Positions 1 through 48,445 of a DNA stretch of 48,445 bases are shown piece after piece. Numbering within the stretch: the first letter of the stretch is position 1; every line of letters begins with the position of its first letter. The notes beneath the pieces were generated by a model, which did not search any database, was not told where the DNA came from, and saw nothing but the letters and a program-made list of their open reading frames with translations. The position numbers were made by a program, and so were the translations under genes. Origin of the DNA: an uncultured Nitrososphaerota archaeon (GTDB lineage Archaea; Korarchaeota; Korarchaeia; Korarchaeales; Korarchaeaceae); NCBI GenBank assembly GCA_964618805.1, contig CAZUBM010000016.1, positions 1 through 48,445 on the forward strand. The letters are read 5' to 3'.

Positions 1-412
1 CCTCTCAATTCTCTCTCTGGACAGTCCCAACCTTCCATCATTCATATCTATGGCAAGGGTTCTATTCGATGAAGTCTTGAGATAAAGAGTGTCTTGCAGT
101 CCATTCCACCACCAGTCCTTGACTCTCTCACTCCATAGGATTCTCCCCAGAAGAGGATATGCAGTATATTGTCCATGAATCCTTGTTTAAAGCCAAAACA
201 CTTTTTCTAGTCTAAGAAGTATATTGCATTTATTTCCAGATTCCAAACCTCTTTTCCATTGAGATCAATTGCCAAGAGATCATCTCCTAGCAAGTAGGTC
301 TTATCTGTGATCAATACATCCTTGAACATCTGGTTGAACAGCTTTCTACCAACGACTTCTCCTTCCTTTTCCAATCGGTATACTAAAGTGTATGCAAACT
401 CTTCTCCTCTTT
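1..412 (-). pseudogene. Degraded PQQ/WD40-like beta-propeller gene remnant (runs off window start)
   Basis: Hand translation of the minus strand gives ...LLAIDLNGKEVWNLEINAIYFLD* (TAG at 207-209), then CISSSG / RILWSERVKDWWW with a frameshift near 140-150, then TLAIDMNDGRL. These are propeller-blade-like motifs interrupted by a stop and a frameshift. Confidence 0.5.
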
Positions 413-600
413 GTTAAAAAACACTACTCCCTATTAAGTATCATCGTCGAAAGCTTCGCAAATGTCGAGAACATCTAGAAAGGGCTCATAGAGACGAACT
501 CCTTAAAGCCAATGAAAACCCTAATCTGAAATGGAACAATTTAATGAGATTACGCCACTCTATAAGTTAGTTATTTCTAAGCGGTTGAAAATAAAAATCG

Positions 601-670
601 CTCAGAAAAGCTATGAAATGGTTGCAATACCAAGGAAGATAGAGATCTTATTGTGTCGCAGGTTCTTAGC
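601..670. repeat. Copy 1 of a ~70-bp dispersed direct repeat (copy 2 at 2423-2491; 22-bp partial copy at 10851-10872)
   Basis: 620-670 and 2441-2491 match at 48/51 nt, and weaker similarity extends about 19 nt further left. Confidence 0.9.
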
Positions 671-826
671 CTTATGAAGACCTATGAACTCACCTCAATA
701 TTTGATGCAATTTACGCGGCCACAGCCTTAAGCCCAAAGACCACGGACAATAAAATAATATCTTCTGACGGCATATATGACAAGATAAAGGGTATAGAAA
801 GGGTTGATCCCAGAGAACTTGTGTAG
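617..826 (+). pseudogene. vapC: C-terminal fragment of a VapC/PIN toxin
   Basis: Hand translation: LSLMKTYELTSIFDAIYAATALSPKTTDNKIISSDGIYDKIKGIERVDPRELV*. It has the PIN D-A-x-x-x-A and S-x-D motifs, but the N-terminal half and start codon are missing (in-frame TGA at 614). Confidence 0.75.
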
Positions 827-933
827 GAACCCTGGTAATTGGCTATATGAGGGATGAGAAAATAATGCTGCGCGTTCCCTGGTATCTTGTTGGATATGTG
901 CTTACATGCGCGTCAATCCAGTTTATACCTTGC

Positions 934-2382
934 TTAAAGAGATAAATATCTCCTTACTAAGAGATATATGACGCTCAACGCCAGAAAAAGCAGTACAGTA
1001 GCCAGAAATTGGACATCCCATAAGGCAGATCTTGGTCCTCCGGGTCCCCCACCTCTTAGCTCTATAGCTTTGTTAAGTTCTTGCATCAAATCCTCGAACT
1101 TCTCCCCATCATAGCTGAGGAGATAGCCCCATCTACGGCTCGTGAATGAAGAGCGATGCCTTCCAGCGATGAGCCACCTCCCATCACCCCACGCTACCTC
1201 TCCTAAATCAATGGGCCAGCGAGATCCCCTAAACCCTATCAGAGAAAAATCCTCAGGGGCCTGTACAAGTTCTACACCCTTTCCATCATACTTCACGAGG
1301 CAGGCTTCTGTAGGGATGTTAGAGATGAGCTTTCTATAGGAGATTAGCCAGTACTCACCGTTCCAATCGGCGGAATATGGAATAAAAGACCCTAGACCCA
1401 GATTGGAGAGGTCTGCAGCTAGCTCTAGCTTAGAACCTTCAAGCCTCAACAGCCTTCCCTTGGTGCAGATTAACCAGTACTCACCGTTCCAGTATATTCT
1501 ACCCCAGTCAAGCTGAAGAAGGTTTGAATCGGCTTTAACCTCCTCGAATTCCTTGCCATTGAAGAGAAGAAGCTTTCCAGTGGAGGTAAGGGAAACCCAG
1601 TGAGTTCCGTTCGAAAGTTCCCTCCAGAAAGAGGGCCAGGATTTTGGAGGAGTCCTCCATAAAGAGATGTTCTCAGGAAGGGTCCAGCTCAGGTTGACAA
1701 GATCGCTCCCATCGTACAGGTAAAGGGCATGGCAAAAATGCTCCTTGTATGGAGGAGAGACCTTCTCATTCAAAGGAAGCTCACATGAGATGTAGATCAG
1801 ACATGCGCTACCGTTCGTAATTAACTCAACTCTTAGGGGCATTCCATCGCAATAAGTCCTTTTCTCTCGTGGAAGAAGGTCCAAAGCATTTTCGACAAGA
1901 ACCCTTATCTCCGCTCCATCCCAGATAAGTATCGAGTAGTTGGAGGTGTATGGAACCTGATTTAGCAGCAGGCATATGTTTGAGGCATAGCTTACCTTAA
2001 CTATCTCGTTGAAAGGACTATATCTGAGCTCCACCAACTTCTTTCCATCATAAACAAAGGCAGCGCAGTAGTAAACGCCGCTTGTTCCCAGCCAGTATTT
2101 TCCCGTCCAAATTAAGTAGGGGTGGACTCCCTCAATGTCAACCCTCCCCACAACGCTGAAATTTGAGCCATCAAGCCTAACAAGCCAACCGTCTGAGGTA
2201 CCAATGAGCCAGTACTTCCCGTTCCAGCCAATTGTAGTGATGCTCCGGGCCTCTCCCTGTACTTGCCAGATGTCGTAATCAACGGAGTTCCAAGTTCTCC
2301 CTATGAGCCATCCTATCTCAGGAACTGCAAGCGCTCCCATTGCTAGACACGCTAGAAGGAAGGAACTCCTCCCCATGAACAC
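934..2382 (-). CDS. Secreted, C-terminally membrane-anchored beta-propeller protein with WNGxYWLI repeats (paralog 1)
   Basis: N-terminal hydrophobic signal, repeated W-N/T-G-x-Y-W-L-I...Y/F-D-G blades, Gly/Pro linker, C-terminal TM helix and basic tail. The start may be ATG 2376. Confidence 0.85.
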   Translation of the reverse strand: MFMGRSSFLLACLAMGALAVPEIGWLIGRTWNSVDYDIWQVQGEARSITTIGWNGKYWLIGTSDGWLVRLDGSNFSVVGRVDIEGVHPYLIWTGKYWLGTSGVYYCAAFVYDGKKLVELRYSPFNEIVKVSYASNICLLLNQVPYTSNYSILIWDGAEIRVLVENALDLLPREKRTYCDGMPLRVELITNGSACLIYISCELPLNEKVSPPYKEHFCHALYLYDGSDLVNLSWTLPENISLWRTPPKSWPSFWRELSNGTHWVSLTSTGKLLLFNGKEFEEVKADSNLLQLDWGRIYWNGEYWLICTKGRLLRLEGSKLELAADLSNLGLGSFIPYSADWNGEYWLISYRKLISNIPTEACLVKYDGKGVELVQAPEDFSLIGFRGSRWPIDLGEVAWGDGRWLIAGRHRSSFTSRRWGYLLSYDGEKFEDLMQELNKAIELRGGGPGGPRSALWDVQFLATVLLFLALSVIYLLVRRYLSL

Positions 2383-2409
2383 ATCTTCGATGTCGATAAC
2401 TTTCTGCAG

Positions 2410-2445
2410 TTAAAAATGCTTGCTTAGAAAGCGACGAAAGGGTTG
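2410..2445 (-). promoter_or_regulatory. TATA box (TTTTTAA) with conserved upstream element CAACCCTTTCRTCGCTTTCTAA
   Basis: The TATA-like box lies about 30 nt upstream of the start. The same architecture occurs at 10837-10872 (21/22 identity in the element), with degenerate versions at ~6131-6167 and 601-623. Confidence 0.6.
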
Positions 2446-2491
2446 CAATACCAGGGAGGATAGAGACCTTATTGTGTCGCAGGTTCTTAGC
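2423..2491. repeat. Copy 2 of the ~70-bp direct repeat (includes PIN-gene-derived sequence)
   Basis: Direct alignment to 601-670. Confidence 0.9.
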
Positions 2492-2583
2492 TGCTTAAGA
2501 GAACAGAACTACTTGAACGTTCTAATTTAAAGTTGAATGGCGATGAAATCTTTTTGCGGGCTATCAGAATATAAATGGAGGGA

Positions 2584-3849
2584 TCAGTTTCTTCTTTTAA
2601 CTAGAAGGGCACATACGGCAGCAAGGACTAGGAAAATGATTAGAAGATAAGCTTTTCCAAAAACAGGTGGCTGTTCTGTGCTCGGAGGTGAGGTCGGCTC
2701 GATTTCAAATCCCTTATTGCTATACAACATAATCATTCCAACCCCCTCTGCTGAAGCGATGCCAACGGTAAGATACTCCCCATCTTTAGAGAAATCAAGA
2801 GAAATTATGGGTAAGTGACCAACAGAGATGTTCTCATCGCTCCAGAGGAGTCTTCCTTGCCTGCTGAACAAGTAAATGGACGAAAAATCGTAGTTTACCT
2901 CTGCAGCCGCTATGTACATCCCGTTGGGAGAGATCTCAACATCCACAGGCCATCTATCGTATCGCCTTTCTTGTTTCCAAAGGACAGAACCGTTCTTGTT
3001 CAGGAGATAAAAACGATGCTCGTCTGCTGCAGCTATATATGTCCCGTCAGAAGAGATCGAAACCGACGAGATCATTTGGCCGAAATGCCAGAGCAGGCCA
3101 TTCCTGTCAAAGAAAAAGAGACCTTCAGGAGCTCCCAGCGCTACGTATTTCCCGTCAGAGGAGATACGAACTTCGTTGGGGAAAGGCGCTGGTTTGATCC
3201 TCTTTTCGAAAGAGAACTTCAACGTCAAATTTCCTTTTTTGTCCAGAAGGAAAAGAGTTCGACGACCAGCAGCTGCTACATAAGCCCCATCGGACGATGT
3301 GGAGATGCTAGCTATGACATCGTTCTTGACCTCAAACCTCCAAATAAGATCTCCCTCCCTACCGTAGAGGGAAATGGAGTGATAATCATCTCTGATCAAC
3401 CGTCCTCCAGCCGCTATGTAGCTACCGTCCTGAGATATTGAAACGGAGTTGTACATCACCTCAGTGAAGTTCCACAGCAATCCTCCTTTTTCATCGAAGA
3501 GCTGAATTCCCCGATCTTCACCCACAACCATGAACTTCCCATCCTGAGATAGATCTATGCTTACCCCATAGTCTACCGTTCGCTTCCAAATCAAATCTCC
3601 TTTCGCATCGAACATGAAAACCTCGCCAAAATATAGCCATTTGTCGGCAGACTCGTTTATCACGCTAACTCCAAGAGCAATACGGCTTCCGTTGGAGGAT
3701 GCAGAAATAGAAGGTGAACCAAAGTAGTCTCTCCGTATTTCATAGGTCCAAAGGGGCTCCCTGTAAATTGGTTCTTGTGCTGTGGCCGCATCTAGCGATA
3801 TAAGTAGGACGAGAACCGAAATTAAAATAAGAGGTTTTTGAACCATCAT
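2584..3849 (-). CDS. Secreted WD40/PQQ-like beta-propeller protein with C-terminal TM anchor
   Basis: Signal peptide ending in AATA, about 7 repeats of V-S-I-S-x-D-G-x-Y-I-A...L-F/L-D/N-x-x-G-x-L-L-W, Pro/Thr/Ser linker, TM helix and KRR tail. Confidence 0.88.
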   Translation of the reverse strand: MMVQKPLILISVLVLLISLDAATAQEPIYREPLWTYEIRRDYFGSPSISASSNGSRIALGVSVINESADKWLYFGEVFMFDAKGDLIWKRTVDYGVSIDLSQDGKFMVVGEDRGIQLFDEKGGLLWNFTEVMYNSVSISQDGSYIAAGGRLIRDDYHSISLYGREGDLIWRFEVKNDVIASISTSSDGAYVAAAGRRTLFLLDKKGNLTLKFSFEKRIKPAPFPNEVRISSDGKYVALGAPEGLFFFDRNGLLWHFGQMISSVSISSDGTYIAAADEHRFYLLNKNGSVLWKQERRYDRWPVDVEISPNGMYIAAAEVNYDFSSIYLFSRQGRLLWSDENISVGHLPIISLDFSKDGEYLTVGIASAEGVGMIMLYSNKGFEIEPTSPPSTEQPPVFGKAYLLIIFLVLAAVCALLVKRRN

Positions 3850-3941
3850 CTTCTTTTAACATTTGAAAATATATATTCTTGCAAAAAGGACTATCACATT
3901 TGAAGTTAACAGAATAATCAAAGCTTATTTTTGGAAATCAA

Positions 3942-4331
3942 TTAGATATTTTCTCCGATAGAGAGAGGAAGTTTTCTAATATTGTCTAATTTAATACCAA
4001 GTGTTTGACATCTTCTCCGAAGATAGCTAAAATCGAGCTTTTCAAATTGTCTAATAAGGATCCCAACGATATCCATAATATCTTTTTCAAGACCCAATAG
4101 CAATTTATGAGCTATTAGATCCTCAGGAGAGACCAAGTTTATTTCCTTTCTATCAAACTCAATTCTCACCTTCCTACCGAAGGAGAAATCTTCCTTGGAA
4201 ATTAACATAATATGAAGCCAGAAATTAGGAGAGAGACCAAGGATTAGGCTCCTCTTTCGACGCTCTTCCAGTTCTTCTGAATCTAAGCCGACCAGAACAT
4301 CGATATCTTTAATTTTCCTAGGAAGATTCGT
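3942..4331 (-). pseudogene. Remnant of a nucleotidyltransferase (AbiEii/DUF6036-like)
   Basis: ORF 3942-4208 has the C-terminal SPEDLIAHKL...EKDIMDI...KLDFSYL signature. The upstream fragment reads PRKIKDIDV (DxD motif) in a disrupted frame. Confidence 0.6.
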
Positions 4332-4630
4332 GTATATAGATGTTCTTGTTTATACAGATGGATCGCATAAGGATCTTCTGAAAGCAGATATTTTCAATTC
4401 TAATAGGCTCTGTTTGAAAATAGATTTCATATCAACTTGTGATGAGCTACCGTTTAGGAAAAGAGTGGAAGTTACTCATAACTCTCAGACTATCTACTTT
4501 ATTCCGGTGGAGCATATACGTGAGAACTGCATTCCTGTAGCTTTTTGGAAATACTTTGCTACTCCAAGAGCATTGTCCATAGATGACTAACGTTTAAGAC
4601 AGACCTTCCAATTAAGAGTGTGAAACGATA

Positions 4631-4653
4631 TAGTCATCTTCTATAGATGACTA
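4631..4653. repeat. 9-bp perfect inverted repeat TAGTCATCT-N5-AGATGACTA just past the stop of the 4659 gene
   Basis: Read directly from the sequence. ATAGATGACTAA also occurs as a direct repeat at 4579-4590 and 4643-4654. Confidence 0.7.
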
Positions 4654-4658
4654 AGTTT

Positions 4659-6107
4659 TTACAGTATTTGCGTTTTAGCTAGCATTAAGGCGACAATTAT
4701 GATGATTAGGGAGATAACTAGAGGTAAGATGATCTCTCCTCCTCTCCCCACCTCCACTTGACTTGGGGGAGGAGACTGTATAGGCGAAACGATTACGCTC
4801 TTCCCCCTCTTAATTGCCTCATTCACCCAACCGGTTAGATCCTCAAACTTCTCTCCATCAAAACTCATGAGGTACCCCTTACTTGTCCCCCAGTATCCTC
4901 TCTCCCTAGCGCATATTAGCCAACGCCCATCGCCCCACCCGATCTCGTCTATACTTACCGCCCAGACATCCCTCAGAGAGCAAGAGAGGATCTCCGGAGG
5001 GAGAACTAACTCCCATCTTCTATCCTGGAGCTTCAGAAGATAGCTATATCCATCGGATCTAACGAAAGAAATGAGCCAGTACTCTCCGTTCCAAGCAAGG
5101 GAGCTGCAAGAAGAAGAATTCAGGGATTGGGATAGGTCGGCAACTAGCTTAAGTTCGCATCCCTCTATCTTTAAGATCCTGCCATTGGTACCGATGAGCC
5201 AGTACTTCCCGTTCCAAGCGACCTTAGCTACTTCTCCTCTAGCAAAGCTAAGGCTGAGCAGGGACTTCCCCGCCTTAACCTCCATGAACCTTCTACCATC
5301 AAAGAAGAATAGTCCCTCGATTTTCGCCGGATTTTCAACGCTTCCTAAGGAGCGGGAGGCTGGAGCTAACCAGTGAGTCCCATTTGACATTTCACCCCAT
5401 ATCTGAGGCGGCTTTTGCCAAAGCACATACCCATAAGGTATAAGCGAGCTTAGGTTCTTCGTCTCTTTGCCATCGTAAAGGTAGAGAGTCTGATCTCTAG
5501 GGTTGACGCCTCTTGCAACATATATGAGAATCGAGCTCCCATTGTCTATCAGCTCGACGCTTAAGTTGGCTTTCGAGGGCATTCCTTCAGATAATGGGAG
5601 CAGATCGTAGGCATCGCTGGTCAAGACTTGGGTCAACCCATTTTTCCATGCAATCAATGAGTAATTGATGGGATTGTATGGAATCCTGTTCAGGAGTAGG
5701 AAGACCTTGTCGAACCCCTCTGCCCTCTCGATGTCGGAGGGGGATTGCGGGATAATGGTGAGGTTCCTACCGTCATAGGCAAAGGCCTTGCAGTAGTATA
5801 TCCCGTATATCCCGAGGAAGCATTCCCCCGTCCACTTAATACCCGGATGGATGTACCCCGGAACGTGGCCAACACGCGTGAACCTCGATCCATCGAATCT
5901 GACAAGCCAGCCATCGGATGTACCGATGAGCCAGTACTCGCCGTTCCAACCGATTGTTGTGATCCTTCTGGTCTCTCCTTCTGCACGCCAACTTTCGTTC
6001 TCAAGGAAGTTCGATGTCATCCCTATAAACCTCACTACATTAGAAGCCATCAGTGCTCCAATTACCAAACACACCAAAAGGAAAGGTCTTCTCCTCCAGA
6101 AACACAT
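4659..6107 (-). CDS. WNGxYWLI beta-propeller surface protein (paralog 2)
   Basis: Collinear with 934-2382. I moved the start from 6344 to ATG 6107 (MCFWRRRPFLL) because both the signal peptide and the upstream DNA align with paralog 1. This gives 482 aa. Confidence 0.85.
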   Translation of the reverse strand: MCFWRRRPFLLVCLVIGALMASNVVRFIGMTSNFLENESWRAEGETRRITTIGWNGEYWLIGTSDGWLVRFDGSRFTRVGHVPGYIHPGIKWTGECFLGIYGIYYCKAFAYDGRNLTIIPQSPSDIERAEGFDKVFLLLNRIPYNPINYSLIAWKNGLTQVLTSDAYDLLPLSEGMPSKANLSVELIDNGSSILIYVARGVNPRDQTLYLYDGKETKNLSSLIPYGYVLWQKPPQIWGEMSNGTHWLAPASRSLGSVENPAKIEGLFFFDGRRFMEVKAGKSLLSLSFARGEVAKVAWNGKYWLIGTNGRILKIEGCELKLVADLSQSLNSSSCSSLAWNGEYWLISFVRSDGYSYLLKLQDRRWELVLPPEILSCSLRDVWAVSIDEIGWGDGRWLICARERGYWGTSKGYLMSFDGEKFEDLTGWVNEAIKRGKSVIVSPIQSPPPSQVEVGRGGEIILPLVISLIIIIVALMLAKTQIL

Positions 6108-6340
6108 CTTCAGTGTAGGAAAACTTTCAATTGATAAAAACAAATGTCTAAAACCAAAACAGGGTTGAAACTTTGAGAATAGCATTATACGATTTTTTAG
6201 AAAGCTGGAGTCGCAACAGATGTGATTCATAGTTGGGTTCTTAATCCTGGAAGCCGCCCTCCAAATCTTTTTTAATCTCATTAGCTCTTGAGTTAGGCTT
6301 TTAATAGCCTCAATCAGGGACTCGTATTTCTTGTAGCACA

Positions 6341-9109
6341 TCATGAGTACTTGACTCCTCTAAAAATCAATAGAATTGCTACAAGAGCGATTGTCGCAAA
6401 GATAACCCATATGAAATAGGCAGAAATCCCTGGGGCTTCAGGAACATTAGGAGGGGTAGATACAGCCATTTCAGCCCCTTTGTTGTAGTAAAAGAATATC
6501 TCTGCATCATGATCATAATTGACGACAGTCACGATGTACCTTCCATCTGAGGACATATCTATTGGACCGCCATAGGATCCATTCTTCGACCAAAGAAGTT
6601 CCCCTTCCTTATTATATACAAAAATCCTGTTTCCGCTTCCAGCCAAGGCATACCTTCCATCTGAAGAGATATCAACATAAACAGGTCCTCCTCCATACCT
6701 CCATAAGAGGTTTCCGTTCTTGTCCAAGAGGCTAATTAAATTCTGGAAGTCCCCAGCTACGACATAGCTTCCGTTGGAGGAGATAGAAACTGAGAAAACA
6801 TTCCAACCATACCTCCAAAGGTTATTTCCTTCATTATCAAAAAAGAATAGACCCTCAGGAACACCCAGAGCTATATAATCACCGTCGGGAGATATGAAAA
6901 CCACGCTTGGAACCCTAGATTCGGGTTTGACGATTCTTGGGACTTCGAACCTGAAGAGGAGTTCTCCCTCTTTGCTAAGTAGGTAGAGAGAATAACGACA
7001 CGCTATTGCAACATGGCTTCCGTCGGAGGAAATGGATACGTCGTCTACGGTGTCGTTAACATAGAACATCCAAATGAGGTGTCCTGATCTGTTGAATAGA
7101 CAGGCGACGTCAGACCAGCCTGATGCCCAACTGTACAGACCACCTACTGCTGTGTAGCTCCCGTCAGAGGATATGGAAACGCGAGTATAGCGAATCTTGC
7201 TGAAGTTCCACACGAGTTCTCCTCTTCTGTTAAAGAGGTAGGCTCCTTCAATGTCACCCACAGCCAAATACCTTCCATCTTGGGATAATGCCACCTCTGG
7301 AGAGGTATCCGTCAGGTGGCTCCATAGCAGCGTACCATTTGAATTGAAGAGGAATACCCTACCTGCTTCAGCAGATTTGTTTACCATGCTTACTCCTATG
7401 GCCAAATATCTTCCATCGCCAGATGTTGAGAGAGAGTTTGCCCAGATTTGGTCAGCACCCTCGATCCTGTAGCTCCAGAGAGGACTTGAACCGTTGGACA
7501 TCTGCAAAAAGGTTATGTGGAGCGGAGATAGCGCAGATATTAAGACAAGTACCAAGAGCCGCGCTCTGGATGACACATTCAAAAATTCTCCTAGCACAAT
7601 TCTCCTAGCACAGAAAATAAAGAGAGTTATAAGAACTACGGTTAGAACTAAGATTAGGATTTTTCCCTTATTTTGTCCCTCTGTACCTCCTGAAGGTTCT
7701 TCTGAGGTCTTAGGAGGAGAGCCAGTTAATTTAGGCTCAGACGCTGGAATCGTTGCACTGCCCTCTTCTATAGCCTCATTGAGCCACCTCATCACATCCT
7801 TGAAATTATTTCCATCGTAAAGGAAGAGGTAGCCTCTACCATAGTGTCCGCGTTTGTACTCACGAGCAGAAATAAGCCACCTTCCGTCGCCCCACTTGAC
7901 CATTTCTATCACTAAGGGCCACATTCTTGAAGTAGAGTTTAGGATTTCAGGCGGGGGTATGAGGACCCATTCCTGTCCATCGTACTTGACGAGATAGCTC
8001 CCTACTAGATGGCTTCCTTCTCCTAGTATAAAATAGGATATGAGCCAGTACTCCCCATTCCACGACATGGAGGTGGGATAAGCAGACTGAAGCTCTGTAT
8101 TGGAAAGATCCAATGAGAGCTCAATATCGTTTCCCCTTAAGATCAAGATCTTTTCCCCTGCACAAATGAGCCAGTAATCCCCGTTCCAGCCAACTATTGG
8201 GGGATGCTCTCCGTTTAGGTAATCGATCAGCGAGGAATCCGCTTTAACTTCAATGAACTTCCTACCATCGAACAAAAATAGATTGACTATCCTTGCTGGC
8301 TTTACAGGATCTCCCAGAAAGGTTGACGCTGGGGCAAGCCAGTGTGTCCCGTTGGACATATCGCCCCATATCTGCCTGTGTACTGCTGGGGGAGCCTGCC
8401 AAAGCACGTAGTTTCGAGGTAGCAAGGAACTCAGGTTTATCAGTTCTTTACCATCGTATAAGAACAGGGCTTGATAGGAAGGATCGTTCCTGCTTGCAGC
8501 ATAGACCAAGATCGAACTACCGTTGCTTATCAGCTCGACGCTTATTGGGCTGAAAGGGTTGGCTGAGAAGTTCACAAACCTAGAAGCTGGGAGGAGCTGA
8601 AACACGTCCTTCACCAGAACTCTCCATGAAGTACCGTTCCACGCCGATATGGAGAGGTAATTGTAGGGGTACTCCCAGTCCACTATGAGGCAGTTCTCCC
8701 CGAAGCCGGTAACCCTCTTAACCTCGCGAAATGGGCTGCTCTTGGGCAGCTTAACGAGCCTTACCCCATCGTATGCAAAGGCATTGCAGTAATATACTCC
8801 AGCTATTGCCAAGAAGTACTTACCTGTCCACTCAATGGAGTTCTCATGAATCCAGTCAGGATCAATGTATTCCACTAAGGTGAACTTAGAGTCCTTAAGC
8901 TTTACAAGGCATCCTTCGTTAAACGTCCCAATTAGCCAGTACTCGCCGTTCCAACCTATCGCTGTTACGCTCCTGGCCGAGCGTTGAGACTGGGGAATAT
9001 CCGTTAAAGAGGTACTCTCAGATTTTCCAACGAGGGTCCTTGCTTCGGGAATTATAAACAATGCAAGGATTAAGCATACCAAAAGAAGGGAAATCCTTCC
9101 CATTAACAT
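6341..9109 (-). CDS. Fusion protein: WNGxYWLI propeller (paralog 3) + two TM segments + WD40/PQQ-like propeller + TM anchor
   Basis: Residues 1-~500 are homologous to 934-2382 and 4659-6107, and residues ~515-922 are homologous to 2584-3849. The internal hydrophobic pair corresponds to the old anchor plus the old signal peptide. Confidence 0.85.
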   Translation of the reverse strand: MLMGRISLLLVCLILALFIIPEARTLVGKSESTSLTDIPQSQRSARSVTAIGWNGEYWLIGTFNEGCLVKLKDSKFTLVEYIDPDWIHENSIEWTGKYFLAIAGVYYCNAFAYDGVRLVKLPKSSPFREVKRVTGFGENCLIVDWEYPYNYLSISAWNGTSWRVLVKDVFQLLPASRFVNFSANPFSPISVELISNGSSILVYAASRNDPSYQALFLYDGKELINLSSLLPRNYVLWQAPPAVHRQIWGDMSNGTHWLAPASTFLGDPVKPARIVNLFLFDGRKFIEVKADSSLIDYLNGEHPPIVGWNGDYWLICAGEKILILRGNDIELSLDLSNTELQSAYPTSMSWNGEYWLISYFILGEGSHLVGSYLVKYDGQEWVLIPPPEILNSTSRMWPLVIEMVKWGDGRWLISAREYKRGHYGRGYLFLYDGNNFKDVMRWLNEAIEEGSATIPASEPKLTGSPPKTSEEPSGGTEGQNKGKILILVLTVVLITLFIFCARRIVLGEFLNVSSRARLLVLVLISALSPLHITFLQMSNGSSPLWSYRIEGADQIWANSLSTSGDGRYLAIGVSMVNKSAEAGRVFLFNSNGTLLWSHLTDTSPEVALSQDGRYLAVGDIEGAYLFNRRGELVWNFSKIRYTRVSISSDGSYTAVGGLYSWASGWSDVACLFNRSGHLIWMFYVNDTVDDVSISSDGSHVAIACRYSLYLLSKEGELLFRFEVPRIVKPESRVPSVVFISPDGDYIALGVPEGLFFFDNEGNNLWRYGWNVFSVSISSNGSYVVAGDFQNLISLLDKNGNLLWRYGGGPVYVDISSDGRYALAGSGNRIFVYNKEGELLWSKNGSYGGPIDMSSDGRYIVTVVNYDHDAEIFFYYNKGAEMAVSTPPNVPEAPGISAYFIWVIFATIALVAILLIFRGVKYS
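7584..7611. repeat. Perfect 2 x 14-bp tandem duplication (AATTCTCCTAGCAC) at the fusion junction
   Basis: 7584-7597 is identical to 7598-7611. Confidence 0.95.
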
Positions 9110-9202
9110 GTCATCAGTAATGGAGGATTAAAGCGGTAAAAAACTCTTGTTTAAGTTTTCCCCTAATTTGATGCTAATTTTCTGTAAGTTCCAGCTTACC
9201 GT

Positions 9203-9700
9203 TTAGTAACTTAAATTCTTCGGAGAAAGTCTTTTTCTTCTTATGAAAGACAATGTACAAGCAGTAAATCCCTTGAAAACGGAGTAAATAGGATGCATAG
9301 CTAAGGACGAAGAGACTGATATCATTGCGAGCTTTATGTATTCGACTTTATTGTTAGCTTGAATGTACTCCATCGACCCAGTAACTATAATGCCTATTAT
9401 CGAGCTGGCTACACCTCCAATTAAATCAAAGGCTAAAATAGTTCCTATTATCCTTCTATATTCTTTGTATAAATCGGTTGGTGTACAAAGCAAGTAGATA
9501 AGACCAAAGTATAAGGGAAGCTCAACATACTGATAGAAAGTCCGTAACAATGAGAACGTAACACGCTTTTTCATCCATGCTTCAGACTTCTCAGGAGGGA
9601 CGATAGGAAAAACAAACATTAGGTAGAAATTATACATATGAAGAAGAAAGCTTGTGAAACTAAACACGAACGCTACAATCATAAGACGCCTAAACATCAT
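9203..9700 (-). CDS. Small multi-pass membrane protein (about 4 TM), unknown function
   Basis: About four hydrophobic segments. ATG 9700 overlaps the upstream TGA (ATGA) and follows GGTGG, indicating translational coupling. Confidence 0.75.
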   Translation of the reverse strand: MMFRRLMIVAFVFSFTSFLLHMYNFYLMFVFPIVPPEKSEAWMKKRVTFSLLRTFYQYVELPLYFGLIYLLCTPTDLYKEYRRIIGTILAFDLIGGVASSIIGIIVTGSMEYIQANNKVEYIKLAMISVSSSLAMHPIYSVFKGFTACTLSFIRRKRLSPKNLSY

Positions 9701-10821
9701 CCACCACACAGCCTTATGGTTGTAGACCGACTGCTTCCAAGCGAACAAGGATCGTCAGTAGCTAGCCTAACAGTTCCCCATTGCGAACCAGAGGCGAATG
9801 AGTTAGTTACTACCGTTATCTCGAATCCAGCGCCGAGTCCAACCATCGTAAACTGAGCGAGATTGCCAGCTTTACTTACGTAAGCATATCCAATTCCCCT
9901 GGTCTTTCTAATGCTCGCATATGCTATGGAGGAACCTTGGGGCATCCATACTGAAGCTCTCCCTGATGTTGTTACACTAAAATCGATAGTTGAAGATCCA
10001 TAAAAAGAGACCCCGTTTCCTCCTGAATAAGGCACATAACTAGTGAAAGTCCCCCAAATACAGACATTAGTTGTAGTGTACTCATCGCATTCGCCTCCAG
10101 AACATGTCCGAAGACTTTTCTTGTCACAATATCCATTTACAAGAGGATTAACCCTTACGGACACAAATCCTGTGGAGTAAAGGATTTTTCTGTCATACTC
10201 CTTCAGATGAGATTTGATTAGACCCTCCAACTTAAGAATTAGATCATTAAGCATACTATATGATGTTGCAATGTTTTGATTTATCGGATCATCACTCGAT
10301 CTATATCTCGATATAAGTTCGCCCATGACCTTTCCTAAGTTATCATAGTGACCAGTCAAGTTTTGTTCAAAAGGCTGGAAAATGATTTCTTGGGTCGATC
10401 TAACTCCTCTATTCGATTTAAATTCACAGTTGCAATCATCATAATGAGATATGAGCACTATGTCTGTCTCTGCTAGACGATATGAATGTATCCTATTAGG
10501 AATTAGAATTGTAGTTACGAATACCGCAGATCCATCTTGAATAAAATAAGAAAAGAGCACATATCCCCTAACCGATCTTTTATATGACTTTATTGCAAAC
10601 TCATAAAACACAATCCGAGCGTCTTCAACTACTTCAGAAAGTATAAGATTAAGGTTTTCAATAACGTAATTTCTAGGAATGCCAATTAATATTCCAGGAG
10701 CATAGTCTATAGATTGTGATCCGAGGATCCTAATTCCCTCTCTAGACTGAATTATTCTGTGAACAATTGGTTCACGAGAGGGAGCAGATAATGTCATTAA
10801 TGGAGTGAACACAACTGTCAA
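9697..10821 (-). CDS. Hypothetical protein, probably secreted and possibly 5'-truncated, with a Cys- and Gly/Ser/Thr-rich C-terminal domain
   Basis: 374-aa ORF that looks AT-richer than its neighbours. The hydrophobic run WIILLTVVFTPLMTLSA lacks an upstream start. No family recognised. Confidence 0.65.
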   Translation of the reverse strand: MTVVFTPLMTLSAPSREPIVHRIIQSREGIRILGSQSIDYAPGILIGIPRNYVIENLNLILSEVVEDARIVFYEFAIKSYKRSVRGYVLFSYFIQDGSAVFVTTILIPNRIHSYRLAETDIVLISHYDDCNCEFKSNRGVRSTQEIIFQPFEQNLTGHYDNLGKVMGELISRYRSSDDPINQNIATSYSMLNDLILKLEGLIKSHLKEYDRKILYSTGFVSVRVNPLVNGYCDKKSLRTCSGGECDEYTTTNVCIWGTFTSYVPYSGGNGVSFYGSSTIDFSVTTSGRASVWMPQGSSIAYASIRKTRGIGYAYVSKAGNLAQFTMVGLGAGFEITVVTNSFASGSQWGTVRLATDDPCSLGSSRSTTIRLCGG

Positions 10822-10978
10822 TAGGATTATCCAACCTTAAAAACTCTGGTTTAGAAAGCGATGAAAGGGTTGAAAACTTAAGAAAAGAGAGTAAAATGGG
10901 AATAAAGACCTTTCATCCAGAGAAAAATCTTTTTGCAATGTTCCAATTATTTAAGCGAACTAACGAATGTGCAATGGA

Positions 10979-11389
10979 TCAAAAAGTTCTCTCAATGAAC
11001 TTCTCGAAGTCCTTGTCATTGGACACTATTCTCTTGCATTTGAGCCTCTTTGCGACGCTGAGATGAATTGAGTCCTCCAAATCAAGCCCTTGAGAGACGA
11101 AGGATAAGGCAGATAGGAAGTCCTCAACTTTTAGATTTGCTATCCTTATCCCCGTCTCAATGACAGCCCTAACAATCTCGTTGACGAAGTCGTAATCCCT
11201 AAGGTTTCTTCCAGCAAGCCCTGAAGCTATTACAAGGACTTCCCATACGGTCAAGGAGCAAGTGATGAATTTATCTGGCTTTTCCTCAACCATTCTTATC
11301 CAATCAAGCGCCTTTGACCCAAATTTTGGATCTCCTGCCAGCCAGTAGACGAAAACATTCACGTCTAAGTAGTCCTCTCCTTCCACCAC
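10979..11389 (-). CDS. vapC: VapC PIN-domain toxin
   Basis: YLDVNVFVY, TVWEV, LEDSIHL and SNDKDF supply the acidic PIN tetrad. It overlaps the antitoxin gene. Confidence 0.92.
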   Translation of the reverse strand: MVEGEDYLDVNVFVYWLAGDPKFGSKALDWIRMVEEKPDKFITCSLTVWEVLVIASGLAGRNLRDYDFVNEIVRAVIETGIRIANLKVEDFLSALSFVSQGLDLEDSIHLSVAKRLKCKRIVSNDKDFEKFIERTF

Positions 11390-11604
11390 TTTGCCATCGC
11401 CTCAATTACCACGCTATCTAAGTCCTCAGGGACTTCTGCCCTTAGAATCCCGTAATATCTCGTTGAGACTGGTTCTAAGGATTCTATCACAAGCTTTCTT
11501 CCCTCAACTCTCATCCTAACCCTCTTTCCTATCTTAAGGGCCTTCCTTACCCTCTTTGGAATTGTCACCCTCCCCTTCTCATCCACGTTTGCAATTAGCT
11601 CCAT
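11365..11604 (-). CDS. vapB: AbrB/MazE-type antitoxin
   Basis: VDEKGRVTIPKRVRKALKI is the AbrB signature, and the gene lies directly upstream of the PIN toxin. Confidence 0.92.
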   Translation of the reverse strand: MELIANVDEKGRVTIPKRVRKALKIGKRVRMRVEGRKLVIESLEPVSTRYYGILRAEVPEDLDSVVIEAMAKWWKERTT

Positions 11605-11843
11605 TGGCCCACCATTTTGATTAATCCCACTTTTTGTATTTTAATATATTGTGGGCGAAAGCAGTTAGCATCTCATAATGAAAAAAGATCGATATAACTT
11701 ACCTCTAGGACTTAGTAGGGCGCTTTGCGAGGTCTTCCTTTTCTTGAACAGACCTTAAGCGTGCTCCAATGAACATTTATTACTCGTATTAGCGTTACCT
11801 CCAGTCACAAACATTAATTTGGCCAAGGGGGTTCAGGAGTAGG

Positions 11844-13262
11844 ATGGCCTTACAAGGAAGTTCTGATTTTGAAGGGAAGCTTGAAAGGGTATTTGGCAGA
11901 GATGCGGTTGTTGAGAAGGGCATACACTTGAGCTTGGGACCTTGGGGAGTTCCAAGGTTCATAGAGGAATATTTGATCATGAGGGAGTGCGCTGGCCTTT
12001 CTGCAACTAGCTGTACGAAGCGGGTTTCAAGCATCCTCAGGAGGTTCCGTCCAGAGCCATCGGAGAAGAACCTTAAGCTTGATCAGTTAATGAGCGACGG
12101 CGAGCTAACGTTGATGGACTTCTTTACCGTAACGACTGACATAAAGAAAGGAGTTCACAGGCTTTCCATACCCTGTTTGGACTTGAAGAAGGGGATGGTC
12201 CATCCAAGGGTGCTTAGAGAGCACGAAAACTTGCTAAGAAATGGAGTTTGGGGCATGGGAAGGCTCCTTTACGATCCAAAGCTCTCATTTGGAGCTAAGG
12301 ATTCTGATCCTGTCTCCTTGGTGGAGCTCGTCCCTTACCAGATTTCTTCCCTAGACATATCGGAGTTTCAGGAGGCTAGAAGCAAGTTTTCAGATGAGGA
12401 ATGGTTAGACCTACTCATAAAAAGCCTTGGCCTGAATCCTGAAGCCTATGAAGAGGACCAGAAGCTTTACTTTTTGGCTAGGCTCATTCCTCTTGCGGAG
12501 CCCAACACTAACATGATGGAGTTTGGACCCAGAGCCACTGGAAAGACTTTCCTATACAGGAACATCTCGCCTCTCGTTAGGATAGTATCTGGAGGAGTGA
12601 TAAGCCCTGCCCAGCTGTTCTACCACAAGGTTCACGGCACGGTAGGGCTTATAGGAGTTATGGACGTCGTTGTCTTCGACGAGATTCAGTACCTCAAGTT
12701 CTCTGGTGCTGAGGAGATATTGGGTAAGCTGAAAGACTACATGGCAAGCGGACACTTTGAGAGAGGAGCTAAGCAGGCTGCAAGCGGCTGTTCCTTGGTG
12801 TTCATGGGGAACATTGACTGGGACGTTAAAGAAGGTTTGGACATTGACAGGACGATACCTAGGTTTGCTAGGGATCCAGCCTTTATGGATAGGATCCATG
12901 GCCTAATACCGGGTTGGAGGCTTCCTAAAATTACGGAGGAAGAGCATTTGGCCAAGGGGAAGGGACTTGCTCTTGACTATCTAGGATCAGTGCTCCACGA
13001 GCTTAGGATGATGAACTTCAGGGAGGAGGTAAAAGGGCTGGTTGACATAGTAGGGAATCCGAGCATTAGGGACCAGCAGGCTGTAATTCGCCTCCTTTCA
13101 GGATTTCTGAAGATATTGTACCCTGACATGAACTTTGACGGTTCGCTCTTGCCAAAGATCGTTCAGATAGTTGAAGAAATGAGGGGAATAGTCAGGAAAT
13201 GGCTGGCAGCCAAGCTCCCCCATGAATACGGAGAGGACTTCGAGGTGGTGCTCCTCAGTTGA
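11844..13262 (+). CDS. brxL: BrxL-family AAA+ ATPase lacking the C-terminal Lon protease domain (TIGR02688-like)
   Basis: Motifs EFGPRATGKT (Walker A), SGG...LFY...GLIG..DVVVFDEI (Walker B), KDYMASGHFERG, VFMGN, AFMDRIHG.IPGW.LPK and RDQQAV all match BrxL. At 472 aa it ends where the Lon domain would begin. Confidence 0.88.
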   Translation: MALQGSSDFEGKLERVFGRDAVVEKGIHLSLGPWGVPRFIEEYLIMRECAGLSATSCTKRVSSILRRFRPEPSEKNLKLDQLMSDGELTLMDFFTVTTDIKKGVHRLSIPCLDLKKGMVHPRVLREHENLLRNGVWGMGRLLYDPKLSFGAKDSDPVSLVELVPYQISSLDISEFQEARSKFSDEEWLDLLIKSLGLNPEAYEEDQKLYFLARLIPLAEPNTNMMEFGPRATGKTFLYRNISPLVRIVSGGVISPAQLFYHKVHGTVGLIGVMDVVVFDEIQYLKFSGAEEILGKLKDYMASGHFERGAKQAASGCSLVFMGNIDWDVKEGLDIDRTIPRFARDPAFMDRIHGLIPGWRLPKITEEEHLAKGKGLALDYLGSVLHELRMMNFREEVKGLVDIVGNPSIRDQQAVIRLLSGFLKILYPDMNFDGSLLPKIVQIVEEMRGIVRKWLAAKLPHEYGEDFEVVLLS

Positions 13263-14470
13263 GAAAATCCAGTTATAACTACATACTGACAAGGAGAACT
13301 TTAGAAGATGTCATGGAAAGGTTTAGGAGAAGAGTGGAAGAAGAGGGAGAGCCTCCCGAGGATGCCAAAGCCAGCGTGGTTCTAGAGGCAACTCCTGCGC
13401 TAGTTGCTGCTTGGAAGGGCCTGTACAAGAAGATAGCAGGGGAAAAGCACATATTAAGGGCTGCCAGCGGGATCCATGTCCTTTTCCCGGAGGAAGACTC
13501 TATCAGGATAAGGCCTTTCAGCGAATACCTTCTTCAAGGCGTCATAATGCAGTCTGAAGAGGGTTTCGACCTCAGCCTCTTGAGAAAGAGGATAAGCAAG
13601 GGAGCTGCGGCTAAAGCCCTGAAAGAGTTTGTAAAGGAATCTACGGGCGTTCCAAAGGCGAGGGTGGAGTTTGAAGGATGGAAGGAAGTCCTCTTAGGAG
13701 TGAGGTGGAAGGTCAGGTTTAGCTTAGAGGAGGGATCTGGCGAGTTCCTGATCTCTGACCTCTCTGAGGAAGAGATCTTGGATTGGCCGCCAATAGGCGA
13801 TAGAAAAGCTATAGAGATCGCCAAAAGAGAAGCCATAGCTCTCGCTGCAAGGAGTAAGAAGAAAAGGCGCAGAGCTGAGGGAATAAGAATCATTAGGAGT
13901 TGGGACTCTTTCTTCGGTGAGAGAAAAGGGATAAGAACCAGAGCTAGCCTCTTAAATGAAGATGAAAGGAGATACCTGCTTCTAGCGAGGGCTGAGGACA
14001 AAAGATTCCTTATAGAGCTTAGCAAGCTATCAGGAAGAGTTCTAGGGCACAAAGAGGTTCCGACAGAGGAAGAAATTGAAGAGATCATTAGAGATGAAGG
14101 AAAGGCCTTAGGAATCGACATAAGGATAGAGAAGGAGCTGTATAAAGGAGAAAAATTGCAGATAAGGGCTTCAGATGAGAAGGGGTGGTATTCTCTCCTT
14201 TTTGTTTGCAATTCAGAGGAGATTAGACTCTCTGAGATAAGAGTAACTCCTACAGGTGTTGAGGAAATGCTTAGGCTTTTCTCAGAGGATCCCAGGGCTA
14301 AAGTAATTTCACACGCCTACTCTAAAGGTCTATTGAAGATAAGCGGTGAAGGGATCAAAGGCAAGTACTCCTTGCTAATCGACGTTAGCAAGCTTGGAGA
14401 ACCAAAGTTATTGGACTTCAGGGTAAGAAAAGGGTTGCTTGATAGGATAAAAAGGCTTTTCCACGGCTAA
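13259..14470 (+). CDS. Hypothetical, highly charged cytoplasmic protein coupled to the brxL-like gene; possible PepSY-like repeats
   Basis: TTGA 4-bp overlap with brxL and 403 aa with host-like codon usage. It has repeated helix + beta-hairpin units such as AIEIAK...RYLLLARAEDKRFLIELSKLSGRVL. No catalytic motif recognised. Confidence 0.75.
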   Translation: MRKSSYNYILTRRTLEDVMERFRRRVEEEGEPPEDAKASVVLEATPALVAAWKGLYKKIAGEKHILRAASGIHVLFPEEDSIRIRPFSEYLLQGVIMQSEEGFDLSLLRKRISKGAAAKALKEFVKESTGVPKARVEFEGWKEVLLGVRWKVRFSLEEGSGEFLISDLSEEEILDWPPIGDRKAIEIAKREAIALAARSKKKRRRAEGIRIIRSWDSFFGERKGIRTRASLLNEDERRYLLLARAEDKRFLIELSKLSGRVLGHKEVPTEEEIEEIIRDEGKALGIDIRIEKELYKGEKLQIRASDEKGWYSLLFVCNSEEIRLSEIRVTPTGVEEMLRLFSEDPRAKVISHAYSKGLLKISGEGIKGKYSLLIDVSKLGEPKLLDFRVRKGLLDRIKRLFHG

Positions 14471-14659
14471 TTTTGCCTAATTATGTCAAGATCGATTTAA
14501 ATTAGGAGAAAGCATCTGTTTCTATGGTTTGGCCAAAAAAAGCTAAAGTGTCGTTTCTTTTGTAAGGTTGGCTGGAAGAACACGACGTTGATGAAATTAG
14601 GACTTCAATCGAATGGAATTGGAAAAGAATATATGAACTAAGGGATTTAGCTTTTCAGA

Positions 14660-15082
14660 ATGGATGAAGATAGATTAAACAGATTACTCACTGAAATCGA
14701 GGATTTAAACAAAAAGGCAGAAGATCTGCTTTCAATACCTTTAGAGAACTTTCTTAGGGATTTCAAAGCCATATATGCCCTTAAAATGATTTTAGTTGAG
14801 ATGACTGAAATAATTCTGAGCATAGGACTCCTAATATTGAGGGAAGGCTTCAAGATAAGAGAGATAGAAGGATATGTCTGGATTTTAAGGGAATTGGTAA
14901 AGAGGGGGGTCTTGTCTAACGAGATTGGAGAGAATTTAGAGGCGCTTGTCAGGTTAAGAAACATGATAATTCACAGATATTGGGAAGTAGACGAGAGAAG
15001 ACTATATAGGGAGTCTAAGGAAAGCATTGGTCTGATTAAGAAGTTTATCGAGGAGGTTAAGAACTATGCTTCAAAGGATTGA
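14660..15082 (+). CDS. HEPN (DUF86/HepT-type) RNase toxin
   Basis: RNMIIHRY fits the R-x4-H-x-Y catalytic motif, and the gene overlaps an MNT gene. Confidence 0.9.
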   Translation: MDEDRLNRLLTEIEDLNKKAEDLLSIPLENFLRDFKAIYALKMILVEMTEIILSIGLLILREGFKIREIEGYVWILRELVKRGVLSNEIGENLEALVRLRNMIIHRYWEVDERRLYRESKESIGLIKKFIEEVKNYASKD

Positions 15083-15464
15083 AGAGAAGGAAAAGCTCAG
15101 ACTTTATCGACTCTCCAAAGATGAGAAAAGGGAGTTAATCAAGAGGATAAAGGATATTCTAAACGAAAAGGATGAAATAATTGTTGCTATCATTTACGGC
15201 TCTTTTTTGGAAGGTCTTAACTTTAGGGATATAGATGTTGCTGTCTACGTTGGGAAAAGGATCAATCCACTGAAATATGGGGCTAAACTTGAGAAACAGT
15301 TAGGAGAGTTGGGTTTCCCGTTTGATGTAAGGCTGCTTAACTTTGCCCCGCCTTGGTTCATAAAAAAGGTTGTAGAGAAGGGGTTATTGCTCCTCGACAA
15401 GGAAAAAATCATTGATGCACTCCATCTAGCTGCTTTAGAGGAACTTGGACTTGATTTTAGGTAG
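15066..15464 (+). CDS. Minimal nucleotidyltransferase (MNT/MntA-type) antitoxin
   Basis: IIYGSF...RDIDVAV and FDVRLLN.AP motifs. Confidence 0.9.
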   Translation: MLQRIEEKEKLRLYRLSKDEKRELIKRIKDILNEKDEIIVAIIYGSFLEGLNFRDIDVAVYVGKRINPLKYGAKLEKQLGELGFPFDVRLLNFAPPWFIKKVVEKGLLLLDKEKIIDALHLAALEELGLDFR

Positions 15465-15643
15465 TTCTTAGCTTAATTGTGATAACACATGCAATTTGAG
15501 GTTATAGATGAAACTCCTCTCCCAAGAAAAGGAAATAGGATTTTAGAAGGGAGGTCATAACAGGTTGAAATTAGTGCTGGATGATCCCAGGAGTTTGTCT
15601 TGTTTAAGAGCTTTAGCTTTGCCTCACGTCGTGCTTAACAAAT

Positions 15644-16540
15644 TTATCTGATGATACCGGCCTTTTTCAAAGCCTCCTCCACTTCTCTCATTTCCTCCTT
15701 TCCCAACGGTAGCGTTGGCCTTCTAGGATACCCAGCTGGCACTCCTTGAATGCTAACCGCATACTTAACTGCGGCAAGCTGGTTCAGCTTTCTAACAACT
15801 ATGCTATTCAGGAAGGAGATAGTTGCCTGTAACTTAGCAGCTATTTCGTAATTTCCAGCCTTGAACTCCTCATACAGGTCCCTACAAAGCTTAGGTGCGA
15901 AAATTGCAACTGCTATAATCGCCCCCTTACCTCCAAGCATCAGGGTTGATAGGAATGCGTCGGCAGATCCTGCAAGGACAGAGATCTTATCGCCAACAAG
16001 CCTAATTATCTCTGATACTAGAGCCACGCTTCCGCTGCTGTCCTTTATACCTATCACGTTATCGCATTCCTCAACTACCTGGTGCACGACCTTGGGATCA
16101 AGGGAGATGCCTGTGAACTTTGGCACGTTGTAAAGTATTAGTGGAAGGTCTACGGCTTCTGCTACAGTCTTATAGTGTTGATACATCTCCTCGTTTGAAT
16201 GTTTGAAGTAGAAGGGCGTTACAACGAGCGCTGCATCTGCACCCAGATCTTCAGCGTCCTTAGTCAATTGTATGGTCTCCCTAGTGCTTATACCTCCAGT
16301 TCCGGCTATGACAGGAACCCTACCGTTTACTTGATCTATTACTGTTTCGATGACCTTCTTCCTCTCATCTCTAGAAAGATATGGAGCCTCTCCGTTGCTT
16401 CCACAAGTTACTAAGCCAGAAACCCCTCCTTCTATCCAGAATTCCACGCACCTCCTTAACGCTTCAAGGTCTAGGTCCCCATTTTTCGTAAATGGAGTAA
16501 CATGAGGAGGAAATACGCCCTGCAAATCCTCTTTTCTCAC
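15644..16540 (-). CDS. DHDPS/NAL-family class I aldolase, HOGA (4-hydroxy-2-oxoglutarate aldolase)-like
   Basis: PPHVTPF, GSNGE (the HOGA-type motif; DapA has GTTGE), LYNVP and the Schiff-base Lys in GIKDSSG. GTG 16540 follows AGGTGA. Confidence 0.85.
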   Translation of the reverse strand: MRKEDLQGVFPPHVTPFTKNGDLDLEALRRCVEFWIEGGVSGLVTCGSNGEAPYLSRDERKKVIETVIDQVNGRVPVIAGTGGISTRETIQLTKDAEDLGADAALVVTPFYFKHSNEEMYQHYKTVAEAVDLPLILYNVPKFTGISLDPKVVHQVVEECDNVIGIKDSSGSVALVSEIIRLVGDKISVLAGSADAFLSTLMLGGKGAIIAVAIFAPKLCRDLYEEFKAGNYEIAAKLQATISFLNSIVVRKLNQLAAVKYAVSIQGVPAGYPRRPTLPLGKEEMREVEEALKKAGIIR

Positions 16541-16668
16541 AAAAATCACCTAAAAAAGGCTTTGTGTTCGTTCCTCCTGAATTAATTAAAATTTAATCGA
16601 CGATGGGAACAGGCTTTACGAATATCAAATTAATGCCTTGAAATTAAAAAGAAAGGGAGTTGGGAGGA

Positions 16669-17712
16669 TCAGTACCCGCCCATTATCAGGGCCATAATTG
16701 CTTTTTGAACGTGAAGCCTGTTCTCAGCCTCATCGAAGACGACACTGTGCGGACCATCAATAACGTCGTCTGTTACTTCCATCCCCCTGTCAGCAGGCAA
16801 GCAGTGCATGTAGATGACGTTGCTGCTTGCCCTATCAAGCTTTTCCTGATCGCAAATCCAGTCCTTGTACTTGTTCATAAGCTCGATCATCCCCTTCTCG
16901 TCGACAGTTGGGACGTTTGGAGGCATAAACTTCAGGGACCCCCAAGACTTGGGATAGACAACATCTGCCCCTTCGAAAGCCTCTTCCATGTTATAGCTTA
17001 TCTCAAATGTCCCTCCAAACTCATCAGCGTTCTTCTTAGCTTGCTCTACTATCTTTGGATCTAGCTCCAGCCCCTTGGGATGTGCTAACACCACTTCGCC
17101 TCCAAACCTGGTGAAGGCGAGTATAGCACTCTGAGGAACGGCAACCGGCTTTATTCCACCGCTGTAGGCCCAGCTCATGACTATCTTCTTTCCTTCAAGC
17201 CTTCCATGCTTCTCCAGTATCGTCATAACGTCTGCCATGGCTTGGCACGGGTGATATATGTCGTCCTCCATGTTTATCAGCGGTATGTCTGCCCAATAAG
17301 CAAATTCCCTTATTATCTGATTTCCCTTTCCGTATATCCAGTTAACTGCTTCTCCATATATCCTTATAGCAATTGCATGCCCATATCTGCTTAATACCCT
17401 TGCAACGTCGCATATCCTCTCAGTCTTGTAAGGGATTTCCTCCCCTGCCAGAGCTGGCCTATAGACCGCTGTTGGAGATAGATATATGCCTTGCCCTCCT
17501 AGCTGAAAGATGCCCGTCTGAAAGCTGTTTCTTGTCCTAAGCGATGGATTGTAAAAGAGCATGTAGAGGGTCTTGCCTTCTAGTAGCCTGTGAGGTGCAC
17601 CCTTCCTTTGCTTTTCCTTAAGCTCGAATGCTAGCTTAAGGACTTGCTCAAGCTCCTCCCTGCTCCATTCTTGGGTTGATATGAAATCCCTCCCTCTCAA
17701 ACTAAGGGTCAT
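16669..17712 (-). CDS. ygeW: YgeW-like (knotted) carbamoyltransferase
   Basis: SLRT, HPCQAMAD and HCLP are carbamoyltransferase motifs. MSWAYS..KPVAVPQS..TRFG.EVVLAHP.G and MEEAF..ADVVYPKSW are YgeW-specific. It lacks the SMG ornithine motif of ArgF. Confidence 0.85.
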   Translation of the reverse strand: MTLSLRGRDFISTQEWSREELEQVLKLAFELKEKQRKGAPHRLLEGKTLYMLFYNPSLRTRNSFQTGIFQLGGQGIYLSPTAVYRPALAGEEIPYKTERICDVARVLSRYGHAIAIRIYGEAVNWIYGKGNQIIREFAYWADIPLINMEDDIYHPCQAMADVMTILEKHGRLEGKKIVMSWAYSGGIKPVAVPQSAILAFTRFGGEVVLAHPKGLELDPKIVEQAKKNADEFGGTFEISYNMEEAFEGADVVYPKSWGSLKFMPPNVPTVDEKGMIELMNKYKDWICDQEKLDRASSNVIYMHCLPADRGMEVTDDVIDGPHSVVFDEAENRLHVQKAIMALIMGGY

Positions 17713-17840
17713 CCAAATACACCCGTTACTTTTCACTTGTACCTTTAATTTGAACTTTACGAAAGATTGTTAGGATCCATGGCAGAGGTAAATTGATGAA
17801 ATTGGCATAAAAATACGTGTTTTGACTTGACTATGAGAAG

Positions 17841-17873
17841 ATAGAGAAGCTATATCAAACATAGCTTCTCTAT
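17841..17873. promoter_or_regulatory. 13-bp perfect inverted repeat ATAGAGAAGCTAT-N7-ATAGCTTCTCTAT in the divergent ygeW / wHTH-MNT intergenic region
   Basis: Read directly from the sequence; an operator role is inferred. Confidence 0.65.
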
Positions 17874-17887
17874 ATATCAAAGGCTTA

Positions 17888-17917
17888 AGGCTATTTTTTG
17901 TTAGGCTATTTTTTGTT
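17888..17917. repeat. 2 x 15-bp tandem duplication AGGCTATTTTTTGTT
   Basis: 17888-17902 is identical to 17903-17917. Confidence 0.9.
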
Positions 17918-17963
17918 AGAAAATTATATATTAAAATATATCATTTGGTTTACTTTGGTACAG

Positions 17964-18725
17964 ATGAAGCTAGTGGATGAGCACTCCTTTAAGGTCCTTT
18001 CCAGAGTCGATGAACTCGGAACCTCAAGATTCAGCGATTTGATGAAGGAGATAAGAAATCCAAGAACTCTTAGTAGGAGGCTTAAGGAACTGACGTCGAT
18101 GGGATTGCTTTCCCGTTCAAATGAAGGATATAGGCTAACAGCCAAGGGAAGAAGGGTCCTTAAGCTAATGAAAAACCTTCTAATGGAGCTGTCAAGAAGA
18201 GATCTTGTTAAGAATCTTGATAGAATTCCCCACAGGATGTATTCCTCGCTTTTAAGAAGGTATTGCGAGATACTTAGGGAAAAATTTGGGGAGAGGCTTA
18301 TTGGAATTCTCCTTTTTGGATCCATTGCAAGAGGAGACTGGAAAAAGGACAGTGACATAGATCTCCTCCTTGTCATAAGGGGATGGAAGGACAAAAAGGT
18401 TTGGGAAAGGTTAAGGGAGCTATCGATAGCAAAGGAGATTTTAAGAGAAAGCAGGGAGTTTCATGAGGCGCTATCTAAGGGCTACTTCCCTTCCATTCAG
18501 CACTATGCTCTTGATCCCGAAGAAGTACAAATGTTTCATAGCATATATCCTGATGTAGCAGCTGATGGGATAATTCTGTACGATGAAGAAGGCTTCATGG
18601 ATAGGCTCGTATCCTCTATAAGGGAGAAGTTGAAGAGAAATGGTGCTTTAAGGATCTCTACACCTGATGGAAGGTACTATTGGATTCTGAAAGATGTCAG
18701 GGCTGGGGAGGTCTTTGAGCTTTGA
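17964..18725 (+). CDS. Winged-HTH (HxlR/ArsR-like) fused to an MNT nucleotidyltransferase
   Basis: N-terminal RFSDL...NPRTLSRRLKEL...YRLTAKG and C-terminal LFGSIARGDWKKDSDIDLL. I moved the start to ATG 17964, downstream of the TATA-like box. Confidence 0.88.
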   Translation: MKLVDEHSFKVLSRVDELGTSRFSDLMKEIRNPRTLSRRLKELTSMGLLSRSNEGYRLTAKGRRVLKLMKNLLMELSRRDLVKNLDRIPHRMYSSLLRRYCEILREKFGERLIGILLFGSIARGDWKKDSDIDLLLVIRGWKDKKVWERLRELSIAKEILRESREFHEALSKGYFPSIQHYALDPEEVQMFHSIYPDVAADGIILYDEEGFMDRLVSSIREKLKRNGALRISTPDGRYYWILKDVRAGEVFEL

Positions 18726-19153
18726 CTACGAACTTAGATCTAGCTAGAAAGGGAATAAGGAGGGCTTCCAGATGGCTTCAGGGTGCAAAGAGGGCTCTTG
18801 AGGACAAAAGATGGGATGATGTCGTCTACTGTTCCCAAATGGCAGTCGAGCAGTCCTCAAAGGCTATCCTTATTCTATTTGGAATAGATTACCCTAAAGA
18901 ACACGATATAAGCGATGTTTTCATTAGGCTCTCATCAAGAGAAGATATACCGCATTGGTTCAGAGAAAAAGTTCGCAATATGTGCTCAATAATATCAGAA
19001 CTTGCAGAACTAAGAGGATTGGCTGCTTATGGATATGAAATGGGTGTTGATGAAGATTACTTCACAGAATATGCCCCGGATGCCTATAATTTGGCAGTTG
19101 ATCACTATAATGCATGTAAAAGGCTTATTATGGAGTTATATGGAGAGAACTAA
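18722..19153 (+). CDS. HEPN domain protein (PF05168 type)
   Basis: SQMAVEQSSKAIL...PKEHDIS motif and a 4-bp overlap with the MNT gene. Confidence 0.88.
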   Translation: MTTNLDLARKGIRRASRWLQGAKRALEDKRWDDVVYCSQMAVEQSSKAILILFGIDYPKEHDISDVFIRLSSREDIPHWFREKVRNMCSIISELAELRGLAAYGYEMGVDEDYFTEYAPDAYNLAVDHYNACKRLIMELYGEN

Positions 19154-19221
19154 TTGGATTTGGATTTCTATTGATCCTTCATCGTAAGTCTTTTTGTTCG
19201 TTTGAAAAGCGGGCAGATGGC

Positions 19222-20496
19222 TTAGGTCTTATGGGACTCCTCTTCATATAATCTTTCAACGCTTTCCCTCGCCCTTGCTACAACTAATTTGCCCTCAGAC
19301 GTCCTGAAGATTATTGGAGGCTTCGTCTTACAGTTGAAAGGAAGGTTAAAGACGTTAGTATAGGCTCCAACCATCTCAAAAACAACGAGATCTCCCACTT
19401 CAAGGGCTGGCAGCCTTATTCCCTTTCCTTTTCCCAGAGGGGGGAGCAATACGTCGAAGGAGTCGCATAGGTTTCCAGCTAACTTAACCTCTGTCTTAAA
19501 CGAGAGACTTTTACGCCTTTTTAGGACTCTCACAGGGTACATTTGCTTCAAAAGCACGGCATCAAGCAGCAAATTGTAACCTGCATCGAGTATAGCTAGC
19601 TGCACATTCCCAGCCCTTTTTATGTTTACGACAGATGTTATAAGCAACCCTGCGCTTGCCATCAGAAACCTGCCGCTCTCTACTATTAGATCAAGCTTGA
19701 TTCCTTCCCTATTAGCCCAGTTATTTATTTTTTCCGTTATAAGAGAGGAGAAACGCTCGATTGGAGGGACTTCTAAGAAGTACTTGACTGGATAGCCTCC
19801 ACCTACATCTATAACCCTAATGTCAAGTCCCAAATCCCTTCTTGCTGAGGATAAAAACTCAAGGACCATATCCAAAGCAGAGGAAAACCAGATTGGATCT
19901 AGAACTTGACTTCCCAGGTGAAAGTGAACGCCTATAGGATCTATGAAGGAGCTTTCTTTAGCTTTTTTCAACAGCCAACTTGCAGAATCCTCTGAGGAGT
20001 TATTTAGAGTGACACCAAACTTGCTCCACTTTCCTGAAGCTGGTATCGTTGCCTCAACCTCTAAGTCAGGATTTATCCTTATCAAAACATCTTGCTTAGC
20101 CCCTTTATCCCTCAACACGTTAATTAGCCTAAAAAGACCTGTTTTTGAGCCCAGGGATATGAGCTGAACTCCAGATGAGATGGCAAACCTAAACTCGTCT
20201 TCTGTCTCTGAAACGCTTGAATATACAACATTTGACGCGCTTATACCCGTTTTCTTTAGGAAAAATAGTTCTTCCTTTGAAGCTATGTCGAAAAAAGTTC
20301 CCTTGGAGGCAAAGGTTCTTAGGACAAGCGGGTTGAAGTTGGCTTTAACTGAGTAGGCTATCTTAACGGCACCATCAAAACCAGAAAAGGCATTTCTAAG
20401 TTTGTTGAGGTTTTCAAGCATAATTTTCTCATCTATAAGGTAGAAGGGCGTTCTAAACTCCTCAGCAGCTGAAAAGATAAGGTTCTCATCTATCAA
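19222..20496 (-). CDS. Fold-type III PLP-dependent decarboxylase (LysA/ODC family), substrate uncertain
   Basis: YSVKAN (PLP Lys), SKFG, HFHLGSQ, DVGGG, ESGR, GNLCDSFD and GAY motifs. The start is uncertain (20496, 20511 or 20529). Confidence 0.85.
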   Translation of the reverse strand: MIDENLIFSAAEEFRTPFYLIDEKIMLENLNKLRNAFSGFDGAVKIAYSVKANFNPLVLRTFASKGTFFDIASKEELFFLKKTGISASNVVYSSVSETEDEFRFAISSGVQLISLGSKTGLFRLINVLRDKGAKQDVLIRINPDLEVEATIPASGKWSKFGVTLNNSSEDSASWLLKKAKESSFIDPIGVHFHLGSQVLDPIWFSSALDMVLEFLSSARRDLGLDIRVIDVGGGYPVKYFLEVPPIERFSSLITEKINNWANREGIKLDLIVESGRFLMASAGLLITSVVNIKRAGNVQLAILDAGYNLLLDAVLLKQMYPVRVLKRRKSLSFKTEVKLAGNLCDSFDVLLPPLGKGKGIRLPALEVGDLVVFEMVGAYTNVFNLPFNCKTKPPIIFRTSEGKLVVARARESVERLYEEESHKT

Positions 20497-20528
20497 GCAG
20501 ATTACCCTCATCAAAAGATAAAGGAGCA

Positions 20529-21851
20529 TTAAAGCCTTTCCCAAAGGGCTTTAGCTAGTTCTTTTGCCTTTTCAAAGATCTCATCTTCGTCCACCGTTAA
20601 CAGTTCCCTGTCCTTCATCAAGATCTTCCCATCAACGACGACAGTCCTAACTTGAGATGAATCCATTCCAAATATGAAGTGCCATGGAAAGTTTCCATCA
20701 TGCATGGGCGTGTATGGAACATAATCTAGAACTATGAGGTCTGCATATGCTCCTTTAACCAGCTTTCCTATGGGCTTCGGATAGAACTTGGCTAAGAGCT
20801 CCCTGTTATTCTTGAAAAGCATTTCAAGAACCTTTTCTGCCCCCATCACCCTTGGATCTGAGGTGTGGAGTTTGTGAAGCACGAACGTCACCTTTGCCTC
20901 CCTAAACATGTCCATCGTGAAGCCATCAGTTCCTAGTGCAGGCTTTATTCCCAATTCCAACATTCTAACTACTGGTGCAACACCAACTGCGTTGTTCATG
21001 TTAGACTCTGGATTGTGGATCACGTTAGTTTTTGTTTCCTTCAAAATCCTCATCTCTCGCTCGTTAACGTGGACACAGTGAGCTGCTATCGTCTTTGGTC
21101 CCAAAATGCCGTGATCCCATAGCCTTTCAACAACCCTCTTCCCTGACTTCGAAAGGGAATCGAAGACATCCTCTACCCCCTCAGCAGCGTGGATGTGAAA
21201 ACCTGTATCAAGTCCTTTTGCAGCTTCAACGCAAGCTTCAAGCGTTTCATCCGATAGAGTTAGTTGAGCATGTAGCCCGAAGCTTCCAGTTATGAACTCG
21301 TCCCCTTTGTGCTTCTCTATGAAATTAACGTTCTCATGAATGCCTTCTTTGGCTTTATCCAACCCATCTCTATCTGAGACCTCGTAAGCAATGTTTGCTC
21401 TAACTCCTACTTCCCTATACGCCTTCTCAAGCGTTTCTAAGCTTCCTCTTATGGAGTAGGGGCTTGCATGATGGTCCATCATGAACGTTGTCCCGTGCTT
21501 AATCGCTTCAATTGCTGTAACAAGGCCGCTGTAATATACATCTTCTAAAGTCAGCCTCTTGTCCAGGCGCCACCAAATTCTCTCCAAAATCTCCCCAAAT
21601 CTTGTTGGAGGCTCAACTTTTAGGGGCATTCCCCTTGCAAAGGCTCCATACGCGTGGCAGTGGGCGCATATCAGACCTGGCATCACGACGGACCTTGGAT
21701 AATCGAGGACCTCTTCCCTAGGATTTTCCAGCAATATCCTTTCTTTTTCTCCAACATCTCTTATTACAGAGCCCTCTATGAGGATAGCTCCATCTTTTAT
21801 CAATCCAATGCCATCGTCAAAGGTTGCCACCCACTTACCAGTGATTATCAA
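20529..21851 (-). CDS. ssnA: SsnA-family metal-dependent amidohydrolase
   Basis: MPGLICAHCHAY, WWRLD..L..EDVYYSGL...EAIK.G.T..MDHHASP, HNPESNMNNAVG and LGTDG follow the E. coli SsnA pattern closely. Confidence 0.92.
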   Translation of the reverse strand: MIITGKWVATFDDGIGLIKDGAILIEGSVIRDVGEKERILLENPREEVLDYPRSVVMPGLICAHCHAYGAFARGMPLKVEPPTRFGEILERIWWRLDKRLTLEDVYYSGLVTAIEAIKHGTTFMMDHHASPYSIRGSLETLEKAYREVGVRANIAYEVSDRDGLDKAKEGIHENVNFIEKHKGDEFITGSFGLHAQLTLSDETLEACVEAAKGLDTGFHIHAAEGVEDVFDSLSKSGKRVVERLWDHGILGPKTIAAHCVHVNEREMRILKETKTNVIHNPESNMNNAVGVAPVVRMLELGIKPALGTDGFTMDMFREAKVTFVLHKLHTSDPRVMGAEKVLEMLFKNNRELLAKFYPKPIGKLVKGAYADLIVLDYVPYTPMHDGNFPWHFIFGMDSSQVRTVVVDGKILMKDRELLTVDEDEIFEKAKELAKALWERL

Positions 21852-21978
21852 TGCTTAACACCCCTAACCTTCTTCGATTTCATTCATATAAGGATGAATT
21901 GCACCAAAGCTCTCCCCTTAAATTATGCCTATTCGATTGATTCCAAATTAATGTGGCTTATAACAGTTATTTGATCCT

Positions 21979-21990
21979 TAATCTGACTTA
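21979..21990 (-). promoter_or_regulatory. Candidate operator TAAGTCAGATTA upstream of ssnA (identical copy at 30625-30636)
   Basis: Exact 12-mer in the same orientation, 127 nt and 126 nt before the ssnA and preA-like start codons respectively. Confidence 0.5.
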
Positions 21991-22102
21991 TCTTCTTCCA
22001 AAAGCCTATATTAAAGGAGAAACGAAGCTTTTTCTCTAAACCTTTATTTAATATTTGATAAATAGAGTGATCATAAACTGACGTTAGTTATGGTGTGAAA
22101 AG

Positions 22103-23665
22103 ATGTCAGAAGCTCATGGGAAAACAGCGCTTGGAGAAGAGAGGGAAATAGAGCCGATAGTTGAAATGAGAGGAATAGTGAAGACTTTCCCTGGGGTAGT
22201 GGCCAATGACCACATAAACTTTGAGGTTAGAGCTGGGGAGATCCACGCACTCCTTGGGGAGAACGGAGCTGGGAAGACCACGCTTATGAACATATTATAC
22301 GGCATTTACCAACCCAATGAAGGGGAGATCTACATAAGGGGGAAAAGAGTTGAGATAAGGAGCCCAAGAGATGCGATGCACCTTGGAATAGGGATGGTGC
22401 ACCAACACTTCATGCTCATAGAGAAACATACGGTAGTAGAGAACATTGCCCTAGGCTTCGCAACGAAGTTTCTCTTCCCAACTAAGGAAATTTCTAGAAA
22501 AATCAGGGAGTTCTCCGAGAAATATGGGCTTACAGTCGATCCAAATGCGTACATCTGGCAGCTCTCAGCTGGAGAGCAGCAAAGGGTTGAGATAATAAAG
22601 GCACTGTATAGAGGAGCTGATATCCTGATCTTAGATGAACCTACTTCAGTTCTCACTCCAAAAGAGATTGATGAGCTATTTTCAATACTTAAGAGGATGA
22701 AAGAAGAGGGAAAGGCCATAATTTTCATAACTCACAAGCTAGATGAGGTATTCGCAATAAGCGACAGGGTTACCGTGCTAAGAAGGGGTAAAGTCATTGG
22801 AAAGCTTAAGACAGCTGAGACAAACAAGAAGGAGCTTGCAAGGCTCATGGTAGGGAGAGAAGTTCTCTTCAGATTGGAAAGAGAGGCTGTAAAGAAAGGA
22901 AAGACTGTTTTGGAGGTTATCGACCTTTATGCACTTAACGATAAAGGTCTGCCCGCACTTAAGGGCGTCTCTTTTACCATAGCCGAGGGAGAAATACTTG
23001 GTCTGGCCGGAGTAGCTGGAAATGGGCAGAAAGAACTTGTAGAGGTTCTAACAGGCTTAAGGAAGGCTGAAAAGGGGAAGGTGCTGATAAGGGGCGTAGA
23101 CGTTACGAATGCATCCCCAAGAAGGATAGCTGAGTTAGGAGTTGCTCACATCCCAGAAGAGAGGCTGAAGCACGGTCTTGTGCCTAACATGAGCGTAGCT
23201 GAGAACCTGATACTAAAGCAGTATTATAAGCAGCCTTACTGCGACAAGTTCTTCATAGACAGGAAAAAGGTCCTTGAGAACGCAAATAAGTTGATTGAAG
23301 AATTCAATATAATGACTCCAAGCCCAATAACGCCAGCAAAGTTGCTATCTGGTGGAAACATTCAGAGACTGATCCTTGCTAGGGAGCTTGCAGGGAGCCC
23401 TGATGTGATAATTGCTGCCCATCCAACGTACGGTCTTGATGTAGGTGCAACTGAGTACATCAGGAAGATTCTTTTGAGGGAAAGGAAGAGAGGTTCTGCA
23501 ATCCTCCTAGTGTCTGAGGATCTAGAGGAGATCATGGCATTAAGCGATAGGATAGCAGTAATGTTTGAAGGGGAAATTATGGGCATCCTCCCAGCAGAAA
23601 AGGCAAGTTTGGAGGACATAGGGCTGATGATGGCAGGGGCTAAGAGGATGGGGGTGGTAGCATGA
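22103..23665 (+). CDS. ABC transporter ATP-binding protein (CUT2/nucleoside type, tandem ATPase domains)
   Basis: GENGAGKT, LSAGEQQ, LILDEPT and a second domain with LSGGNIQ. Confidence 0.95.
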   Translation: MSEAHGKTALGEEREIEPIVEMRGIVKTFPGVVANDHINFEVRAGEIHALLGENGAGKTTLMNILYGIYQPNEGEIYIRGKRVEIRSPRDAMHLGIGMVHQHFMLIEKHTVVENIALGFATKFLFPTKEISRKIREFSEKYGLTVDPNAYIWQLSAGEQQRVEIIKALYRGADILILDEPTSVLTPKEIDELFSILKRMKEEGKAIIFITHKLDEVFAISDRVTVLRRGKVIGKLKTAETNKKELARLMVGREVLFRLEREAVKKGKTVLEVIDLYALNDKGLPALKGVSFTIAEGEILGLAGVAGNGQKELVEVLTGLRKAEKGKVLIRGVDVTNASPRRIAELGVAHIPEERLKHGLVPNMSVAENLILKQYYKQPYCDKFFIDRKKVLENANKLIEEFNIMTPSPITPAKLLSGGNIQRLILARELAGSPDVIIAAHPTYGLDVGATEYIRKILLRERKRGSAILLVSEDLEEIMALSDRIAVMFEGEIMGILPAEKASLEDIGLMMAGAKRMGVVA

Positions 23666-24735
23666 GGATCGTTGTCACAAGGAGAATAGCCCCTCCAAGA
23701 TGGTTTGAGATAGCTGTAAGGTTCATGGCAATCATAATAGCCCTACTAGTCATGGCTATAGTATTTTGGGCGTATGGGATTAGTCCAACCGTTGCTTATA
23801 AGAAGCTTTTGCTTGACTCATTTACTACAGCACACGGATTTTCCGAGACTATAGTGACGATGATACCCTTATTGTTGAGCGGAATAGGGCTTTCTATAGC
23901 ATTTAAAGCTCAATTGTGGAATATAGGGGCAGAGGGACAGCTCCTAGTTGGGGCCATAGCAGCAACGGGGCTGGCTCTCAGTTTCCCAGATACCTCAGCA
24001 TACCTAATGATCCCTCTGATGTTCCTCGTTGGGTTCTTGGCGGGCGCTCTCTGGGGACTCATTCCTGCCATTCTTAGGGCAAAGCTTCAGGTTAACGAGG
24101 TAATATCAACGTTGATGATGAACTACATTGCAGATAGGTTATTACTTTACCTAGTTTCAGGTCCCTGGAGCGTGGCTGAGGTCATAGGACAGGTTGCATA
24201 TGCAGGCTTCTATCAGACAAACCTCCTTCCAGAGCACCTATGGCTGCCAGTTTTAGGAGGAACCAGAATACACTGGCCAACTTTACTTATAGCACTTGCA
24301 AGCTTGGTAGGGGCTTACTTGATCATAACAAAGACCCCGCTTGGATACGAGATAGTCGTAGTTGGGGAGAACCTTGAAGCAGCCAAGTTTGCTGGGATAA
24401 AGTACCTCAAGGTGGCTTTGTTGGTTATGATCATTAGCGGAGGGCTCGCAGGAATGGCAGGAGTTGGAGAGGTTGCTGGAATACACCACAGGCTTAGATC
24501 TGGATTTTCTGCAGGATATGGGTACACTGCAATCATAGTAGCTTGGCTTGGCGGCCTCAACCCGATACTTATATTAATCTCATCCCTTCTCTTCGGAGGC
24601 CTGCTTAGAGGAGGCTACCTTCTGAGGACCATGGGAATAAGGATAGGCATAGTCAACATGTTCAATGGGATAATCCTTTTCTTCATCCTGGCAAGCGAGT
24701 TCTTCTCCAACTACAGGATTGAGATAAGGAGGTGA
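23662..24735 (+). CDS. Nucleoside/purine ABC transporter permease 1
   Basis: WNIGAEGQ and NEVISTLMMNY motifs, multiple TM helices. Confidence 0.93.
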   Translation: MRIVVTRRIAPPRWFEIAVRFMAIIIALLVMAIVFWAYGISPTVAYKKLLLDSFTTAHGFSETIVTMIPLLLSGIGLSIAFKAQLWNIGAEGQLLVGAIAATGLALSFPDTSAYLMIPLMFLVGFLAGALWGLIPAILRAKLQVNEVISTLMMNYIADRLLLYLVSGPWSVAEVIGQVAYAGFYQTNLLPEHLWLPVLGGTRIHWPTLLIALASLVGAYLIITKTPLGYEIVVVGENLEAAKFAGIKYLKVALLVMIISGGLAGMAGVGEVAGIHHRLRSGFSAGYGYTAIIVAWLGGLNPILILISSLLFGGLLRGGYLLRTMGIRIGIVNMFNGIILFFILASEFFSNYRIEIRR

Positions 24736-24739
24736 TATC

Positions 24740-25666
24740 TTGAATTCTACGCTTATAATATCCGTTTTGCGCTCTGCAATAAGAGCTGGCACTCCCTTAC
24801 TTTATGCAACGGTGGGGGAGATCTATGCTGAGAGATCTGGTGTTATGAACCTAGGCGTTGAGGGAATGATGATAATGGGGGCTGTCTCAGGCTATGCTAT
24901 GGGAATAATTACTGGAAATCCATGGATAGCCATATTCCTTGCAGGAGTTGTTGGCGCTTTGATGGCCCTAGTTCACTCCGTTCTCAGCATAAACTTCAGG
25001 GTAAACCAGGTCGTATCAGGTCTTGCCCTAACGATGTTCGGGTTGGGTTTAAGCTCGCTTGCCGGAGCTAAGTACATAGGAGTGCCAAAGAGGGCCTCCC
25101 TTACGACCGTCAAAATCCCTGTGTTGAGCAAAATTCCCTTAATAGGCGAAGTCTTCTTCAATCAGGATCCTATGGTTTACGTTTCCTTCATACTTATCCC
25201 AGTTCTCTGGTTTATCCTTTTCAAAACGAAAGTGGGCATCATAATAAGGTCTGTTGGAGAGAATCCAGCAGCTGCGGATGCTTTAGGAGTCAAAATCTAC
25301 CTTGTTAGGCATCTTTGTACCATTTTTGGAGGCTTCATGGCAGGTTTGGCAGGAGCCTATCTCTCCGTAGTTTACACCCCCGCATGGGTTGAGAACATGA
25401 CCGCTGGAAGGGGCTGGATAGCTGTCGCTCTAACAATATTCTCCCTCTGGAGCCCCATCAGGGCAATGTTAGGGGCATATCTCTTCGGAGGAGTTGAGGC
25501 AGTTCAGTTTAACTTGCAAGCTTACGGTATACCACCAGATGTGCTAGGTATGATGCCCTATTTGCTCACAATACTTGTTATGGTGTTTGGTGCTGAGGAA
25601 AGAATTAGGAAGAGACTTGGTGCCCCCTCAGCCCTTGGGATTCCGTATGTAAGAGGAGAAAAGTGA
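24740..25666 (+). CDS. Nucleoside/purine ABC transporter permease 2
   Basis: ERSGVMNLGVEGMM, GENPAAADALG and GRGWIA motifs. Confidence 0.93.
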   Translation: MNSTLIISVLRSAIRAGTPLLYATVGEIYAERSGVMNLGVEGMMIMGAVSGYAMGIITGNPWIAIFLAGVVGALMALVHSVLSINFRVNQVVSGLALTMFGLGLSSLAGAKYIGVPKRASLTTVKIPVLSKIPLIGEVFFNQDPMVYVSFILIPVLWFILFKTKVGIIIRSVGENPAAADALGVKIYLVRHLCTIFGGFMAGLAGAYLSVVYTPAWVENMTAGRGWIAVALTIFSLWSPIRAMLGAYLFGGVEAVQFNLQAYGIPPDVLGMMPYLLTILVMVFGAEERIRKRLGAPSALGIPYVRGEK

Positions 25667-25740
25667 GAGAAAAATCCTCAGAGAAGGAAATCTTTATCTT
25701 GATTGAGTCCTCAAAATAATACTACGGGTGAATAAGTTAT

Positions 25741-26955
25741 ATGACAACCGCTCAATGGATTGCTGTCATCGTTGTTGTTGCGATCGTGGCTTCTGGCCTA
25801 ACCTATTTCCTCGTTCCTGCGAAGACAGTGACTCAAATAGTTGAAAAGGAGGTTACTCCGAAGATAAAGGCCGGTTGGATATATGTTGGGCCAATAGGAG
25901 ATTACGGCTGGACGAAGGCCCATGACGAAGGCAGGCTTTTCTGTGAAAAAGTATTTCCATGGTTAGAGACGACTTATGTGGAATCGGTTGCTGAAGGAGA
26001 TTGTCCAAGGGTGATTGAGGACCTAATCGCAGATGGATGCACTGTAATCTTCACCACAAGCTTCGGGTTCATGGACCCAACCCTCGAGATGGCGAAGAAA
26101 CATCCAGACATAATATTCTGGCACTGTTCCGGCTACAAGAGATATAAGAACATGGGAACGTACTTCAGTGAGTTCTACCAGCTTTACTACCTAAATGGTT
26201 TGATGGCAGGCGCCTTGACTAAGACAAATAAGATAGGCTATGTCGCAGCCCACACGATACCAGAGGTAGTTAGGCACATAAATGCCTTTGCAATAGGGGT
26301 TAAGGAAGTAAATCCGGATGCAAAGGTATATGTAAGGGTAATTCATGCATGGTATGACCCAACAAAGGCTAGAGAAGCAGCTGAAGCCCTTATTGCTGAG
26401 GGATGCGACGTCCTTGCCTTCACAGAGGATTCTCCAACCGTGATAGAGGTTGGACAGGAGTATACGGAGAAAGGGCAGCAGATATACACTTTCAGCCATT
26501 ACAGCCCAATGGAAGACTATGGACCGGACTCATGTGTAAGCGGGCAAATTGCGCACTGGGAAGTTATTTACGCCGACATCCTTGCAAAGGTATATTCCGG
26601 CTATTACACGACCACTAACCTGGAGAACATAGACTACTGGTGGATGCTAAGGCAAGGTGCTTGCGAACTTGGAGGAAAGGAAGGAGAGCTAATTAATCCG
26701 AAGTTTGTCGACGAGCTGAAAGCAGTCAAGGTAACTGATAAGATAACAGGGGAAGAGATGAGCGTCTACGATCTGGTCATGCTCAGGCTGAAACAGATGA
26801 GCGAGGACGTTCCTACATTCGATCCTTTCACCGGACCGCTTTATGACAACAAGGGTGTCTTAAGGGCAAGACCAGGCGAGAGATTAGGGCACGACGAGCT
26901 TTGGACAATGCAGTGGTGGTTCGAGAGCGTAGTGGGTCCAGAACTTGGAGGATAG
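25741..26955 (+). CDS. BMP-family (PnrA/Med-like) purine/nucleoside-binding protein, membrane-anchored
   Basis: YVGPIGDYGWT.AHD.GR, IFTTSFGF, IPEVVRHINAF and WYDP motifs with an N-terminal TM anchor. Confidence 0.93.
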   Translation: MTTAQWIAVIVVVAIVASGLTYFLVPAKTVTQIVEKEVTPKIKAGWIYVGPIGDYGWTKAHDEGRLFCEKVFPWLETTYVESVAEGDCPRVIEDLIADGCTVIFTTSFGFMDPTLEMAKKHPDIIFWHCSGYKRYKNMGTYFSEFYQLYYLNGLMAGALTKTNKIGYVAAHTIPEVVRHINAFAIGVKEVNPDAKVYVRVIHAWYDPTKAREAAEALIAEGCDVLAFTEDSPTVIEVGQEYTEKGQQIYTFSHYSPMEDYGPDSCVSGQIAHWEVIYADILAKVYSGYYTTTNLENIDYWWMLRQGACELGGKEGELINPKFVDELKAVKVTDKITGEEMSVYDLVMLRLKQMSEDVPTFDPFTGPLYDNKGVLRARPGERLGHDELWTMQWWFESVVGPELGG

Positions 26956-26966
26956 AATAGGAGCCA

Positions 26967-26988
26967 TCCCCCTCTTTTTTATTTTTTA
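26967..26988 (+). terminator. Oligo-T archaeal-type terminator after the ABC operon
   Basis: CCCCCTCTTTTTTATTTTTT about 12 nt after the stop codon. Confidence 0.55.
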
Positions 26989-27103
26989 AATTCCCTTCCA
27001 GCTCTCGTCCTTATTTGAAACTGTATGTTTGTTAAGGAGATACAGTTTTGTATTTCATCGATTTTGATAAAACCTTTAAGTGAACCGCAGCAAGATCAAG
27101 TCA

Positions 27104-27601
27104 ATGACGGCGCAGAAGTTCCTTGTGATCAATCCTGAGAACTGCACAGGCTGTAGGATTTGTGAAATTGCATGCTCATTCGAGCACTACAAGTCCTTTA
27201 ACCCTAGGAAGTCGAGAGTGCGGGTCTTAAAGGTCGAGAAGATGGGAGTCTACATCCCAAACATATGCAGACATTGTGGAGATGCCCCTTGCATGGCCTC
27301 CTGCCCAACAGGTGCAATTTACAGGGACAAGGACACAAATGGCGTTGTGATAAACCATGAATTATGCATAAGATGCCACCAGTGCGTAATAGCATGTCCT
27401 TTTGGGGCTATAACCATAGATCCTGATACTTTAGATCCGATAAAGTGCGATCTATGCGGAGGGGATCCACAGTGCGCAGCAAGATGTCCTAGAGAAGCAA
27501 TACTTTACATAAGAGGGGACAGAGTTGGCTTTGATAAGCGCAGAAGGAGATCAGAGGCCTTCCTTGAGGTCCTTTCAAGCATAGCTGGGGGAGGTGTCTA
27601 A
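27104..27601 (+). CDS. 4x[4Fe-4S] electron-transfer subunit (DmsB-like) of AOR module 1
   Basis: Sixteen Cys in four ferredoxin-type groups; adjacent to the AOR gene. Confidence 0.92.
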   Translation: MTAQKFLVINPENCTGCRICEIACSFEHYKSFNPRKSRVRVLKVEKMGVYIPNICRHCGDAPCMASCPTGAIYRDKDTNGVVINHELCIRCHQCVIACPFGAITIDPDTLDPIKCDLCGGDPQCAARCPREAILYIRGDRVGFDKRRRRSEAFLEVLSSIAGGGV

Positions 27602-29506
27602 GTGACCAGGTATAAGGGATATGCTGGAAAGTACCTGAGGGTTGATCTAACCTCAGGGAAGATAAAGGTAGAGGACCTAGAGGATTCTCTTTGTGAGAAT
27701 TACGTTGGAGGACTTGGTTTTGCGACCAGGATATTGTGGGATGAGGTTAATGAGAGGACCGATCCCCTAGGACCGGAAAACAGGATCGTATTCTCCACTG
27801 GTCCAGTAACTGGAACCCTATTTCCAGCTGCTGGAAGGTATCAGGTTAACTCTAAGTCCCCTCTCACAGGCATATGGGGACATGCTAATTCAGGGGGATC
27901 CTTCGGACCTGAGCTTAAGTATGCAGGCTATGACATGATAATAATAAGCGGAAGGAGCGATAAGCCGGTATACTTGTGGATAGACGATGATTACGTTGAG
28001 CTAAAGGATGCATCTCACCTTTGGGGAAAGACAACCCACGAGACTACAGATGCTATTAGGGAGGAGCTTGAAGATGAAACATATAAGGTCGCATGCATAG
28101 GGCCAGCAGGAGAGAACCTAGTGAGGTTTGCATGCATAATAAACGACTACGGAGATGCTGCAGGAAGGACAGGAATGGGAGCAGTAATGGGGAGCAAGAG
28201 GCTAAAGGCAATAGCTGTTAGGGGGAGCAAGGAGATCCAAGTTCATGATCCAGATGCCTTCCTCGAAGTGGTTGATGAAGCATACAGGAAGCTCTTGGTT
28301 GAATGGGGATATCATCTCTCCGTTACCTTGACGAGGTATGGAACCCCCAACTTAGTTGAAGCCATAAACTCCATCGGCAGGATGCCGGTAAAGAACCACT
28401 GGACTGGGTATTGGGAGAAGGCTGATAAAATAGGAGGGGTTAGGATAAGAAGGGAGTATAGGTCTAAGCAAGGAAGCTGCTTTGGATGTCTTGTTCAATG
28501 CAAGTACATGGTAAGAGTCCCTTCAGGGAAGTACGCTGGAGCTTATAAGGGTCCTGAGTATGAGGCCATAGTCTCTCTAGGTTCCTGCTGCTTAGTGGAT
28601 GATCTAGAAGCGATATTTGAGGCAAATCATCTTTGTGATCTTTATGGGATGGATTCGATATCGATGGGTATGACAATAGCATGGGCAATGGAGTGCTACG
28701 AAAAGGGGTTGATAACAGAGGAAGATACCGGAGGAATCCCAATAAAATGGGGAGATGGGGAACTTGTAGTAGATCTAGTTAAGAAAACCGCATTTAGGGA
28801 TGGATTTGGAAATATCCTGGCTGAAGGAACACGTAGGGCTTCTGAAATCATAGGAAGAGGGACTGAAAAATATGCAATGCAGGTAAAGGGCCTTGAGATC
28901 TCGGCTCAAGATGGAAGAGCCCATCAATCATCTGGCCTTACCCATGCAACAGCAGCCAGAGGAGCAGATCACCTTACCTCCCTCTCCTGCTTAGAAGAGA
29001 GAGGATATGAGAAGGTTGCAGCTTCTAGATATGGAGAAGATAAGGTTCAGCACTTGATAGATCCTCTATCAACAAAGTATAAGGGAATTCTGGTCAAGGA
29101 CCTCGAGGACCTTTATGCGATTGGAAACTCCCTTATAATATGTTGGTACGAAGTAGGATGGCCTCCTGTTTTCTACTTCGATGACATGGCAAGGCTTATA
29201 CATACGCTAACGGGAATGGAGCAATACAAGGAAGTTCGAACTCTCAGATTAGCTGCTGAGAGGATATGCACCCTGCGCAGGATGTTTAACGTAAGAGAGG
29301 GGATAAGGAGGAAGGACGACACCTTGCCAGAGAGATTTACGAAGGAGCCAATGCCATCAGGACCAGCAAAGGGCAACGTATGTCGTTTAGACGAGATGCT
29401 TGATGAATACTACGAGGCAAGAGGATGCGACAAGAGAACAGGAATTCCTACCGATGAAACTTTGAGAAGACTCGGATTGGGCGATTTAGCCGGGAAGTAT
29501 AGGTAG
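27602..29506 (+). CDS. aor: Tungsten-dependent aldehyde:ferredoxin oxidoreductase family enzyme (module 1)
   Basis: KSPLTG, GRTGMGAVMGSK.LKAI, CxxCxxxC, GPEYE, D..GMD, RGADHL and DDTLPERF motifs. Confidence 0.93.
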   Translation: MTRYKGYAGKYLRVDLTSGKIKVEDLEDSLCENYVGGLGFATRILWDEVNERTDPLGPENRIVFSTGPVTGTLFPAAGRYQVNSKSPLTGIWGHANSGGSFGPELKYAGYDMIIISGRSDKPVYLWIDDDYVELKDASHLWGKTTHETTDAIREELEDETYKVACIGPAGENLVRFACIINDYGDAAGRTGMGAVMGSKRLKAIAVRGSKEIQVHDPDAFLEVVDEAYRKLLVEWGYHLSVTLTRYGTPNLVEAINSIGRMPVKNHWTGYWEKADKIGGVRIRREYRSKQGSCFGCLVQCKYMVRVPSGKYAGAYKGPEYEAIVSLGSCCLVDDLEAIFEANHLCDLYGMDSISMGMTIAWAMECYEKGLITEEDTGGIPIKWGDGELVVDLVKKTAFRDGFGNILAEGTRRASEIIGRGTEKYAMQVKGLEISAQDGRAHQSSGLTHATAARGADHLTSLSCLEERGYEKVAASRYGEDKVQHLIDPLSTKYKGILVKDLEDLYAIGNSLIICWYEVGWPPVFYFDDMARLIHTLTGMEQYKEVRTLRLAAERICTLRRMFNVREGIRRKDDTLPERFTKEPMPSGPAKGNVCRLDEMLDEYYEARGCDKRTGIPTDETLRRLGLGDLAGKYR

Positions 29507-29585
29507 CTTTATCTTAGCCTCGATGAGAGCTTAGCGGCAAAGTCAAATGATTTATGTGAGAAATAAGCTGCTTTAGAAGAATTGC

Positions 29586-30392
29586 TCAAGAAATGAGCTT
29601 AGTAAATAGGAAGCAAGGGGCCCAAAGGGCTACTGGTATCGTAACTCCAGGAAAGGGAGATCTCCTTCTGAGAAGCATGTTCAAAGTTATCAGGATGCCA
29701 GAGTTCAGGGAAGTTAGAGGCAGCAAAGCTAAGGGAAAACCTACAGTTCTAATGGAAAATGATGTTGCAAGGGAATAAATTAGAAGATCTCCTATACCTA
29801 ATCCAATTTCTTGCTGAGTTACGAAGAAAGGGCTCAGAACCTCTATTTTAAGTTCAAGGGTGTCGAGTATCTTTCTTAGAGGCCCTTTAAACACTGAATA
29901 GGCATCATAAGCGGCCAAAAAGATGAGCAAAAACCCTATAAAGGCCTCAGGGAAAGTAGACACTATTATATGTGAAATTGATGCAGAAAGAAACACCTTG
30001 ACAAAATTTCCAACTACGCCTGGCCTTTTCCACAATGAGACAAGGATTATGGAGACAAGAAAGGAGATCAAGCTGTTGTATTTTAGCCAATAAAGAACTT
30101 GATTTAGGGATAACATTGAACTTGCGAAGAGAGATGCTAGAAAGATCGCTTGAAGGAACTTTATTAGATTCTTCCTCAATAAATAGAGGATTAAATAGGC
30201 ACCAGCTAGCACAGAGGCGACATAAATTAAAGATAGGCCTGCAGACTCTTTAGTTGTGAGCTGTAATATGGGAGAGGGTTTTGTGACCAGCACTAAGATA
30301 GCTCCATATGCCTGAGCTAGAAATGGCCATATTAAGATCAATTTTCCTTTACTTCGAATGTCATCAGTCATTTGGTCCTCTTCTGTCCCCAT
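29586..30392 (-). CDS. Presenilin/SPP-like GxGD intramembrane aspartyl protease (A22)
   Basis: YDAYSVFKGPLR and GLGIGDLLIYS catalytic motifs in TM helices. PGV occupies the PAL position. Confidence 0.85.
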   Translation of the reverse strand: MGTEEDQMTDDIRSKGKLILIWPFLAQAYGAILVLVTKPSPILQLTTKESAGLSLIYVASVLAGAYLILYLLRKNLIKFLQAIFLASLFASSMLSLNQVLYWLKYNSLISFLVSIILVSLWKRPGVVGNFVKVFLSASISHIIVSTFPEAFIGFLLIFLAAYDAYSVFKGPLRKILDTLELKIEVLSPFFVTQQEIGLGIGDLLIYSLATSFSIRTVGFPLALLPLTSLNSGILITLNMLLRRRSPFPGVTIPVALWAPCFLFTKLIS

Positions 30393-30624
30393 AACAGGCT
30401 CAACTTATCCAATGTTGGAGAAATATTAGTATCGCGTGTTTCATTAGTTTCAAGTAGGGATCGATTTGGTTTCTGCTGACATAGAAGTAGAGAGTTGAGG
30501 GAATACGCAGGCATTTAGTTCAATTAAAGCATTGTATTCATCTTATTTTCCTAAATCCCACTTATATCACTTGCAAACAGGTCTATAGCAGTAAATTTCC
30601 TTTCGACACCTAGGGAAAGAAACT

Positions 30625-30636
30625 TAAGTCAGATTA
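30625..30636 (+). promoter_or_regulatory. Candidate operator TAAGTCAGATTA upstream of the preA-like operon
   Basis: Identical to the site upstream of ssnA, at near-identical spacing. Confidence 0.5.
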
Positions 30637-30762
30637 CCAACGTGAAGAGAGAAAGGAAGTAATGTATGAAAGATAAAAAGAAATCATGAAACCTATTGTA
30701 AGGAGACAACTAAGGCTTCAGATTAAATCCTTAGATATTTATGGTGGTTAAAAGGTGTCCTT

Positions 30763-31965
30763 ATGACCTTTCCGGATCTATCTGTTGAGGTTGCTGGAAT
30801 AAAATTCAGAAACCCCGTTCTTACCGCAGCAGGTCCTCCAAGCAGAGATGGGGAGGCTCTAAAGGCAGCTGCAAGGGGAGGAGCTGGCGGGCTTGTAGCG
30901 AAGACCATTAGTGTGAAGCCAGCTAAGGTTCCAAGGCCCTGTATGATCGTCGTAGACAGAGGAAAGACTCAATTCTACGCAAGGCTGGTGCTTGAGAACA
31001 GGGTAGTCACGACGGCTACTAGCTACGTCATCATACCAAGAGGCATGTTAAACGCTGAACTTTGGTCCGATCTTCCATACGAAAGGTGGTTGGAGAGGGA
31101 ATACGCAATAGCAAAGGAAACAGGTCTTCCTCTCATAGCAAGCATAGGTTATACCGCTGAAGACCTGTCCTTCCTTGGCCCGAAGGTTGAGAAAGCTGGA
31201 GTTGATGGAATAGAGTTCTCCCTTCACTATGTGGGAGTTGACTACAGACCCATACTAGAGATAGCTAAGGCCTTAAGGGAGGCCGTTGATATCCCCATAT
31301 TTCCGAAGTTAAGCCCTCACATCATAAACCTTCAGGAATTTGCTAAAGAGCTTGAGAAGATTGGAGTTGATGGAATAGTAGCCGTTAACTCGTTAGGACC
31401 ATGCCTTTCCATAGATGTAGAGACTGGTAAGCCGCTATTAGGAGGGAAAGGGGGTTTTGGATGGCTCTCTGGACCTGCCATCAAGCCTTTAGGCATAAGG
31501 GTCGTTGCTGAGGTAGCAAAGGTCGTTAAAATCCCTGTTATAGGGGTAGGCGGGGTCATGAACGGCTTGGACGCAATAGAGTACTTCATGGCTGGAGCAT
31601 CGGCCGTACAAATTTGCACAGGTGCCATCTTAGAAGGACCTACCATATATGGCAGGGTTGCGAGGGAGATAGGAGAATGGCTGAAATCTCATGGATATGA
31701 TTCCGTTGAGGACATCAGAGGAATTGCCCTGAAGCATCTCCCAGAAGAGCCTCTCAGGTTCCACAGCGTTCCTCCAAAGGTTGATGAGAAGCTATGCAAA
31801 CTTTGCGGCCTTTGCGAGAAATCCTGCATATATAATGCTATAAAACTCCCTAAAGACACTAGTGGCATGAAAAGGCCTCCCGTAGTGGATACGGAGAAGT
31901 GTTACGGGTGTGGTACTTGTGTTTCGATATGCCCAACAAGGGCTTTGAGTTTTGAGGAGGTGTAA
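30763..31965 (+). CDS. PreA/dihydroorotate-dehydrogenase-family FMN enzyme with C-terminal 2x[4Fe-4S]; atypical active site
   Basis: NPV..AAGP, GLVAKT, PKLSP, AVNS, LSGPAIKP, IGVGG and GASAVQ motifs plus two CxxCxxCxxxC groups. EFSLHY replaces the usual ELNxSCP. Confidence 0.88.
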   Translation: MTFPDLSVEVAGIKFRNPVLTAAGPPSRDGEALKAAARGGAGGLVAKTISVKPAKVPRPCMIVVDRGKTQFYARLVLENRVVTTATSYVIIPRGMLNAELWSDLPYERWLEREYAIAKETGLPLIASIGYTAEDLSFLGPKVEKAGVDGIEFSLHYVGVDYRPILEIAKALREAVDIPIFPKLSPHIINLQEFAKELEKIGVDGIVAVNSLGPCLSIDVETGKPLLGGKGGFGWLSGPAIKPLGIRVVAEVAKVVKIPVIGVGGVMNGLDAIEYFMAGASAVQICTGAILEGPTIYGRVAREIGEWLKSHGYDSVEDIRGIALKHLPEEPLRFHSVPPKVDEKLCKLCGLCEKSCIYNAIKLPKDTSGMKRPPVVDTEKCYGCGTCVSICPTRALSFEEV

Positions 31966-31972
31966 TGTGAGA

Positions 31973-32461
31973 ATGGGAAAGTTAATCCTTGTGAACCCTG
32001 ATTTGTGTACTGGTTGTAGACTGTGCGAATTGGCTTGTTCTCTTCATCATTACAAAGAGATTGCTCCAAGCAGGTCGAGAATCAATGTAATTAAGTGGGA
32101 TGCAAGGGCGATAGATGTTCCAGTCCTATGTTTGCAATGTTACAACCCTGTCTGCGCGACAGCTTGTCCTACAAAAGCAATTTATAGGGACAACGAGCAA
32201 GATCTAGTGGTAATTGACAAAGATAAGTGCATAGAGTGCAAATCATGCATGTATGCGTGTCCTATTGGTGGAATAACCGTGGATCCTGTCGGAGGGGAGG
32301 TCATAAAGTGCGATCTATGCGGAGGAGATCCTCAGTGCGTTGCTTTTTGTCCAACTGGAGCCCTAGAGTTCGTTGAAGCTGGCAGAATGGCTTTGCGCAA
32401 GAGGAGGGTTGCTGCAACCAAGATGTCTAAGGTAATAGATGTCCTGATGGGAGGAAGGTAG
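31973..32461 (+). CDS. 4x[4Fe-4S] electron-transfer subunit of AOR module 2
   Basis: Paralog of 27104-27601 with four Cys clusters; preceded by GGAGGTG. Confidence 0.92.
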   Translation: MGKLILVNPDLCTGCRLCELACSLHHYKEIAPSRSRINVIKWDARAIDVPVLCLQCYNPVCATACPTKAIYRDNEQDLVVIDKDKCIECKSCMYACPIGGITVDPVGGEVIKCDLCGGDPQCVAFCPTGALEFVEAGRMALRKRRVAATKMSKVIDVLMGGR

Positions 32462-32464
32462 CCC

Positions 32465-34387
32465 TTGGCCTTTCCTCTAAAGGGATACGTAGGGAAGATG
32501 CTTTGGGTTGACTTAACACAGAAGAAGGTGAGAGATGTCCCACTTCCGAAGAGATATGTATTGGATTACATAGGAGGAACTGCTCTAGGAGGCCGCATAT
32601 TGTGGGATCACGTTGGCCCTCAGACCGATCCTCTATCACCTGAAAATCTGCTGCTTGTAGTAACTGGACCGGTAACAGGGACCATATGGCACACAAGTGG
32701 AAGAGGAGCCCTCGTGTCTAAGTCCCCTCTAACTGGGATATGGGCCGAGTCTCACTTCGGCGGGCATTTTGCCCCAGAACTCAAGTATGCAGGCTATGAT
32801 ATGATAATAATAAGTGGAAGGAGCGATAAGCCGGTATATCTTAAGGTTGAGGATGGGTGTGCTGAGATAAAGAGCGCAGAGAAGATGTGGGGCAAAGGCG
32901 TCTATAAAACGACTGAGTTAGTTAGAGAGGAGTTTGGAGATGAGGATGCAAAAATCCTCGCCATAGGGCAGGCAGGGGAGAACTTAGTTAGATATGCTGC
33001 AGTCATGTCGGCACCTTATGATGCTGCGGGAAGGACAGGAATGGGAGCAGTAATGGGGAGCAAGAGGCTGAAGGCAATTGCTGTCAGAGGTTTTGGATCC
33101 GTTAAAGTGGCAGACTCAGATGGGTTGATGGAATTCGCTAAGGAGGCAAAGAGGAGGATACTTGAAAGTGAGCACGCCATGCAGCAGAGGAAATATGGCA
33201 CCCCGATGCTCGTTGAGGTAAAACAGCAGATAGGAGAGTTACCCACAAAGAACCACTGGAACGGAGTTTTCGACAAGTACGAAGAGATAGGCTCAGTTAG
33301 GCTTAGAGAAAGGTACTGGAAGGCAACAAAGGCTTGTAGTGCATGCTTCATAGCTTGCAAGAAGTTCTTCGGAGTTGAATCTGGCAGATTTGCAGGCATC
33401 ATTGCTGGTCATTTGGAATACGAGACTTTATACGCGTTTGGATCTAACCTCATGAATGGGGATGTCGAGTCCATAATCTACATAGATAGGCTATGCGATG
33501 ATTACGGCCTGGACACAATTTCAGCAGGGGCATCCATAGCCTTCTTGATGGAGTGCTATGAGAAGGGATTAGTTTCTAAAGAGCAAGTGGATGGCTTAGA
33601 CCTTAGCTGGGGTAACGTCGATGCTATTATCGAGCTGATCCATAAGATTGTAAGAAGAGAGGGCATTGGAAACCTTTTGGCTGAAGGAGTTAAGAGAGCG
33701 GCAGTTAGAATAGGGAAAGGAGCTGAGAAGTACGCAATTCATGTTAAGGGTCTTGAAGTCTCCGGGCAAGATGGCAGGGCACATAGGTCTGCAGGACTTA
33801 CTCATGCAACTGCTGCAAGAGGCGCTGATCATCTTAGATCCCTCGTAACAGTAGACCAGCTAGGATATGAGGATGTTGCTGCGGAGAGATTTGGTCCAGA
33901 TAAACTTCCTGGAATCTGCGATGGACAGAGCGAGGAGTACAAGGCTCTTGCTGTAAAAGTAATTGAGGACGTCTACGCGGTGAGGGATGCAATGATAGTT
34001 TGCTGGTACTCGGTTTCTTGGCCTCCAGTCTTCTGGATAGATGATTTCGCTAAGGTGCTAAAGCTCGTAACAGGTTACGAGGGGTTTGCTGATCCAAGGA
34101 AGCTAATGATCATGGGGGAGAGAATGGTAAATCTGAAGAGGGCCTTCAACGTCAGGGAGGGAATAAGGAGGAAGGACGACACCCTGCCAGAGAGATTTAC
34201 GAAGGAGCCAATGCCATCAGGACCAGCAAAGGGTCAGGTAGTAGATCTGGAGAGAATGCTTAACGAGTACTACCAGCTAAGGAACTGGGATCTAGAGACA
34301 GGAATCCCAAAGAGGGAGACCTTCGAGAGGCTTGATATGTTGGACATAGCTGAGGAGCTGGAGAGGTCCGGAGTTAAGCTCCCCTGA
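32465..34387 (+). CDS. aor: Tungsten-dependent aldehyde:ferredoxin oxidoreductase family enzyme (module 2)
   Basis: Same AOR motifs as module 1, except GHLEYE replaces GPEYE. Confidence 0.93.
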   Translation: MAFPLKGYVGKMLWVDLTQKKVRDVPLPKRYVLDYIGGTALGGRILWDHVGPQTDPLSPENLLLVVTGPVTGTIWHTSGRGALVSKSPLTGIWAESHFGGHFAPELKYAGYDMIIISGRSDKPVYLKVEDGCAEIKSAEKMWGKGVYKTTELVREEFGDEDAKILAIGQAGENLVRYAAVMSAPYDAAGRTGMGAVMGSKRLKAIAVRGFGSVKVADSDGLMEFAKEAKRRILESEHAMQQRKYGTPMLVEVKQQIGELPTKNHWNGVFDKYEEIGSVRLRERYWKATKACSACFIACKKFFGVESGRFAGIIAGHLEYETLYAFGSNLMNGDVESIIYIDRLCDDYGLDTISAGASIAFLMECYEKGLVSKEQVDGLDLSWGNVDAIIELIHKIVRREGIGNLLAEGVKRAAVRIGKGAEKYAIHVKGLEVSGQDGRAHRSAGLTHATAARGADHLRSLVTVDQLGYEDVAAERFGPDKLPGICDGQSEEYKALAVKVIEDVYAVRDAMIVCWYSVSWPPVFWIDDFAKVLKLVTGYEGFADPRKLMIMGERMVNLKRAFNVREGIRRKDDTLPERFTKEPMPSGPAKGQVVDLERMLNEYYQLRNWDLETGIPKRETFERLDMLDIAEELERSGVKLP

Positions 34388-34395
34388 AGGGTGTT

Positions 34396-35742
34396 TTGAT
34401 GGCAGCTGACCTTGTGGTGAAGGGAGGCAAGCTTGTAACCCCAGAAGGGATCATAGAGGCTGGAATTGCGATAAAAGACGGGAAAATAATGAATATAGCG
34501 AAGGAGACAGGGCTTCCTGAAGCTCAAAGGCTCATAAGGGTCGATGGGAGACTGGTGATGCCAGGAGTAATAGATGCCCATTCCCACATCCACGATCCCG
34601 ATTACACGTACAGGGAGGATTTTGAATCTGGGAGCAAGGCAGCCGCTGCCGGAGGGGTTACCATGCTCATAGACATGCCACTAGTCCTTACAGTTCTCTC
34701 CGACATGATAGAGAGGAAGAAAGAGGAGGGAGAAAGGCTTTCCGTCGTTGATTTCAGCTTCCACGCCGGGATGATGAGGCCTGAGTACATTGGCGAGATC
34801 CCTAAGGTTGTCGCCTTGGGGGTCAAGTCATTCAAGCTCTTCACGACACAACCCTTCAAGGTAGGCTGGAAAGGGGTTAAGGAGATCGTTCAGGCCGTTA
34901 CTAAGTCTCGGGGGATAACGGTAGTTCATGCTGAAGATGATTCCATAGTATCTGAGTGGGTGAAGAAGGTTAGGGACGAAGAGGGAAGGAAGGATGTGCT
35001 TGCACACTTCGATTCCCGTCCCGCTGAGGCAGAGGGAGAAGCCATTAGGAGGCTCATACACATAAGCGAGGAAACCGGAGGGCACATACACATAGCACAC
35101 ATGACCACAACCGTAGGAACAGTTTTGGTCAGGGACGCGAAGGAAAGGGGTATAAGCATAACAGCTGAGACTTGCCCTCAGTACTTGGTATTCACCAGAG
35201 ATGATGCTGAGAAACAGGGACCTTATTTGAAGATGACCCCTCCCCTCAGAACGAGGGACGACGTGATTTCACTTTGGAGGGGGCTTGCTGATGGAACGAT
35301 AGACATGGTGGTAACTGATCACGCTCCCGGAACTAGGGAGGAGAAGGAGGTTGGTTGGGAGGACATTTGGAAGGCTTGGGGAGGCATACCAGGGGTCGAA
35401 ACCCTTCTTCCCATCATGTTGAGTGAAGGAGTGAATAAGGGCAGGATAACTCCCATGAGATTGGTGGAGGCGATGTGCCGGAGACCTGCGGAGGTCTTCG
35501 GTCTCTATCCGAGGAAGGGAGCGTTGAAGGAGGGGTCTGATGGAGATCTAGTCATAGTGGACATGAAAAGGGAAGTTACAATTAGGGCAGAGAACCTTCA
35601 CTACAAGGTCGGATGGACACCCTATGAAGGCATGAAGGTAGTAGGTTTCCCCGAGATAACAGTTATAAGGGGAGAGGTTGTGGCCGAAGGCGGAGCAATC
35701 CTCAAAAAACCTGGATATGGGAAATTTGTCGAGATGACCTGA
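34396..35742 (+). CDS. Cyclic amidohydrolase (hydantoinase/dihydropyrimidinase/allantoinase family)
   Basis: DAHSH, AAAAGGVT..DMP, carbamylated Lys in SFKLF, VHAE, HIAH, ETCPQYL and TDHAP motifs. Confidence 0.92.
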   Translation: MMAADLVVKGGKLVTPEGIIEAGIAIKDGKIMNIAKETGLPEAQRLIRVDGRLVMPGVIDAHSHIHDPDYTYREDFESGSKAAAAGGVTMLIDMPLVLTVLSDMIERKKEEGERLSVVDFSFHAGMMRPEYIGEIPKVVALGVKSFKLFTTQPFKVGWKGVKEIVQAVTKSRGITVVHAEDDSIVSEWVKKVRDEEGRKDVLAHFDSRPAEAEGEAIRRLIHISEETGGHIHIAHMTTTVGTVLVRDAKERGISITAETCPQYLVFTRDDAEKQGPYLKMTPPLRTRDDVISLWRGLADGTIDMVVTDHAPGTREEKEVGWEDIWKAWGGIPGVETLLPIMLSEGVNKGRITPMRLVEAMCRRPAEVFGLYPRKGALKEGSDGDLVIVDMKREVTIRAENLHYKVGWTPYEGMKVVGFPEITVIRGEVVAEGGAILKKPGYGKFVEMT

Positions 35743-36240
35743 ATCCTTATAGTTAACGCTTTTCTCCAGGTCCAACGGTTATGGTTCTCACCTCAAGATT
35801 AATCTATCTTTTCGTTCCTCCTCGCTGATCAGATTTATGGACGTTTTATAGTGCAATTATAACCTTATTGGAACGAATCCCCCACCAATCGTTTCCAGAC
35901 CTGCAGATATAACTCCTTGAAGACATCGATGAAGTCAAGGACCGTAAAGGAACTCTTAGGTATGCCTTTGATCGTCTCCTCGATCTTCTCTTCTTCTAGA
36001 AGCGTCATAGGTTTCCATCCTTTTTGCATCCCTTTGATGCTGCTCAAATGGTTTTTGACGCATTTTATATTAGCATAACCCTCCAGAGCGTTATTGTTGC
36101 GAAATTTAGGAGGGATTGCCTTCATAATTTGACACCAGACGCCATTATTAAAAGCCACGCTAGAAAAGACATTAGCTTCTCGTAAGCCCGATATTATCCC
36201 TGTGTATCAATTCCCACCGATTATTAAAGGATAAAGGGGA

Positions 36241-36432
36241 ATAAAGGTATCCAAAGCTACGCTGGCTGAGTTGGAGGCATTTAAAGAAGCCATGAATGCA
36301 AAGAGCCTAGAAGAAGTGATAAGGTGGTTCCTAAAAGAAAGGCGCAAAAGATTGCTTGAGGAGGTTTTTGGAGTTGATAGGAACAGGGAAAAGCCGTTCA
36401 TGGAGGAAAACCGTGGTGAAGATCGTGGTTGA
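36241..36432 (+). pseudogene. vapB: VapB-type (RHH-like) antitoxin lacking a canonical start codon
   Basis: Hand translation: IKVSKATLAELEAFKEAMNAKSLEEVIRWFLKERRKRLLEEVFGVDR...GEDRG*. An in-frame TAA lies just upstream, and the ORF overlaps the PIN gene. Confidence 0.7.
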
Positions 36433-36655
36433 CTCCTGTGCTTGGGTAGAGCTCTTTATAGGAAGCGATAAGGGGGCTGTCATCAAGGAGAAGCTCAGCG
36501 ATGTCGAGGAAATCCTTACCCCCGACATAGTCCTAGCGGAATTGGCTAGAAAGTATAGAAGGGAGGGAGTTAACGACTAGATCGTTGCAGAGAGACTTTC
36601 AAGGATAGTCGACCTTTACGAGGAAAGAGAGGATTTTTCTGGCTTGGGGAGATAG
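36416..36655 (+). pseudogene. vapC: VapC/PIN toxin pseudogene
   Basis: MKIVVDSCAWVELF...TPDIVLAELARKY with a premature TAG at 36578-36580. The C-terminal catalytic half is missing. Confidence 0.8.
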
Positions 36656-36920
36656 CTGGACCTTCCAGCTTGGATTTTAGTGAAAAGGCTTCGTTGATGC
36701 GTTCAGGCATCGAAGTCCGTTAATCCCTTAAAAAGGTCCCATAGAGCTTCCTTTTACTTAGCTTAGAATCTAGACGGTAACACGCCTCAGGTTTCAGTTT
36801 ATTGCGTAACGATTGATGAGGCGTTCCTTAAATCGGCTAACCTCTCTATTTATACAAATTCTTCATAAGTGGTCTTTCGTTGCGTCTGAAGAATTGAAAG
36901 AAGGAAGGGTGGTCGGGGTT

Positions 36921-38192
36921 TTGAGTAAAGGGGTTTTGGCAGCAATCGCAATCATCGGAATATTAGCTTCTGGCTTGCTTGTAACAACAAGGCTCCTGAA
37001 GGAAGGGGTTGGAGTGGATCTCTCCAAAATAAAGGTTGCGGTCGTGTATGAGAGGGTTACTGACGGAATGGTTATGAACAGAAGCGTCGAAGATGTCATT
37101 TCCCTGCTGAAGGAGATGGGAGTGGACTTCGTGTTCAGAGGTTGGTGGAGGTGGACGCCTTGCCCAAACAGGTGCGAGGATCTGCCTTCTTCAAAGGCGA
37201 AGATGAGGTGCGAGTTCAGCGGATATAGCTACAAGCACCTAGAAGATGCCATTTTCGTGATAAAGCAGGAGATCCCAGAGATAATCTTCTGCGGAGCTAT
37301 TCCAGCACAAATAATTCCGAAAGAGGTTATTTGGAATCCAAAAACCGGTGAGATCATAAGGTACCCAGAAACATGGGACCTTGCTTTGGATCCAGGAAAA
37401 TGGGACCTTGACATGTCTAAAGAGGAGTTCCAGTGTCTGTTCGGGAAGACCCATCTATGGGTGCCCGAGGGGCTGGACTGCAGTCTCTACAATCCGGAGG
37501 ATGTTTCAGCTTACTTCCCAGACATAACAAACCCCAAGTTTCAGGAGCTCATCCTAAGCTGGGCTGAGAGACAGATAGATGCTGGCGTCGACGCCATCTG
37601 GATTGACATGCTTTTCAAACAAGCAGGCTTGCTCTACAGGCTCACGAACGACTTCAATCACCCCGCGGTTAGGGAAAGCTATGACGCAGCTTGCGCAATA
37701 GTCGACAAGGTACATAAATACGGCAAGGAGAGAGGGAAGCATATATTTGTGGGGAGTTGGGCAAGCGCGATTCACTTCCCATATCCTCCTCCAGATCTAG
37801 ACTTCGTCACCCTATCTCCCTCAGCAAGAGAGGTGAGAGAAATTAGGCTCAATGAGGAGAAATGGGATGAGATTATAGTGAGGATAAGGGAGAAGTTTGG
37901 AGAAATCCTTATAATAGCCTTCATAGACTGGGCTTCTACCACAGAGACGCCTTTAGGCCAGTTCAGCCAAGTTCTGAGTAAGGAGGAGCAGAGAGAGTTC
38001 CTGATGGCTGCCGATTCCTTCTTCCAAAATAGAGGGATCGTCTTCGCATATCCCTTGCACGGGGGTTGGATGGGAAACGACGCTGAGATACTTTCCTTTG
38101 GGATAAGGAGAACTTACGACGCTTTGGCTCCTGAGTTTCAGACCTATGAAACAATAAGGGAGCTGGCCCGAAACAAGAAACGTGGAAGCTGA
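36921..38192 (+). CDS. Membrane-anchored extracellular protein with a probable glycoside-hydrolase-like TIM barrel
   Basis: N-terminal TM helix. PDITNPKFQE...WAERQIDAGVDAIWID resembles the GH-type TIM-barrel strand 4. Start moved to TTG 36921. Confidence 0.65.
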   Translation: MSKGVLAAIAIIGILASGLLVTTRLLKEGVGVDLSKIKVAVVYERVTDGMVMNRSVEDVISLLKEMGVDFVFRGWWRWTPCPNRCEDLPSSKAKMRCEFSGYSYKHLEDAIFVIKQEIPEIIFCGAIPAQIIPKEVIWNPKTGEIIRYPETWDLALDPGKWDLDMSKEEFQCLFGKTHLWVPEGLDCSLYNPEDVSAYFPDITNPKFQELILSWAERQIDAGVDAIWIDMLFKQAGLLYRLTNDFNHPAVRESYDAACAIVDKVHKYGKERGKHIFVGSWASAIHFPYPPPDLDFVTLSPSAREVREIRLNEEKWDEIIVRIREKFGEILIIAFIDWASTTETPLGQFSQVLSKEEQREFLMAADSFFQNRGIVFAYPLHGGWMGNDAEILSFGIRRTYDALAPEFQTYETIRELARNKKRGS

Positions 38193-38279
38193 AGTCTAGT
38201 CTTTTACTGAACCATAATCTGTTTTCACGATTGCAAATTATCAGGAAGCTTGTTTTGTTACTAAGATTTTATAATCAAG

Positions 38280-38305
38280 TTCCTCAGGAATATATTCCTG
38301 AGGAA
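38280..38305. promoter_or_regulatory. Perfect 26-bp palindrome TTCCTCAGGAATATATTCCTGAGGAA between the TATA box and the ATG of the ATPase gene
   Basis: Self-complementary over 26 nt. A TTTTATAA box lies at ~38267-38274 and the ATG at 38307. Confidence 0.85.
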
Positions 38306-38306
38306 T

Positions 38307-39689
38307 ATGTTCATAAATAGGTGCAATGAACTCTCCTTCCTAGAGAAAAGGTGGAAAGGGGGAAGGGCAGAGCTGATAATTTTGTACGGGAGGAGGAGGG
38401 TTGGCAAGACTTACCTGATCAGGAGGTTCATGAAGGGAAAGAGGGGCGTTTACCTCTTCGTCTCAAAGTTAGGTCAGCCCTTGCTGGATGAGTTCTCCAA
38501 CTCCATCATGGAACAGCTTGGCCTGAACTTCAGACCATCGATCAGAACCTTTAGGGATCTCTTCCTCCTGCTAGAGAAGTTGACCTCAGATGAGAGGCTC
38601 TTGGTGGCGATCGACGAGTTCCAAAGGATGGCAGAAGCAGAGCCCTCCTCCCTCATGGAGCTTCAGAGGTGTTGGGACGAGTTTCTATCGAAGAGCAGGA
38701 TAATGCTCGTGCTAATGGGCTCTGCGGTGGGGGTAATTGAGAGGTTGGGACTTAGCCAAGCCTCCCCAATTTTCGGAAGGAGAACCGGGCAGATAAAGCT
38801 CAAGCCATTTGACTTCTCCTGCTCGAAGGAGTTCTTCAGAAGATACGAGCCTGAGGACAAGGTAAGGGCTTACTCCGTTTTTGGGGGAGTTCCTGCCTAC
38901 CTATCGATGGTCGATGACAGCAAAGGCCTGATGGAAAACATCTCCTCCCTTATCTTGGATAACAAGGGGCCTCTCTATGAGGAGCCCTACTTCTTGCTCT
39001 CCCAGGAGACCAGGGAACCCATTCGGTACATGTCCATATTGGAGGCGATGAGCCAGGGCGCCACTAAGCTAGGAGAGATCGCTTCAAAGGCTGGAATGAG
39101 TTCGAGCGACCTGCCTAGGTATCTAAAGGTATTAGAAGCTGACCTGGACCTAGTGGAGAGGAGGTACCCCCTTACTGAGAGGAGGCGGGGGAAGACGAGG
39201 TACCACCTGAAGGATAACTTCATAAGGTTCTGGTTCAAATTCGTCAGGCCTCACCTCACTCTACTTGAGATGGGGAAAAAGAAGAGGGTTTTGGAGGTTG
39301 TCAGAATGCAGATTGACGAGCATGCCTCCTTAGCGTTTGAGGAGGTCGCAATGGAACACTTCTCAAGGGAAGTCGTTAGACTTGGAGCCTCTCGGGTTGG
39401 GAGGTGGTGGAGCAGGGACGTAGAGCTCGACGGGATAGCTATAGACGAGGTTAGAGGAAGAGCCTACTTCATGGAGGCCAAGTGGACAAATAAGCCGTTG
39501 AAAAGAAGTGTTTTAAATGATCTAATTAGGAAAGCAAGCGAGTTCAGGTGGAGAATCGGGAGCAGAGAGGAGTTCTACTTTATCTACTCTAGGTCAGGCT
39601 TTGAGTTCGAGGAAGACAGCAGGATAAGGCTGGTGGATCTGAATGAACTCGTGAAAGAGCTAGGTTGTCCTCCTCCACCAAAATCGTAG
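38307..39689 (+). CDS. Archaeal AAA ATPase (ATPase_2) with wHTH, DUF234 and C-terminal PD-(D/E)XK-like domain
   Basis: YGRRRVGKT, IDEFQ, GGVPAYL, DNFIRFWFKFV and ELDGIA...EAKW motifs. Confidence 0.92.
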   Translation: MFINRCNELSFLEKRWKGGRAELIILYGRRRVGKTYLIRRFMKGKRGVYLFVSKLGQPLLDEFSNSIMEQLGLNFRPSIRTFRDLFLLLEKLTSDERLLVAIDEFQRMAEAEPSSLMELQRCWDEFLSKSRIMLVLMGSAVGVIERLGLSQASPIFGRRTGQIKLKPFDFSCSKEFFRRYEPEDKVRAYSVFGGVPAYLSMVDDSKGLMENISSLILDNKGPLYEEPYFLLSQETREPIRYMSILEAMSQGATKLGEIASKAGMSSSDLPRYLKVLEADLDLVERRYPLTERRRGKTRYHLKDNFIRFWFKFVRPHLTLLEMGKKKRVLEVVRMQIDEHASLAFEEVAMEHFSREVVRLGASRVGRWWSRDVELDGIAIDEVRGRAYFMEAKWTNKPLKRSVLNDLIRKASEFRWRIGSREEFYFIYSRSGFEFEEDSRIRLVDLNELVKELGCPPPPKS

Positions 39690-40060
39690 CTCCCTTCGGA
39701 AGCCGTGCTCTTAAGACTATTAATTACGCCCTGCTTTCTGCTTTTTGAAGAAAAACTCGGATAAAAAGAAGTGGTAAAAAGAAAAATGGTTTATTCTGCA
39801 TCTAAACTCTCGCTTTTCCCAAAGAAGTCGCAACCTTTCTGAACTAGCTGAGTCGTGTCCACAGATGGCAAGCTACTGTATGAGAGTCGTAAAATGATAG
39901 GCTGAATGACACAAATTAATGCTGTGGGCTACGCCCTCTCTTCCATTCATCCTTGTTCCAAATCATTGCGTAATGGTTCCGTAAAAGTTCCTTAAGAGCC
40001 TACAAAGTCTAAAGATTTGGATAAGAACTCGATTAGTTGAATCATAGGGAGTGTCAGGCT

Positions 40061-41731
40061 TTGGAGAAGAAGTCATTAGTTGCGGTTTGCCTTGTCTGCT
40101 TAGTAATCGCCTCACTCGTTGGATTTTTCATCTTAAGAAGGCGGGCATTAAAGAGGAGTTTCCCTCAGAAATTCTCAGAGTTCAGGGCAAGGTATCAGGA
40201 GAAGAGAGCTCAGGGATATAACCTATCTGAGGCGGAGTACTGGGCGAAAAAGGCCTTGGAAGCATATAGCAGGAAAGATTATGAATCAGCAATCGTTTTT
40301 CTGGATAAAGCACTGGAATCCTTGGAAAAAGCTGAGAAAATCCCCCTTCCATCCTTTGATGTTGTTAGAAGCAACTCTTGGATGACCGATGTAGTGACTA
40401 TCCACGACTTCGTCCCCTTCGGAGTGGCCATCGAAAGGCTACCTGACAATAGGATAGTGCTCCCCAGACACCAAGGATGGACGGCGAGCAACTTCGTTGT
40501 TTTCGGCATGTGCTTTAACGAGAACAACACCCTGATATTCCACTGCTCAGTTAACATAGGAGGAGGGTTCCTTCGTTTAGTATTCAATGGTAAAAGGATG
40601 TTCGAAAGGATAGAGGGTCCATCTTATTACGATGATGGCGGAAAGTTCTTCCCCTATCCAACGGTCTACACGAACCCTGAAGAGGATTACGTCATCGCGA
40701 TAGCTTACGATGAGGGAACTAGAACATGGTATCACAAGGTAGTTTACACAAAGACGTCGCCCCCCAAGGAGATCCTTTACGTTGAAGGAAGGGGAAGGCT
40801 TACGCCCCTGTGGGTAGGGAAGCCAGAGGGACCATTCGTGGTCCATGGAATTGCTGGCATCATGGCTGGTCAGCTTTGCCTCGATACATGGGGAGGCTAC
40901 TTGGACTTCGAGGAGCTGACAAGATGCACTTATCATGACCTAACGGCCGAAAAGACCTACAATTTCTCGACCGGCTTCACATTCATGGACAGGGAGTACC
41001 ACAGGAACCTGCCTATCGGTCCCATAAGAGTGGAAGGAGGGAAAGTCGTTGACGGAGTTGAATTCGACGCAATGTCCTTCCACAAGCTGGAGGGAGAGCA
41101 GATAGAGTTCATATTCATCCTAGCCAAGAACCCGCTTCCAGAAGAACTCAAGAGCAAGTTCAACTTCCCTGAATTCGAAAGAATAGGAAGGATAAACTTC
41201 GTAAGCAGGGGAGAGAGCTACAGGTTTGATAACTATGAGTTCAGCACGGACGGCAAGCTTCAACCAGACTTTTACTACCTAGTTGGTAACTTCACCGATG
41301 AGACGGGGAACGTAGTTGGAAGAGTGAACTTAACTGCCAGAGCCTTTGCATTCTGGGGTAAAGGAGGAACTGAAGACTGGCATAGGCACAAAGTTTGGTG
41401 GGACACAGATGGCGTAGCTGCTTGGGGGCGCTCCTTCGTGAAGTGGGAGGGGACTATCACCATAGGCAACCAGACAATAGTAGTTGAGGGAGTTCCTGGC
41501 TTCGGGGAGTTCTACAGGTATGTCCGAGGGAACTCTTCCTTGGGGAATTCGGAAGGAGAGATGTCTCAGGTTTATCAGCGCTTGAAGGGAAGAGAGCATG
41601 ATCCAACGGCTGGGGGGAAGCTCAAATTCAAATCCTACCGAAGGTCTTTAACGGTACATTTTGATCACAAGCTTGAGCTTAGGACTCATCATCTGATAAT
41701 TGGAAAACTCGATCCAGGTGCGGTTGATTGA
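40061..41731 (+). CDS. Membrane-anchored extracellular beta-rich protein, possibly AttH/CrtC (lipocalin-like) fold
   Basis: N-terminal TM helix and helical stalk. GFTFMDREY and EGTITIG...GFGEF resemble the AttH-like G..WMD(H/R)EW and terminal G..E motifs. The start is 40037 or 40061. Confidence 0.6.
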   Translation: MEKKSLVAVCLVCLVIASLVGFFILRRRALKRSFPQKFSEFRARYQEKRAQGYNLSEAEYWAKKALEAYSRKDYESAIVFLDKALESLEKAEKIPLPSFDVVRSNSWMTDVVTIHDFVPFGVAIERLPDNRIVLPRHQGWTASNFVVFGMCFNENNTLIFHCSVNIGGGFLRLVFNGKRMFERIEGPSYYDDGGKFFPYPTVYTNPEEDYVIAIAYDEGTRTWYHKVVYTKTSPPKEILYVEGRGRLTPLWVGKPEGPFVVHGIAGIMAGQLCLDTWGGYLDFEELTRCTYHDLTAEKTYNFSTGFTFMDREYHRNLPIGPIRVEGGKVVDGVEFDAMSFHKLEGEQIEFIFILAKNPLPEELKSKFNFPEFERIGRINFVSRGESYRFDNYEFSTDGKLQPDFYYLVGNFTDETGNVVGRVNLTARAFAFWGKGGTEDWHRHKVWWDTDGVAAWGRSFVKWEGTITIGNQTIVVEGVPGFGEFYRYVRGNSSLGNSEGEMSQVYQRLKGREHDPTAGGKLKFKSYRRSLTVHFDHKLELRTHHLIIGKLDPGAVD

Positions 41732-43371
41732 GGAAGTTACTCCTTTGCCTTTTGATTGGAATATCTCTGGTCGATGTCTCCTCATTCTCAGCTCCCGAAA
41801 GGTTCGTAGATGTCGTTGACCTAAGAGGAACAGATCTTAAGACTAGACTGCTTGTGCTAAGTCTACAAGGAATCGTAAACAGACAGGAACCTTCCCTTTA
41901 CATCCTTTGGGAGAGCAAACGAATTAATCCAACAGCTTCGGAGAGGTGGCTGAAGTACTATCGAGAAAAGGGGTGGATCGATGGCTATGGGCTCATTAGC
42001 GTGGAGGAAGCTCTCGAAAAGCACAAGGAAAGCCTAGAAGGGGCCGTGATCTACGATCCAGGGCTTCCGGCAACGATAAACATTGCTGTCTCCCTGGCAG
42101 GAATAGAAAACCTCATCGTAGCCCACCCAGACTTCATTCCCCTGCTGAAAAAGCTCGGAATAGAGGTTAAGCGCGACCTAAGGGGCAAGTTCAAGGATGA
42201 AGTTGAAGCCCACCTCTGGCAGCTTGAGAACGTGCTTCCGAGGTGCAACAGGAGCCTGATAAACCTGTTTCCAACGGAGGGAGATGTGGCGATATACAGG
42301 GTTTCGGTAGTTGATTACGTGATTGTAAATAAGGGATGCTCAATTGGATTGAGCGTCGAGGAGCATTCTTCCCTGATAAGCGAGTACTACGAGCGAATGG
42401 ATAAATTTTCAATCGTCCTTGGCTACCCTGAGGACTCAAGACTCGAGAGACCATGGGTCTCGCTCACCTCTAAGCATGGGCTTCTAAACGTCTTGGCTAC
42501 CGCCTTTTCCCCCAACTTTTCCTTTCACTCGAAGATGCCAGCGAGAAGGGAATATGTGCAGGAACACGAGTTCGATGTCGACTTGGCTCCTGACAAGATA
42601 TACATAGCCTTCGCCGCGTCTGACTTGGGATTGAACAACATGCAGGACTTCTACTACGAGATGTGGCTGGACAAAAGGAGAGGAGAAGTCCCGATAAGCT
42701 GGTGGTTGGATCCTATTGTGGCAGATTTCTGCCCTGGCATCGTTGAGTACTACTATAAGACCAAGACCCCAAATGATTACTTCTACTCAGCCCATGTCGG
42801 CGGGAGGATAAGGCCGTCCGACTTCCCTTATCTTGAGGAGTACCTGAAAAGGGGGCAAAAATATTTGGATATGTGTTCGTTGAAGGTCGTGGCTTTCAGC
42901 AATCACAACAAGAAGGACGAGGCGGTCTTCGAGCTTTACTCTAGGCTATTGGATGTCGAGGGATTTTCATTCGGATTTGGCCCTGAATTCATCGAGGAAT
43001 TCTGGTACGTGGATGATAAGGTGTGGATCGTCCCCAGATTTATGGGAGATCCAAAGGAGGCTTACGAAGCGATTAGCGAGTACATCGAATCATCTAAGAG
43101 GAGGCCTCTCTTCATCATAATAGGGGTGGGGCTCTGGCACTTCCCCAGAGTTGAGGACTTATTAGAGATAAAGGAGGAGCTGAAAAGGAAATACGGGGAT
43201 GAAATAGTTTTCTGTAGGGCGGATGAGCTGATGGGCGCGGCCAAGGCGTATAGATCTTTGGAAGGGAGGGCTGGAGGCAAGTATAGGGATATCCTGATCA
43301 TAGCCCTCCCAACATTGATCCTTACACTGATACTGATCTTGCTTCTATATTTCCTTAAAGCTCTGCGCTAA
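41728..43371 (+). CDS. GxGYxYP-family putative glycoside hydrolase, secreted, with C-terminal TM anchor
   Basis: SLQGIVNR.EP.LY, GAVIYDP...TINIA.SLAG and RGEVPISW...D.CP.I.EYYY.T.TPNDYF motifs. The signature motif here reads GGRIRP. Confidence 0.78.
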   Translation: MRKLLLCLLIGISLVDVSSFSAPERFVDVVDLRGTDLKTRLLVLSLQGIVNRQEPSLYILWESKRINPTASERWLKYYREKGWIDGYGLISVEEALEKHKESLEGAVIYDPGLPATINIAVSLAGIENLIVAHPDFIPLLKKLGIEVKRDLRGKFKDEVEAHLWQLENVLPRCNRSLINLFPTEGDVAIYRVSVVDYVIVNKGCSIGLSVEEHSSLISEYYERMDKFSIVLGYPEDSRLERPWVSLTSKHGLLNVLATAFSPNFSFHSKMPARREYVQEHEFDVDLAPDKIYIAFAASDLGLNNMQDFYYEMWLDKRRGEVPISWWLDPIVADFCPGIVEYYYKTKTPNDYFYSAHVGGRIRPSDFPYLEEYLKRGQKYLDMCSLKVVAFSNHNKKDEAVFELYSRLLDVEGFSFGFGPEFIEEFWYVDDKVWIVPRFMGDPKEAYEAISEYIESSKRRPLFIIIGVGLWHFPRVEDLLEIKEELKRKYGDEIVFCRADELMGAAKAYRSLEGRAGGKYRDILIIALPTLILTLILILLLYFLKALR

Positions 43372-43982
43372 ACCTGGCAACTAGGGATTTTTACGCTCAT
43401 GGGCTTACATCCAAATTTAATCGCAAGAAGCAAGGTGCTGAGTTAAGATGTTCTGATGGAATCATAATCCGCCCTGATTTGAACGACTCCAGAATTGTGG
43501 ATGGCATGACTGAAATCGGTCTTGATATCGGAACAACGAGTCAGGTACTAGAGGCCAAGGACAATGTTCACAGTCCTCGCACCAACAGAGGAAAGATCGC
43601 AAATGTAGCTAGATATAAGCCTTTGGACAAGCTAAGCAATTGTTTCCTCTTCCGCTCTACATACCCGGAAGACTAACGGAAGGGCTAGTGTTAGATAGAT
43701 AAAGTGGCCAAAAGTCTTCCCCACTCCGCCTTCACGGTGTATCTGAATATTACAGCGAATACTGAACCTATCACTCCTTTGTGATGGAACGGTCTGCTCT
43801 TCTCTATATTAAGAGCGTGGGCTGGTTCTGCAAACCAACCCAGATCTACATCTCTTCCCTATTAATTTCTCCTTATTATAAAGAGTTCTTGTTAAGCGCG
43901 TACATCTTCTTTTTTGTCGGCCATAGGAATAGCTTCAGCTAGATTCAACGCCAGTTGCCCAGTAACTTGAGAAAAGCTATTA

Positions 43983-44018
43983 TTGACCTGGGTTATATTT
44001 ATATATAACCATGGTCAA
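43983..44018. promoter_or_regulatory. 36-bp imperfect palindrome centred on the TATA box of the abiE operon
   Basis: TTGACC-TG-GGTTATAT-TTAT-ATATAACC-AT-GGTCAA, with 14/16 arm positions paired, 11 nt before the ATG. Confidence 0.75.
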
Positions 44019-44029
44019 CAAAAACTGAT

Positions 44030-44667
44030 ATGGGTATTTACAGGAAAATTCCTCTAGCAAGGATACTTAAGGGCAGACTACTAAAAATAGCCGAATTACA
44101 AGATATGGTTTTGCTAGAGCTTTCGAGGAGGTTTGACTTCGTCGTTCACGACGGTACAGCGGTTTGGAGGATATACGGTGGAAAGAGGTTCTCCGTAGAT
44201 GTGGACATCTACCATCCAGATCCAAAGAAAATAGATGAGCATTTCTCCAAGGTCTTTAAAGTTGTGAGAAGCAGGGTAACGCCTTCTAAGTGCTCTACCT
44301 CAGGATAGTTGACCAAGCAGTTGTTGAGCTCGAAGCCTCTCCAGCTTTTGGGGAAATACATGTCATAGAATCCGATTTCTGGCTCGTAGATGGGAGCAGC
44401 ATAGTGGTAAAAACGCTTACGCCAGAGGACTTGGTGAGGGAGAAGATAAGGGCCTTTCTGAACAGGAAGAAGGCGAGAGATCTTTACGACATCTACTATC
44501 TGCTCGATTTCTGCAAAGAGAGTGTTAGGTCTGAGCTGAAAAAAGTTCTTCCAGAGCTGGAGGAAGCTCCAAAGGATTTCCCTAGACTAAAGGAACTCAT
44601 ACTCATCGGCAGGGCTCCCAGCTTTGAAACCATAGTTGGGAAGGTGAGGAGGTTTGCCCAAAGTTAA
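44030..44667 (+). pseudogene. abiEii: AbiEii-type (type IV TA) nucleotidyltransferase toxin, frameshifted
   Basis: The N-terminal part has DGTA (normally GGTA) and RFSVDVD, and the C-terminal part has EKIRAF..RKKARDLYD. The frames join if one base is restored at ~44290 (AAG GTG became AAGTG). Confidence 0.85.
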
Positions 44668-45259
44668 GTACAGGGAATTCGTTGAAAAGCTTAGAGGCGC
44701 CAGCATATTCACCTTCAAGTTGGTCGAAAGCGTTGTAGGCAGGAGTTATGCTAAGCTGCTTATACACAACCTGAGGAAAGAGGGCAAGATAATAGAGCTA
44801 ATCAAGGGAGTTTACACGTTCAAGAAATCCCCTTACATGATTGTAAAGGCAATTCCAAAGTCTTACATAGGATTAGGGAGCGCCGCATTTCTCCACGGGG
44901 CTTGGGGGCAGGTGACGAGAATAGCCGTGCTATCCCCCTACATTTCAGTCAAGGTGAAAGGAGGGGAGAGGGAGATCTCAGGCCATAAAGTTATCTTGAG
45001 GAAGATATCGGAGAAGATGTATTTCGGATACGAATTCATATTCTTAGAGGAGATAGGAGAGTGGGTAAGGGTCTCGGACAAGGAGAAAACCTTGCTTGAC
45101 ATGATATATTACGATTACCCGTTCAAGGACGAGATAATCCCGAACTTGCTTGGTTTCGTGAGCCCCAAGAAGCTGAAGAGGTACCTTCTTATAATCAGGA
45201 GGAGGAAGGTCAGGGGCTTTAGGAGGATTCAGGAAGAACTCGAGAGAATAGGAGTTTAA
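44654..45259 (+). CDS. abiEi: AbiEi-type antitoxin / transcriptional regulator
   Basis: N-terminal wHTH (G.IIELIKGVY), SYIGLGSAAFLHG and VSDKEKTLLD motifs. Confidence 0.87.
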   Translation: MPKVKYREFVEKLRGASIFTFKLVESVVGRSYAKLLIHNLRKEGKIIELIKGVYTFKKSPYMIVKAIPKSYIGLGSAAFLHGAWGQVTRIAVLSPYISVKVKGGEREISGHKVILRKISEKMYFGYEFIFLEEIGEWVRVSDKEKTLLDMIYYDYPFKDEIIPNLLGFVSPKKLKRYLLIIRRRKVRGFRRIQEELERIGV

Positions 45260-45664
45260 CAACCAGCAAGATTGGAAAAGAGGGCTGAGTAATTTGGATA
45301 AGGGATAACTGTGAAAAGCGAAGAACCATTGGTAAGGAGGCAGCAGTAGTTACAGGAATTCAGCATCTATCTTTGGAGAGGTGACCGAATTAGCCCTATG
45401 CCAGAAGAATGTAGGCGACGGTGTTTGACAAAATAAGATGGATGGATTCTTGTTCTTTCAGTCTTCCCCCACAAGAAGGGAGGGAGGTTGTATTCACCTG
45501 AACTCCTTATGCCAAGCTAAAATTTGCCTGCTTTGCCAGGTTTTAGACTCTTAAGTTGAGGACTTTATCTCATTTTGATCTCTATGAAGGATTTCGGTGA
45601 AAAAGAAGTAATGTCACAGCCTAAACATGTCTTCTAACGCCACGCTCCATCGATAGCCGTGAAC

Positions 45665-45982
45665 CTAGAGTTCTATCCCTTCGGAAAGAGCAAACGATAA
45701 TGTTCCTAGCTCTTTCTTCTTCCTTTTAAACTCTTCAGGCGTATAGCAAAGTAGTTCGAAGCTTCCTCTTGCTCCCTGTTTATAGATCTTTTTCGTTAGC
45801 ATGACCATCCTCTTGGTGAAGGGTACTCCTTCAAACTTGGAGGAAACTACAATCAAATCGTAATCAGAATCCTTAAGGTGATCCCCCCTCGCCCTTGATC
45901 CGAAAAGAATGATCCTTGAATTGGGATCCCATCTTCTGATGGCTAGAATTGCGTTTCTTAAAGTCCTATCAACTCTCTGCAT
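45665..45982 (-). CDS. MNT nucleotidyltransferase
   Basis: ILFGSRARGDHLKDSDYDL and YTPEEF motifs. Confidence 0.92.
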   Translation of the reverse strand: MQRVDRTLRNAILAIRRWDPNSRIILFGSRARGDHLKDSDYDLIVVSSKFEGVPFTKRMVMLTKKIYKQGARGSFELLCYTPEEFKRKKKELGTLSFALSEGIEL

Positions 45983-46338
45983 TTGTTAACCACCCTTTCA
46001 GCTCTTTTTAGATGCCTTTCGGCTATTGCTTCGTTATACATGTGTGCGGGAACTCCATTAGCGGCATTCGGATATCTCGATACAATGTATTCAGGGTTCA
46101 ACTCCATTAGGTCGTCCATCAAATCGCCTAAACCTAGACCCGAGCCTAGCTCCACTATATTATAGGTTCTAGGAGCGGCTTCCTTCTTAACTTCTATGTG
46201 TGCAGCTTTAAGAGCTTTCTCAGCTGCTTGGTGGGAGTAAAAAGCAACTGCATAATATCTGCTATTTCTAAGCAAAACTCTTGCCGTCTCAAGGTCTTCA
46301 AGAGCCTGTATCCATAACCTCCGGGCTTCTTCTCTCAC
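45958..46338 (-). CDS. HEPN domain protein (PF05168 type)
   Basis: FYSHQAAEKALKA and EYIVSRYP motifs; overlaps the MNT gene. Confidence 0.92.
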   Translation of the reverse strand: MREEARRLWIQALEDLETARVLLRNSRYYAVAFYSHQAAEKALKAAHIEVKKEAAPRTYNIVELGSGLGLGDLMDDLMELNPEYIVSRYPNAANGVPAHMYNEAIAERHLKRAERVVNKCRELIGL

Positions 46339-46681
46339 AGGAAAAGTTAGTAAAAAAGGAGTTAAAAAGGTGCTGCTGGCAGAGTAGCATGCAGGAAACC
46401 TTTAGGCTATTTGCAAACATCACGCAATAAGATCTCTACTGCAAGTTTAGCTTTCATAAGCTAGTATGCTTTCCTTGATCTTTAGCCTAACAAAATCTCC
46501 ATACTTCGAGTTCGCTAGGGGCATTTGCAAATGTTAACTTTCTTTTAAAATCGGACTTAGAGGAATCTTGAGAATTTTCGCACCTAAAAGCCTTGAAAAG
46601 GGATTATGATGCTTTAATCATAGGAAACTGAGATTATTAGGAAGCTACGACATTACGCACTTGTCTTCACAAGGTGGGACC

Positions 46682-46750
46682 ATGGGATTCAAGTACGGAG
46701 CATACGGAGGAAATCCTTTACGTTGATCTAACTAGAGAGAAGTTCGTACC
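46682..46750 (+). pseudogene. Short 5' relic of an AOR-family gene
   Basis: AGGTGG ribosome-binding site, then MGFKYGAYGG / ILYVDLTREKF with a 1-nt frameshift. This matches the N-termini of the two intact AORs (GY.GK.L.VDLT..K). Confidence 0.5.
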
Positions 46751-46884
46751 CATGAGGTGATATCTTCCTCCAAATATGCTGTACTATGATCATGAGCTTC
46801 TCAGGTAGCCCTATTTTAGCATTTTTCCTTAGCTGGCTTGCTCCCAGCCTTTCTATGGCATTTCACAAGATCTCCACCATTTAA

Positions 46885-47268
46885 CTAAATAGTTGATAGC
46901 TTTGCAGATCCTAACTTCTTTCCAACTCCCAGTCCATCGTAGAGAATAATGCAGGGATCCAGCATCTTCCTGAATATTTGGTCATGAAGTTCCTCTAAGG
47001 AAAGGGCAACAATATCGACAGGTAGTCCTTCTGGCCTGATCCTTATGAGTTCGTAGAGTAAAGCCAGTTTATCTTCTATTTCTGGTAGTATGACAGCTAC
47101 ATCGAAATCACTCGACTCTCTGGCCTTTCCTGAAGCCCTACTTCCAAAGAGAAGGATTGTAGATTTGCGTCCGAGCTTAGCCTTTAGCTTCTCAACGTAA
47201 GCGCTGAATTTTTCCTCATACTCCATGATTGAAGCCCTTCTCCTCAAGAGGTAAGTCTTCTTGCCCAA
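46885..47268 (-). CDS. MNT nucleotidyltransferase
   Basis: LLFGSRASGKARESSDFDV and PVDIV motifs. TTG 47268 follows GAGGTGA; ATG 47226 is an alternative start. Confidence 0.9.
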   Translation of the reverse strand: MGKKTYLLRRRASIMEYEEKFSAYVEKLKAKLGRKSTILLFGSRASGKARESSDFDVAVILPEIEDKLALLYELIRIRPEGLPVDIVALSLEELHDQIFRKMLDPCIILYDGLGVGKKLGSAKLSTI

Positions 47269-47615
47269 CCAAGGATCACCTCTGCGTGCTTTAAGCATAG
47301 CTCGGCTCTCCTTTCATTGTATTCAATGGCTCTTCTCCCTGGATATCGGGAGGTTAAGTAATGAGGTGTAAGCAACTCCGCTGACTCATAGATTTCTGAA
47401 GGAACTTCCTCACCTATGCCCTTTATCTCCTCTAGGAGTTCCACTAGGTCATGGGTAAAAGGAAAGAAACCCACTTTGTCTGCTAGTATGCCTTTAAGGT
47501 AGAATTCTACTGCTTGATGGGAAAGAAAGCATGCTAGCCAATAAACCCCTTTTCCTATGAGATTCCTGGCCTCTGAGATGAGGTCTTCTGCCCTAGAAAC
47601 CCACGAATCCTTCAA
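47244..47615 (-). CDS. HEPN domain protein (PF05168 type)
   Basis: FLSHQAVEFYLKG, FTHDLVEL and HYLTSRYP motifs. Confidence 0.92.
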   Translation of the reverse strand: MKDSWVSRAEDLISEARNLIGKGVYWLACFLSHQAVEFYLKGILADKVGFFPFTHDLVELLEEIKGIGEEVPSEIYESAELLTPHYLTSRYPGRRAIEYNERRAELCLKHAEVILGWARRLTS

Positions 47616-48189
47616 TATTTCCCACCGTCTTCTTTAGCCCTCCGTTAAGAATCCATTTAACCTTTTTAAGGATGTACCAAATATCTTCTGCTCTCTTTAT
47701 GGAATTTAGAGTAGATTGTCAAAGGACGATCTCTCGTACTCTTGGAGACATTTATGATAGCCCAAGGAAAATCGGTAATCGAATCCTTTAAGCAAACCTC
47801 TTGATTTTGCTTTTGGTCTTGCATTACTCATTCTGTTGTTTTTGTTTTTGGAATATTTCTTAACCGTACTCTAAAACGATAAGATGAAGAGGTTTGCTTC
47901 TTCAACTTGTCTCAAAAAGGATATGGACTTATGGTGAGTTCGTTTGATCGTATGCAATTTATCAGAACAAACTTTTCTATTTTTTATCTTTTCTTAAGTC
48001 TCTTTTTGATTTTCTCAGCTACTCTGACATACCCCTTTTCTTTAAATCCTCAACTGCTGTCAATGGATAACCAAGCTTCCATTTTAGCTTTGTACAGGGT
48101 ATGATAGCCATAACCTCAAATAGCAGAAGTTGCAGTTCACTAAAGAGTTTTTTGGGGACATAAGCAACCAGAACGTCCCTGATCTCTAC

Positions 48190-48415
48190 AAGAACCTTTC
48201 TCATAAGGCTTACGCTGCTCTCGCTTGAGAACATCGAGATGCTAGATGTAATTTTGAGTGACCACCTCACTACAGTAGAACTAGGGAGAGAGCTTGGGCT
48301 TGACCCTAATGATGCCCTTGAGGTCCTTATGGTGAGAAGGCATGGCGTTGACAAGATATAAGCTTTGACAGGGGCTTCGACCATGTAAAGGGGGTAGAGA
48401 GGAGCCTATCCTGCG
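48190..48415 (+). pseudogene. vapC: VapC/PIN toxin C-terminal remnant
   Basis: Hand translation: LLSLENIEMLDV...ELGLDPNDALEV...HGVDKI / SFDRGFDHVKGVER, with a 1-nt frameshift at ~48358. Confidence 0.75.
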
Positions 48416-48445
48416 GGTTTATGATGTAGATATCCAATCTGTCTT

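What the first reader, a model, noticed from the sequence alone, without database searches (positions are those of the whole stretch)
11844..14470. Stand-alone Lon-less BrxL ATPase plus an unknown partner: possible new two-gene defence or DNA-processing module
Seen: a BrxL-family ATPase with intact Walker A/B motifs and no protease domain is translationally coupled (TTGA overlap) to a 403-aa charged protein with repeated PepSY-like units. The pair is bracketed by VapBC and HEPN-MNT modules, and no pglZ, pglX, brxC, brxA or brxB occurs in the 48 kb. Known: BrxL is an MCM-related, DNA-binding AAA+ component of type 1 and type 4 BREX systems. Inference: outside BREX this pair may be an independent anti-viral or DNA-translocating machine, with the partner acting as sensor or adaptor.
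Basis: partly seen in the sequence, partly recalled or inferred. Interest (0 to 1): 0.82.

Follow-up and report, generated by a model that had tools for sequence, protein, structure and literature searches.

The report
BREX-independent BrxL ATPase with docking partner
An archaeal genome carries a short BrxL DNA-binding ATPase, normally a part of BREX anti-virus systems, permanently paired instead with a fast-evolving protein of unknown family that is predicted to plug one invariant four-residue motif into the ATPase, which looks like a small, undescribed BrxL-based system.

Summary
A 472-aa Lon-less BrxL (TIGR02688, intact Walker A/B) overlaps by 4 nt (TTGA) a 403-aa basic protein with no hit in Pfam, NCBIfam, PADLOC or PDB sequences. 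VapBC and HepT-MNT flank the pair.

It is not a BREX orphan. PglZ, DUF499/BrxC, BrxB and PAPS reductase are absent from the own genome (93.7% complete). PglZ is absent from 5 of 5 other pair-bearing genomes, four of them 99% complete.

The pairing is conserved. In 9 of 9 genomes of the phylum (43 searched) that hold both genes, the partner lies directly downstream of BrxL, across two genera. Partner-linked BrxLs form their own clade (branch 1.08, SH-aLRT 100).

The partner evolves much faster than BrxL (25-30% against 54% identity). It keeps only K133, G161, RSWD (213-216) and G259 invariant.

A co-fold passed (0.67; best control 0.00), and its confident interface on the partner is residues 207-220, which contain RSWD.

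"PepSY-like" is not supported by sequence and only weakly by fold. An anti-virus role is inferred, not shown: neither protein has a recognisable effector domain.

Verdict: a new BrxL-based two-gene module, a new variant of a known kind. It is rare, with 9 profile hits among 1.84 billion representative proteins.

The parts
11844..13262 (+). Short (Lon-less) BrxL AAA+ ATPase, 472 aa, of the partner-linked clade
   Evidence: PF20442 + PF13337; TIGR02688 421.9 bits (cut-off 329.3); 8EMC E 1.6e-66 over residues 34-451. It sits in a 24-row clade apart from 108 other short BrxLs.
12525..12548 (+). Walker A, GPRATGKT (residues 228-235)
   Evidence: G228, P229, R230, A231, G233 and K234 are invariant in 30 BrxLs.
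12666..12683 (+). Walker B, VVVFDE (residues 275-280). E280 aligns with E280 of 8EMC, whose E280Q mutant loses restriction.
   Evidence: paper PMC10164562, section 20.
13259..13262 (+). TTGA overlap of the partner's start codon (TTG) with the BrxL stop codon (TGA)
   Evidence: Read directly.
13242..13247 (+). GAGGTG Shine-Dalgarno-like motif, 12-17 nt upstream of the TTG start
   Evidence: Read directly. Its function is inferred.
13259..14470 (+). Partner ('RSWD protein'), 403 aa, basic, of no known family. It has an N-arm (1-205), a linker carrying the motif, and a C-arm (226-403).
13877..13918 (+). Partner residues 207-220, the predicted BrxL-docking peptide. It contains the family-invariant R213-S214-W215-D216 (nt 13895-13906) and follows a KKKRRR basic run.
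   Evidence: Invariant columns. Low pLDDT in the monomer model. It is the only confident interface on the partner in the co-fold. Sequence.
10979..11604 (-). Context, not part of the module: VapC (PIN, 10979-11389) and an AbrB/MazE-type antitoxin (11365-11604)
14660..15464 (+). Context, not part of the module: HepT (14660-15082) and MNT nucleotidyltransferase (15066-15464)

Best explanation
The two genes form a self-contained, BREX-independent module.

[quoted passage not shown] It belongs to a distinct clade. Gene 2 is a fast-evolving basic protein of a new, very sparse family. In every genome that holds both, gene 2 is encoded directly downstream of a BrxL of that clade.

Predicted: the partner binds BrxL through a short linear peptide centred on its invariant RSWD motif. 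The peptide is unstructured on its own. It inserts into a groove formed by the BrxL N-terminal domain (residues 15-21, 43-48, 64, 68), the OB-to-ATPase linker (137-138, 163-178) and the ATPase lid (376-379). Two arms of helix-plus-sheet modules are left free. These arms vary in sequence and in number between lineages.

Inferred: by analogy with the solved BrxL, the BrxL ring loads on double-stranded DNA in an ATP-dependent way. The partner's variable arms act as the specificity, sensing or regulatory element that decides where or when BrxL engages. The most likely role is accessory defence against viruses or other mobile DNA by blocking their replication, without DNA methylation and without PglZ.
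For: Linkage: among 43 genomes of the phylum, BrxL_ATPase matches 12 and the partner profile matches 10. Nine hold both (G000, G040, G014, G018, G029, G031, G032, G033, G034). In 9 of 9 the partner starts within about 45 nt downstream of the BrxL match on the same strand (coordinates; ORFs).

Independence from BREX: the own genome has no PglZ, DUF499, BrxB or PAPS_reduct. PglZ is found in 0 of 5 other pair-bearing genomes, four of them 99% complete. DUF499 is found in 1 of 5, and there about 142 kb from the pair.

Own clade: all 8 partner-linked BrxLs fall in a 24-row clade separated by a branch of length 1.08 (SH-aLRT 100) from 108 other short BrxLs. The 108 include the 4 that are methyltransferase- or BrxC-linked (132 rows, quick IQ-TREE).

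Rate asymmetry at the same loci, BrxL against partner identity: 54 against 25-30%, 71.5 against 39%, 88 against 74%. In run X4, a contig keeps the end of BrxL but replaces the first ~330 nt of the partner with 324 unlike letters.

Motif: across 16 members at 19-87% identity, only K133, G161, R213, S214, W215, D216 and G259 are invariant.

Binding: the co-fold score was 0.67 (runs 0.70, 0.67, 0.67) and the best of 3 controls was 0.00. The mark was reached by 58 of 80 solved complexes and by 2 of 110 mismatched pairs. The runs agree in at least 63% of contacts, and partner pLDDT is at least 76. My own alignments were used, so these counts hold only roughly. The confident partner interface is residues 207-220 only, and the tightest contacts are BrxL Y165/Q166/V163/Y43 with partner S214/W215. 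No solved relative of the partner exists (0 hits at E<=1), so a pass from memory is unlikely.

Clade-specific groove residues: Y165 in 24 of 24 clade members against F in 101 of 108 others; S/T168 in 24 of 24 against Y in 66 of 108.

Accessory character: the pair is present in 7 of 21 genomes of one genus and in 2 of the 5 genomes of the window's own genus (G000 and G040), with a remnant in a third (G041). It occurs in three different neighbourhoods, two of them next to toxin-antitoxin or Csx1 genes. The C-terminal module is duplicated in long forms (second stretches at E 1.2e-22 and 4.0e-22).

BrxL function: the solved BrxL is an ATP-dependent DNA-binding ring needed for phage restriction (PMC10164562, abstract and section 20).
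Against: Neither protein has a recognisable nuclease, protease, methyltransferase or other effector domain. In BREX, BrxL is not known to restrict on its own. PADLOC does not know the partner.

In four genomes (G014, G018, G031, G034) the pair sits among housekeeping-looking genes (DUF354, DUF401, GT2, MBL hydrolase), not in a defence island.

All context evidence comes from one phylum and two genera, so the 9 genomes are not independent. Distant family members (P0011-P0017) could not be placed in their genomes.

The co-fold is 1:1, whereas BrxL works as hexamers or heptamers. The groove could be occluded in the ring; this was not tested. The co-fold is a model's confidence, not a measurement.

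Pore residues of 8EMC that affect DNA binding are only partly kept: R104 aligns with K101, S264/R265 with H264/G265, and K287 with S287 (K285 lies nearby). I read these from the alignment.
Confidence: 0.55

Rival explanations
1. The partner is mainly a negative regulator, an inhibitor or 'antitoxin-like' lock on BrxL. It holds BrxL monomeric or off DNA through the RSWD peptide until it is displaced or degraded during infection or stress. The freed BrxL then clamps onto DNA and arrests replication, including the host's, as in abortive infection.
For: The docking groove includes the BrxL N-terminal region near L131. L131 aligns with L134 of 8EMC, a subunit-contact residue whose mutation abolishes multimer assembly. 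The genes are translationally coupled, which suits fixed stoichiometry. The pair sits among toxin-antitoxin pairs in the window. The partner is basic and BrxL acidic. The weak fold hit to a PepSY-type protein fits an inhibitor role only if my recollection is right that PepSY domains act as inhibitory or regulatory modules.
Against: The fast evolution and module duplication of a 400-650 aa protein are more than a simple lock needs. Nothing shows that BrxL is toxic. No protease or degradation signal was found.
Confidence: 0.15
2. The pair is a replication or maintenance module of an integrated mobile element: an MCM-like loader or helicase with an origin- or host-factor-binding adaptor. On this view it is not a host defence.
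For: BrxL is structurally MCM-like (PMC10164562 abstract). The distribution is patchy, the neighbourhood changes and toxin-antitoxin genes are adjacent. That archaeal mobile elements often carry MCM genes is recalled, not tested.
Against: No integrase, capsid or plasmid gene lies beside the pair in any of the three contexts. The flanks include DHDPS, carbamoyltransferase, glycosyltransferase and NrdD. The partner has 0 matches in viral contigs, plasmids and phages. Close BrxL relatives have 0 matches in viral contigs. In 0 of 38 viral-contig BrxL loci (30-39% identity) is there a partner-family gene. Only the two genes travel together.
Confidence: 0.12
3. The pair has a chromosomal housekeeping role in some Korarchaeota, for example an auxiliary DNA replication, repair or chromatin factor.
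For: In G014, G018, G031 and G034 the pair lies on the same strand directly after DUF401 and DUF354 genes, among metabolic genes.
Against: The pair is present in only 9 of 43 genomes of the phylum, and it is absent from many genomes that are 96-99% complete. A remnant in G041 shows that the partner can be lost, and a BrxL split between two frames in G036, which does not carry the pair, shows that BrxL genes decay in this phylum. The partner evolves too fast for a core factor.
Confidence: 0.1
4. The BrxL is an orphaned remnant of a BREX (type 1 or type 4) locus, and the downstream gene is an unrelated neighbour.
For: NCBIfam and PADLOC both label the ATPase as BREX BrxL. The short form is the Type-4 BREX form according to PMC12839542, section 19.
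Against: No PglZ in 6 of 6 pair-bearing genomes tested. No linked BrxC. No PAPS reductase in the own genome. The adjacency is conserved in 9 of 9 genomes across BrxLs only 54% identical. The BrxLs form their own clade. The co-fold passes on the invariant motif.
Confidence: 0.03

Closest known systems
Type-4 BREX BrxL (short BrxL, NCBIfam TIGR02688)
   Same: The same domain set: BrxL_N plus an MCM-like BrxL_ATPase with no C-terminal Lon or HKD domain. It scores above the TIGR02688 cut-off. PMC12839542, section 19, describes Type-4 BrxL as lacking C-terminal extensions.
   Different: According to passages of that paper, Type-4 BREX has BrxC, PAPS reductase, DUF4007 and PglZ. PglZ, BrxC and PAPS reductase were searched for here and are neither at the locus nor in the genome; DUF4007 was not searched for. 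The BrxL is in a separate clade and is coupled to a protein family not reported in the parts of that paper that I read.
Type-1 BREX BrxL (Acinetobacter, PDB 8EMC/8EMH; NCBIfam TIGR02653)
   Same: Homologous over residues 34-451 (E 1.6e-66). Walker B E280 and subunit-contact L134 (here L131) are kept. The groove residues Y43, P164, Q166 and D378-Y379 are also kept (read).
   Different: The ~200-aa Lon-like C-terminal domain that mediates ring-ring dimerisation in 8EMC is missing. The protein scores below the TIGR02653 cut-off (282.9 against 628.25). Some pore residues differ. There is no BREX partner set.
Short BrxL next to a PglX-like methyltransferase or a DUF499/BrxC-like ATPase in sister genomes (G038, G040:C96)
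   Same: The same phylum and the same short BrxL architecture. In three of the four loci (G038:C122, G038:C169, G040:C96) a 300-364 aa protein with no Pfam hit follows BrxL directly.
   Different: At G038:C106 the proteins that follow are 213 and 352 aa. The BrxLs fall in the other branch of the tree. Their downstream proteins are not partner-family members, and none carries RSWD itself. A DNA-modification or BrxC component is present, unlike in the window.
PepSY-domain proteins such as YpeB (PDB 5boi)
   Same: The predicted partner is built of several helix-plus-antiparallel-sheet units. Foldseek lists the YpeB C-terminal domain at E 8.6e-4.
   Different: TM-scores are only 0.14/0.24. There is no Pfam PepSY match in 0 of 16 members. 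The partner is cytoplasmic-looking, with no hydrophobic segment. The N-arm alone has no PDB analogue at E<=0.001.

Membership tests
BrxL, short form (NCBIfam TIGR02688; Pfam PF20442 + PF13337) | Full-length match above the curated cut-off | tested here: met
   421.9 bits against a cut-off of 329.3, model positions 2-445 of 449. PF13337 E 8.8e-107 and PF20442 E 1.1e-23.
BrxL, short form (NCBIfam TIGR02688; Pfam PF20442 + PF13337) | Intact AAA+ Walker A and Walker B motifs | tested here: met
   GPRATGKT at 228 and VVVFDE at 275. They are invariant in 30 homologues. E280 aligns with the catalytic E280 of 8EMC.
BrxL, short form (NCBIfam TIGR02688; Pfam PF20442 + PF13337) | No C-terminal Lon-like or HKD domain | tested here: met
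   The protein ends at residue 472. The alignment to the 679-aa 8EMC stops at residue 452. TIGR02653 is below its cut-off.
BrxL, short form (NCBIfam TIGR02688; Pfam PF20442 + PF13337) | Hexameric or heptameric ring, DNA-dependent ATPase | not testable with these tools
   Known for 8EMC/8EMH only (PMC10164562 abstract).
BREX system (any type) | PglZ present in the locus or genome | tested here: not met
   0 matches in the own genome (93.69% complete) and in 0 of 5 other pair-bearing genomes. The controls rang in 2 of 14 genomes.
BREX system (any type) | BrxC/PglY (DUF499-type ATPase) linked to BrxL | tested here: not met
   0 in the own genome. 1 of 5 other genomes, about 142 kb from the pair.
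BREX system (any type) | Modification enzyme in the locus (PglX methyltransferase, or PAPS reductase for Type 4) | tested here: not met
   No PAPS_reduct in the genome. Eco57I-type matches occur only on other contigs (C22, C61) or at distant places. None lies in the 48-kb window by these coordinates.
BREX system (any type) | BrxA and BrxB (Type 1) | tested here: inconclusive
   BrxB has 0 matches and its control rang. BrxA has 0 matches, but its control rang in 0 of 14 genomes, so the search is uninformative.
PepSY domain (Pfam PF03413), for the partner | Sequence match to the family model | tested here: not met
   0 of 16 family members match at E<=1.
PepSY domain (Pfam PF03413), for the partner | Helix packed on a small antiparallel sheet, in tandem copies (definition recalled) | tested here: inconclusive
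   The secondary-structure pattern is compatible. The only support is 5boi at E 8.6e-4 with TM 0.14/0.24. The VIA-align libraries were unavailable.
Known defence-system proteins (PADLOC-DB v2.0.0), for the partner | Match to any of 5027 models | tested here: not met
   0 families at E<=0.01. DefenseFinder models were not on hand.

The most novel reading that the evidence does not exclude
The pair is a minimal, methylation-free and PglZ-free BrxL immunity system. A hypervariable adaptor recruits or gates an MCM-like DNA clamp through an RSWD peptide. The groove it uses has core residues (Y43, P164, Q166, D378-Y379) that are conserved in BREX BrxLs too, so it may be the long-sought general docking site through which BrxL is coupled to its partners in BREX.
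Probability: 0.25. Interest if true: 0.8.

Novelty: new variant of a known kind. Interest (0 to 1): 0.63.

Why it matters
BrxL is needed for phage restriction in some BREX systems, yet how it is recruited and what it does are open questions (PMC10164562 abstract; PMC12839542 sections 4 and 19). [quoted passage not shown]

Here BrxL has a single obligate partner and no other BREX component. This reduces the problem to two proteins and one predicted peptide-groove contact, which can be tested by pull-down and point mutation.

If the groove is a general docking site, the finding gives a handle on BrxL coupling in BREX. If the pair restricts viruses, it is a new minimal defence system that lacks a recognisable nuclease. 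It also adds a protein family whose N-terminal arm has no solved structural analogue by the search that was available.

Tried and rejected
Partner annotation led nowhere. Pfam, NCBIfam and PADLOC gave 0 hits. Pfam at E<=1 over 16 members gave only sub-threshold noise (DUF167 in 3 of 16, best E 0.0066). The PDB sequence profile search gave 0 hits at E<=1. The ESM Atlas best score was 0.86, with no named family.

Fold searches gave little. The whole-model PDB and viral searches returned only TM<=0.2 hits to beta-propellers and uncharacterised viral proteins. I reject these as repeat-sheet artefacts. The N-arm alone had no PDB hit at E<=0.001.

The internal-repeat test by hhalign printed nothing at first because of my parsing. 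The repeat run gave a best probability of 1.9%.

Wider context for distant partner relatives (P0011-P0017) could not be obtained. The genome-contig scan gave 1 locus. The metagenome scan gave 3 loci, one of them the same contig as L003 and two cut inside the partner. The last large protein search with the diverse profile returned only 10 already known or close proteins.

Fusion search: the exhaustive profile search listed hits of 158-650 aa only, so no BrxL-partner fusion was seen. I did not run the 'longer' or 'shorter' option of the search for homologous proteins.

Mobile-element searches were negative: viral contigs, plasmids and phages.

Expression: no RNA holder is listed, so nothing can be said about expression. 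Parts without contig cover are not interpreted.

The EVE-like reading of the N-terminal extension of P0021-P0023 rests on an Atlas score of 0.90 with low feature sharing and on my own recollection of PUA-like domains. It is a lead only, and Pfam finds nothing there.

Literature: the paper search for 'BrxL'/'TIGR02688' found 137 papers, of which 25 were listed. A search for 'TIGR02688', 'COG4930', 'PF13337', 'BrxL-like' and 'BrxL homolog' found 4 papers, seen as listings only. No listing, and none of the passages I read, describes a BrxL-plus-unknown pair outside BREX. I read PMC12839542 as passages plus the whole of section 19, and PMC10164562 as abstract plus section 20. Supplementary Data S1 and S3 of PMC12839542 may list BrxL neighbourhoods that bear on the novelty claim. 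Subscription journals are not covered.


Full report
WHAT IS THERE.

Two plus-strand ORFs occupy the stated coordinates: 11844..13262 (472 aa, ATG start) and 13259..14470 (403 aa, TTG start). A GAGGTG Shine-Dalgarno-like motif lies 12-17 nt upstream. A 240-nt spacer separates the pair from the divergent vapB, and about 190 nt separate it from hepT. It therefore looks like a two-gene unit of its own.

GENE 1.

It carries BrxL_N (residues 20-143) and BrxL_ATPase (158-464). It passes the curated cut-off of TIGR02688, a 449-position model of the short BrxL, and fails that of the long-form TIGR02653. Five PADLOC BrxL models also match it.

It aligns to residues 34-452 of the solved 679-aa BrxL (8EMC, E 1.6e-66) and ends where the Lon-like domain would begin. 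Walker A (GPRATGKT, 228) and Walker B (VVVFDE, 275) are intact and invariant among 30 homologues. E280 aligns with the residue whose E280Q mutation abolishes restriction (PMC10164562, section 20).

Reading the alignment, L134 of 8EMC (a subunit contact) aligns with L131, and R104 aligns with K101. The pore residues S264/R265 and K287 are not kept in place: they align with H264/G265 and S287, and K285 lies nearby.

GENE 2.

It has no hit in Pfam, NCBIfam or PADLOC. It is 36.7% charged, has pI 9.3 and has no hydrophobic segment. The family is extremely sparse. There are 9 proteins at 61% identity or more among 5.8 billion clusters. A profile search found 9 hits at E<=0.001 among 1.84 billion representatives, with lengths of 158-650 aa.

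In an alignment of 16 members (19-87% identical to the window's protein), only K133, G161, R213-S214-W215-D216 and G259 are invariant.

AlphaFold2 gives a confident model (mean pLDDT 82.2, pTM 0.65). It has an N-arm of two helix-plus-long-hairpin units and a long helix (to about residue 206), a low-confidence linker (203-225) that contains RSWD, and a C-arm of three sheet-plus-helix units. Folded alone, the N-arm reaches pLDDT 84.9 but has no PDB match at E<=0.001.

Whole-model searches return only TM<=0.2 hits. One of them is the triple-PepSY YpeB C-terminal domain. PepSY is not detected by sequence in any of the 16 members, and the units are not similar to each other at profile level. However, long forms contain a second copy of the C-terminal ~100-aa module, so the family does grow by module duplication.

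IS IT A BREX ORPHAN? NO.

The own genome (93.69% complete) lacks PglZ, DUF499/BrxC, BrxB and PAPS reductase and has only this one BrxL. The BrxA search was uninformative because its control did not ring.

Five other genomes with the pair, four of them 99% complete and one a single contig, have no PglZ. One has a DUF499 gene, about 142 kb from the pair. Eco57I-type methyltransferases exist elsewhere in these genomes but are not linked to the pair.

IS THE PAIRING CONSERVED? YES, WITHIN THE REACH OF THE DATA.

The phylum holds 43 genomes. Source names of close BrxL relatives point to Korarchaeota. BrxL_ATPase matches 12 genomes and the partner profile matches 10. Nine genomes have both, and in all nine the partner follows BrxL directly on the same strand. 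This holds in two genera whose BrxLs are 54% identical and whose partners are 25-30% identical.

The exceptions are informative:
- G041 keeps only a 44-residue partner remnant and no BrxL.
- G039 has a BrxL fragment at a contig end, and the BrxL of G036 is split between two frames.
- The three BrxLs of G038 and the second BrxL of G040 follow a PglX-like methyltransferase or a DUF499 protein. What lies downstream of them is not a partner-family member.

Contigs from two further studies span the whole VapBC-BrxL-partner-HepT-MNT stretch at about 97% identity.

In a tree of 132 short BrxLs, all 8 partner-linked ones lie in a 24-row clade. A branch of length 1.08 (SH-aLRT 100) separates it from the other 108, which include the 4 methyltransferase- or BrxC-linked ones. 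This was a quick search with midpoint rooting, and long branches were flagged. The clade also holds proteins that their sources name as Thermofilum and 'Thermoproteota archaeon'. I could not retrieve their neighbourhoods.

DO THEY BIND? PREDICTED YES.

A 1:1 co-fold scored 0.70, 0.67 and 0.67, against 0.00 for all three controls. The mark was reached by 58 of 80 solved complexes and by 2 of 110 mismatched pairs. The runs agree in at least 63% of contacts, and partner pLDDT is at least 76. My own alignments were used, so these counts hold only roughly.

The key point is that the confident interface on the partner is residues 207-220. This is the invariant RSWD stretch, which the monomer model left disordered. 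On BrxL it touches residues 15-21, 43-48, 64, 68, 137-138, 163-178 and 376-379.

Two independent lines of evidence, family-wide invariance and the co-fold, therefore pick out the same 14 residues. The partner has no solved relative, so a pass from memory is unlikely.

The groove's core (F17, Y43, G137, P164, F175, D378) is conserved in all 132 short BrxLs. Y165 (24 of 24 in the clade, against F in 101 of 108 others) and S/T168 (24 of 24, against Y in 66 of 108) are clade-specific. Y43, P164, Q166 and D378-Y379 are also present in 8EMC (read).

HOW IT MOST LIKELY WORKS.

Shown by computation: a conserved, BREX-independent gene pair, an intact ATPase, a fast-evolving partner with one invariant peptide, and a predicted peptide-in-groove contact.

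Inferred: the BrxL ring loads on dsDNA with ATP, as the solved BrxL does (PMC10164562 abstract). The partner's variable arms give specificity, sensing or gating.

A defence role is favoured by several observations:
- Defence is the family's only known function.
- The distribution is patchy (9 of 43 genomes).
- A remnant in G041 shows loss of the partner, and a split BrxL in G036 shows that BrxL genes decay in this phylum.
- The pair occurs in three neighbourhoods, two of them next to toxin-antitoxin or Csx1 genes.
- The evolutionary rates are asymmetric.

Against a defence role: no effector domain was found, some contexts look like housekeeping, and all context evidence comes from a single phylum.

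The rivals are a regulator or lock model, a replication module of a mobile element, a housekeeping factor and a BREX remnant. They are weighed in their own sections. The BREX remnant is essentially excluded.

COMPARISON AND NOVELTY.

The ATPase is a bona fide member of the short BrxL family, but the system fails the defining BREX features. [quoted passage not shown] Nothing I could read describes this pairing, but supplements and subscription journals were out of reach.

I rate it a new variant of a known kind: a BrxL-centred two-gene module with a new partner family. Interest is moderate to high. It turns the open question of how BrxL is coupled to its partners into a two-protein, one-motif experiment. 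Its rarity, its restriction to uncultured archaea and the unproven function hold the score down.

Noticed in passing
window 17898-19153 (+): A second nucleotidyltransferase-HEPN pair: a 275-aa wHTH + NTP_transf_2 protein followed by a 143-aa HEPN protein. With VapBC and HepT-MNT, that makes three toxin-antitoxin-like pairs within about 8 kb.
   Followed up: partly
L032 (G038:C169) 1610-8009; L033 (G040:C96) 247-6386; L031 (G038:C106) 3352-10178; L030 (G038:C122) 3774-9835: In sister genomes a short BrxL lies directly downstream of a PglX-like Eco57I/MmeI methyltransferase (1226 and 1245 aa) or of a DUF499/BrxC-like ATPase (1122 aa). At G038:C106 a 751-aa methyltransferase and a 472-aa unknown protein precede it. 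Unannotated proteins follow in each case (300, 364 and 332+ aa; 213 and 352 aa at G038:C106), plus a DUF7680 protein at G038:C122. G040 has no PglZ (78% complete); G038 was not tested. These may be further BrxL-containing, PglZ-less variants.
   Followed up: partly
proteins P0021, P0022, P0023 (no locus): Three BrxLs of the partner-linked clade (57-59% identical) carry an extra N-terminal region of about 200-270 aa with no Pfam hit. For residues 1-190 of P0021, the Atlas's nearest named cluster is an archaeal EVE-domain family, at score 0.90 with low feature sharing. This is a lead only.
   Followed up: partly
L048 (G041:C154) 1501-1632: A 44-residue remnant, 54.5% identical to partner residues 358-401, in a 99-aa frame with no BrxL nearby. 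It is apparently a decayed copy.
   Followed up: yes
L020/L024 (G036:C36 2387-3294): A BrxL ATPase split between two adjacent frames (model positions 2-141 and 134-296). It is probably a frameshifted pseudogene.
   Followed up: no
L028 (G032:C2) 10460-11874 (-): Just upstream of the pair in G032, Csx1 is encoded as two overlapping ORFs: a CARF part (360 aa) and a HEPN part (122 aa).
   Followed up: no
window 13275-13606, in run X4: One 2471-nt contig matches the end of BrxL, replaces about 330 nt at the start of the partner with 324 unlike letters, and then matches again at 13606-13709. This is a strain with a strongly diverged partner N-terminus.
   Followed up: partly
window 2584-3849 (-), 6341-9109 (-), 9203-10821 (-): Two large beta-propeller (PQQ/WD40-like) proteins, one of 922 aa with hydrophobic segments at both ends. 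Next to them, two ORFs without any family hit (181 and 374 aa) lie in the window's lowest-GC stretch (0.38).
   Followed up: no

Follow-up and report, generated by a model that had tools for sequence, protein, structure and literature searches.

A nucleobase-catabolic gene cluster of a Korarchaeia-like archaeon with AOR-family tungsten enzymes in the possible place of xanthine dehydrogenase-family enzymes

Positions 15,644 to 35,742 of the window, the 48,445-nucleotide stretch of DNA analysed here, hold a genuine nucleobase-catabolic gene cluster of a Korarchaeia-like archaeon, represented by a MAG that is 93.7% complete. The clustering of genes at 15.6–35.7 kb is far above chance. We give about even credence to the reading that it encodes a variant of the reductive urate (2,8-dioxopurine) pathway, in which pathway-specific tungsten AORs take the place of enzymes of the XDH family. 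Gene context speaks for this putative replacement of XDH/DOPDH. A preliminary description of the same DNA had proposed such a pathway and such a substitution; its observations are partly confirmed and its interpretation is partly supported.

All ORFs previously listed for the region are present at the same positions. On the minus strand lie genes for a DHDPS-family (DapA-like) class I aldolase/lyase (15644..16549; PF00701, 291 bits), an OTC/AOTC-like carbamoyltransferase (CTase; 16669..17736; PF00185 and PF02729), a LysA-like PLP (fold-type III) decarboxylase (19222..20544; PF02784 and PF00278) and the amidohydrolase SsnA (20529..21851; NF005540 and TIGR03314). The LysA-like gene and the stop region of SsnA overlap by 16 bp. 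Divergent from SsnA, on the plus strand, the BMP-type ABC importer noted earlier comprises a fused ATPase (PF00005), two permeases (both PF02653) and a Bmp/PnrA-type binding protein (PF02608; together 22103..26955). The rest of the plus-strand genes include two polyferredoxin–AOR pairs (27080–29506 and 31952–34387), as had been noted. In the first, the stop of the FeS1 polyferredoxin subunit (27080..27601; Fer4 families) directly adjoins the start of AOR1, a tungstopterin AOR-family catalytic subunit (27602..29506; PF01314, 442 bits; PF02730, 295 bits). In the second, which follows a UacX/PydA-like FMN reductase (30763..31965; PF01180 and Fer4), the syntenic FeS2 polyferredoxin subunit (31952..32461; Fer4 families) is the partner of the tungstopterin AOR-family subunit AOR2 (32465..34387; PF01314, 426 bits; PF02730, 258 bits). 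A syntenic cyclic amidohydrolase of hydantoinase/allantoinase type (34396..35742; PF01979) ends the series. The polyferredoxin–AOR pairs lie in densely packed operons: UacX and FeS2 overlap by 14 bp, and the gaps between FeS2 and AOR2 and between AOR2 and the hydantoinase are 3 and 8 bp. At the contig end lies a third AOR that belongs to one clade with AOR1 and AOR2.

Two other segments lie within this arrangement. A 268-aa protein encoded on the minus strand between AOR1 and UacX (29586..30392) had no match in Pfam and NCBIfam searches; it has a 51% identical homologue in the congeneric genome G003, and the loci of the sister genus gave no match to it at that position. In that genus (g2), UacX directly follows AOR1 with a spacing of 6–15 bp. 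A nucleotidyltransferase and HEPN pair (17898..19153, plus strand; PF01909 and PF05168) sits between the CTase and the LysA-like gene and is outside the pathway. It found no tblastn match in G003, where the matches of the LysA-like protein and the CTase are about 170 bases apart.

SsnA is the marker enzyme of the reductive urate/2,8-dioxopurine pathway. Its presence, previously suggested, is borne out by two curated models (NF005540, 573 bits for a cut-off of 444; TIGR03314, 538 for 455.5). The protein is 35% identical to Escherichia coli SsnA and shares with it a 14-row clade (support 99). Both the model scores and this grouping support a urate-type identity for the cluster. The UacX-like protein joins DHO_dh to a C-terminal 2×[4Fe-4S] domain, the architecture of PreA, PydA and UacX, in agreement with the PreA/DHOD-like FMN-FeS enzyme first described, and is devoid of an FAD/NAD(P)H domain. 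It scores 187 with the PreA model NF006183 (cut-off 335), can be aligned with residues 531–819 of pig DPD, and is 70–86% identical to its homologues within Korarchaeia and 53–58% in Thorarchaeota. In the available part of Li et al. 2025 (PMC12507026), UacX is a PF01180 enzyme without FAD domain; YgfK or UacX, with SsnA, reduces and opens 2,8-dioxopurine, and HyuA opens the products. The window protein matches UacX as named in that part, which also supports the identity of the cluster, and its probable role is a ring reduction fed by ferredoxin or FeS. The cyclic amidohydrolase, whose family assignment holds, falls slightly under the allantoinase cut-off (TIGR03178, 356.3 vs 357.85) and under that of D-hydantoinase (TIGR02033, 346.5 vs 393). 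It is 32% identical to E. coli HyuA and likely performs a HyuA-like ring opening.

The CTase, initially taken for a YgeW-type enzyme, is 34% identical to E. coli YgeW and is best matched by the model of N-acetylornithine carbamoyltransferase, whose cut-off it passes (NF003384, 302 vs 288). Orthology to YgeW is ruled out, as the cut-offs of both YgeW models are missed (181 vs 453 and 170 vs 500). The CTase might catalyze the phosphorolysis of a ureido intermediate to carbamoyl phosphate. Copies 80–91% identical are found near the cluster in G003, G012, and L029, and metagenome CTases 56–68% identical adjoin UacX in loci of both AOR type and XDH type. The importer is syntenic in G003, G005, G009, G012, and G015; one XDH-type locus (L169) also carries a BMP importer, 49% identical. 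The supposed HOGA-like aldolase does belong to the DHDPS family and is not specifically HOGA, its best model being dapA (TIGR00674, 244 vs 206). Since no DapB over cut-off was found in the genome (best 34.5 vs 122), this protein probably does not serve lysine biosynthesis. Its copy in G003 (86% identical) adjoins the CTase. The decarboxylase is of fold type III and LysA-like as announced, with a lysA score (TIGR01048, 266) under the cut-off of 298, and its G003 homologue (64% identical) comes straight after SsnA. These two enzymes had been viewed as possible stand-ins for YgeY and YgeX. Their association with SsnA solely in the window's genus, where alone the DapA-like gene adjoins the cluster, does not favor this view.

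XDH-family, YgeY, YgeX, and carbamate kinase genes are all absent from the window, as had been reported. In the genome as a whole, the XDH MoCo domain was not found, nothing passed the YgeX cut-off (best 21.7 bits), and no homologue of XdhD/XdhA, YgfM, YgfK, YqeB, or YqeC was detected. Conversely, a YgeY-family hydrolase (C10:19967–21055) passes NF009555 (344 vs 321) and fails TIGR03526 (271 vs 321.5), and a carbamate kinase (C4:94161–95099; 428 vs 358) is 49% identical to E. coli YqeA. These two partners are therefore not replaced. Like the bacterial reductive urate cluster, the window associates SsnA, a hydantoinase-like amidohydrolase, a CTase, completed by carbamate kinase, and a nearby purine/nucleoside importer; like the Clostridium difficile variant (UacX and UacY), it has a UacX-type PF01180 reductase without FAD domain. 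It differs from the bacterial cluster, ordered xdhD-ygfM-ygfK-ssnA-hyuA-ygeW-ygeY-ygeX-yqeA in E. coli, not only by the homologues missing from the genome but also by the two or three AOR–polyferredoxin modules embedded instead. In addition, the CTase is AOTC/OTC-like, the YgeY-like gene and carbamate kinase are unlinked, LysA-like and DapA-like genes are present, and the host is an archaeon. According to the available part of Li et al., their SsnA survey covered bacteria only (PMC12507026).

According to the AOR phylogeny, the linked AORs form their own, specialised clade with canonical AORs outside (100 rows, support 97 with FastTree; 47 of 60 rows, support 99 with IQ-TREE). AOR2-type proteins (support 100) are a distinct old paralogue of AOR1. 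Among solved structures, the closest to AOR1 and AOR2 are those of ordinary AORs that oxidise aldehydes, namely 9mqx, 1aor, and 8c0z (AOR1, 509 bits with 9mqx and 473 with 1aor; AOR2, 412 and 392). FeS1 has 16 conserved Cys, sufficient for four [4Fe-4S] clusters, and its four Cys motifs are invariant among 10 sequences. Like the AORs sensu stricto of Pyrococcus furiosus (1AOR) and Aromatoleum aromaticum (AorAB(C), 8C0Z) and 9MQX, the window enzymes have both Pfam AOR domains, the [4Fe-4S] motif (C-x2-C-x3-C and a distal C in AOR1), the residues Thr243, Glu311, Tyr312, Glu313, and His448, and an AorA-like four-cluster subunit encoded just upstream. Unlike them, they carry Gln for Tyr427, Asp for Cys447, and Leu, Phe, or Ile for Tyr452. 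AOR1 reads T-E-Y-E-Q-A-D-H-L at the signature positions, and AOR2 has the same Gln427/Asp447 signature. Gln427 is found in 63 and Asp447 in all of 64 UacX-linked AORs. This signature extends beyond UacX: 30 of 93 carrier rows have no UacX within 6 kb, for instance a Desulfurococcaceae FeS-AOR adjoining an NMT1/TauT-type ABC importer and a class II aldolase. The linked AORs also differ by the absence of an AorC-like FAD subunit, the conserved neighbor being the UacX-like FMN-FeS protein, and by an operon context of ring-cleaving amidohydrolases. According to the available part of the review PMC12096430, Tyr427 positions the aldehyde in AOR, and changes at this position go with a loss of activity or a new one in WOR4 and WOR5/ASOR. 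In the same part, WOR5/ASOR and BamB, whose first steps are of non-aldehyde type, provide precedents of AOR-family enzymes with altered second-shell residues and new substrates, and WOR5 likewise has a polyferredoxin subunit. They are distant from the window AORs (roughly 234–275 bits). WOR5 has His for Tyr and no Thr, and in BamB and YdhV a Cys ligates the metal and the second-shell set is missing, as far as that part describes them (PMC12096430); the window AORs keep this set, Thr243 included. The analogy with BamB put forward initially is poor, Thr243, Glu313, and His448 being of the aldehyde type and the score to BamB about 240 bits.

The association of these AORs with SsnA and its partners, for which a test had been suggested, is conserved. 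A syntenic block comprising SsnA, the BMP-ABC importer, FeS1-AOR1, UacX-like, FeS2-AOR2, and hydantoinase-like genes occurs in two genera, with the gene order kept in G003 of the window's genus and in G005, G009, G012, and G015 of the second. The four genomes of the latter have a third AOR after the hydantoinase. Well beyond Korarchaeia, AOR-UacX-hydantoinase modules were also identified in Thorarchaeota, Baldrarchaeota, Bathyarchaeia, Endomicrobia, and UBP18 bacteria, and the window's own genome has a second, paralogous module on contig C6. The search seeded with AOR1 yielded 79 loci, 35 of which have a UacX-like gene; the nearest AOR lies within 2.1 kb of UacX in 34, and the remaining locus, a fragment of 3.3 kb, shows no complete AOR. 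As these loci were selected by similarity to AOR1 and many are close relatives, the counts overstate independence. In G002, a 90% complete genome of the same genus, SsnA and the orthologues of UacX and AOR1 are jointly absent, a pattern in favor of the urate-type reading with AORs; against it, G014 and G017 have SsnA, and in G014, the one of the two searched, no UacX or AOR1 orthologue was found.

Next to UacX, AORs and XDH-family enzymes appear to exclude each other. A reverse search seeded with UacX gave 80 loci from metagenomes. Among the 59 whose flank reaches 2.5 kb or more, an AOR is adjacent in 38, an XDH-family gene in six, neither in 15, and both in none (Fisher p = 0.0012, for rows that are not independent). 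In the flanks covered, clusters built on orthologous UacX-like reductases thus have an AOR or an XDH-family enzyme and in no case the two together; the 15 loci with neither weigh against the favored reading. Some XDH-type loci combine an XdhD-like gene, whose product matches E. coli XdhD with 37% identity over 961 aa, with an FAD subunit, carbamate kinase, and CTases; others have XdhABC-like genes, a CTase 56% identical to that of the window, and a BMP importer. In the UacX tree, XDH-linked rows fall in two places, one within a 99-row, mostly AOR-linked clade (support 99). PF02738 was found in none of the five genomes of the window's genus (93.7, 71, 90, 75, and 78% complete), nor in the module-bearing Baldrarchaeota, Thorarchaeota, Endomicrobia, and UBP18 genomes searched. 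For this genus, and by the exclusivity next to UacX, the idea of AORs in place of XDH is supported. It does not hold as a simple substitution in the sister genus (four of four genomes) and Kor1, which possess, besides the AOR cluster, two XdhABC-type enzymes elsewhere, accompanied by a YqeB-like gene. AORs and the XDH-family enzymes XDH and XdhD/DOPDH share their position by UacX, SsnA-family amidohydrolases, CTases, and BMP importers. Both families oxidise aldehydes, and the hydroxylation by XO-family enzymes of ring C-H carbons next to N is formally akin to aldehyde oxidation. They have no kinship in sequence or fold, bis-pterin W contrasting with mono-pterin Mo with a sulfido or seleno ligand, and the window AORs, whose purine activity is putative, come without FAD or 2Fe-2S subunits, YqeB, or YqeC.

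A serious rival reading, possible though on balance doubtful, is that the cluster degrades nucleobases or nucleosides while the AORs oxidise aldehydes, from sugars (acetaldehyde via DeoC, glycolaldehyde, glyceraldehyde) or amino-acid fermentation, and pass electrons through the polyferredoxins to the UacX-like reductase. They would be a dedicated electron-input module replacing PreT or an NAD(P)H domain; without such a domain, UacX requires an electron donor. The conserved second shell (Thr243, Glu311, Tyr312, Glu313, and His448) makes plain aldehyde oxidation fully possible, as does the kinship with aldehyde-oxidising structures. In the available part of PMC12096430, the characterised AOR clades without Cys ligand all oxidise aldehydes. 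The paralogous C6 module has as neighbors DeoC, PfkB kinases, and an alcohol dehydrogenase, enzymes that form or consume aldehydes; PfkB is also encoded within the Thorarchaeota cluster, and the sister genus retains XdhABC enzymes for ring hydroxylation. However, the core conserved across phyla includes no aldehyde-forming enzyme, and its non-AOR members (UacX-like, SsnA- or deaminase-like, hydantoinase-like) belong to ring-acting families. A single generic donor role poorly accounts for the two or three AOR paralogues of each cluster, which are old and separately conserved, and the genome already has a canonical AOR (C9:48456, 662 bits to 1aor). Gln also replaces the tyrosine described as positioning the aldehyde (PMC12096430, available part). 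Finally, the exclusivity of AOR and XDH is what a shared function predicts and not what would be anticipated of an AOR that solely supplies electrons.

We consider it unlikely that the substrate is an N-heterocycle other than purines degraded via 2,8-dioxopurine, such as pyrimidines (PydA/PydB-like), hydantoins, or allantoin-like compounds, with SsnA a korarchaeal add-on and the AORs acting on the ring or a ring-derived carbon. UacX-like proteins are indeed homologues of PydA and DPD, the cyclic amidohydrolase has equal scores for allantoinase, dihydroorotase, and dihydropyrimidinase, and the Bmp importer does not distinguish one type of base from another. The Thorarchaeota amidohydrolase is deaminase-like and not SsnA (217 vs 444), and the two paralogous modules of the one genome suggest two substrate classes. 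Against this, SsnA exceeds a curated cut-off in the clusters of the window, genus g2, and Baldrarchaeota (456 vs 444 for NF005540 in the last), the XDH-type sister loci resemble the bacterial urate cluster in their XdhD-like genes, carbamate kinase, and CTases, and a pterin enzyme would be superfluous in the reductive pyrimidine route. That the AORs are mere chance neighbors in a genome with an expanded AOR family (17 AFOR_C matches, 14 in long open frames) is highly improbable and already contradicted by the synteny, with gene order conserved in two genera and recurring across phyla, frames that overlap or abut, and 12 changes of UacX linkage on the AOR tree for 40.8 in shuffles.

In the urate-type reading that we favor, imported nucleobases or nucleosides, most likely purines, would be the substrates of the cluster. 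The AOR paralogues with Gln427 and Asp447, in the place of the Mo hydroxylases XDH and XdhD/DOPDH of sister clusters, may hydroxylate and/or dehydroxylate carbons of the purine ring in ferredoxin-linked reactions. The conversion of urate to 2,8-dioxopurine could be one such step, as it is formally a reduction from acid level to aldehyde level, the reaction type of AORs. The polyferredoxin subunits would pass electrons among the W sites, ferredoxin, and the UacX-like reductase. Next, the pyrimidine ring would be reduced and opened by UacX with SsnA, opening of the other ring would fall to the hydantoinase-like enzyme, and the CTase together with the C4 carbamate kinase would convert ureido groups to ATP. 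The linked AORs may therefore represent a new kind of purine-ring oxidoreductase.

The genes of the cluster were identified by Pfam and NCBIfam profile searches of the genome that holds the window (contig C16, positions 1-48445), a 2.18-Mb assembly of 62 contigs with an estimated completeness of 93.7%. The ORF positions given in the preliminary description were matched exactly for every cluster gene. The minus strand encodes a DHDPS-family protein (15644-16549), a carbamoyltransferase (CTase, 16669-17736), a LysA-like decarboxylase (19222-20544) and SsnA (20529-21851), the end of which overlaps the LysA-like gene by 16 bp. Divergent from SsnA, an ABC importer with a Bmp/PnrA-type binding protein occupies 22103-26955 of the plus strand. 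Beyond it lie a polyferredoxin and AOR pair whose two genes abut (FeS1-AOR1, 27080-29506), a 268-aa gene of the minus strand matching no family (29586-30392), and a protein combining a DHO_dh domain with two [4Fe-4S] motifs, here called UacX-like (30763-31965). A second polyferredoxin gene, FeS2 (31952-32461), overlaps the UacX-like gene by 14 bp and is followed by AOR2 (32465-34387) and by a cyclic amidohydrolase (34396-35742) that starts 8 bp past AOR2. Between the CTase and LysA-like genes, a toxin-antitoxin-like nucleotidyltransferase/HEPN pair is inserted on the plus strand (17898-19153). In G003, a genome of the same genus, we found no match to either protein of this pair, and the CTase and LysA-like genes are about 170 bases apart. 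Elsewhere in the window, a PIN-domain gene and a BrxL-like Lon protease/ATPase, a BREX-type defence component, precede a 403-aa protein without family (10979-14470). Unrelated to the cluster, the segment 2584-9109 encodes large proteins of the beta-propeller type (PQQ/WD40-like; 421 and 922 aa) beside others that match no family.

The SsnA label is borne out by both curated models (NF005540, 573.2 against a cut-off of 444; TIGR03314, 537.8 against 455.5). The protein is 35% identical to E. coli SsnA and groups with it in a 14-row clade (FastTree, support 99, E. coli GuaD as outgroup); at least 10 SsnA/deaminase-type amidohydrolase paralogues are encoded in the same genome. The CTase had been described as YgeW-type, a label that does not hold: it scores 180.7 against 453 and 169.9 against 500 with the YgeW models NF005538 and TIGR03316, respectively. 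Its best model is N-acetylornithine CTase (301.7, cut-off 288), and its identity to E. coli YgeW is 34%. The cyclic amidohydrolase, 32% identical to E. coli HyuA, falls below the D-hydantoinase cut-off (TIGR02033, 346.5 against 393.25) and just under that for allantoinase (TIGR03178, 356.3 against 357.85). By cut-off it can be assigned to the cyclic amidohydrolase superfamily but not to HyuA or D-hydantoinase. UacX has been defined as a PF01180 FMN and FeS enzyme devoid of a FAD/NAD(P)H domain and encoded beside SsnA (PMC12507026). The UacX-like protein has this domain architecture, with DHO_dh and two Fer4 motifs in 400 aa and no further domain, and its gene shares the cluster with SsnA.

The bacterial route of reductive purine degradation was described recently (Li et al. 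2025, Life Metab, PMC12507026; Liu et al. 2025, bioRxiv 10.1101/2025.04.24.650524). According to these two studies, XDH converts hypoxanthine and xanthine to urate, which XdhD/DOPDH dehydroxylates to 2,8-dioxopurine. The latter is reduced by YgfK or, in C. difficile, by UacX, a ferredoxin-type PydA homologue. The rings are then opened by SsnA and HyuA, and the last steps involve YgeW with carbamate kinase, YgeY and YgeX. SsnA hydrolyzes the product of 2,8-dioxopurine reduction by YgfK or UacX (PMC12507026), and the same hydrolysis is predicted for the SsnA of the window. Like the bacterial pathway, the window combines SsnA, a UacX-type architecture, a HyuA-like enzyme and a carbamoyltransferase. 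In its sections on SsnA neighbourhoods, PMC12507026 describes these for bacteria only, with an F420-type alternative reductase and no alternative to XdhD.

The preliminary description had listed XDH-family enzymes, YgeY, YgeX and carbamate kinase as partners missing from the window. A carbamate kinase 49% identical to YqeA is encoded on contig C4, and a YgeY-family hydrolase that passes NF009555 and fails TIGR03526 on contig C10. No pathway genes were found among the neighbours of the former (ferredoxin, CCG/FAD-oxidase, enolase) or of the latter (GTPase, V-ATPase I). The absence of XDH-family enzymes and YgeX extends to the whole assembly, in which we found no match for XdhA, XdhB, XdhC, XdhD, YgfM, YgfK, YgeX, YqeB or YqeC, none for the XDH MoCo-binding domain PF02738, and no tblastn match for E. 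coli XdhA, XdhB, XdhC, XdhD or YgfM. The LysA-like gene and the DHDPS-family (DapA-like) gene beside the cluster, which are specific to the genus of the window, had been proposed to replace YgeY and YgeX; the YgeY-like gene present elsewhere in the genome argues against the need for such a replacement. They are probably not involved in lysine biosynthesis either, because no DapB passes its cut-off in this genome.

The AOR family is strongly expanded in this genome: of 17 AFOR_C matches, 14 fall in long open frames, and the AOR at C2:124833-126662 contains an in-frame TAG. AOR1 and AOR2 carry PF02730 and PF01314 at 258-442 bits, and the [4Fe-4S] motif C-x2-C-x3-C with its distal Cys was found in AOR1. 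Both belong to the AOR/WOR family, with tungsten as the putative metal. Phylogenies of 122 rows (FastTree) and 60 rows (IQ-TREE quick), in which the paralogue at C9:48456 of the same genome stands in for characterised AORs at the canonical position, both separate the cluster AORs into three old paralogue groups, AOR1-, AOR2- and AOR3-type. All three belong to one clade (support 97 and 99) that leaves the canonical AOR outside. Similarity to the P. furiosus AOR amounts to 662 bits for the C9:48456 protein, 473 for AOR1 and 392 for AOR2. In the residue numbering of PMC12096430, the clade keeps Thr243, Glu311, Tyr312, Glu313 and His448, and is changed at Tyr427 (Gln), Cys447 (Asp) and Tyr452 (Leu, Phe or Ile). 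Compared with AORs sensu stricto, the cluster enzymes therefore share the Thr, Glu and His residues but differ at position 427 and by their place outside the canonical clade. The Gln and Asp occur together in 93 of the 122 rows, including AOR1, AOR2 and 63 of the 64 UacX-linked rows. Tyr427 positions the aldehyde, and where it is changed in WOR4 and WOR5/ASOR, activity has been lost or newly gained (PMC12096430). The BamB analogy put forward in the preliminary description for non-aldehyde AOR chemistry is a poor one: since the cluster AORs keep the second-shell Thr, Glu and His and have little similarity to BamB (4z3w, 246 and 234 bits), we reject both a BamB/YdhV-type relationship and BamB-like ring reduction.

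The Gln427/Asp447 signature is not confined to UacX-linked genes, as a sister group from Desulfurococcaceae also has it. One such FeS-AOR pair (L036:7049-12835) lies in an apparent operon with an NMT1/THI5-like (TauT-type) binding protein, an ABC ATPase, a permease and a class II aldolase, a hint that a different small molecule, likewise imported, serves as a substrate in this AOR clade. A KDG-aldolase-like DHDPS gene beside this AOR would have favoured glyceraldehyde oxidation; there was none among the ten neighbouring frames of the locus.

The linkage of this AOR clade to ssnA and its partners, which the preliminary description had proposed to check across archaea, is conserved in two Korarchaeal genera and beyond. 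A search at the phylum level returned 43 genomes. The order SsnA, ABC-BMP importer, FeS1-AOR1, UacX, FeS2-AOR2, hydantoinase is common to G003 and to four genomes of the sister genus g2 (G005, G009, G012 and G015); the region past SsnA in g2 contains unrelated CooS/CooC/HdrA-like/MvhD genes. In g2, a third AOR directly follows the hydantoinase gene. On the contig of the window, an AOR3-type gene of the Gln427/Asp447 clade begins just past the window end (C16:48681-50510) and is truncated by the contig end. Between it and the hydantoinase gene, other genes span about 13 kb (unknowns, a GxGYxYP protein and an ATPase_2/DUF234 protein); given the direct adjacency in g2, this suggests an insertion. 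In G002, a 90% complete genome of the window's genus, SsnA and the UacX and AOR1 orthologues are all absent together. G014 has SsnA and lacks the UacX and AOR1 orthologues. In Kor1 (G025), UacX is followed by two AORs; the surroundings of its SsnA (DUF835 proteins, a phosphoribosyltransferase and an outgroup-type AOR) are not informative. A scan seeded with AOR1, using one genome per species, retained 79 loci, of which 35 contain a UacX-like gene, 21 also a hydantoinase-like gene, and 23 at least two AORs. These loci come from Thorarchaeota/'Promethearchaeota', Baldrarchaeota, Bathyarchaeia, Kor1, Endomicrobia and UBP18 bacteria, and the Baldrarchaeota locus encodes an SsnA above the curated cut-off.

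Genes combining MvhD/FlpD and ferredoxin domains were observed in Thorarchaeota (L067:20066-21160), about 730 bases after the second FeS-AOR pair, and in G009 (L135:2004-2915); the Thorarchaeota protein hints at a further electron-transfer partner. The genome of the window also carries a paralogous module (G000:C6:51573-59714, L128) that encodes UacX-like (32%), AOR (50%), FeS, hydantoinase-like (41%), AOR (42%) and SsnA-like (34%) proteins. Its flanks encode two PfkB kinases, DeoC, a metallophosphatase of 851 aa and a Zn alcohol dehydrogenase, and the module looks like a second nucleoside/nucleobase catabolic island.

Metagenome contigs scanned with the UacX-like alignment yielded 80 loci at 51-73% identity, whose amidohydrolases and XDH-like genes were named solely from tblastn comparison with proteins of the window and of E. 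coli. Flanks of 2.5 kb or more were available for 59 loci: an AOR lies beside UacX in 38 of them, an XDH-family enzyme in six, both in none and neither in 15. Apart from a different pterin enzyme, the XDH-type loci look much like the window. L155-157 encode a CTase (57%), an amidohydrolase, UacX (59%), an XdhD-like protein that matches E. coli XdhD from end to end at 37% identity, a FAD subunit, carbamate kinase and a CTase. L169, L178 and L182 encode XdhABC-like proteins, a CTase (56%), UacX (55%) and a second CTase, with in addition a BMP importer in L169, two amidohydrolases, one deaminase-like and one of the SsnA family, in L178, and a single deaminase-like amidohydrolase in L182. In the UacX tree, the XDH-linked rows take two positions, one of them inside a mostly AOR-linked clade of 99 rows (support 99). 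The distribution of AOR and XDH beside UacX has the pattern of non-orthologous displacement; a Fisher test (p = 0.0012) overstates it, as the six XDH rows go back to about two lineages. Four loci (L179, L203, L206 and L211) represent a UacX variant with neither enzyme within 8 kb; they contain a hydantoinase-like gene, two of the SsnA family, a second UacX-like gene (31%) and a YgfT/GltD-like flavoprotein gene, and are possibly an NAD(P)H-fed version.

PF02738 was not found in any of five genomes of the window's genus (completeness 93.7, 71, 90, 75 and 78%), in the module-holding genomes of Baldrarchaeota, Thorarchaeota, Endomicrobia and UBP18, or in G014. Two XdhABC-type enzymes are encoded away from the AOR cluster in all four g2 genomes and in Kor1, which counts against a clean replacement of XDH by AOR; apart from these, the phyletic pattern is coherent. 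In G009, one region (C4:50000-69999, L133) holds genes for a binding protein, a hydantoinase-like protein, two XdhA/B/C-like sets, a distant CTase and a YqeB-like protein. This molybdenum-type cluster is possibly a second heterocycle pathway in organisms with the AOR cluster.

These comparisons establish a conserved catabolic cluster built around enzymes that reduce and open the ring in the reductive purine pathway, and a specialised AOR clade with polyferredoxin subunits as an integral, co-inherited part of it. We give an even chance to the proposal that the AORs perform the pterin-enzyme steps, purine-ring hydroxylation and/or 6-dehydroxylation, exchanging electrons with ferredoxin and UacX. 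Turning C6 of urate, a lactam carbon, into a C-H carbon in 2,8-dioxopurine would formally be a reduction from the acid to the aldehyde level, a parallel that we draw ourselves; reduction of this kind has been called unique to AORs (PMC12096430). The main alternative is that the AORs oxidise ordinary aldehydes and thereby supply electrons to UacX. The catalytic residues retained in the cluster AORs, the DeoC and alcohol dehydrogenase surroundings of the C6 module and the XDH enzymes of g2 all speak for it; we consider it less likely than the purine-ring proposal. That the cluster, its SsnA notwithstanding, acts on a different class of heterocycle is a lesser alternative.

The purine-ring reading can be put more broadly, with a confidence that stays somewhat short of even: the Gln427/Asp447 AORs may be tungsten-dependent, ferredoxin-linked purine-ring hydroxylases/dehydroxylases, and they would then be the first purine hydroxylases that do not belong to the xanthine-oxidase family. 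With two or three specialised paralogues taking over from XDH and 2,8-dioxopurine dehydrogenase, anaerobic purine fermentation would need neither Mo nor Se and would be spread across Korarchaeia, Asgard (Thor) archaea, Baldr- and Bathyarchaeia and some deep-branching bacteria. We found no literature linking AOR-family enzymes with SsnA or with purine/pyrimidine catabolism. Tungsten, AOR and xanthine do not occur in the main text of a Korarchaeota study (PMC12787533), whose supplementary section on purine metabolism may bear on novelty. We rate the cluster as a so far unreported version of the known reductive purine pathway; the reaction class would also be new for the AOR family if the purine-ring reading holds.

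Even if the AORs are aldehyde oxidisers, the conserved AOR-polyferredoxin-UacX unit would represent a new solution for electron input into ring reduction and would offer a first clue, from operon context, to the function of a large AOR clade that is uncharacterised. If they act on the purine ring, the scope of tungsten AORs would widen from aldehydes to N-heterocycles, and this could explain how many anaerobic archaea that lack XDH would be able to ferment nucleobases. The gut-bacterial pathway described in 2025 would then have a ferredoxin-based counterpart with another metal in archaea of vents and sediments, Asgard lineages among them.
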